Notes: generated by a model not told the origin, from the sequence alone. DNA of 33,773 nucleotides from Salinispira sp. (GCA_965226555.1 CBDDDG010000026.1:1-33773), one strand, 5' to 3'; shown: positions 1 to 33,773, numbered from the stretch's first letter. Program-made: numbers and translations.

Positions 1-521
1 TAAAAGAAAATAATATGTGGGTAGGGGTTACTCCAATGGGTATTGATATGTTATTTGATATTCCAGAAAATTTTGCTCAAGAATTACTATCAAATAAGAA
101 AAAAGGAAGTGGTTATAAAATAATAGATGGGCAAGTTAAGGGGAGAACATCTGCAATATGGTTTACAAACATAGAACATGGGAGACGACATAAACCATTA
201 TCTCTCATGGATGAAACTGATATTGTCAGGTATATTACCGGAAAACCGTTTGAGAAATATGATAACTATAATGCAATAGAGGTTTTCAAGACAAAGGCTA
301 TTCCGAATGACTATGATGGAGTAATAGGAGTGCCGATTAGTTTTCTTGATAAATACTGTCCAGAACAATTTGAAATCATCGGGGCTGACGATGACGTCAA
401 ACAAGGACTTTTGCCTGAATTGGTCAATCCAAATTGGCAGGGTAAAATCGACCGTGGCTATATAAACGGAAAACGAATGTATGCGCGTATTTTAATTAAA
501 CATAAAAAGGCGAAAAAATAA
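1..521 (+). CDS. Adenine-specific DNA methyltransferase, EcoRI-family, C-terminal part (5' end outside window)
   Basis: Motifs [51 protein letters not shown] and terminal YARILIK are typical of EcoRI-family methylase C-termini; 1 bp upstream of a DUF262-HNH gene. Confidence 0.8.
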
Positions 522-522
522 C

Positions 523-1686
523 ATGAAAACAACGCTAAAAACTGAAATAACCATTGCGGATGTCTGTGAAGGATTTGTTTACAACGAACTTGAAGGAAAG
601 GGGCTGTTTGGACTCGATGGCGCGTTAACTATTCAGCCTGAGTATCAGAGAAATTACATCTACGCTGAGAGCAAAAAGGATGCGCCAGTTATTGAATCAA
701 TTTTGAAAAGTTATCCAATTGGGCTAATTTATTTCAATAAAATTGATGATAACCAGTTAGAAGTTTTGGACGGACAGCAACGCATTACGAGCATAGGCCG
801 TTATGTTGGCAACTGCTTTGCGGTAAAAGATGAAAACGGCTTAGAACAGTATTTTAGCGGCATTGCAAAAGACAAACAGAAAAAAATATTAGAAACGAAG
901 ATGCTCATTTATGAATGTGAAGGAACAGAAAGCGAAATAAAAGAATGGTTTAAGACAATTAATATTGCAGGGGAGCCTCTTAATAATCAGGAACTTCTTA
1001 ATGCAGTATACTCTGGCCCCTTTGTAACACGCGCCAAAGAAGAATTCAGTAACAGCAGAAATTCTTACATAGCCAAGTGGAGCGCATATATTAAAGGCAG
1101 CGCAAATAGACAGGCATTTTTAGAACGGGCATTCGATTGGGTCAGTAAAGGAAAAATTGGCGAGTATATGAGCCGGCGCCGTTACGACAATAACATTACC
1201 GAGCTAAAAACCTATTTTAACAGCGTTATTGACTGGGTTTCTGTCGTATTTACTGATATTGAAAACGAAATGCGCGGATTGGAGTGGGGAAGATTGTATG
1301 AAACATATCACAAAAATTCATATAGCCCTGCAACTGTTTCAAAAGAGGTTCAGAAACTTATACATGACCCGTATGTTAAAAACCGCAGAGGCGTTTTTGA
1401 GTTTATACTTGGCGGTTCAGAAAATACCACACTTCTTGATATTCGTGTGTTTGACGAAGCAACAAGAAGAAAAGTATACAGCAAGCAAACCGAAGCAGCC
1501 AAGCTCAAAGGTGAATCAAACTGCCCGCTCTGCGCCCTTGGTCATGAATCCAGCAGAACGAAAATATGGAGTTTGAAAGATATGGAAGCCGATCACGTAA
1601 CAGCATGGAGTAAGGGCGGTTCAACCTCAGCCGGAAATTGTCAAATGCTCTGTCAGAAACATAATAGAACAAAAGGAAATAAATAA
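523..1686 (+). CDS. DUF262 (GmrSD N-terminal-like) plus HNH endonuclease, putative restriction enzyme
   Basis: [17 protein letters not shown] and [14 protein letters not shown]262 motifs; C-terminal CPLC...[13 protein letters not shown]...[17 protein letters not shown] domain. Confidence 0.85.
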
Positions 1687-1749
1687 ATTCGTGTATATCA
1701 AAAAAATGAATACGCGCCCGAGATGAAATATGATACTATGAACTTCCCG

Positions 1750-1820
1750 GCGACCGTTGTATAATGGTATTACCCCAGCTTCCCAAGCTGGTGACGTGGG
1801 TTCGATTCCCATCGGTCGCT
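1750..1820 (+). tRNA. tRNA-Gly (anticodon CCC), CCA not encoded
   Basis: Acceptor stem GCGACCG/CGGTCGC, anticodon arm CCAGC-TTCCCAA-GCTGG, T-arm GTGGG-TTCGATT-CCCAT, discriminator U. Confidence 0.95.
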
Positions 1821-1825
1821 TTATA

Positions 1826-2458
1826 ATGGAACCTTCAATTCTCTGGTATGATCTTGAAACATTCGGCACAAACCCCTTTCACGACCGCATAGCGCAGTTT
1901 GCGGCAATCCGCACAAATTTCAACTTTGAACAGGTCGGAGAAGCCCATGTGCTATACTGCCGCCCTGCCCTCGTATACAGCGCAGCCCGGCTCACCCGCG
2001 CTGAGGGCTGCACAACACTCATCTGCCCCCTCGGCGTTCCCGGAGAAAAAAGCCGCTGTCCCTTCATAAAAAATACAGACAGAAAACAGCTCGGCCCCAT
2101 CCATGAGCAGCTCGAAACAATTGCGGCGGCCGATACCAATGGGCGCAGGGAACTCCTGCACACATTCATTCCTCACATTCAAAACATTAAATTCTGCGAA
2201 AGGGAACGAATCGGCAAACTTCTCAACCGGCTTCTCGGGCGGAGTTTCGGCGAAGACCTCAGTGGAAAGGTTGCAAAGAATTGGCTGCGATTTTGCCAGA
2301 ACCGCCTCATATTTCCCCTGCTGGATGATGCCATGGATATTACCCGTTTTCAGAAAACCATTGCCGCGCTCCACGAAACAAGTACTCTGAAACAAAAATT
2401 TATTCTGAAAGATTTGCTTGTCTATTTTGAAGCGCTGGAAAAGCGCGTCCTGAAATAG
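1826..2458 (+). pseudogene. sbcB: Exodeoxyribonuclease I remnant with large in-frame internal deletions (about 210 aa versus about 475 aa normally)
   Basis: N-terminus WYDLETFGTNPFHDRIAQFAAIRT...YCRP matches the ExoI motif I region, then jumps to middle- and C-terminal-like sequence; Exo II and III motifs not seen. Confidence 0.7.
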
Positions 2459-2548
2459 AAGAGAAGTGTATACATTGATGGTGATATTGATTATACCGGA
2501 ACTCACGAACATATGTATTGTGCTTCCGGTATATGTGCCAGCACTATT

Positions 2549-2603
2549 AGAAACGTTTGCATTGGAAAATTGCGCTTGCGCAATTTCCAGTAGCAAAACT
2601 TTG
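2549..2603. repeat. AT-rich palindromic element (family A), single copy
   Basis: AAACGTTTGC-ATT-GGAAAATTGCGC-TT-GCGCAATTTCC-AGTA-GCAAAACTTT. Confidence 0.9.
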
Positions 2604-2639
2604 TTATATTCTTGTCCATTTTTCTGAAATGCTCGAATT

Positions 2640-2720
2640 TCATCCCCGCTGAGCTTGCCCCTGCTCGCGACCCTGCTCAACACCTGCCAGAAATGGTTTA
2701 TCGAAAATGTCTTCCAACAT
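2640..2720 (-). other. Small RpnS-like ORF (MLEDIFDKPFLAGVEQGREQGQAQRG), possibly a deleted remnant
   Basis: GAGGAGG RBS 7 nt before ATG; G-x-E-Q-G repeats; out-of-frame continuation LSGDEIRAFQKNG resembles Rpn C-termini; paralog at 16016-16084. Confidence 0.5.
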
Positions 2721-2767
2721 ACGTTTTCCTCCTCAGGATTTTACTGCCGGCTGCACGCGAGCCGGAT

Positions 2768-2850
2768 GCCCGGGCGAGCAGCGCGGAAGCGCGACCAGCC
2801 CAGGAGGCGCAAGCCTCCGACCAGCCCGGAGGCATGGGAGCAAGGCCAAT
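2768..2850. repeat. GC-rich dispersed repeat (family B)
   Basis: GGGCGAGCAG...CGACCAGCCC modules also at 9001-9042, 18066-18214 and 19584-19641, with a partial copy at 16133-16162. Confidence 0.7.
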
Positions 2851-3974
2851 TAATGCGACCCGTTCCGCACTGTCCGCATTTCCTCATCGCTCAGCCCGGT
2901 AACATCCTGAATGTCATGGGCTGAAAATCCTTTGGAAAACATACTGCGGGCGTTTTTTCTCCGCTCCTCAATATGCCCCTCCGCGCGGCCTGTCTGTAGT
3001 CCTTCCTGCCGACCTGTCTGTAGCCCCTTCTGAAGTCCTTCTTCACGACCTGTCCGCAGTCCTTCCTGCCGACCTGTCTGTAGTCCTGTCTGAAGTCCTT
3101 CCTGCCGACCTGTCTGAAGTCCTTCCTGCCGACCTGTCTGAAGTCCTTCCTGCCGACCCATTTCCGCAATGCGCGCTCTGAATGTTTCCGCATTCATTCT
3201 GAACATTTTTGCTACCTCCTTACCTCTCGGTTCTTTTGTTCTTTCTAATCTGTTCATTAACGTATCTAAGTCTATAACAATTCCGAACATCGAATCTACC
3301 ACGCCGACAAATTCCTCTATCAGCTCCAGCGATTCTTCATTCAGCATTTCTGCTATCGCTTTCTCCACCTTCCGAATGTCCCAATCCGTATTCAGCAGAT
3401 TTTTCGAGTACAGATCAAGGTACATAACAGCCGCAAACATTCTTCCCCGCTGCTGTAGCTGTTCCGAAGAATAATCGTTCTCGCTAATAAGATCATAAGG
3501 AAAAGGGGCAAGATACTGCGGGAATTCCCGCTTCCGTTGCTTTCTGACATTCCCCGGCACCTTCCATTTTCTCGTACCATTATAGAACACAATGGGCAGA
3601 AATACCAACTCGCAGTCATCGGGAATTGCGCCGGAGCGGTGAATGTTTCTATAGAGAAGATTTGTGTACTCCGACATGCGGAGGGGCATGTCTTTGTCCA
3701 CTCCAGACTGATGCTCAAGGAGCACATAGATAGCAACATCTCCCGTGTGATCCCGAGTTCTGATTTTGCAGACAATGTCGGCCATTCGTGTTTTCGCATG
3801 GTCGATGAAAAATGTGCCGTTTTCGATGGTTATATCCTCGGTTCGCAGTTTTTTCGTCCATGCGCCTCCGACAAAGCGTTGCAGAAATTGGAGCATTATT
3901 GCGGGTTGGAACAGCAGGGAGCGGTATCCCTGGTCGTAGGGAACGGGGGCGGGTTTTTCTTTGAAATCGATCAT
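2850..3974 (-). CDS. Rpn/YhgA family PD-(D/E)XK nuclease (copy 1, intact) with internal small C-terminal ORF 3206..2850
   Basis: AGGAGG RBS before ATG 3974; motifs YDQGYRSLL, MADIVCKI, YVLLEHQS, DMPLRM, LPIVFYNG; GRQEGLQT tandem repeats and ..TGLSDEE tail; internal AAGGAGGT-N6-ATG at 3206. Confidence 0.9.
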   Translation of the reverse strand: MIDFKEKPAPVPYDQGYRSLLFQPAIMLQFLQRFVGGAWTKKLRTEDITIENGTFFIDHAKTRMADIVCKIRTRDHTGDVAIYVLLEHQSGVDKDMPLRMSEYTNLLYRNIHRSGAIPDDCELVFLPIVFYNGTRKWKVPGNVRKQRKREFPQYLAPFPYDLISENDYSSEQLQQRGRMFAAVMYLDLYSKNLLNTDWDIRKVEKAIAEMLNEESLELIEEFVGVVDSMFGIVIDLDTLMNRLERTKEPRGKEVAKMFRMNAETFRARIAEMGRQEGLQTGRQEGLQTGRQEGLQTGLQTGRQEGLRTGREEGLQKGLQTGRQEGLQTGRAEGHIEERRKNARSMFSKGFSAHDIQDVTGLSDEEMRTVRNGSH

Positions 3975-3989
3975 ATAATTCCTCCTGAA

Positions 3990-4045
3990 CGAAACTTTTG
4001 CTACTGGAAATTGTGCAAGCACAATTTTCCAATTCAAAAGTTTCT
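3990..4045. repeat. Palindromic element family A, just upstream of the rpn copy 1 RBS
   Basis: GAAACTTTTGC-TACT-GGAAATTGTGC-AA-GCACAATTTTCC-AATTCAAAAGTTTC. Confidence 0.9.
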
Positions 4046-4107
4046 GAACGTTTCTTTCTGAATAGGGGAGCTCCCATGGCGACATGGTCCCATGGTGAAT
4101 TCTCCCT

Positions 4108-4437
4108 TATATATCTATAACGGGTAAAATGTCATTCTTGACTATGTTTTTTGAGAGAATTTGAAAGAATTTTGCAAAATGTGTGAATTTTTTTCGGAGA
4201 GTCGGGAATGGGGGGCTGGTATGCTCTGTGTTGATACGCTTTATGCTCCCCGGAACAATGCTCCGCGCGAGGCCTTTGTTGAAGTGTGAATATATGAAGT
4301 CCCGGAATATCTGAGCATTCCCGAAAACATATTTCCAGCGTGTACCATACCGATATATTTTCCGCTCATACCATATAGACGGGTTAAATATGAATGGTGT
4401 ATGACAAAATGAGAAATTTTTTGAAAAAGTTTTATTA
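4108..4437 (-). repeat. Conserved rpn upstream leader containing a degenerate Rpn N-terminal stub
   Basis: Similar blocks at about 17600-17952 and 19276-19472 (ATCTATAACGGGTAAAA...TTTTGCAAAAT.TGTGAATTTTTT...GCTCATAC..TATAGACGGG); stub WKYVFGNAQIFRDFIYSHF...IKRINTEH resembles an Rpn N-terminus. Confidence 0.7.
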
Positions 4438-4457
4438 TTTTGGGATATTACTAGAAA

Positions 4458-4673
4458 GAGACCGTTGCACGGCAATTCTACCATCTGACATCATTTACGC
4501 CTTCGGTGGCGAAAATTGACAAAATAAAGGAGATTGGGCAGTATTTTTAATGGTCAACCTTCAAAATTTATAAAATTTTACAACAAAATCCCAAAAATGA
4601 CATGATATTTTTTACAAAAGCACATTGTTTATATGCAAATCGCAAAAAAAATTATTTGCCGTGCAACGGTCTC
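4458..4673. mobile_element. MITE (216 bp) with IS5-type ends
   Basis: Perfect 18-bp TIR GAGACCGTTGCACGGCAA / TTGCCGTGCAACGGTCTC; flanking direct repeat TAGAAA at 4452-4457 and 4674-4679; no transposase. Confidence 0.85.
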
Positions 4674-4731
4674 TAGAAACTTTTGCTCATGGAAATTGCG
4701 CAAGCGCAATTTTCCAATGCAAAAGTTTCTA
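4674..4731. repeat. Palindromic element family A
   Basis: TAGAAACTTTTGC-TCAT-GGAAATTGCGC-AA-GCGCAATTTTCC-AAT-GCAAAAGTTTCTA. Confidence 0.9.
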
Positions 4732-4735
4732 TGAA

Positions 4736-5575
4736 TTAAAATGTCTGCGGTTCAAAGTCTTCGGCGTTGATAATGGAGGCGCTGGAACCCGTGGCTTTAA
4801 TGGCAAAGAGCTTCTTTTTTTGAGCGTATTTATCGGCCGATCCAACAACATTTATGTAGGCAACACCCCCGTAAATAATATCGTTTTGAAAGCGGGGCAT
4901 GGCTGTTCGAAATAGTTTCATGCTCTTGAGAAAGTGATCCACATCTTCTACCCTGAGAGTGGTTTTGACTTCAATTACCACCGTTTCATTGCCGTTGCAG
5001 GCAATAAGATCAAACTCGGCAAGCGGTTTTCCCGGAACTTCTATATATTCTCTTCTAACCAAAGTTTTGTCTACGGTAATTCCTCTCATCTTGAGCAACC
5101 TTACCAAGTCGCCCTCCACGAGGCTCTCTATGAGCTTGCCCCACTGGGAGGTAAAGAGTTCATCGAGCTTTTTTAGCCTGCGGTCGGTTTCCTTCTCTCG
5201 ACGCCGAGACTCCAGTCGAGACTCCAGTCGGGACTCTTCCATTCGGCGGTCGGTTTCCTTCATTCGACGGTCGGTTTCCTTCATTTGGCGGTCGGTTTCC
5301 TTCATTTGGCGGTCGGTTTCCTTCATTTGGCGGTCGGTTTCCTTCATTTGGCGGTCGGTTTCCTTCATTTGGCGGTCGGTTTCCTTCATTTGGCGGTCAA
5401 TTTCCTTCCCTCGACGCTCAGCCTCCTTCTCTCGACGCTTAGCCTCTTGTCTGTCCTCTTCCATTCGACGGTCAATTTCCTTCCCTCGACGCTCAGCCTC
5501 CTTGTGGGACTCCCTTTGGGCCTCTGCCGTTTCTGCCATCATGTCTTTAATTTCTTGTACGGTTAGTTCTGCCAT
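4736..5575 (-). CDS. Coiled-coil ETDRQMK-repeat protein with C-terminal PD-(D/E)XK nuclease-like domain (DUF3782-like)
   Basis: GAGGAG RBS before MAELT; 21-nt tandem repeats at about 5247-5397; WGKLIESLV, EFDLIA, VVIEVKTTL motifs. Confidence 0.75.
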   Translation of the reverse strand: MAELTVQEIKDMMAETAEAQRESHKEAERRGKEIDRRMEEDRQEAKRREKEAERRGKEIDRQMKETDRQMKETDRQMKETDRQMKETDRQMKETDRQMKETDRRMKETDRRMEESRLESRLESRRREKETDRRLKKLDELFTSQWGKLIESLVEGDLVRLLKMRGITVDKTLVRREYIEVPGKPLAEFDLIACNGNETVVIEVKTTLRVEDVDHFLKSMKLFRTAMPRFQNDIIYGGVAYINVVGSADKYAQKKKLFAIKATGSSASIINAEDFEPQTF

Positions 5576-5649
5576 TGTCTGTCTCCTCTCATGTATAATA
5601 GCCTTTTCCGGTACTGAAATCAACTTGAAGCGTTATATATGCTCAAGAT

Positions 5650-5906
5650 AGCGTTAAAAATAACACCTTCAGTCCAGTCTGCATCATTTACGCGAAACCG
5701 CAGGTCATACCCGGTAATTGTGCTGCCGCCGTTATCGGGCGCTGTCCATGTAGCTGGGGTTTTCAATGCGGATTTTGTCCATGTCCAGCTTGGCAAGCGC
5801 CGTATCCTCACAGAACAGCCGCAGCAGGTCGGGAATCATCAGGGGGTTCTGTAGTAGGCGATCTTAAAGGCTATGTCGTGGATGTGGCCTGTGCTCTGGG
5901 ATGATT
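5650..5906 (-). pseudogene. Chimeric remnant: rpn N-terminus fused to an FN3 fragment
   Basis: 5748-5906 is near-identical to 19098-19254 (5' end of rpn copy 3); 5650-5755 encodes ATWTAPDNGGSTITGYDLRFR..WT, an FN3 fragment similar to about 21000-21085. Confidence 0.75.
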
Positions 5907-5983
5907 CTGCCTCAGTGTTCCCTGATTTTTTGCTGGTTTTTTTCGGGGCATTTCTCGGGACAGGCCTCTGGGATGGATCGATC

Positions 5984-8248
5984 CTACTGCTCGCGCTGGG
6001 AAAAGAGATAGGCGCTGCCGGAGTTGCTTACTCCGGCATTATTAGTTAACGGCGCGCCGACAATTGCGGTGTTTCCATGAATAGCAACACTGTATCCAAA
6101 GTTATCCTTCGCAGCCGCGTCGGGAGCAAGCATCTTATCATGCCGGCGCCACAGTTCATCGCTTCCTCGGGTAAAAACGTAGGCGCTGCCGGAGCTGTCT
6201 CCGGCATCATCATTCCTATATGCGCCGACAATTGCGGTGTTTCCATGAATAGCGACACTGTATCCAAAGTTATCACTCTCAGCCGCGTCAGTTGCAGTGA
6301 GTTTCGCCTGCTGGTTCCAGTCTACTTCCCCCTTAGTAAAAATGTACGCGGCTCCGGTAGCAGTTCCATTATCAAAATTTCCCGGAGCTCCGACAATTAA
6401 CGTCTCTCCATCGAAGGCAACACTGGATCCAAATTCATTACTCTCGTCATGTGCGAATATGCTGCCTTGAATAGCCGTCCAAGTCGTCCCGTTCCGGCGA
6501 TATGCCTGTACAGCGCCTTTACTACTTGCGCCAGGAATGCCAACCATTACCGTATTTCCATAAATAGCGACACTGTTTCCAAAATTAGCATTTGCAGCCG
6601 TGAAAAGGAATTTTTCTGTCTGGAGCCAGTTGCCAGTGCTGTTTCGGGTAAAAATGTATGCGCTTCCAGAATTTGCATTCTCCCCATTATCTGCAGACGG
6701 CACTCCGACAATTACCGTATTCCCATAAATAGCGACACTTCTTCCAAAGTTATCGCCCGTAGCCGCGTCAGTTGCAGTGAGTTTCGCCTGCTGGCTCCAG
6801 TTGCCATTGCTGTCTCGGATAAAAATGTATGCGGCGCCGGCATTTAGGGTGGTGATTGTTGGATTCATGGCGTCGCCGGTACTAGTAATAACAGTATCAT
6901 ATTGCGCGCCGATAATTGCCGTGCCATTAGCCTCATCAATAGCGACACTATTTCCAAAATTGGCGTTGTAAACCGCGTTAGTTGCGACAAGTTTCGCCTG
7001 CTGGCTCCAGTTGCCAGTACTCCCCTTGGTGAATATGTACGCGATACCGGAATCACCGGGGTTATTATCATCCTCGGCAAACTCCGCGCCGACAATTGCG
7101 GTATTCCCATCAATAGCGACACTGTTTCCAAATTGATCGCCCTCAGCCGCATCGGAAGCCGTAATTTCTTCCTGTAGGGGGAAGTACCATGGGGTGCCGG
7201 CTACTGCCGTAGACCAGCCGCTGGATCCCTGAGCGTTAATGGCTTGTATGCTCGCCTCGTACTCTGCGCCGTTTGTGAGCCCAGTGAAGGTGTAGCGCGC
7301 GCCGAAAATGCTGTAGCTGAGATCCGTCCATTCCACGGGTTCTTCTCCTTCTCCAACTGTTTCGCGATAGCGCAGGTTGTAGGCGCTAATGGCGTTGCCG
7401 CCGTCATCAGTAACCGTCCATGTCGCAACAAGTTCCCTATCGTTCGCTTCGAGGGTTACAACTGGCGCGCTGGGAACAGTGGCAGGCGCCAATACTGCCG
7501 ATTCCGACCACGGCCCAGTTCCCTCACCGTTTATGGCGCGCGCCTGCACTTCGTACATGAGCCCGTTTGTCAGTCCGCTGCCAATGGTGTAGCGTGTGTC
7601 AGTAATACTAGGGGCAGGGGTAATGCCATCGATAATTTTCGCCCATTCAATTTCCGTCCATTCGGCATTGCCCGCATCGCGGGACTCGCGGTAGCGCAGG
7701 TCGTAGGCGGTAATGTCGCTGCCGCCAATGTCCGGCGGGGCCTTCCATGTAACAGTAAGCGCTGTGTTCTTCGCTTCAAGCGCGGGAGGGGCAGGCGCTC
7801 CGGGAACATGCGCGGGCGCCAATACCGCCGATTCCGACCATGGCCCCCCCCCCTGAGCGTTGACTGCGCGCATCTGCACTTCGTAGACAATTCCGTTTGT
7901 CAGTTCGCCAATGGTGTAGCCAGCGCCGATAATACCGTAGCTGAGCTCTGTCCACTCCGCATTTTCCGCGTTTTCTGCTGGACTTCCCTCCGCGCGGTGG
8001 CGCAGGTTGTAGGCGGTAATGTCGCTGCCGCCGTTATTGGTCGGCGGGCTCCACGTAACAGTAAGCGAATTATTCCTTGCGGCAAGCTCCGGCGCCGCCA
8101 TGGCAGACGGCGCGGTTGGTTCCACTGTTGGTTCCGCAGCCGGCTCGGGTTCTGGGGTTGGTTCCGGCAGTGGGCATGTAGAAATCAATACAATACACAT
8201 TGCGCTGAAAATGAAAAAGATTGTTCCTTTGTATGACGAGATTCTCAT
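5984..8248 (-). CDS. Surface lipoprotein with three fibronectin type III domains and an FG-GAP (integrin-like) beta-propeller
   Basis: Signal peptide ending LISTC, Pro/Glu linker, three W..P..NGG..ITAY.LR..Y.V..RA.N..G.G.WS-type units, then repeats of FG.SVAI.G.T.IVGA...GAAYIF. Confidence 0.85.
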   Translation of the reverse strand: MRISSYKGTIFFIFSAMCIVLISTCPLPEPTPEPEPAAEPTVEPTAPSAMAAPELAARNNSLTVTWSPPTNNGGSDITAYNLRHRAEGSPAENAENAEWTELSYGIIGAGYTIGELTNGIVYEVQMRAVNAQGGGPWSESAVLAPAHVPGAPAPPALEAKNTALTVTWKAPPDIGGSDITAYDLRYRESRDAGNAEWTEIEWAKIIDGITPAPSITDTRYTIGSGLTNGLMYEVQARAINGEGTGPWSESAVLAPATVPSAPVVTLEANDRELVATWTVTDDGGNAISAYNLRYRETVGEGEEPVEWTDLSYSIFGARYTFTGLTNGAEYEASIQAINAQGSSGWSTAVAGTPWYFPLQEEITASDAAEGDQFGNSVAIDGNTAIVGAEFAEDDNNPGDSGIAYIFTKGSTGNWSQQAKLVATNAVYNANFGNSVAIDEANGTAIIGAQYDTVITSTGDAMNPTITTLNAGAAYIFIRDSNGNWSQQAKLTATDAATGDNFGRSVAIYGNTVIVGVPSADNGENANSGSAYIFTRNSTGNWLQTEKFLFTAANANFGNSVAIYGNTVMVGIPGASSKGAVQAYRRNGTTWTAIQGSIFAHDESNEFGSSVAFDGETLIVGAPGNFDNGTATGAAYIFTKGEVDWNQQAKLTATDAAESDNFGYSVAIHGNTAIVGAYRNDDAGDSSGSAYVFTRGSDELWRRHDKMLAPDAAAKDNFGYSVAIHGNTAIVGAPLTNNAGVSNSGSAYLFSQREQ

Positions 8249-8588
8249 ATATTTTGCATCCTAAAATGGCTAATATCGATTATTTTTCATCGACATTTCC
8301 AACTGTTCCTGCGCCTATCGGTACAATACCGGAACAGTATACCAGTTCGAAAAGCCATGCTATATGTATAGAGACCATTGCATAATCCATGGTTTTATTG
8401 ATGTAGGGAAGGATGATAAAAAATTTGAGATAAAGTGATGGGATGATGCGGGAAAAACGGGGTGATAACACCATCTGAGTGCCTGCAAAGGATCGCATTT
8501 CGCTCATTTTCGACCGTTTCTCCGCTGGTTTTCGTCTTTCGGGCGTCTGTTGCCGGTCGGCTTCTGCCGTTTGTCCCGAATGCGGTCG

Positions 8589-9817
8589 CTAAGCCGCCCA
8601 TTTTCCCTGTTTCTGCAATTCCAAAATCTTCGGTACCCGTTTCAAATTATACGCAATAGCAGACAACAGATGCTGCGTATGCGCTTTTGTTATTCCGACA
8701 TAGCGGGTTCTCCCCCCGCCAAACCATTGGTGCATTCCTCCGAATGTGCGTTCTATTTTGTACCGTCCGCGCTGTATCTCTTTGTTCCTCAGTTTCTGCT
8801 CCGCGGTCAATTGCTTCTTCTTCTCACCCTTCTTCGCTCTGGCTACCTTCCACATAATGCCGTCTTTCAGCTTTCTCTTCTTCAGCGCCGCTCGGTTCTT
8901 CGTGCTTGTATATCCTTTGTCCGCCTGCACTTCTACGTTCTCATCCAATTGCCCCTTATCGAGTAGCGTTTCAAACACCGTACTGTCATGGACATTCGCC
9001 GGGGCTGGTCGGAGGCTGCGCCTCCTGCTCGCCCATGCGTCCGGGGTGGTCTCGACCGCTACCATAAGCCCATTGTCATCGGCAAGACAATGCTTCTTCG
9101 CTCCAAAATGAAATTCCCCATTCTTTTTCGTCCACCTCATATCGGTATCTACTCTGTCCGCAAACTTCTCCGGTTCCCGCTCTAAGGATTTATTATCCGA
9201 TTGAGCGCATTCATCACTGTCTGTGCGATCAACGATCCCGCGGGGTTTTCTCGGACTTCTGGTAATGCTCGCATCAACTTTAACCGCTTTCTTAATCATA
9301 ATCCCCCGCGTTTCAAGCTGTCGGTTTATTTCATTAAGCAGTCGGTCAAAGATTCCCGCTTTCGTCATGGCTGTGCGAAAACGGCTGAGAACACTGTGAT
9401 CCGGCACATCATCTTCCACAATAAGACCGCAGAAATTCGATGCTCCCATGCTGTCATTCACCATATCTTCCACACCATAATCGCTACAAAACTTTTGCTT
9501 TGGAAAATTGTGCTTGCACAATTTCCAATAGCAAAAGTTTCAGATTCGAAATGCTTTCTCTGTGCTTAGCATTCTCCTATGCTATAGAAAGTTTTGCCTG
9601 AGGCAAAACTTCTATTGAGATCATTCCACATTCCCAATAGAAGCATTTTGAACAGCAGCAGGCCAGGGTAGGCAGCCCTGCCGACCGCGCTGCTTCCTCG
9701 GGTATCGTGTTCTGTAATAATTTCCTCAATGGGCTTCCAGTCGATAATCTGGTCAATTTTCCGATAGAAGGTGTTTTTCCGTGTACGTCTTTCCATACTG
9801 TCTGCGACAAATGACAT
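8589..9817 (-). pseudogene. IS5-family DDE transposase interrupted by a 131-bp palindromic composite and carrying a 42-bp in-frame insert
   Basis: IDWKPI..GRAAYP..LFKMLLL..WNDL[insert 9486-9616]SDYGVED..PDHSVLSRFR, VDASI, G.K.H, TTP[14 aa]ANVHD, ADKGY, RYKIERTFG. Confidence 0.9.
9486..9616. repeat. Composite family A element (long palindrome, linker, short palindrome) inserted in the transposase
   Basis: Long palindrome 9486-9541, linker containing TGTGCTTAGCATTCTC, short palindrome GAAAGTTTTGCCTGAGGCAAAACTTC. Confidence 0.9.
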
Positions 9818-9929
9818 AGTGTGCTCCTGAGATTTGATCATGGTAAGGATCATAACATATATATGAGGACTGATTACAGCCAGAAAGCAAAAAATCGAAA
9901 GAAAAATTCAAAAAAGTTCATATGGGATG

Positions 9930-9962
9930 TTGACACTCTGGATAAATGAACGGTACTATAAT
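9930..9962 (+). promoter_or_regulatory. Candidate sigma70 promoter inside the IS end, pointing out toward msrB
   Basis: TTGACA at 9930, TACTAT after an 18-nt spacer (TATAAT after 21 nt). Confidence 0.4.
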
Positions 9963-10045
9963 ATCACCGATGAGACTGTTGCCATGCAATGATCTCGTAT
10001 AGCACATTGGGAAACGAAATATCAAGAAAAAATGTGAAATGGAAT

Positions 10046-10142
10046 AAAAACTTTTGCCTCACGCAAAATTTTTTGTTATATTTATAGAAAGTTTTGCTAC
10101 TGGAAATTGCGCTTGCACAATTTTCCAATGCAAAACTTTGTT
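10046..10142. repeat. Family A short plus long palindrome upstream of msrB
   Basis: AAAACTTTTGCCTCACGCAAAATTTTT followed by GAAAGTTTTGCTACTGGAAATTGCGCTTGCACAATTTTCCAATGCAAAACTTT. Confidence 0.85.
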
Positions 10143-10185
10143 ATAGACATCAGATTTTCTGAATGACAAACAAAAGGATATCATC

Positions 10186-10770
10186 ATGATAAAACCATTA
10201 GCCCTCATCCTGCTTCTCATGGGAAGCATATTCACAATTTCTGCAACCGGCTCGCGTGAGACCTTTGACCCCCACGCAGGAACTAACAGCAGTGTGGAAG
10301 AAATAAGCGGAATTCCGCTCTCAAACCTTCCGGCAGATTTCGCGTACCCCATCCAGTACAGTCCGGAAGAATGGCGCCGACTTCTCGGCGACGATTTCCA
10401 GTACCATGTATTGCGGGAAAAGGGCACTGAGCGTCCATGGTTCAATACATACAACGATAACAAACAAAAAGGTATGTATTATTCAGCAGCTACCGGACAG
10501 CCCCTCTTCAGTTCCGAAACAAAATATGACTCCCGAACCGGATGGCCGAGCTTCTGGGAACCCATAGACCCCGAGGCAGTACATCTGCTTCCGGACTATT
10601 CCCACGGAATGCTGAGAGTTGAGGTTGTGGATAGCCTGAGCGGTTCTCATCTTGGGCATGTCTTTCCCGACGGACCCGATCCGACCGGACTCCGCTACTG
10701 TTTGAATTCGGCATCGCTCATATTTGTTCCCGAAGGCGAAGCCCCCCCTGTTATCAATGTGGATATTTGA
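10186..10770 (+). CDS. msrB: Peptide-methionine (R)-S-oxide reductase with N-terminal signal peptide
   Basis: [31 protein letters not shown]...[24 protein letters not shown]; CxxC zinc ligands absent. Confidence 0.95.
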
Positions 10771-11530
10771 AAAATACTCGGGCATCGGTTTTTTGTATGT
10801 CATCTTCAGTAACAGGACGGGTCAGCGCCAAGCAGGCAAGCAGATGAGGACATCCGGGAATGGAGAAATTTGTTCCGCGTATTTCGGTTCCGTCTGCGGT
10901 ATGCAGCCATACATCATTCAGGCAGCGCAGCTCCATGGTACAGCTCAGCATATCTTCTCCGAGAAGTTTTATTACCGCTTCCTTTCGTGTCCAGAGGGTC
11001 ATAAAGCGTCGGCGCCGATCCTGCGCGCTCCCCGCCGCATACACATAGTTCCGCTCATCATCCTGAAAAAAATACCGGAGAATGGCATTCATTGCTTCGG
11101 GCTGCAGTTCACGATGAACACTCTCAATATCGACGCCAATCTCACTGCCAATCTCATTGGCAATCTCATTGGCAATCTCATTGGCAATTTCATCGCCCTC
11201 TGCTATGGCCAGTATAACGGCATCGGAGGTAAAACTAAGATTAAAACCGGTGTATATGCTCCCGTCCGCTCGAATAAGCTTCGGCTTCCCTCTCCGGCCC
11301 TGCGCAAGGGTATCGTTAGTACCCAGCGGAGCCATATCATTCTCCCTGAAATGGACATCCAATATCCGGCGGAGAAAAATGCGGCGCCGGAAGAAATTGT
11401 CATGATCTTTTTTCCGCAGAAATTGATGGTGATGTTTCGCTTCGCTCCGGGCAGCGAACTCATGCCGGGCAGCGAACTCATTAATGAACGATTGGGGAAT
11501 ACAGTCTGTCAGTGAGGGGAGAAAATACAT
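10754..11530 (-). CDS. 4'-phosphopantetheinyl transferase (Sfp/HetI type); start uncertain (11530 or 11587)
   Basis: GKPKL, FNLSFT, IGVDIE and [12 protein letters not shown] motifs. Confidence 0.85.
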
Positions 11531-11665
11531 GTTCACTACATGTGTATTGCCTTGGGCATGCCCTCGGGCATTTTTTCTTTGAAACATTCCTGCATGTATA
11601 GTACTCTATTTAGGTTCCTACAACAATATTTGGGACATGGAGAAACTTTTGAATTGGAGTATTTT

Positions 11666-12916
11666 GTGACTACACATAATAGACGAATAGTTATTACCGG
11701 ACTGGGAACAATTAATCCCCTTGGGTCTACAGTCGAAGAGTTTTGGAATAATTTATGTACAGGGAAAAGCGGAACTCGAAAAATTACCAATGTTAACATT
11801 GGCGACTACCATGTGCAGATTGCCGCTCAAACCGATATTCCCGATAATATCCGCGACTACTTCAAACAGAGAAAGATGGTAAGGCGTCTCGACCGCTACA
11901 TACTCTTCGGACAGTGCGCAGGCGCTCAGGCAGTACGCGATGCGGGACTCAGCGAATATCGCTTCCCGGAGCGTATAGGAGTACTTATCGGAACCGGAGA
12001 TGGCGGAGTCGGAACTCATTATCAGCAGATCAACAGAATAGCCAGCCACGGTATGTCGTCCGCAAGCCCCTTTTATGTGTCTTCTTCTGTTCCCGATACC
12101 TTAAGCGGTGTTGTGAGTATGGAAACAGGATTTACCGGCCCGAATTTTGCAATTAGTTCTGCCTGCGCCTCATCGAACCATGCCTTCGGTGTGGCATGTA
12201 ATATGATTGCCTGCGATATGGCCGATGTAATACTCACCGGCGGCAGTGAAGCGCCCATTGTTGAAAATTCCTTGGCTGCCTTTGGCCAAATAGGCGCCCT
12301 CTCAACGCGAAACGATGATCCTGAAACAGCCTCCCGCCCCTTTGACCGCGACCGTGATGGTTTCGTTATAGGAGAGGGCGCCAGTGTACTATGCCTTGAA
12401 GAACTTGAACACGCAAAAAAGCGGAAGGCGCATATTTATGCGGAAATAGCGGGCTTCGGCTTCACCTCCGATGCCTACGATCTTGTTGCCCCTCATCCTG
12501 AAGGAATCGGCGCCGCTCGGGCAATGCAGGAAGCCTTAAAAATGGCACAGTTGAATACCGGCGATATTGACCTCATTAACTGCCATGGAACATCCACACA
12601 GCTGGGCGATTTGGCAGAATTTGCTGCAGTAGAACGAACCTTCGGCGACCTCACCCCGCACATTCCTGTTCACAGCACAAAAAGCATGATCGGGCACTTA
12701 CTTGGAGCAGCCAGCGCCACTGAAGCAATCGCAGGCATCATGGCCTTTGAACGAAACATCATCCATCCAACCACCAATCAATTTAATCAGGATCCTGCAA
12801 TAGGCTACAATGTTGTCAAGGAAACAACCGAACGGCCGATTAACACCTTTGTTTCGAATTCCTTCGGCTTCGGCGGCCACAACGCCTGTGTGATCTTCAA
12901 AAGGTTCTCGGAATAA
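11666..12916 (+). CDS. fabF: Beta-ketoacyl-ACP synthase II
   Basis: GTG start after GGAG; RRIVITGLG, SACASS (Cys), HGTST, KSMIGH, SNSFGFGGHNA. Confidence 0.92.
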   Translation: MTTHNRRIVITGLGTINPLGSTVEEFWNNLCTGKSGTRKITNVNIGDYHVQIAAQTDIPDNIRDYFKQRKMVRRLDRYILFGQCAGAQAVRDAGLSEYRFPERIGVLIGTGDGGVGTHYQQINRIASHGMSSASPFYVSSSVPDTLSGVVSMETGFTGPNFAISSACASSNHAFGVACNMIACDMADVILTGGSEAPIVENSLAAFGQIGALSTRNDDPETASRPFDRDRDGFVIGEGASVLCLEELEHAKKRKAHIYAEIAGFGFTSDAYDLVAPHPEGIGAARAMQEALKMAQLNTGDIDLINCHGTSTQLGDLAEFAAVERTFGDLTPHIPVHSTKSMIGHLLGAASATEAIAGIMAFERNIIHPTTNQFNQDPAIGYNVVKETTERPINTFVSNSFGFGGHNACVIFKRFSE

Positions 12917-12968
12917 AAATTTTGCTCCTGGAAATTGCGCACGCGCAATTTTCCAATGCAAAAACTTC
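12915..12968. repeat. Family A palindrome filling the gap between convergent fabF and the fabZ-like gene (possible bidirectional terminator)
   Basis: AAAATTTTGC-TCCT-GGAAATTGCGC-AC-GCGCAATTTTCC-AATGCAAAAAC. Confidence 0.85.
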
Positions 12969-12969
12969 G

Positions 12970-13503
12970 TTAAAAAATAAGTGCTTCGCCGCTGGTTACA
13001 ACAGCAACCTTTCCGTTGACCAGAGCCTGCCCGATCAATGAAATGGAATATTCATCCATGAAGAGCTTTTGAGCGAGTATGTTCACGGTTACTCCCGGGT
13101 ATATGGGTTCAAGGTAGTATGCCTGAGCCTTGATCAGCCGGTTCGCTATTGGTTTTGCATCGGGCGCAATGTCGGTTCGCTGCTTCGCTTCAAAATAGTT
13201 CATGCAAAGGGCAAGCTGACCGATCATTTCCATAACAAAATTACCCGGATACAGCGGCAGATCGGGAAAGTGCCCCGCAAAAACGGGATCGGAGGGGTCC
13301 ATAAAGCGCTCACCGCTTATCAGCCCCTGTTCGAGATTGAGTCCGGTGAGCCTGTCCACAAAAAGAAGCGGAGAACGATGAGGAATGATTTTTTTGATAA
13401 ATTCCTGAGAATAATTGAGCTTAACAGGGAGGTCTGCCGGATCGAAAAGCGGTTTTTTTCTCTTTGATCGGAGGAGGCGATCTATTGAAGCCGGATCAGA
13501 CAT
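12970..13503 (-). CDS. FabZ/FabA-like 3-hydroxyacyl-ACP dehydratase (hotdog fold)
   Basis: IPHRSPLLFVD and FAGHFPDLPLYPG...EMIGQ motifs. Confidence 0.88.
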   Translation of the reverse strand: MSDPASIDRLLRSKRKKPLFDPADLPVKLNYSQEFIKKIIPHRSPLLFVDRLTGLNLEQGLISGERFMDPSDPVFAGHFPDLPLYPGNFVMEMIGQLALCMNYFEAKQRTDIAPDAKPIANRLIKAQAYYLEPIYPGVTVNILAQKLFMDEYSISLIGQALVNGKVAVVTSGEALIF

Positions 13504-14765
13504 TAGGTCTTCAGTCCCTTCACAATAACATCTTCAATGATACTGAGAGCCTCATCCATCATTTCCTTCGTAAACTGCGATGAAACAGATATACGGAAGC
13601 GCCGCAGATGAGCCGGCACCGCCGGATAATCAATGGGCTGGAGAAACAATCCGCGGAGCTGCATTTCTGCCGCAAACTGAAAGAGCTGGAGTCCGCTTGA
13701 ACCAATGATAATGGGTATTACTTGGCTTTCACAGCCGCCGATATTCAGGCCAAGATCCTCTAGGTTCCGCTTCATGTAATCGGTATTTTGCCACAGTTTA
13801 TCGCGAAGGGTAGAATCTCTTGTGGCAACCTCAATGGCCTTTATAAGTCCGGCTACGACAGGGGGGCTGGGCGCGCAGGAAAAATTCCATGCCGATGCAT
13901 AGCCCTTGAGATAACGGATAATCCGTTCGTTGGATGCAACAAACCCGCCAACACCGCCGAAGCTCTTACTGAGCGTTCCATAGGACATGCCGATTTTGTC
14001 TTCTAAGCCGAAGTGCTCACCAATTCCGCCGCCGTTCTTGCCGAACATGAGGGTTGAATGGGCCTCATCCATATAAATGGGCGCATTGTAGGCCTCCGAC
14101 AGAGGAACCATTTCAGGGAGTTTTGCAAGGGTTCCATCCATTGAGTACACACCCTCAAGGGCAATAATTTTGCGTTTGTGCTTATACTTTTCCAGCTTTT
14201 CTTCAAGACTCTTTGCATTGTTATGATCAAAAAAGTCTATTCGCGCGCCGGAGAGTGTCCCGCCGTCAATAATGCTCTTGTGGGCCTTTTCATCGAGAAT
14301 TATGACATCGCCCTTACGCAGAATTCCCTGAATGGCGCCGACATTACCCCCGTAACCGGAACTGAAAATGAGCGCGGCATCCTTTGTTTTGAGCTTTGCT
14401 ATTTTTTGCCCGAGTTTCTCATGAATGTCCAGAGTTCCTGAAACAATTGGCGCTCCCGATGAACTCAGTCCATATCGCTCCAACCCTTCTCTGGCAGCCT
14501 GAAGAACCTCAGGATGAGTGGACAGTCCGAGATAATTATAACTGGTCATGTTGATAATCTTGCGGCGCTTACCGTCAAGATTACTCAAAATTTCAGTTTG
14601 AGCGCTCGGAGCCTTGAGAAGTTGCTGGCTGGTGAAACTGAATGCCTGTTTGACAACAGGATCATTAATCCATTCTTCGAAATCTTCCGGAGGAGAAAGC
14701 GGATCAGGATTATCAGTAAAATGAAAATCGGCCAGATTAAAATCGGTAGCTTTATTTTTACCCAT
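13503..14765 (-). CDS. PLP-dependent alpha-oxoamine synthase (serine palmitoyltransferase/BioF/KBL family)
   Basis: SYNYLGL, FSSGY..N, HKSIIDG, EGVYSMDG, DEAHS, GTLSKSFG (PLP lysine), PAVP...RFRIS. Confidence 0.9.
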   Translation of the reverse strand: MGKNKATDFNLADFHFTDNPDPLSPPEDFEEWINDPVVKQAFSFTSQQLLKAPSAQTEILSNLDGKRRKIINMTSYNYLGLSTHPEVLQAAREGLERYGLSSSGAPIVSGTLDIHEKLGQKIAKLKTKDAALIFSSGYGGNVGAIQGILRKGDVIILDEKAHKSIIDGGTLSGARIDFFDHNNAKSLEEKLEKYKHKRKIIALEGVYSMDGTLAKLPEMVPLSEAYNAPIYMDEAHSTLMFGKNGGGIGEHFGLEDKIGMSYGTLSKSFGGVGGFVASNERIIRYLKGYASAWNFSCAPSPPVVAGLIKAIEVATRDSTLRDKLWQNTDYMKRNLEDLGLNIGGCESQVIPIIIGSSGLQLFQFAAEMQLRGLFLQPIDYPAVPAHLRRFRISVSSQFTKEMMDEALSIIEDVIVKGLKT

Positions 14766-14776
14766 GTGAAGCCTTT

Positions 14777-15019
14777 CTACTCAACATACTCCATGAATTT
14801 ATCGGCAAGACCATCAATGTTACCGATGTCTGCAAGTTCGGAACGGGGAATTTTAATATTCAGATCCCGCATGGAACAGCTGACTACTTCAATAATATCG
14901 AGGCTGTTTGCGCCATAATCCTTCATGGATTTGGAAATATCAATTTCATCCGTTTCAATATCATCAAGATTCTCGATAATATTCTTTTTGATCACTTCTA
15001 CTACTTTATCCTTAGACAT
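14777..15019 (-). CDS. Acyl carrier protein (AcpK/donor-ACP-like GANS motif)
   Basis: 80 aa, acidic, DYGANSLD phosphopantetheine site, GGAG RBS. Confidence 0.9.
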   Translation of the reverse strand: MSKDKVVEVIKKNIIENLDDIETDEIDISKSMKDYGANSLDIIEVVSCSMRDLNIKIPRSELADIGNIDGLADKFMEYVE

Positions 15020-15034
15020 ATATTCTCCTATATT

Positions 15035-15877
15035 TTATAAGGTTTCAGATTCGGAATGCTGAGCATTCTTTTGTTTTTCTTTCCAGGAAAGAAATCGTAT
15101 CATTGTATTATCCATAAACGGCAGCCCATAGTCAATATTAATAATCTGCCCATTCATGGCATCCAGCAATCCGCTGCATAAAGAAAGAACTGCCTTCCCG
15201 CATTCCTCCGGTGTAAGAACACTATCGGCGCCGACTAAGCCCTCATTCTCAAGAAAATCGAAAAATTCTTCACCAAATATGGCATTGAAACTTTCGGTTT
15301 TCACATTACCGAAACGAATAACATTAACTTTGCTGCCTTCCGTAAAAAGGTGGGCTGCCATATATTTACCGAAAAATTCGAGAAGCGACTTTGATGCGGC
15401 TACATAATCGTATCCCGGATAGAAATGATCCGGACCGTCGCTGGAAATGCCGAGAACTCGTTTCGGATATGCGCCGAAGAGTTTTTTAATTTTTCTGGTG
15501 TATTCGATCATCGGCCAGGTAGAATAATCGAAGGTTTTGTACAATGAGCGCTTTTTATAGTTATCCAGACTGCGCATGGTTGCGGCATAGCCGACATTTG
15601 AAATAAAGATATCGACTGAAGATGCAATTTTTTTTACTTCAGTAAGAAGCCTGTCTGTGTCTTCATCTACCGAAACATCGGCTTCAAGCAGAATAGGTTC
15701 GGGAGCGCCTCGGTCAGTAAAGCCCTTCTTCACTTCATTCATATCTGCGCTGCCCCACTTGTAGGTGAGAACTGTCTGTACCCCAGCCTGCGCAAGCTGC
15801 ATGGCAGAAGCAAGCCCGATACCCTTTGTTCCGCCGGTTATAAGGGCGGTCTGTCCCGATAAATCTATTGAAATCAT
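15035..15877 (-). CDS. SDR oxidoreductase, probable enoyl-ACP reductase (FabL-like)
   Basis: TGGTKGIG, SS.G, YPGYDYVAASK (Y-x6-K spacing seen in enoyl reductases), NGQIINIDYG. Confidence 0.75.
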   Translation of the reverse strand: MISIDLSGQTALITGGTKGIGLASAMQLAQAGVQTVLTYKWGSADMNEVKKGFTDRGAPEPILLEADVSVDEDTDRLLTEVKKIASSVDIFISNVGYAATMRSLDNYKKRSLYKTFDYSTWPMIEYTRKIKKLFGAYPKRVLGISSDGPDHFYPGYDYVAASKSLLEFFGKYMAAHLFTEGSKVNVIRFGNVKTESFNAIFGEEFFDFLENEGLVGADSVLTPEECGKAVLSLCSGLLDAMNGQIINIDYGLPFMDNTMIRFLSWKEKQKNAQHSESETL

Positions 15878-15887
15878 ACTATGAATA

Positions 15888-15926
15888 TCAGCATACTATA
15901 TCAGCATGAATACCGTCAATATGGTA
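15888..15926 (-). promoter_or_regulatory. Candidate promoter of the SDR-ACP-AOS-fabZ block
   Basis: TACCATA-TTGACG-N18-TATGCTGA; same architecture at 29302-29339. Confidence 0.45.
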
Positions 15927-15952
15927 TGCTGCGATTTTCCTCTCTTTCAATA

Positions 15953-15980
15953 CAAAGTTTTGCATTTTGCAAAACTTTGT
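15953..15980. repeat. Short family A palindrome
   Basis: CAAAGTTTTGC-ATTTT-GCAAAACTTTG. Confidence 0.8.
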
Positions 15981-16015
15981 ATTATCCTTGTCCGTTTTTC
16001 TGAAATGCTCGAATT

Positions 16016-16084
16016 TCATCTCCGCTGAGCTTGCCCTTGCTCAAGCCCTGCCCGCCATGGCTTATCTATAAGATCTACCAACAT
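16016..16084 (-). other. Small RpnS-like ORF (MLVDLIDKPWRAGLEQGQAQRR)
   Basis: GAGGAGG RBS; paralog of 2640-2720 at the same position downstream of an rpn gene. Confidence 0.5.
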
Positions 16085-16420
16085 ATGTTTTGCCTCCTCA
16101 GGATTTTCCTGCCGGCTGCATGGCAAGCCGGATGCCCGGACGCGCAGGCCGAGCAACACCAATTAATGCGATCCGTTCCGCAATGTCCGCATTTCCTCAT
16201 CGCTCAGCCCGGTAACATCCTGAATGTCATGGGCTGAAAATCCTTTGGAAAACATACTGCGGGCGTTTTTTCTCCGCTCCTCAATATGCCCCTCAGCGCG
16301 ACCCTTTGTGATTCCCTGCTCAAGACCTTCAACACGGCCTTTCAGAATGCCTTTCTCCATGCCTTGGTTGACAAACCAATCACTCATCTGAACTTTTTTC
16401 ATCATAACTTCTTCTCCTCC

Positions 16421-16548
16421 AGAAACTTTTGCATTGGAAAATTGTGCAGAGCACAATTTTCCAGTAGCAAAAGTTTCACATTTGGATGACTCTATGTGCT
16501 TAGCATTCTCGCATTTTGTAGAAAATTTTGCCTCAGGCAAAATTTTGT
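16421..16548. repeat. Composite family A element (128 bp) in rpn copy 2
   Basis: Long palindrome, TGTGCTTAGCATTCTC linker, short palindrome. Confidence 0.9.
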
Positions 16549-17061
16549 TTCGGGATTTATTTCCCTGTTGATTTTTTCAAAGCGTGTATCCAGTTTCAAG
16601 CCCTTCATATAGAGCAGAAGGTTCGGGATCATCTCGCGGGAATTCTCTGCGGGAAGCTCTTTCAGACACTTCGCAACCTTCCTCAAATCTTCATCACCTG
16701 TCTTACTGACTTTCCGCATAATATAGCACAGGCCTCCCCCTGTCAACACAACTCCGTCTGATCCCCGGGTAAACTCCTTCTCACTCATCCTATTCAAATC
16801 GACCATAACAGGCCTATTGAGAACCTTTGGCCTTGCAAGATATTTTTCCATCATTGCATACAATTTTTCCGGTATGTGTGTATGCACATCCCCTGAACTG
16901 TGGAAACTGAGATCTCCTTCCCATAGTGCTTCGCCATGATACCACAGCACCAGAACAAGAAGATCGGTCTGCGCCTGAAATGTTTTGCTGTTTATGAGGG
17001 CTCTCTGGTATTTATCGAACTGTTCGCTGACCTTCGGATCACACGCGCTTTTGTGCTCAAT

Positions 17062-17189
17062 ACGAAAGTTTTGCTACCGGAAATTGTGCTTGCACAATTT
17101 TCCAAGGCAAAACTTTCTATACCTTGAGAGAATCAAACATATAGATGAGAGAATCCTCATTGGAAAATTTTGCTTTGCAAAATTTTCAG
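17062..17189. repeat. Composite family A element (about 128 bp) in rpn copy 2
   Basis: Long palindrome, divergent linker, short GGAAAATTTTGC-TTT-GCAAAATTTTC. Confidence 0.85.
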
Positions 17190-17387
17190 AAGGAGAACAA
17201 TTCGTAAACCGTCGAATTCCCCTTTGAGGGGAATAATGAGAATGAGATCGCAGAGTACCTCACGCCCTTTGTCAACGTAGATGGTGTTTTCGATGCGAAT
17301 AGTATCTAAATCCATAATGTTAACGATGTTTTCTGGAAAAATTGTCCGTGGAATATCGGCTGCCGCCTCGGGGGTGCCATAGATACT

Positions 17388-17545
17388 TACAGAAACTTTT
17401 GCATTGGAAAATTGCGCTTGCGCAATTTCCAGTAGCAAAAGTTTCACATTTGGATGACTCTATGTGCTGAGCATTCTCGCATTTTGTAGAAAGTTTTGCA
17501 TTGGAAAATTGTGCAGAGCACAATTTTCCAATAGCAAAACTTTGT
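17388..17545. repeat. Composite family A element (158 bp) in rpn copy 2
   Basis: Two long palindromes flanking a linker nearly identical to that at 16477-16520. Confidence 0.9.
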
Positions 17546-17954
17546 CTTAAAAGCAATATCATGGATATTGTATCCGGCATTACTCATATATTCCTCCTGT
17601 TATATCTATAACGGGTAAAAAGTCATTTTTAATTGTGTTTTTTGAAAGAATTTTGCAAAATTTGTGAATTTTTTTTCGGGGGAAGGATCGGGAATGCGGG
17701 TTAGTGGACGGGAAGGCTGCGCGCGTATGGTTGAATTGGCCCCTGTATTATAGGGTGTATTGACGCATGCTCCCGGGAACAATGCTCCGGGCGAGGTTTT
17801 TGTTGAAGTATGAGTATATAAAGTCCCTGAATATCCGGGGATTTTCAAAAACATATTTCCAGCGTGTACCATTCCTATATATTTTCCGCTCATACTATAT
17901 AGACGGGTAAAATATGAACGGTGAATATGAGAAAGTTTTTCAAAAAGTTTTATT

Positions 17955-18060
17955 ACAGAGTTTTGCTACTGAAAATTTTGCTCTGCAAAATTTTCCAAGG
18001 CAAAACTTTCTACAAAATGAGAGTATGCTAAGCACAAAGACAGCATTCCACATGAGATAT
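17955..18060. repeat. Family A palindrome plus linker (reverse orientation); near-duplicate at 19474-19580
   Basis: CAGAGTTTTGCTACTG...CCAAGGCAAAACTTTCTACAAAATGAGAGTATGCTAAGCACAAAGACAGCATTCCACATGAG at both loci. Confidence 0.85.
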
Positions 18061-18214
18061 TGATCAGCCCGGACGCATGGGCGAACCGGTTGCTTGGGCG
18101 AGCAGCGCCGACCAGCCCCCGTCTCAGCAACAGTCGCATGGGCGAGCAGCGCGGAGCGCGACCAGCCCCTATCCCCAGCAACAGTCGCATGGCGCGCAGG
18201 CCGAGCGGCGCCAA

Positions 18215-19262
18215 TTACTGCGATCCGTTCCGCACTGTTCGCATTTCCTCATCGCTCAGCCCGGTAATCCTCTGAACAGCCTCGGTCGACAACCCTTCCA
18301 AAAACATACTGCGGGCCGTTTCTCGAATGCCTTCCTGCCGACCTTTCAGAATGCCCTTCTCCATGCCCTGCTCAAGACCCTCAACACGGCCTTTCAGAAT
18401 GCCTTTCTCCATACCCTGCTCAAGACCTTCAACACGGCCTTTCAGAATGCCTTTCTCCATACCCTTCGCAATGCCTTCCCTGATAAAGGGGTTGGTAATA
18501 TTATATGTCCGCATACTGTTTTCTCCTCCATGGAACAGTTCCCTGTCAATTTTCTCAAACTGTTCATACAGTCCCAGATTCTTCATATATCCCAGCACAC
18601 CCTCGGCCAGGCAATTAAATTCATGTGAAGACAGACCGTTCAGGAGCCGCGCAACCTCTTTCAGCCCCTCAGCATCCATCTCATTATCTCGCATTATATA
18701 CCACAACGCAGTTGATGTATATCGTTTTCCATCAGAGCGCAATGCCAACTGCTTTTTGTCCATTCGCCTCAGATCGCGCACAATGTACGACACTTTCACC
18801 CTGACATCCACCGTGCCTTCGGTCATGGATTCAGAACTTTGCTTTTCATGCGAACTGTAAAATGTGAGTGGGAGGTTCCATTCATTTTTTCCGTGGTAGA
18901 GCAGCAGTATATAGATAGCATCATTTTCATTGTACACATCGCTGTTTCTGAGGGCATATTGATAGTCATCAATCTGAGTGAGAATGTGTTTGTGCTGGTA
19001 GCTTTTATGTTCAATAATAAATAGGGCCTTCCGCTCGGGGTCTGACAGGAAGGGGGCGCTGACAACGAGAGCGCAGTGAAGGTTCTTTTTTCCTGTAATG
19101 TAGCTGGGGGTTTCAATGCGGATTTTGTCTAAATCCAGCTTGGCAAGCGCCGTATCCTCACAGAACAGCCACAGCAGGTCGGGAATCATCAGGGGGGTTT
19201 TTGTAGGCGATCTTGAAGGCTATGTCGTGGATTTGTCCTGTGCTCTGGGATGATTTTTTCAT
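18215..19262 (-). pseudogene. Rpn/YhgA family gene copy 3, frameshifted in a C6 run near the 5' end; internal small ORF 18514..18215 intact
   Basis: AGGAGG RBS, MKKSSQSTGQIHDIAFKIAYKNP then one extra base (G6 at 19192-19197 on + strand); FIIEHKS, LLYHG, GMEKGILKGRVEGLEQ repeats; internal GGAGGAG-N8-ATG. Confidence 0.85.
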
Positions 19263-19728
19263 ACTGTTCCTCCTACATCTATAACGGGTAAAAAGTCATT
19301 TTTAACTGTGTATTTGGAAAGAGTTTTGCAAAATTTGTGAATTTTTTTCGGGGAGTCGGGAATGGGGGGGGCTGGTATGCTCTGTGTTGATATATTTTTT
19401 GCTCATACCATATAGACGGGTAAAATATAAACGGTGAATGATAAAATGAGAAAGTTTTGTAAAAAGTTTTATTACAGAGTTTTGCTACTGGAAATTGTGC
19501 TTGCACAATTTTCCAAGGCAAAACTTTCTACAAAATGAGAGTATGCTAAGCACAAAGACAGCATTCCACATGAGATATTGATCAGCCCGGACGCATGGGC
19601 GAACCGGTTGCTTGGGCGAGCAGCGCGGAGCGCGACCAGCCGTCTTGATCAAAAAATGCAGGCACGGATTTTTCCATGCCTGCCTGAGTTGAATTGCCAT
19701 TTTTCAATAACCGCTACGGGTTGTGAAA

Positions 19729-21555
19729 CTATTGGTTATACCACGTTGGAAAGGCTACATCGCCTGTTTGGCCGCGGCCCACCCTAGATCCCGAAAACAT
19801 TGAGGTATCGGTTCCTGTAAATGTGCTGGGGGTATTCGTGTCCATATCCTTATCTTCGAGCGTTAAATGATCCTTCCACTCCTCAAGATCTTGATTGAAT
19901 GCACTTGCATTAGCGAACATCTGCACCATATCCATTACCGAACTGACATCCCAGAGTGAGATATCGCCATTGAATGCGCTTGCAAGAGCGAACATCTGTG
20001 TCATATTCGTTACCGAGCTAACATCCCAATCCGAAATATCGCTATTGAATACATCTGCGTACTGGAACACTTGGATCATATTCGTAACCGAGCTGACATC
20101 CCAGCGTGAGATATCGCCATTGAATGCCTCTGCATTGAAGAACATACCTTCCATATTCGTAACCGAGCTGACATCCCAGCGTGAGACATCGCCATTGAAT
20201 GCAATTGCTGATATGAAACTATAGGATATATCCGTTACCGATCCGACATCCCAGCCCGAGATATCGCCATTGAATACGGCTGCGTTATTGAATATCTTGT
20301 TCATATTCGTAACCAAGCTGACATCCCAGCCGGAAATATCGCCATTGAATGTGGTGTTACTCTGGAACATCTCAGACATATCCGTTACTGCCGTGGTAAT
20401 AATGTAGTTGAGGTCGGCAGTATTGCCCCAAGTAGCTATCCCCGCATTTACCGCTGTTTTCAGTTCAGCGTTAGTAGGAGGACTCAGGGTAACGTAAAAA
20501 TACTCGGCAAACCGTCGACCATCGCCTCCGGTTGCATTGTTGTCATATATCACATATGTTCCTGCCGTTGTATCTGCGGTAACTGTAAGCGTAATAAGTC
20601 CACTACTCGAATCAACAGTCGGTAGGGTGACCCCATTGGGCGTATCTGTGAGGGTGACCGCCGCAATGTCTCCATTAAGGACAGTGATATTGCTCGCTCC
20701 CACCGTGGTCAAAGAAATGCTGAGCTCGGTGGCAATGGGGTTATCAATATCAGCCGGAAAAATTACGACCGCTGGCGCGCCCGCGGGAAGCTGCGTTGCA
20801 AACGGAAACGGGAACATTGCGGATGCAGACCATTTGCCGCTGCCCTGCGCGTTGACGGCGCGTACCTGTAGTTGGTAGTTGGCGCCGTCTGCCGTAATGC
20901 TGTGGATTGTGTAAGGAGAGTATGATGAGAAGGCAAATTGACAGTCTTCTATCGCCCCCGTGCTACTGTGGCGTGCACAGGCAATGCCGGATCTCATGAT
21001 CGTCCAATCTCCGTCATCTGTGCGATATTGCAACTCATACCCGGTAATGGGGCTGCCGCCGTTATCGGTTGGCGCAGTCCATGTGGCAATGAGCAACCCA
21101 GTGCCCGCTTCAAAGGTTGGGATAGCCGGCGCGGCAGGAACAGTGAGAGTTGCGGTAGGTGTTGCCGTGGCAGACGCCGACCAGCCGCCGGTGCCCTGTG
21201 CGTTGACGGCGCGCACCTGCACAACATAACTGAGACCGTTTGTCAGCTCGGTAATGGTATGGCTTGTGCCGGTAATACCGGAAATAATCTCCGTCCAGCC
21301 TTCGCTGCCGTCTTCCCGATAACGCAGGTGATACTCAGTAATATCGTTGTCCGTGTTGTTCTCCCCCCACCCCCAATTCCATGTAGTAGGATCAACCCAC
21401 GATGCGATGAGCTGTTCGCTCCCTGATTCGAGAGTCGGAGCAGACATGGTTGGCGGCGCAATCGGCATTGGACAGCCAGAAATCAACGCAATAGCTATTG
21501 CGCAGAATGCGAAGAGAGTTACCCCCCCCCCTCTATTATATGACGTAATTTTCAT
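19729..21555 (-). CDS. Surface lipoprotein with two FN3 domains and BspA/DUF285-type repeats
   Basis: GGAGGT RBS, lipobox LISGC, two FN3 units, about six FNGDIS.WDVSSVTNM..MF repeats. Confidence 0.85.
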   Translation of the reverse strand: MKITSYNRGGGVTLFAFCAIAIALISGCPMPIAPPTMSAPTLESGSEQLIASWVDPTTWNWGWGENNTDNDITEYHLRYREDGSEGWTEIISGITGTSHTITELTNGLSYVVQVRAVNAQGTGGWSASATATPTATLTVPAAPAIPTFEAGTGLLIATWTAPTDNGGSPITGYELQYRTDDGDWTIMRSGIACARHSSTGAIEDCQFAFSSYSPYTIHSITADGANYQLQVRAVNAQGSGKWSASAMFPFPFATQLPAGAPAVVIFPADIDNPIATELSISLTTVGASNITVLNGDIAAVTLTDTPNGVTLPTVDSSSGLITLTVTADTTAGTYVIYDNNATGGDGRRFAEYFYVTLSPPTNAELKTAVNAGIATWGNTADLNYIITTAVTDMSEMFQSNTTFNGDISGWDVSLVTNMNKIFNNAAVFNGDISGWDVGSVTDISYSFISAIAFNGDVSRWDVSSVTNMEGMFFNAEAFNGDISRWDVSSVTNMIQVFQYADVFNSDISDWDVSSVTNMTQMFALASAFNGDISLWDVSSVMDMVQMFANASAFNQDLEEWKDHLTLEDKDMDTNTPSTFTGTDTSMFSGSRVGRGQTGDVAFPTWYNQ

Positions 21556-21784
21556 ATATGTTACCTCCAAGGTATTAAAAACTTTTGAATAACTCCATTA
21601 TATCTGCCGGGAGTCTTTTTTCCACGCAGAAAAAATTATTCATCGGTTCTTAAGATTCAGAATACACTATTCTCCACCCTTTGTATACCCAAAACCTAAA
21701 AATCATTCTTTTTTTCATCTTTTTTCATTATTTTCCTCATTTCCGGCAGCAGTACCGCGGGCACAGCTATCCTGCTTGTCCAAG

Positions 21785-21995
21785 AGCGCGCTAAGATTCT
21801 GCCAAGATTGCAGCAACAGCACTTTGAACATCATAACCGGATGATATCCTTTCGCGCCCATCGAATTGTTGTTGATAGCACAGAGCATATCCCCAATTTC
21901 CTTCCAATTGATCAGTTCATACAGGCTATCGAAGCGTTTCAGCGCTTTACTTTCCTGAATACCCTGATTGATCAGCGATCCATGATGTTCTTTCC
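21785..21995 (-). pseudogene. IS5-family transposase N-terminal fragment
   Basis: Minus-strand translation LYELINWKKIGDML...GAKGYHPVMMFKVLLLQSWQNLS fits the IS5 N-terminal (DUF772-type) pattern. Confidence 0.7.
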
Positions 21996-22001
21996 AATTA
22001 T

Positions 22002-22802
22002 CTATCCCGCATAGAGATCATCGATGATCCGCTTTGTTTCAGGATAGGCAAAACTGATGGAATGCATCATATCTTCCTGAAGGCGGGCATCAATAAGAAG
22101 TTTTTTCTTTGCTGCGGAAAGGCTGTATTTAAGGAGCTGTACCGATTTGGGGTTTTTTTCGGCAATGTGCAGGGCAATATCACGCGCTTTGGCAAGAACT
22201 TCAGATCGGGGAATAATATAATTGATATTCGTATTTTTGAGGGCAAGTTCCCTTCCCCGGTAGCGTTTGCCGCTCAGCATCATCTCATTGGCAACATAGG
22301 GACCCACGGCTTCTCTGAGAAGGGTTGTTGTTCCCATGCCCGGAGTAAAGCCCATATTCATAAAAACTGTTCCGTAGCGGGATTCTAATGCAGCTATAAT
22401 GATATCTGAACAAAGCGCAATAACGAATCCTCCCCCCATCGCATGTCCTTCCATGGCAGAAATAATGGGAAAACGACACGCGATGAGGCGTTCGGAAATG
22501 AGCAGATCCCGTACAACCAGCTTACCGCCGGCAAGCTCCATGAGCGATTCCTTATCGGCGCCGCCGGAAAATGTCGAAGTCAATCCTCGAAGAATGAGAA
22601 CCCTCGGCTGTATTTCCTCAACAGCATCAAGAACAGTTAAAAAGGCAGCAACAAAGGCGTGTGAAAATACATTCTCACCCGCCACGTCATGCATATAGAT
22701 GACAGCAATATCGGAATCATCCATAGCGAATGAGACCCTGCCGTATTTTGCGCACAGCTCCTGCGCGGAACGGTTTTCGTATTCTTCGGGAAGAGCTTTC
22801 AT
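22002..22802 (-). CDS. Enoyl-CoA hydratase family, ECH2/PksI-like decarboxylase of a beta-branching cassette
   Basis: NVFS, FSGGAD, AMEGHAMGGG, FMNMGFTPGMG.T, YRGREL, EDMMH..SF. Confidence 0.88.
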   Translation of the reverse strand: MKALPEEYENRSAQELCAKYGRVSFAMDDSDIAVIYMHDVAGENVFSHAFVAAFLTVLDAVEEIQPRVLILRGLTSTFSGGADKESLMELAGGKLVVRDLLISERLIACRFPIISAMEGHAMGGGFVIALCSDIIIAALESRYGTVFMNMGFTPGMGTTTLLREAVGPYVANEMMLSGKRYRGRELALKNTNINYIIPRSEVLAKARDIALHIAEKNPKSVQLLKYSLSAAKKKLLIDARLQEDMMHSISFAYPETKRIIDDLYAG

Positions 22803-23875
22803 AGGATTCCTTTTGCAGCAGCGGCGGGGCTGGGGGTGGCGGGAGACAGCGCAATAGCGCTGGCTGATTTCATCGCCGCGGCGGGGTTGGGCATCGCGGC
22901 GGGGTTGGGGCTGGACAGCGCAGCAGCGCGGCCGGAAAGCGGGCCAACCGGTTTAAAGCGTTGAAACCAGGCAGGGGTCTGCCCTGAGTGAAATGCTTCA
23001 AGCCCTTCCCGTACCCGAGGCTGCCTCATATGTTCCAGCAGCGTTTGTTCGGCTTTTTTTCGGCTTTCGGAAAAATCGGCATTGAGCGTTTCGGCAAAAA
23101 ATGTTTTTGCTGCTTTGAGAGCATGTGGTTCAGCTCTCATCATTGTCCGAAACATTGTGCGGAGGCATTTTTCCAAATCCGATGCAGAATATACCTGATC
23201 TAAAAATCCAAACTGCCGGGCATCTGCGGCATTGATCCGCGCCGCTGAAAGTACAAGATACCGGAAACGTTGAGGCGACATGCGGAAACCCGACATATAC
23301 GGCAATACATTGTAGGGGACAAGTCCGAAGAGCACTTCGGAAAGCTCAACACTTGCCTCTTCCGTCCCAATGACAATATCGCAGGCGGCGGCAAGACCCA
23401 CCCCGCCGGCCTTTACAGGGCCTTCAAGTAAGGCGACAACAGGTTTTGGCGCATTCATAATGGCAGATAAAAGTTCAGAATACAGGGTAACTCCTCGTGA
23501 ACGCTCTGCTTCGTTTTTTTCTCGCGCGGAGGATGGGGGCGACGCAGAGGGAGCGGGCGGGGGCGGAGCTGCGGAGGATGGGGGGGGCGCTGGGGGAGCG
23601 GGCGGCGCAGCGGAGGCCTCAGTTTCAAGGCTCACTTCCAGTCCTTCAAGGTCCATTCCAAGGCAGAAGGACTCTTCACCGGAGCGAATCATGAGGATTT
23701 TCGCTTCTTCATCTTCTATTCCACGGGAAAGGGCAGCTTCCATTTCAGAGAGGCTGAGCGGATTGAGCCGGTTACCCCTCCCATCGGCACAATGGATGAT
23801 GCCGAGCCCTGAATCGCAATGGTAGCGTACTTTTTTGCGCGTATCATGTGCTGGATGAGGCGCTGGATCAGGCAT
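22799..23875 (-). CDS. Enoyl-CoA hydratase family, ECH1/PksH-like dehydratase, with Pro/Ala-rich insert and tail
   Basis: FCLGMD, GPVKAGGVGLAAACDIV, LSEVLFGLVP. Confidence 0.88.
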   Translation of the reverse strand: MPDPAPHPAHDTRKKVRYHCDSGLGIIHCADGRGNRLNPLSLSEMEAALSRGIEDEEAKILMIRSGEESFCLGMDLEGLEVSLETEASAAPPAPPAPPPSSAAPPPPAPSASPPSSAREKNEAERSRGVTLYSELLSAIMNAPKPVVALLEGPVKAGGVGLAAACDIVIGTEEASVELSEVLFGLVPYNVLPYMSGFRMSPQRFRYLVLSAARINAADARQFGFLDQVYSASDLEKCLRTMFRTMMRAEPHALKAAKTFFAETLNADFSESRKKAEQTLLEHMRQPRVREGLEAFHSGQTPAWFQRFKPVGPLSGRAAALSSPNPAAMPNPAAAMKSASAIALSPATPSPAAAAKGIL

Positions 23876-25094
23876 GCTCATATCTTCGATACCAATCTTT
23901 CACTTCCTTCAGCACAAGCAGACCGCTTCCCTCGTAATGGGTTTTGTACCAATTATTCAGAATAGAAAGATCGGGGGTGAAGTTCGGATTTTCGACATAG
24001 GTGTCGCGAAGTTTTTCCACCGATTCATATTCCGCAACAGTACATTTACGGCGCGTGTCGAGTTTCGCGTCAATTTTCATTTTGCCAAGCTCGGCGCGGG
24101 CTCCCGGGAGTATTCGACCTGAATAAAATTCACCAATGGCGCCTGAGCCATAGGCAAAGAGCGCAATATCCTTACCCTCCACATCGGGGGCATGGTTCAC
24201 CAGAGCGGCCAGACAGGTAAGGTTTGATGTGCCATAGGTGGAGCCTACTCGCTTGCTGTATGCCAGCGCGGGAATAACTCGTTTCTCAAAGTCGGCCCGT
24301 AAATCTGCCTTGTTTTTTGGTGAATGCAGGCGGGTGAGTGTTCGGTGCGCTTGGAAGGATATGCCCGGAAAGGGGGTGTGGTACACGAAATAGGAAAAAT
24401 CCTTGTCAAAATCTACCTTACCGCCGACCTGTTCCATATAATGCTCATAGGAACCTTCAGCCGCATCCATGTATGAAAAGAGACTCACTTCGTTATTGCC
24501 GACTTCCGCAAGAGCAGAGGGACGAAAGGTATCATATACATCTGTTGTCCAAGTTCCCTTCCTGTCGAGATAATATTCGATAATTTTGGGAGTATCGGAA
24601 ACCAGAGCTGCTGCCGCGCAGCCGCCCATAACAAACTCCTGAACAGTATTCAGATGCTGCCGTGAGAAATCTGAGGCAATAACCAGAGCTTTTTTTCCCT
24701 TATTCAGACCGGAAGCAATCCAGTTTAAGGCAGTATCAAGAGCTGCAACCCCGCTGTAACAGGCAAATTTTGTTTCATAATTACGGACCTGAGGGTTCAA
24801 GCCCAGGGCGCTATGGACATTGGTCGATATCGGTTTTCCAAAATCAACTGAACCCTCGGTTCCGACAATGAGCATGCCAATGTCATCAATATCTTCCTTA
24901 CTGAGCATGGACATGGCAGCATTGGCAGCCATGGTTACCGTGTCTTCCCATGGCGGATTCAGACTTCGAGATTCAATAAGAAAATCTTTTTTAATCTGTT
25001 CAGGATCCTTTCCCCGAACTCTTGCCAACTCTCCCTGATCTAAAAACATAGACGTACCATATACATTTAGTTTTTCAATACCAATTGATCGCAT
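23868..25094 (-). CDS. HMG-CoA synthase-like enzyme (PksG-type beta-branching HMGS)
   Basis: EDTVTMAANAA, GTEGSVDFGK, ETKFACYSG, DTFRP, SLFSY, YHTPF, YGSG..GEFYS. Confidence 0.92.
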   Translation of the reverse strand: MRSIGIEKLNVYGTSMFLDQGELARVRGKDPEQIKKDFLIESRSLNPPWEDTVTMAANAAMSMLSKEDIDDIGMLIVGTEGSVDFGKPISTNVHSALGLNPQVRNYETKFACYSGVAALDTALNWIASGLNKGKKALVIASDFSRQHLNTVQEFVMGGCAAAALVSDTPKIIEYYLDRKGTWTTDVYDTFRPSALAEVGNNEVSLFSYMDAAEGSYEHYMEQVGGKVDFDKDFSYFVYHTPFPGISFQAHRTLTRLHSPKNKADLRADFEKRVIPALAYSKRVGSTYGTSNLTCLAALVNHAPDVEGKDIALFAYGSGAIGEFYSGRILPGARAELGKMKIDAKLDTRRKCTVAEYESVEKLRDTYVENPNFTPDLSILNNWYKTHYEGSGLLVLKEVKDWYRRYEHA

Positions 25095-25108
25095 AAAAAT
25101 TCCTCCAT

Positions 25109-25852
25109 TCATGGCGCATAGGTAAAGGCGCCTGATATCCGTATATTTTCTCCCGATATAAATCCTGCCTCATCCGAACACAAAAAATATACTGCCGCAG
25201 CTATTTCCTCGCCTGTCCCGACCCTCTTTGCGGGGCAGTGTTCAAGCCAGTATTTGCTCAGATATTCATTCATGTGTTCGTTTGTCATGGATGTCGGCAC
25301 GAAACCAACGGTAACAATGTTTGAGGTAATGCCCTTCTTGCCGTACTCCTTTGCAAGAGTCATACTCAAACCCTGAAGCCCCGATTTTGCAGTCGCATAA
25401 TTTATCTGACCGCTGCTGCCCTCAGCAGAAAGGCTCGACATGTGAATGAACGATCCCTTTTTCTGGCTCAGAAAATGAAACAGAAAGGCCCGTGAAACCA
25501 GAAAGGGCGCGGTAAGATTCACCGACAGAACTTCATTCCAGTCCTCATTACTCATGAGCGCCGCCACATTATCTCTGACAGTCGCGGCATTATTCACAAC
25601 CGCCCGCACATCGGGAAAGTCGGCAATAACCTGATCACACACTGTTTCAATATCCTTTTCTTCTTTCATATCAAGCTGATATGAACCGACTTTTATATCT
25701 GAGTCGATTTCTGCCGCCATTTTCAGTGTTTCGTCTGCCGCCGCTTTATTCGATGCATAGGTAAATGCCGCATTCCACCCTTCCTTTACAAAGCGGAGTA
25801 CAATAAAACGGCCAAGGCCGCGGGAACCGCCGGTAACAAAAATAGTGCTCAT
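25109..25852 (-). CDS. 3-oxoacyl-ACP reductase (FabG-like SDR)
   Basis: TGGSRGLG, VNNAA..RD, GQINYATAK, ISGENIRISG. Confidence 0.88.
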   Translation of the reverse strand: MSTIFVTGGSRGLGRFIVLRFVKEGWNAAFTYASNKAAADETLKMAAEIDSDIKVGSYQLDMKEEKDIETVCDQVIADFPDVRAVVNNAATVRDNVAALMSNEDWNEVLSVNLTAPFLVSRAFLFHFLSQKKGSFIHMSSLSAEGSSGQINYATAKSGLQGLSMTLAKEYGKKGITSNIVTVGFVPTSMTNEHMNEYLSKYWLEHCPAKRVGTGEEIAAAVYFLCSDEAGFISGENIRISGAFTYAP

Positions 25853-27135
25853 ACTCCATCCCACTTTTTAATGAGGCTGCAGCAATTAAGGCCGCCGAAA
25901 CCAAATGAATTTTTAAGCATATGCGTTACGTTCCAATTGACAGGCCCGTCCGCGCATACATCGAAATCAATTTCAGGATCCTTTTCTTCTACGTTTATTG
26001 TTGGATGTAAACGATTGTTATTCATCTGCATGATTCCGCCAATAGTTTCAACAAGGGGGCTGGCCCAGCAGGTATGTCCAAGCATCGACTTCGGCGCATT
26101 AATTTTCATGTTCTTTGAATGTTCACCAAAGACCGATTTCAACGCTGCCACTTCCTGTCTGTCGCCCGCCGGAGTTCCTGTCGCGTGGCAATTAACATAT
26201 TCAACCTGCTCGGGGCGGACACCCGCGTCATCGAGGACTTTCTGCATAACCCAGGCCTGATATTCGGCTCCGGGCATTGGGAGATGGTTCGCATTGGCAT
26301 TTGCGCGGACTGCAAGAATTTCTCCGTAAATTTTTGCCCCTCTCGCAACAGCCGATTCAAGGGTTTCAACAATCAGAGTTGCCGATCCATGACTGTACAC
26401 AAATCCGTTTCTTTTCATGTCGAAGGGACGGCTGGCCTTCTCAGGTGTTTTGTTAAGTTCCGGGTCCATGACAACGGAATTAATAATAACAGAAGCTTGA
26501 ATATCCGGTTCAGCGACATCGAATAGAGCGCCGGTAACAACTGCCCTTTCAACTTCGCCTATGCGTATGTCGCGAACAGCGTCCCGCAGAGCCAGATTCC
26601 CACTCGCGCAGGCGCCGCCAATGGTATAACAGGGGCCATGCACCTGCAGAACCTCAGAAATGAGCGCTGGTATGTTATTATCAATGGCTTCAACAGAACA
26701 GAGCGGATCCATATATTCCGGTTCTTCTTCAAACTGCCTTCCAAGGGCGTGAATGTAGCGGGAATTCAGATTATGACCGGCAACTACGACCATAGTCATG
26801 TAGGGATCAATGCTCTCCTTTTCCAGTCCGGCATTGAGCCAAGCATTTTGGGCGGTAAGCACCGACATTCGCGCTGAGAATGTCGCATACTTGAATAAGC
26901 GCCGGACGCGCTTAAATTTTTCCAGACCGATGTGATCCTTAATACGCTCAAGCGCCGCTTTTGTATCATAATCTCCGAGATCACCGCCAATTTTGTTTTC
27001 ACATTGGGAAAGGTCAAGCGATTTCCATTCTTTTACACCTGACTTACCCGCAAGGAGGTTCTGAAAATACTCCTCAACCGTATCTCCCAGAGGATTGATG
27101 GTGGCCATGCCGGTAATTACAACTCGTGTATTCAT
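25849..27135 (-). CDS. Standalone ketosynthase (PksF/FabF-like) retaining the catalytic Cys
   Basis: RVVITG, TIGGACASGN, ASRPFD..RNGFV, NCHATGT, KSMLGH, NSFGFGG. Confidence 0.9.
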   Translation of the reverse strand: MNTRVVITGMATINPLGDTVEEYFQNLLAGKSGVKEWKSLDLSQCENKIGGDLGDYDTKAALERIKDHIGLEKFKRVRRLFKYATFSARMSVLTAQNAWLNAGLEKESIDPYMTMVVVAGHNLNSRYIHALGRQFEEEPEYMDPLCSVEAIDNNIPALISEVLQVHGPCYTIGGACASGNLALRDAVRDIRIGEVERAVVTGALFDVAEPDIQASVIINSVVMDPELNKTPEKASRPFDMKRNGFVYSHGSATLIVETLESAVARGAKIYGEILAVRANANANHLPMPGAEYQAWVMQKVLDDAGVRPEQVEYVNCHATGTPAGDRQEVAALKSVFGEHSKNMKINAPKSMLGHTCWASPLVETIGGIMQMNNNRLHPTINVEEKDPEIDFDVCADGPVNWNVTHMLKNSFGFGGLNCCSLIKKWDGV

Positions 27136-27154
27136 AGTAACTCCAATATATACA

Positions 27155-28099
27155 TTACCTTACAAGTTCCTGTATGGCTCCGAGGGTTCCGGCTGGTTTT
27201 GCCCGTAATCCTTTATAAAAGGATTTCCATAAACCACTGAGTACCTTACCGGGGCCAACTTCCAATACTATATCATGTTCTTTACCTGTTATAATTTTTT
27301 CATCTAAAAGATACTGCTCAGATGCTACCCATTGTACCATAGATACAATCTGTTCACCCGCGCGTTTTTTGGCCTCGGAGGCATTCTCAAGGGGCCGCGC
27401 TGTTACATTTGAAATGAGCGGAATACGGGGGTCATTGAAGGGAAACCCTGCAATGCGCTTTTCAAATTCTTTTCGGGCATCTTCCAGAAGAGGAGAGTGA
27501 AAGGGTCCGCTTACTCTCAGGCGCACAACCTTCATGGCGCCCGCTTCGGTGAGGGCTTCTTCGGCTTTTTCAAGCCCTTCGGCCGTTCCCGCAAGAACAA
27601 TTTGGGTTGGGGAGCTGTAGTTTGCAATGAAAACGGAGGAAATGGGCTCAACACAGTCCCGGACTTCTTCAAAAGAAAGACCAAGTACCGCCGTCATGCC
27701 GGAGGGACCCTCGGGAGTATCTGCCTGACGGGCTCCTTTTTCCATGAGTTCACCGCGGATGGCAACCACTCGGAAGAGTGTCTCGGTATCCAAAACGCCT
27801 GCCTCATGCAGCGCTGCATATTCACCAACTGAAAAGCCAAGGACAGCGGCAGGTTTCAGTCCCCGTTCACGCAGAAGTGCCGCCGCAGAAATGTTAACAA
27901 GGCTTATTGCTGCCTGAGTATTATCGGTCGACTTCAGATCATCCTCTGTGCCGTTGAACAGCAGATCGGCCATATCTTTCCGCAACACCGCGTTGGCGAC
28001 TGCGAAGAGCTTCCGCACCGTCTCACTGTGCTCATACATATCCTTTGCCATGCCCGGATACTGGGCACCCTGACCGGGAAATAAAAATACTGTGCTCAT
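27155..28099 (-). CDS. fabD: Malonyl-CoA:ACP transacylase
   Basis: FLFPGQGAQ, TQAAI, GFSVGEY, RGELM, LRVSGPFHS, EVGPGKVL. Confidence 0.9.
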   Translation of the reverse strand: MSTVFLFPGQGAQYPGMAKDMYEHSETVRKLFAVANAVLRKDMADLLFNGTEDDLKSTDNTQAAISLVNISAAALLRERGLKPAAVLGFSVGEYAALHEAGVLDTETLFRVVAIRGELMEKGARQADTPEGPSGMTAVLGLSFEEVRDCVEPISSVFIANYSSPTQIVLAGTAEGLEKAEEALTEAGAMKVVRLRVSGPFHSPLLEDARKEFEKRIAGFPFNDPRIPLISNVTARPLENASEAKKRAGEQIVSMVQWVASEQYLLDEKIITGKEHDIVLEVGPGKVLSGLWKSFYKGLRAKPAGTLGAIQELVR

Positions 28100-28100
28100 G

Positions 28101-29264
28101 TCAATTCCTTTTCATAGAAAAAACTTTTTCATACATTCTGTGTGTGCGATAGTGTTCTGCTCCCCAATTTTCCAGAAGATTACGCAACGCGGTATTTTCT
28201 TCAAGAATCCAGCTGAATTCAGCAGAATTGTATCCCTTTCCTTCGCCCTTTGTGTAGAGTTCATAAATGAAAGCAGCATCAATACCTTTATTGTGATATT
28301 CCCTGCGAACCCCGAAGGCCGCAATGCGCAACTGCTGTGCTCTGCTCTTTGCCCTGAGAAGTTTGAAAACCCCGAAGGGGAGGAGCCTGCCGTTCAGAGT
28401 ACGAAGTGTGTCGTTCAAATTGGGGATGGGAAAGGCAAAACCAACCGGAACATTATCAACATAGGCAAAGAGCGTAACTTCAGGATCAAGTACGAGTTTG
28501 AGATTTTTTGCGAGCTGTCTGAATTCTTCTTTATTCCACGGGACATAGCCCCAGTTCTCCGCCCAGGCCTCATTCCATATTTCCCGCACAACATCCACCA
28601 TACTATCCCATTCCTTCATACGTGTCCGCCGTATTTCGACATTGTTCCGCTTGAGGGCTATTTTTGTAACACGGATAATCTTTTCACTCAGCCTGAGGCG
28701 GGTATCCATTCTGTATGAATACAGATCCGCAGCCTTGCGATATCCCGCATCCGCATAAAAACTGCCATAGTATGGCGGTGAATAGGGCATTTCAATAACG
28801 GGGGGAATTTCAAAACTATCAATTTGGTTGCCGATCGATCCATTAATATTTCCATTGACCGGCCCAATAACACGCTTCATGCCCCGTTTGCGGAGCCAGA
28901 TTTCAGCCTGCGAAAAGAGGGCTGCCGCAACCTGCGCATCGTCAATGCACTCAAAGAAGCCGACAAATCCGGTTCCTGCCTGCTGATGCGCGCAATAATC
29001 AGCATCTACCATGGCAGCAATTCTCCCAACGACACTGCCATGTTTGCCGCCATTTTTGCTGCCATGTTTGCTGGCAAGAAATACCTGAAGCTCCGCGTGC
29101 TCATAGAATCCATTATGTGCGCGGTCAAAAATGTGCTTAATATCCATATTAAGCGGGGGCACCCAGGCATTATAGACCCTCCTCTGCCCCCGATATACCA
29201 GATAGGGAAGTTCAATAAACTGTTTAATGTCGTTTTTTGATTCTAGGGGATAGATATCTACCAT
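28101..29264 (-). CDS. GNAT-fold N-acyltransferase of the YghO / bacterial ceramide synthase-like family
   Basis: FIELPY.VY...WVPPL, VVGRIAA, GFVGFFECIDD, AE.WL..RGM..VIGP, MPYSPPYY, NEAWAENWGYVP, SWILEEN. Confidence 0.75.
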   Translation of the reverse strand: MVDIYPLESKNDIKQFIELPYLVYRGQRRVYNAWVPPLNMDIKHIFDRAHNGFYEHAELQVFLASKHGSKNGGKHGSVVGRIAAMVDADYCAHQQAGTGFVGFFECIDDAQVAAALFSQAEIWLRKRGMKRVIGPVNGNINGSIGNQIDSFEIPPVIEMPYSPPYYGSFYADAGYRKAADLYSYRMDTRLRLSEKIIRVTKIALKRNNVEIRRTRMKEWDSMVDVVREIWNEAWAENWGYVPWNKEEFRQLAKNLKLVLDPEVTLFAYVDNVPVGFAFPIPNLNDTLRTLNGRLLPFGVFKLLRAKSRAQQLRIAAFGVRREYHNKGIDAAFIYELYTKGEGKGYNSAEFSWILEENTALRNLLENWGAEHYRTHRMYEKVFSMKRN

Positions 29265-29301
29265 TGTCTCTCCAAACAAAGCTTATTACTGAGAATTGTA
29301 C

Positions 29302-29339
29302 TCAGCATAATAGTACTTTATTAAAATTGCAATATGGTA
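29302..29339 (-). promoter_or_regulatory. Candidate promoter of the GNAT-fabD-KS-fabG-HMGS-ECH operon
   Basis: TACCATA-TTGCAA-N17-TATGCTGA. Confidence 0.45.
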
Positions 29340-29708
29340 GGGATAGGTCTGGGTGAATTCAATTCCCGGTAAATGGTCGTATTGGTGGATTTTTCTTATA
29401 CTCGCTATATCGCAGAAGTCGGGAAGGCGGCGCGCTTATGGTTGCATTGACCGTAAGATTGAAATTGTGCTTGACGCACAGTTTCTCAATGAGTAAAATA
29501 CTCAGGAATTCTGTGATGTGTTGATGATTGCAGATCCTAAATGTGTATGAGAGTTCCACCAATGGTCTGAAAAAACCTTGTTGAGGAAGTTCTGCCTTAG
29601 TAGATTTTATGATTGACAGATTTTTTGAGCACCAATATACTTTTAGCTTATGAGACAGTTGCAACGATCTCAAATTCCTCAATTTTGTACGACCCTAGGA
29701 GTATTACA

Positions 29709-31229
29709 ATGACTCTTCACACAAAAAACGCTTTCAAAGTGTTTGTTCTGGTTGTTTTCATAACAATTCTTGTAGCCTGTCCGTCTGTAATAGACAACCC
29801 AGTTGCTGTAATGGACAACCCAGTTGCCTCTGCGGCAGATATCATTCTTGGTACTGGCGCTAATCATCCGTATGGTATTTGGACTGACGGTACGACAATG
29901 TGGGTGGTCAATTTCTTTGATTATACTATTTATGCCTACGATCTGAACAGCAAGGAACGTGATTTGGAAAAAGATATTGATCTTACTGCCGGGAATTTGA
30001 ACCCTCGCGGTATATGGTCTAACGGTACAACAATGTGGGTAAGCGATGACACCAATAACATGGGAAAAATCTATGCCTACAACATGAGCAACAGTGCCCG
30101 CGTTCCGTCTGAGGATTTTAACACACTCAGCGAAGCAGGGAACAATGCGCCCTCCGACATGTGGTCTGACGGTACGACAATGTGGGTAGCTGATAGGAGC
30201 GATGTCAAAATTTATGCCTACAACATGAGCGACAAGACCTACGATCCGTCTAAGGATTTCGATACATTCGATGCCACTCAGATTTTTCTTCAGGGAATTT
30301 GGTCTGACGGCAGAACGCTATGGGTGGGGGGATCCCGAAAAATTTATGGCTACGATCTGAGCGGTAATCGTGCTACGAATGAAGATTTTAATGTGCTTGC
30401 TGACGATAACTATTGGCCGAGTAGTATTTATTCCGATGGCACAACAATGTGGGTACTTGATAGGAGCGATGTCAAAATTTATGCCTACAATATGGACGAC
30501 AAAACCCATGACGCTGCCAATGATTTTGAAACTGCTACAGGAAGTCCTTCCTCTGAAGGTATATGGTCGGACGGCACAACGATGTGGGTGGCAGATTCTG
30601 GTCGCGGCAAAATCTATGCCTACGATATCTCCAGCGGGCTTCTTGATCCGGCTAAGGATTTTAACACACTTTCTGAATCAGGGAACAAGTATCCTAGCGG
30701 TATATGGTCTGACGGCACAACAATGTGGGTAGCCGATTGGTGGGGTAGAAAAATTTATGCCTACAACATGGACGATACATCTCGCGATTCTTCTAAGGAT
30801 TTTGACACACTTTCTGAAGCCGAGAACGATAATCCTGCGGGAATTTGGTCTGACGGCACAACAATGTGGGTAGCCGATCAGAGGGATGAAAAAATTTATG
30901 CCTACAACATGGACGACAAAACCCGTGACGCTGCCAAAGATTTTGATTCCGATGCCCTTGGAATTGACTGGTTGAATTACCCTCAGGGTATATGGTCGAA
31001 TGGTACAACACTATGGGTAGTTGATCCTAATGACACTATCTATGCATATAATTTACGCGATAAGACCCGTGACGCTGCCAAAGATTTTGATTCAGTAACC
31101 TATAGAAATACAGAAAATGGTAACGCTGACTATATCTGGTCGGACGGTACAATAATGTGGGTAACTGATGAGAGGGATAGAAAAATCTATGCCTACAACC
31201 TATCGACCCGCTCGCGTCCGGCGCAGTAA
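29709..31229 (+). CDS. Lipoprotein built of about ten GIWSDGTTMWV.D...KIYAY repeats (probable beta-propeller)
   Basis: AGGAG RBS, lipobox ILVAC, tandem repeats of about 45-48 aa. Confidence 0.85.
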   Translation: MTLHTKNAFKVFVLVVFITILVACPSVIDNPVAVMDNPVASAADIILGTGANHPYGIWTDGTTMWVVNFFDYTIYAYDLNSKERDLEKDIDLTAGNLNPRGIWSNGTTMWVSDDTNNMGKIYAYNMSNSARVPSEDFNTLSEAGNNAPSDMWSDGTTMWVADRSDVKIYAYNMSDKTYDPSKDFDTFDATQIFLQGIWSDGRTLWVGGSRKIYGYDLSGNRATNEDFNVLADDNYWPSSIYSDGTTMWVLDRSDVKIYAYNMDDKTHDAANDFETATGSPSSEGIWSDGTTMWVADSGRGKIYAYDISSGLLDPAKDFNTLSESGNKYPSGIWSDGTTMWVADWWGRKIYAYNMDDTSRDSSKDFDTLSEAENDNPAGIWSDGTTMWVADQRDEKIYAYNMDDKTRDAAKDFDSDALGIDWLNYPQGIWSNGTTLWVVDPNDTIYAYNLRDKTRDAAKDFDSVTYRNTENGNADYIWSDGTIMWVTDERDRKIYAYNLSTRSRPAQ

Positions 31230-31239
31230 CGCAGATGCA

Positions 31240-31270
31240 TCCCCGCGGCTACGCGTTGCGGGGAACTTTT
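31240..31270 (+). terminator. Probable intrinsic terminator
   Basis: TCCCCGC...GCGGGGA stem followed by ACTTTT just after the stop codon. Confidence 0.5.
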
Positions 31271-31279
31271 CCCACCACA

Positions 31280-31308
31280 TTGACCCTTTTGATATTTTCA
31301 GGTAGATT
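31280..31308 (+). promoter_or_regulatory. Candidate sigma70 promoter
   Basis: TTGACC-N17-TAGATT about 60 bp upstream of the GAGGAG-led ATG at 31368. Confidence 0.45.
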
Positions 31309-31367
31309 TTCAAAAGACAGATATGCGATGGGAATGTCTGTACAAAAAAATTGAGGAGATTAACTTT

Positions 31368-32036
31368 ATGAAAAAAGTTACTGCCATTTTTATAGTTGTT
31401 GTCGCGATAACTCTGTTAGCAGGGTGTCCGATGCCGGAGACGGATGTTTCTCCCTTAGTGGGGACGTGGACTTATCAATCACCAGATGATGTTACAGTGA
31501 CTGGTACTATAACATTCACCGATACTACCTTCACACAAACTCAGGATCAGATTACGTTGATTTGCGATTACACGGATAACGGGGACTCGGTTACAACAAG
31601 TAATTGTAAATTCGGAAACGTAGAAGGTACTTTTGAGTATACATGGCCTTTTGAGTATACATTTGGGTATTTCATTGATGGAAATACTTTAGTGTTTGGC
31701 ATTGCCTATACCCGGAAGAAGGGAGAAAATTCCCTTGTGGGGGTTTGGGAAAACGTTTTTACTTTATCAGCAGAATATGGGGAAGTGACTTTCACGAGTA
31801 CTACCACTATCACTTTAGAATTCGCCGCCGATAATACCTTCACAGAAACGGCGGTTCAGATTTTGGGTGATACATTCACTACTACAACTACTTGCAATTA
31901 CATGAATAACGGGAACACGGTTACGTTAAGTAATTGTACAAAAGAAGGAAGTATTGGAAGCTTGAGCAATGGAACATATCAGTATGCCATTAGTGGCAAT
32001 ACTTTAGTGATTGGTAATGCCTATATCCGGCAATAG
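31368..32036 (+). CDS. Lipoprotein with two internally duplicated beta-rich (lipocalin-like) domains
   Basis: MKK...LLAGC lipobox; repeated LVG.W...TFT.T...C.Y..NG..VT.SNC...I.GNTLV.G.AY. Confidence 0.75.
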   Translation: MKKVTAIFIVVVAITLLAGCPMPETDVSPLVGTWTYQSPDDVTVTGTITFTDTTFTQTQDQITLICDYTDNGDSVTTSNCKFGNVEGTFEYTWPFEYTFGYFIDGNTLVFGIAYTRKKGENSLVGVWENVFTLSAEYGEVTFTSTTTITLEFAADNTFTETAVQILGDTFTTTTTCNYMNNGNTVTLSNCTKEGSIGSLSNGTYQYAISGNTLVIGNAYIRQ

Positions 32037-32172
32037 TAGTCAACCATTTTTTTGACAACATTATGCCCCGCCCTTCGTTCTTGCTTGCCCATGCGGGAAC
32101 GGGCGGGGGGTTCCTTGGCATATCCACTTTGAAAGAAGAAAAATTGATGAGAGATAATAACATGGATGGCAC

Positions 32173-32934
32173 ATGAGCAAACTGAAAAATCTTTATAAGA
32201 ATCTAATTGATAACAAGAAATCCGAATTTGATAACTGGCATCACAACTTTTATGAATTTTTTGATGATGTCCGACAAATGCGTGAACGAATTAAAGCGGG
32301 GGATGGCTTGTCTCCTGAAAAAGATGAGTGTTTTCTGTGGAGACTTCTTGGTAAGAAGTCCAACGGAATTGCTGATGGAGGACAATCCAATCTGGAAGAT
32401 GAAAAATTTCAGTTGTTCATTAGAAATGCTGATTTTATATCGTCACTCGAACAGCTTATCCTTGATCCCTGCAAAGATAACTACCGAAAATTTGGTGAAA
32501 TATGGACGAAACAAGCAAGGTCTGCCGGATTCAGAAGAAATCCGCTTCTTGTTAACCGTGTGGCAGCAGCCTGCACTCATAAGGTATCCACAACAGTTTT
32601 TGAGAACGCATTTAATCAGGTTTTCGACTGGCTTATTAATAAAAAAATTATTCCGAAATATTACAAAGAATCGGACTGGTTTTCAAAAAACATTTTCTTA
32701 ATGGAAATCATCAACACTGAGTTCAAAAATGAGATTCAGAACAAGACAACAGATGAATTTTATCTGCGACATTTTGTTTGGGAATTACAGTTACATAAGG
32801 CGTCAAACAACGTGCTTACCCTGTCCGACTTGGCTACCTCGAATAATTCTGCCATATTACGAAAACGGAATACAATAGAGAAACTTTTGCATTTTGCAAA
32901 AATTTCTTGGAGATTTATCAGATATGGAAAATAG
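32173..32934 (+). CDS. Hypothetical low-GC protein, probably a truncated N-terminal domain; its 3' end runs into unrelated remnant DNA and a palindrome
   Basis: 253-aa ORF with no firm motif; last about 35 aa overlap a family A palindrome. Confidence 0.45.
   Translation: MSKLKNLYKNLIDNKKSEFDNWHHNFYEFFDDVRQMRERIKAGDGLSPEKDECFLWRLLGKKSNGIADGGQSNLEDEKFQLFIRNADFISSLEQLILDPCKDNYRKFGEIWTKQARSAGFRRNPLLVNRVAAACTHKVSTTVFENAFNQVFDWLINKKIIPKYYKESDWFSKNIFLMEIINTEFKNEIQNKTTDEFYLRHFVWELQLHKASNNVLTLSDLATSNNSAILRKRNTIEKLLHFAKISWRFIRYGK
32878..32908. repeat. Short family A palindrome
   Basis: GAGAAACTTTTGC-ATTTT-GCAAAAATTTCTT. Confidence 0.75.
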
Positions 32935-32976
32935 AGAAGTATTGCAGATACTGGAGCGCGGTGAGGACAAACCTTA

Positions 32977-33384
32977 TGTATGCCGAAGAGCGTCCTATCC
33001 GCAGATCGACCATAAACGATATTGATGTGACTCTTTTCAGTACCTTCTTCCAGAATGAGTTTAAGGAAAGCGTTGATGAGCAGGGAATTCCGCTCATCAA
33101 AATTCTTGAGAACATGAATCTGGCTGAAAATGAAGAATTGACCTGCTCGCATTGAAATAATAAGCCCCGGGCATCTGCCGAACAACCTCACCATAGAAAA
33201 TATTAAGGCGGGCAATTCAAACATGAGAAACCCGACCCTCGCATCTTATGCCACCAAACTGCTCCCCTACCGTGGTCTGGGCAGCGGAATTCGGCGGGCA
33301 TTACGGGCGCACAAAAATATCGATTTTATTGATGATCGCGATGGCAATGTATTCACCTGCATTATTAAACGGGTCGCGGTATGA
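32977..33384 (+). pseudogene. Remnant of an AlbA/Schlafen-associated RecG C-terminal (HATPase-like) protein with internal deletion and frameshift
   Basis: MYAEERPI..STINDID..LFSTFF...ILENMNL, then a shifted frame IEIISPGHLPNNLTIENIKAGNSNMRNPTLASYATKLLPYRGLGSGIRRAL...FTCIIKR. Confidence 0.7.
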
Positions 33385-33773
33385 CTGGATAGAAATGTGC
33401 TGGAGATTTTCGGGCAATGAGCATGAGTCTGCGCTGCGGCAGCATGCCATGCTGGTGAATTGCCGCCTGTATGTTCAGAAGTCGCTGCCGGGCTTCATGA
33501 AGGAATTCAGAACAGCCGGGCGCGTCTGCGAGCCGTACAAGGGAGGCCGCAAAATAATTGCAGCGCGCCTGCCCGTCCGCATCAGCATCAGCATTATCTT
33601 CCGCATGAGCCTCCGCTTCATTGACTACGGCGCAGGCTTCAATGGCATATCCGCGCTCCGTGAGAATGTTAGCAAGCAGGGTGCGCAATGTTCGGGCGCA
33701 AAAGCTGTAACTGTGGTTTATGCCGTGCCGGGTATCAATTTCGGACTTCAGGTTATGGAGCATGATAGCGGCC
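33365..33773 (-). CDS. C-terminal part of a hypothetical protein (5' end outside window)
   Basis: Open frame of at least 132 aa extending toward the window end; no decisive motif. Confidence 0.35.
   Translation of the reverse strand, partial: AAIMLHNLKSEIDTRHGINHSYSFCARTLRTLLANILTERGYAIEACAVVNEAEAHAEDNADADADGQARCNYFAASLVRLADAPGCSEFLHEARQRLLNIQAAIHQHGMLPQRRLMLIARKSPAHFYPVIPRPV

Follow-up and report, generated by a model that had tools for sequence, protein, structure and literature searches.

A candidate operon for a branched ceramide-type lipid in a Salinispira-like spirochaete, combining a polyketide beta-branching cassette with an alpha-oxoamine synthase

In this study, we analysed a window of 33,773 nucleotides from a Salinispira-like spirochaete, in which a polyketide-type beta-branching cassette lies together with fatty-acid synthase genes, an alpha-oxoamine synthase (AOS) and a tandem-GNAT N-acyltransferase. 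Judging from homology and gene context, the product of this operon is probably a branched ceramide-type lipid, whatever the position of the branch. With slightly less than even confidence, we favour a version in which an iso branch would be built from acetoacetyl-ACP. The original prediction had proposed that a discrete fatty-acid synthase makes a beta-methyl-branched acyl-ACP, which the AOS condenses with an amino acid and the GNAT then N-acylates. This reading is partly supported: the co-occurrence of the gene blocks and the homology of the GNAT speak for it, whereas the catalytic Cys of the ketosynthase and the frequent separation of the GNAT from the cluster in other loci call for correction. 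In the parts of the literature that we searched, the combined cluster was not described. If our reading is true, a polyketide beta-branching cassette, described so far for PKS pathways, enters membrane-lipid synthesis, and branching runs on one ACP with a Cys-retaining KS0-type enzyme. The operon also predicts sphingolipids in spirochaetes and defines an uncharacterised AOS clade.

Operon layout and distribution

All the genes concerned were found as intact ORFs at the coordinates given below. The tight minus-strand coupling proposed for the first block was confirmed from the GNAT (28101-29264) through ECH2 (22002-22802), with gaps of +19 to -14 bp, and that of the second for the ENR, ACP, AOS and FabZ genes (15877-12970), with gaps of +15 to -1 bp. 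As also proposed, FabF and a phosphopantetheinyl transferase (PPTase) adjoin these blocks; FabF lies on the plus strand convergent with FabZ, an arrangement shared by many relatives, and the PPTase is divergent from FabF, which it adjoins in relatives too. Moreover, the two blocks do co-occur, and in relatives they normally form one operon of 11 genes. Of 15 regions from 13 relatives, 10 have these 11 genes in the same order without interruption, one of the 10 (L025) with frameshifts, and the remaining five run off contig edges; this conservation indicates that the clustering exceeds chance. In all 62 relative loci that contain both flanking genes, ECH2 and ENR are separated by at most 164 bp; in the window the gap measures 6,124 bp and is filled with repeats. 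This lineage-specific 6.1-kb insert (15878-22001, no strand assigned) splits the operon and lies outside the pathway. It contains Rpn-type transposase genes and their remnants, an FN3 and DUF285 lipoprotein gene, and a palindromic repeat that occurs genome-wide. Among the listed contigs of run X1, none runs across the whole insert, whose order therefore depends on the assembly; read depth in the same run is similar over both blocks (about 9-10.5). A scan for promoter-like sites (38 versus 28.7±5.4 in shuffles) and terminator-like sites (25 versus 20.8±4.7) was uninformative.

The operon HMGS was found in 41 of 301 genomes of the class, that is, 42 matches less G291, a genome with a canonical PKS-linked cassette. 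The AOS clade is present in 40 of these 41 HMGS-positive genomes versus 1 of the 260 others. In addition, each of the 29 metagenome HMGS loci with at least 4.5 kb downstream has ECH2, ENR, ACP and AOS, some of these loci being close kin. LpxC was found in none of the 41 carriers, to which this count is confined; we take this in favour of a primary-lipid role for the operon. The cassette recurs in Myxococcota, where FabF is not adjacent in six of seven loci and the majority have two ENRs and, mostly, one KS; Nannocystis radixulma (L041) is a cultured, named carrier of this myxobacterial variant. Bradymonadales-type loci keep ACP, ENR, FabG, FabZ and AOS and have FAAL-ACP-KS instead for loading, and no HMGS was found in four of four such genomes.

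The operon is present in the spirochaete symbiont of Olavius algarvensis, and close relatives of the window DNA occur in a run labelled as a sponge metagenome. Based on these occurrences, some of the branched sphingolipids extracted from invertebrates could have a bacterial origin. The proposal that the organism is a source of lipids credited to the host is possible, but it does not explain the cluster, because the operon is also common outside the Salinispira-like lineage.

Branching cassette, carrier protein and fatty-acid synthase genes

The ketosynthase (25849-27135, minus strand; top NCBIfam match PRK07103) is KS0/PksF-like and retains the Cys-His-His triad. Its original assignment to the PksF place of the cassette implies a KS0 with a Cys-to-Ser exchange, which proved incorrect: the active site reads GGACASG, and the catalytic Cys is present in all 56 complete motifs among the 63 KS frames examined, the control KS0 (L200) having Ser at this position. 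Because the Cys is kept, the enzyme is not a KS0, and the canonical condensation-incompetent role was ruled out. Alignment to E. coli FabF and canonical KS0 places a His at the FabF I108 position, a site where a bulky residue shortens the acyl pocket.

The HMG synthase (23868-25112, minus strand) belongs by its tree and its PDB matches (CurD, then PksG, then MvaS) to the ACP-type class; it has the Glu-Cys-His triad and is distinct from mevalonate HMGCS, and the mevalonate HMGS of the genome is a separate gene on C22. Its beta6-beta7 loop carries a hydrophobic EFV(L/M)G sequence, as opposed to EPTQG-like motifs in mevalonate enzymes. The loop has 22 residues, like mevalonate enzymes, and that of BaeG has 32; loop length was dropped as a marker of acceptor size and is not diagnostic, because a canonical PKS-linked HMGS has 23. 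An ECH1 and ECH2 pair is present, as in HMGS beta-branching cassettes. ECH1 (22799-23881, minus strand) is a PksH-like dehydratase with a Pro/Ala-rich insertion (37% to B. velezensis BaeH, 135 aa), in which the motifs were found and whose nearest models, PRK07468 and PRK07112, score under cut-off. ECH2, on the same strand, is a PksI-like decarboxylase that passes NF005496 (242.5 bits, cut-off 215).

Among the fatty-acid synthase genes, the FabD malonyl transacylase (27155-28099, minus strand; TIGR00128, 248 bits versus a cut-off of 261) is the only FabD found in the genome; PF00698 gives a single match per genome in five of five family genomes, each time the operon copy. The FabG ketoreductase (25109-25852, minus strand) has TIGR01830 as top match and a YxxxK motif. 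The SDR of the second block is indeed there, but its identity was refined to a FabL/FabI-type enoyl-ACP reductase (ENR; 15035-15877, minus strand), with FabL as top NCBIfam match, below cut-off, and a Y-x6-K motif. The FabZ dehydratase lies at 12970-13503 on the minus strand. The cluster-linked elongating FabF (11540-12916, plus strand; TIGR03150, 491 bits versus a cut-off of 494) likely starts at the GTG at 11666, and the PPTase (10754-11587, minus strand; PF01648) is of the Sfp/AcpT type.

The sole ACP of the operon (14777-15019, minus strand) is CurB/AcpK-like, with a GANSLD motif, and 18% identical to E. coli AcpR; the only other ACP of the genome is the housekeeping one. Its assignment as the GANS-type ACP of a branching cassette is borne out by the likeness to CurB, but the separate acceptor ACP on a PKS that this role implies is missing. 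As it is the only ACP of the operon and is kept in the HMGS-less Bradymonadales variants, it is likely a chain carrier, beyond a mere acetyl donor. A predicted ACP-AOS dimer gave a weak fit (score 0.39 versus 0.00 for the best control), with at least 91% agreement between runs and a partner pLDDT of at least 81. Of 157 solved pairs, 116 reach the fit mark, as do 2 of 215 mismatched ones; at scores of 0.60 or lower it is reached by 18 of the 157 solved pairs and by both mismatches.

A modular PKS partner for the cassette was looked for genome-wide and none was found. The absence of a modular PKS, first noted for the window, extends to the whole genome and to two closed relatives (G004 and G006), in which neither a modular PKS nor an acceptor ACP domain was found and which have two ACPs and no long KS frame. 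With no modular PKS, two ACPs only and the sole FabD in the operon, the cluster resembles membrane-lipid metabolism.

Alpha-oxoamine synthase, N-acyltransferase and associated genes

The PLP-dependent AOS (13503-14765, minus strand), the only one found in the genome, has the SPT of S. multivorum as best sequence and fold match, and in agreement with this fold its catalytic set is present (PLP Lys K267, H162, D233/H236 and R391). Quick trees, built without characterised Bacteroidota Spt, place it within the Spt and PigH branch (SH-aLRT 97), as a separate clade beside both that is not the sister group of proteobacterial Spt; PigH-type enzymes and Spt branch at a similar distance from it (SH-aLRT 86-90). 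No grouping with BioF or Kbl was seen (AU p=0.037 against such a clade, quick tree), as the original prediction needed, and the AOS passes none of the BioF, Kbl and ALAS models. Its description as Spt-like holds only in part: the grouping supports it, but the AOS scores under every NCBIfam Spt cut-off (314/640 for the CFB model, 257/500 and 223/670 bits) and departs from the GSR motif. In the pocket, GAP stands for GSR, HKS for HAS and FSC for FTA/FSA, and the site of SulA K281, which is Ala in Spt, is Cys297; these altered residues are invariant within the clade. The alignment also shows Ala where the V79A variant of ThAOS has it, a variant reported to have a broadened substrate range. Given the sub-cut-off Spt scores and the altered pocket, serine is not established as the substrate, and the amino acid used may be another one. 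A sulfonolipid synthase of the SulA/CapB type was ruled out, as Cys297 occupies the position of the Lys281 that defines SulA (PMC9304779, in excerpt).

The GNAT gene, on the minus strand with an ATG and RBS at 29264, had been called bCerS-like. In agreement with this, its product is a full-length homolog of E. coli YghO (35% identity over 379 aa, E 2e-69), and yghO has been named a homolog of Caulobacter aca CC_1154 (PMC9386255, in excerpt). The predicted model (pLDDT 90) has tandem GNATs as top fold matches; a search by sequence gave no PDB relative, and no NCBIfam model matched. The enzyme is a putative N-acyltransferase of a long-chain base. Its gene is adjacent in the window but often not elsewhere, lying next to the cluster in just 3 of 27 informative metagenome loci. 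At E<=1e-69, the GNAT is present in 37 of 41 carriers versus 23 of 260 others, falling short of this line or being absent in the other four carriers; at E<=1e-20, the family extends to 138 of 301 genomes of the class. GNAT-epimerase-Spt triplets with the same GNAT family occur in other spirochaetes (L197, L212).

CerR-like candidates were found on C22, where an epimerase shares 26% identity with E. coli ECD_02852, and on C16 (23% to ECD_02852 and 39% to the cluster-linked epimerase family); epimerases form a broad family. The cluster-type epimerase was found in 17 of 41 carriers. Adjoining the C22 epimerase, and unlinked to the operon, is a gene for an Scs7-like hydroxylase (E 2e-25 to yeast Scs7), which occurs in 20 of 41 carriers versus 6 of 260 others. 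Among the genes that recur next to the operon are those for a flippase-like PF03706 protein (13 loci), for a KDSR-like SDR (also 13), for an epimerase (9) and for glycosyltransferases. A search of the genome for AasR gave no homolog.

Proposed pathway, alternatives and related systems

The sequences show the gene content, its conservation, the intact catalytic motifs and the homologies, and the enzymatic steps that follow are deduced. In the favoured version, the PPTase would activate the GANS ACP and FabD would load malonyl, which the Cys-retaining KS0-like ketosynthase would decarboxylate, priming itself, so that acetoacetyl-ACP forms. The latter would then pass through HMGS, ECH1, ECH2 and the FabL-type reductase to become HMG-, methylglutaconyl-, methylcrotonyl- and finally isovaleryl-ACP, with one ACP type as donor and acceptor alike. 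FabF, FabG, FabZ and ENR would extend isovaleryl-ACP to an iso-C15 to iso-C17 chain, which the AOS would join to an amino acid, probably serine, to form a 3-keto long-chain base. N-acylation by the YghO/bCerS-type GNAT would follow, and an unlinked epimerase-type reductase and the Scs7-like hydroxylase would complete a (2-hydroxy)ceramide for the envelope. The iso version is favoured because CurD is the top PDB match of the operon HMGS and because of the His at the I108 site of the KS; a C4-specific HMGS would, we infer, account for an iterative system adding one branch only. CurD is an acetoacetyl-accepting HMGS that can accept acetoacetyl on its own donor ACP (PMC11522927, in excerpt).

It is doubtful, though still compatible with a ceramide-type product, that the branch is made late, as originally predicted: the special ACP would carry a preformed C12-C14 chain through extension and through beta-methylation close to the carboxyl end of the chain, giving a 5-methyl or mid-chain base or, by repeated branching, an isoprenoid-like chain. 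Since Bradymonadales-type loci load a ready fatty acid via FAAL-ACP-KS, the module acts there as an elongation unit, and the hydrophobic HMGS loop also agrees with a late branch. So do the FabF-less Myxococcota loci with two ENRs and mostly one KS, and the standard E1alpha/beta-FabH branched-starter module of some carriers (G003 and G006; broken in G004), both of which weigh against the iso version; myxobacteria reportedly already own CoA routes to isovaleryl. On the other hand, a strong match (at least 59%) to the starter module was not found in 36 of 41 carriers (five have one, and G006 has a fusion in addition), which speaks against a late branch and is neutral on the iso version because the carriers lack a contrast set. 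A late branch would moreover need chain-length programming in an iterative system, and the His of the KS and the second KS, FabF, conserved beside the spirochaete operons argue against it. More far-reaching, and in our view improbable, is that a single-ACP fatty-acid synthase of primary metabolism, with a re-armed KS0 and the polyketide beta-branching cassette, writes internal, possibly repeating isoprenoid-like methyls into a sphingoid base produced by a new AOS clade. If true, this reading would mean a new branched sphingolipid class that takes the place of lipid A in about one seventh of Spirochaetia genomes and in certain myxobacteria, with symbionts of sponges and of gutless worms among the carriers.

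Other readings concern the fate of the chain. With Gly, Ala or a larger amino acid, the product of the AOS would be an aminoketone or amino-alcohol lipid of the 1-deoxy or non-sphingoid type, or else a small secreted compound, and might escape acylation by the GNAT. The clade-invariant pocket changes, including the Ala at the V79A position, the nearness of PigH-type enzymes and the GNAT being sometimes missing fit this; it is distinctly improbable, as genes for Scs7-like and KDSR-like proteins, epimerases, flippases and glycosyltransferases co-occur with the operon and both nearest characterised groups use serine. Cysteate is further disfavoured by the Cys at the SulA-defining site. We consider it very unlikely that the cassette mainly feeds branched fatty acids to glycerolipids, the AOS and GNAT being co-transcribed and using unbranched chains. 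Having the only FabD of the cell in the operon would suit such a role, but the AOS tracks HMGS nearly one to one and directly follows the special ACP. Anteiso-C15 together with iso-C14 is usually put down to amino-acid starters. The cultured type species of Salinispira has 11.7% iso-C15:0, in line with glycerolipid branching, but also these two acids (PMC4511686, in excerpt). Hardly credible, and already largely refuted, is a reading in which the cassette assists a modular PKS encoded elsewhere and the AOS has a BioF/Kbl housekeeping function. The top NCBIfam scores of the AOS are indeed to BioF/Kbl-family models, below cut-off, and the assembly is 93.5% complete; however, modular KS or ACP domains are absent here and in the closed genomes G004 and G006, the tree excludes Kbl/BioF, G004 carries a separate Kbl-type gene, and the PKS-linked cassette of G291 differs in its divergent HMGS, Ser-type KS0 and DRSEII ACP.

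Several known systems resemble parts of the operon. Fogacin, a product credited to Sato et al. 2019, is said to derive from an aromatic type II PKS with KS-CLF pairs and beta-alkylation machinery; beta-branching occurs there on discrete type II enzymes, as here, where a fully reducing fatty-acid synthase-like set ends in an AOS. In Myxococcus xanthus, the AIB de novo isovaleryl-CoA pathway is reportedly CoA-bound, with a CoA-transferase-like decarboxylase. If the iso version holds, both routes use HMG-type chemistry to turn acetate into an isovaleryl starter for iso-lipids, but the one described here would run on an ACP, use ECH2 and feed into a sphingoid synthase. PigH, a pyrrole-forming enzyme fused to an ACP, sits on a branch apart from our AOS; PigH/RedN and SulA, a cysteate acyl-ACP transferase (PMC9304779, in excerpt), also act on acyl-ACP. 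Curacin (CurB/C/D/E/F) and bacillaene (AcpK, PksF/G/H/I) have the same HMGS, ECH1, ECH2, donor-type ACP and KS0-class KS (PMC11522927, in excerpt). Unlike in those systems, a modular PKS and a separate acceptor ACP are both lacking here, the KS Cys is kept, the ACP reads DIIEVV rather than the DRAEII of donor ACPs, and stand-alone ENR, FabG, FabZ, AOS and GNAT are built in. In the AcpR-Spt/aca/epi pathway of Caulobacter crescentus and E. coli BL21(DE3), a specialised ACP likewise lies directly upstream of an AOS (PMC9386255 and PMC11087976, in excerpt), an adjacency that we count toward the ceramide identity. A full-length YghO-family N-acyltransferase is also shared, and for the epimerase-type reductase the genome has candidates. 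In contrast, the ACP here is CurB/AcpK-like and loaded by a dedicated fatty-acid synthase and branching cassette, and the AOS forms a separate clade with a different pocket.

Spirochaetes go unmentioned in the main text of a recent study that surveyed marine bacteria producing sphingolipids, and the main text of a survey of sponge-spirochaete genomes contains neither "sphingo" nor "fatty acid". In Salinispira pacifica, an unidentified major aminolipid and C16:0 2-OH have been reported (PMC4511686, in excerpt), of which the operon is a candidate source.

A conserved operon in Spirochaetia

The operon is real and conserved. The original prediction described a set of genes in two tightly coupled blocks, and we found every one of them with an intact frame and in the expected family. 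The window is the complete contig of a 2.98-Mb genome (93.5% complete). Intra-block gaps range from -14 to +19 bp in each block, and 6,124 bp separates block A (GNAT-FabD-KS-FabG-HMGS-ECH1-ECH2) from block B (ENR-ACP-AOS-FabZ). Both blocks have similar depth in X1, a sequencing run holding operon pieces, and none of its listed contigs spans the repeat-rich insert between them. Pieces with 90-99% likeness over the operon come from two cave-metagenome-labelled runs of one study and one sponge-metagenome-labelled run. The closest GNAT homolog (97% identity) is labelled Salinispira sp., which makes a Salinispira-like spirochaete the source of the window.

A close HMGS is encoded in 7/7 family relatives and 6/33 genomes of the same order. 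Synteny bore out the expected co-occurrence of the blocks: the 11 genes are contiguous and identically ordered in 10 of 15 regions (13 genomes; one of the ten is frameshifted), and the other five stop at contig edges. ECH2 and ENR lie at most 164 bp apart in all 62 loci holding both, among 105 examined. We also collected 80 metagenome loci with an HMGS alignment, several of them close kin. ECH2, ENR, ACP and AOS are present in 29/29 with sufficient downstream DNA; where upstream DNA suffices, KS and FabG occur in 27/27, FabD adjoins in 10/27 and GNAT in 3/27.

HMGS was detected in 42 of 301 class genomes. One (G291) was removed, as its canonical cassette adjoins a modular PKS, leaving 41 carriers. 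The operon-type AOS clade occurs in 40/41 carriers versus 1/260 other genomes, and the GNAT (E≤1e-69) in 37/41 versus 23/260; such counts are descriptions rather than statistical tests because kin are not independent. Among the named records are Spirochaetota MAGs and those of the Olavius algarvensis spirochaete endosymbiont and of Nannocystis radixulma.

Several other features of the window were recorded. A palindromic repeat some 110 bp long (16421-16531 and copies) gives 472 BLAST hits on 24/26 contigs of the genome, and Rpn-type genes give 206 hits across 19. Lipoprotein-like genes at 5984-8248, 19729-21570 and 29613-31229 carry FN3+FG-GAP, FN3+DUF285 and beta-propeller-like repeats, respectively; FN3/DUF285 DNA matches 20 contigs, and such expansions are typical of sponge symbionts. 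The window also encodes a restriction-modification-like pair, in which a GmrSD_N+HNH nuclease comes after an EcoRI-type adenine methylase (15-1686), an IS5-family transposase split over two frames (8589-9853) and a protein containing coiled 7-residue repeats (QMKETDR), to which no Pfam family matched (4736-5623).

Branching enzymes and the oxoamine synthase

The proposed polyketide beta-branching cassette stood in part. HMGS matches CurD best, then PksG, and in the tree groups with the ACP-type enzymes, separate from the genome's mevalonate HMGS; the ACP is closest to CurB. However, the operon differs from the canonical cassette, having neither a KS0 nor an acceptor PKS: its KS is KS0-like by sequence, yet Cys is kept in 56/56 complete motifs (63 frames). 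A His occupies the E. coli FabF I108 position. The ACP does not have the arginine of the donor DRAEII motif and is kept in HMGS-less variants, which suggests that it carries the chain. For CurD, acetoacetyl bound to the donor ACP can itself serve as the acceptor (PMC11522927), which provides a precedent for one-ACP branching.

The AOS (13503-14765) best matches S. multivorum SPT by sequence and fold. In quick trees, which held no characterised Bacteroidota Spt, it makes up a separate clade (SH-aLRT 99) within an Spt+PigH branch (SH-aLRT 95-97), with Kbl, BioF and HemA outside. An alternative grouping with BioF/Kbl was narrowly rejected (p-AU 0.037). The AOS nonetheless passes no Spt, BioF or Kbl model cut-off, falls outside the curated Spt families and has an altered pocket (GAP versus GSR, HKS versus HAS). 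It has Cys at a site with Ala in Spt and Lys in SulA (PMC9304779). A predicted ACP-AOS complex scored 0.39 against 0.00 for the best control, which lends weak support to the pairing: the mark is reached by 116/157 solved and 2/215 mismatched pairs, of which just 18 of the 157 solved pairs and both mismatches do so at ≤0.60.

A sister AOS group (L042-L105; 39-45% identity) from Gemmatimonadota, Acidobacteriota, Bacteroidota and Bacillota has the FSC motif in common with the operon AOS and is solitary, without FAS genes; the two members tested passed no NCBIfam AOS model.

A putative route to a branched ceramide

In the genome there are four stand-alone KS genes and two ACPs; FabD and AOS occur once each, both within the operon, and the operon FabD is the only one in 5/5 family genomes. 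The closed genomes G004 and G006 have two ACPs each and no long KS frame, so the check for a modular PKS elsewhere agrees with the original prediction. LpxC was not found in any of the 41 carriers; many spirochaetes are known to be without it. These features together point to membrane-lipid metabolism, and a role as PKS helper or as BioF/Kbl seems very remote. No PlsX, AasR or POR_N-family match was found in the 93.5% complete assembly.

What the genomes show is the gene set, its conservation and the homologies; for the chemistry, which is inferred throughout, we tentatively favour a scheme in which acetoacetyl-ACP would be converted to isovaleryl-ACP, extended to iso-acyl-ACP, condensed to a keto-base and N-acylated to a ceramide. 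We prefer this iso version because it suits a single ACP, a KS with a short pocket, a second FabF for elongation and simple programming. Its main rival, a branch inserted late or repeatedly, is rather unlikely, although the FAAL variant, the myxobacterial form with two ENRs and no FabF, and the ordinary branched-starter modules of some carriers speak for it. A non-serine product is a less probable outcome still, and general fatty-acid branching is improbable. The operon would work in the manner of the AcpR-Spt-bCerS pathway, with a curacin-like branching cassette feeding it. Beta-branching is reportedly known in a type II PKS (fogacin). We found no description of this combination in the available portions of the literature searched (including PMC11334938, PMC11087976, PMC9304779, PMC12478362 and PMC11765627); the supplements of PMC11334938 and of the primary bCerS paper could list these proteins. 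The operon is apparently an undescribed variant of bacterial sphingolipid synthesis.

The bCerS-like nature of the GNAT (28101-29264) was upheld: it is 35% identical to E. coli YghO over its full length, its model is a tandem GNAT, and YghO is listed as the homolog of Caulobacter N-acyltransferase CC_1154 (PMC9386255). In cassette-less spirochaetes (L197, L212), the same family adjoins an epimerase and a conventional Spt-like gene. Recurrent operon neighbours are a flippase-like PF03706 protein, a KDSR-like SDR, an epimerase and glycosyltransferases. A search for CerR homologs returned two epimerase-family candidates in the genome. Convergent with one of them lies an Scs7/FA2H-like fatty-acid hydroxylase, the pair being at contig C22, 181881-183607 (L226:4882-6608). 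The hydroxylase has a sole relative in the PDB, Scs7, which is the ceramide hydroxylase of yeast; its family occurs in 20/41 carriers versus 6/260 other genomes. The lipids of S. pacifica, a possible carrier, include a major aminolipid that is unidentified, as well as iso-C15:0 and C16:0 2-OH (PMC4511686). Against a ceramide, the cluster-type epimerase was found in just 17/41 carriers and 4/41 have no strong GNAT match.

Variants outside the main lineage

In Myxococcota, 6/201 genomes match, with the same gene set, as a rule two ENRs and no adjacent FabF. Bradymonadales-type loci (L036:4577-11763, L038, L039) encode FAAL-ACP-KS, FabG, ENR, a GANS ACP, a same-clade AOS and FabZ, without HMGS/ECH; HMGS was not found in 4/4 such draft genomes.

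In some variants (L035:1158-3013, L163:6023-6934, L217:10115-12037), a KDSR-like SDR and a stand-alone PF00198 (E2/CAT-fold) acyltransferase adjoin the operon. The PF00198 protein may be an alternative N-acyltransferase, since G526, G366, G375 and G323 have it without a YghO-like match; G081 has neither. In G004, which has no Scs7-like gene, an OlsC/LpxO-like hydroxylase adjoining the operon PPTase (L011:19203-20000) is a possible alternative 2-hydroxylase. Finally, G006 encodes a 1126-aa protein in which E1 alpha and E1 beta of 2-oxoacid dehydrogenase are fused to FabH (L233:4071-7451), split in G003 (L234), which is possibly a dedicated branched-starter module.
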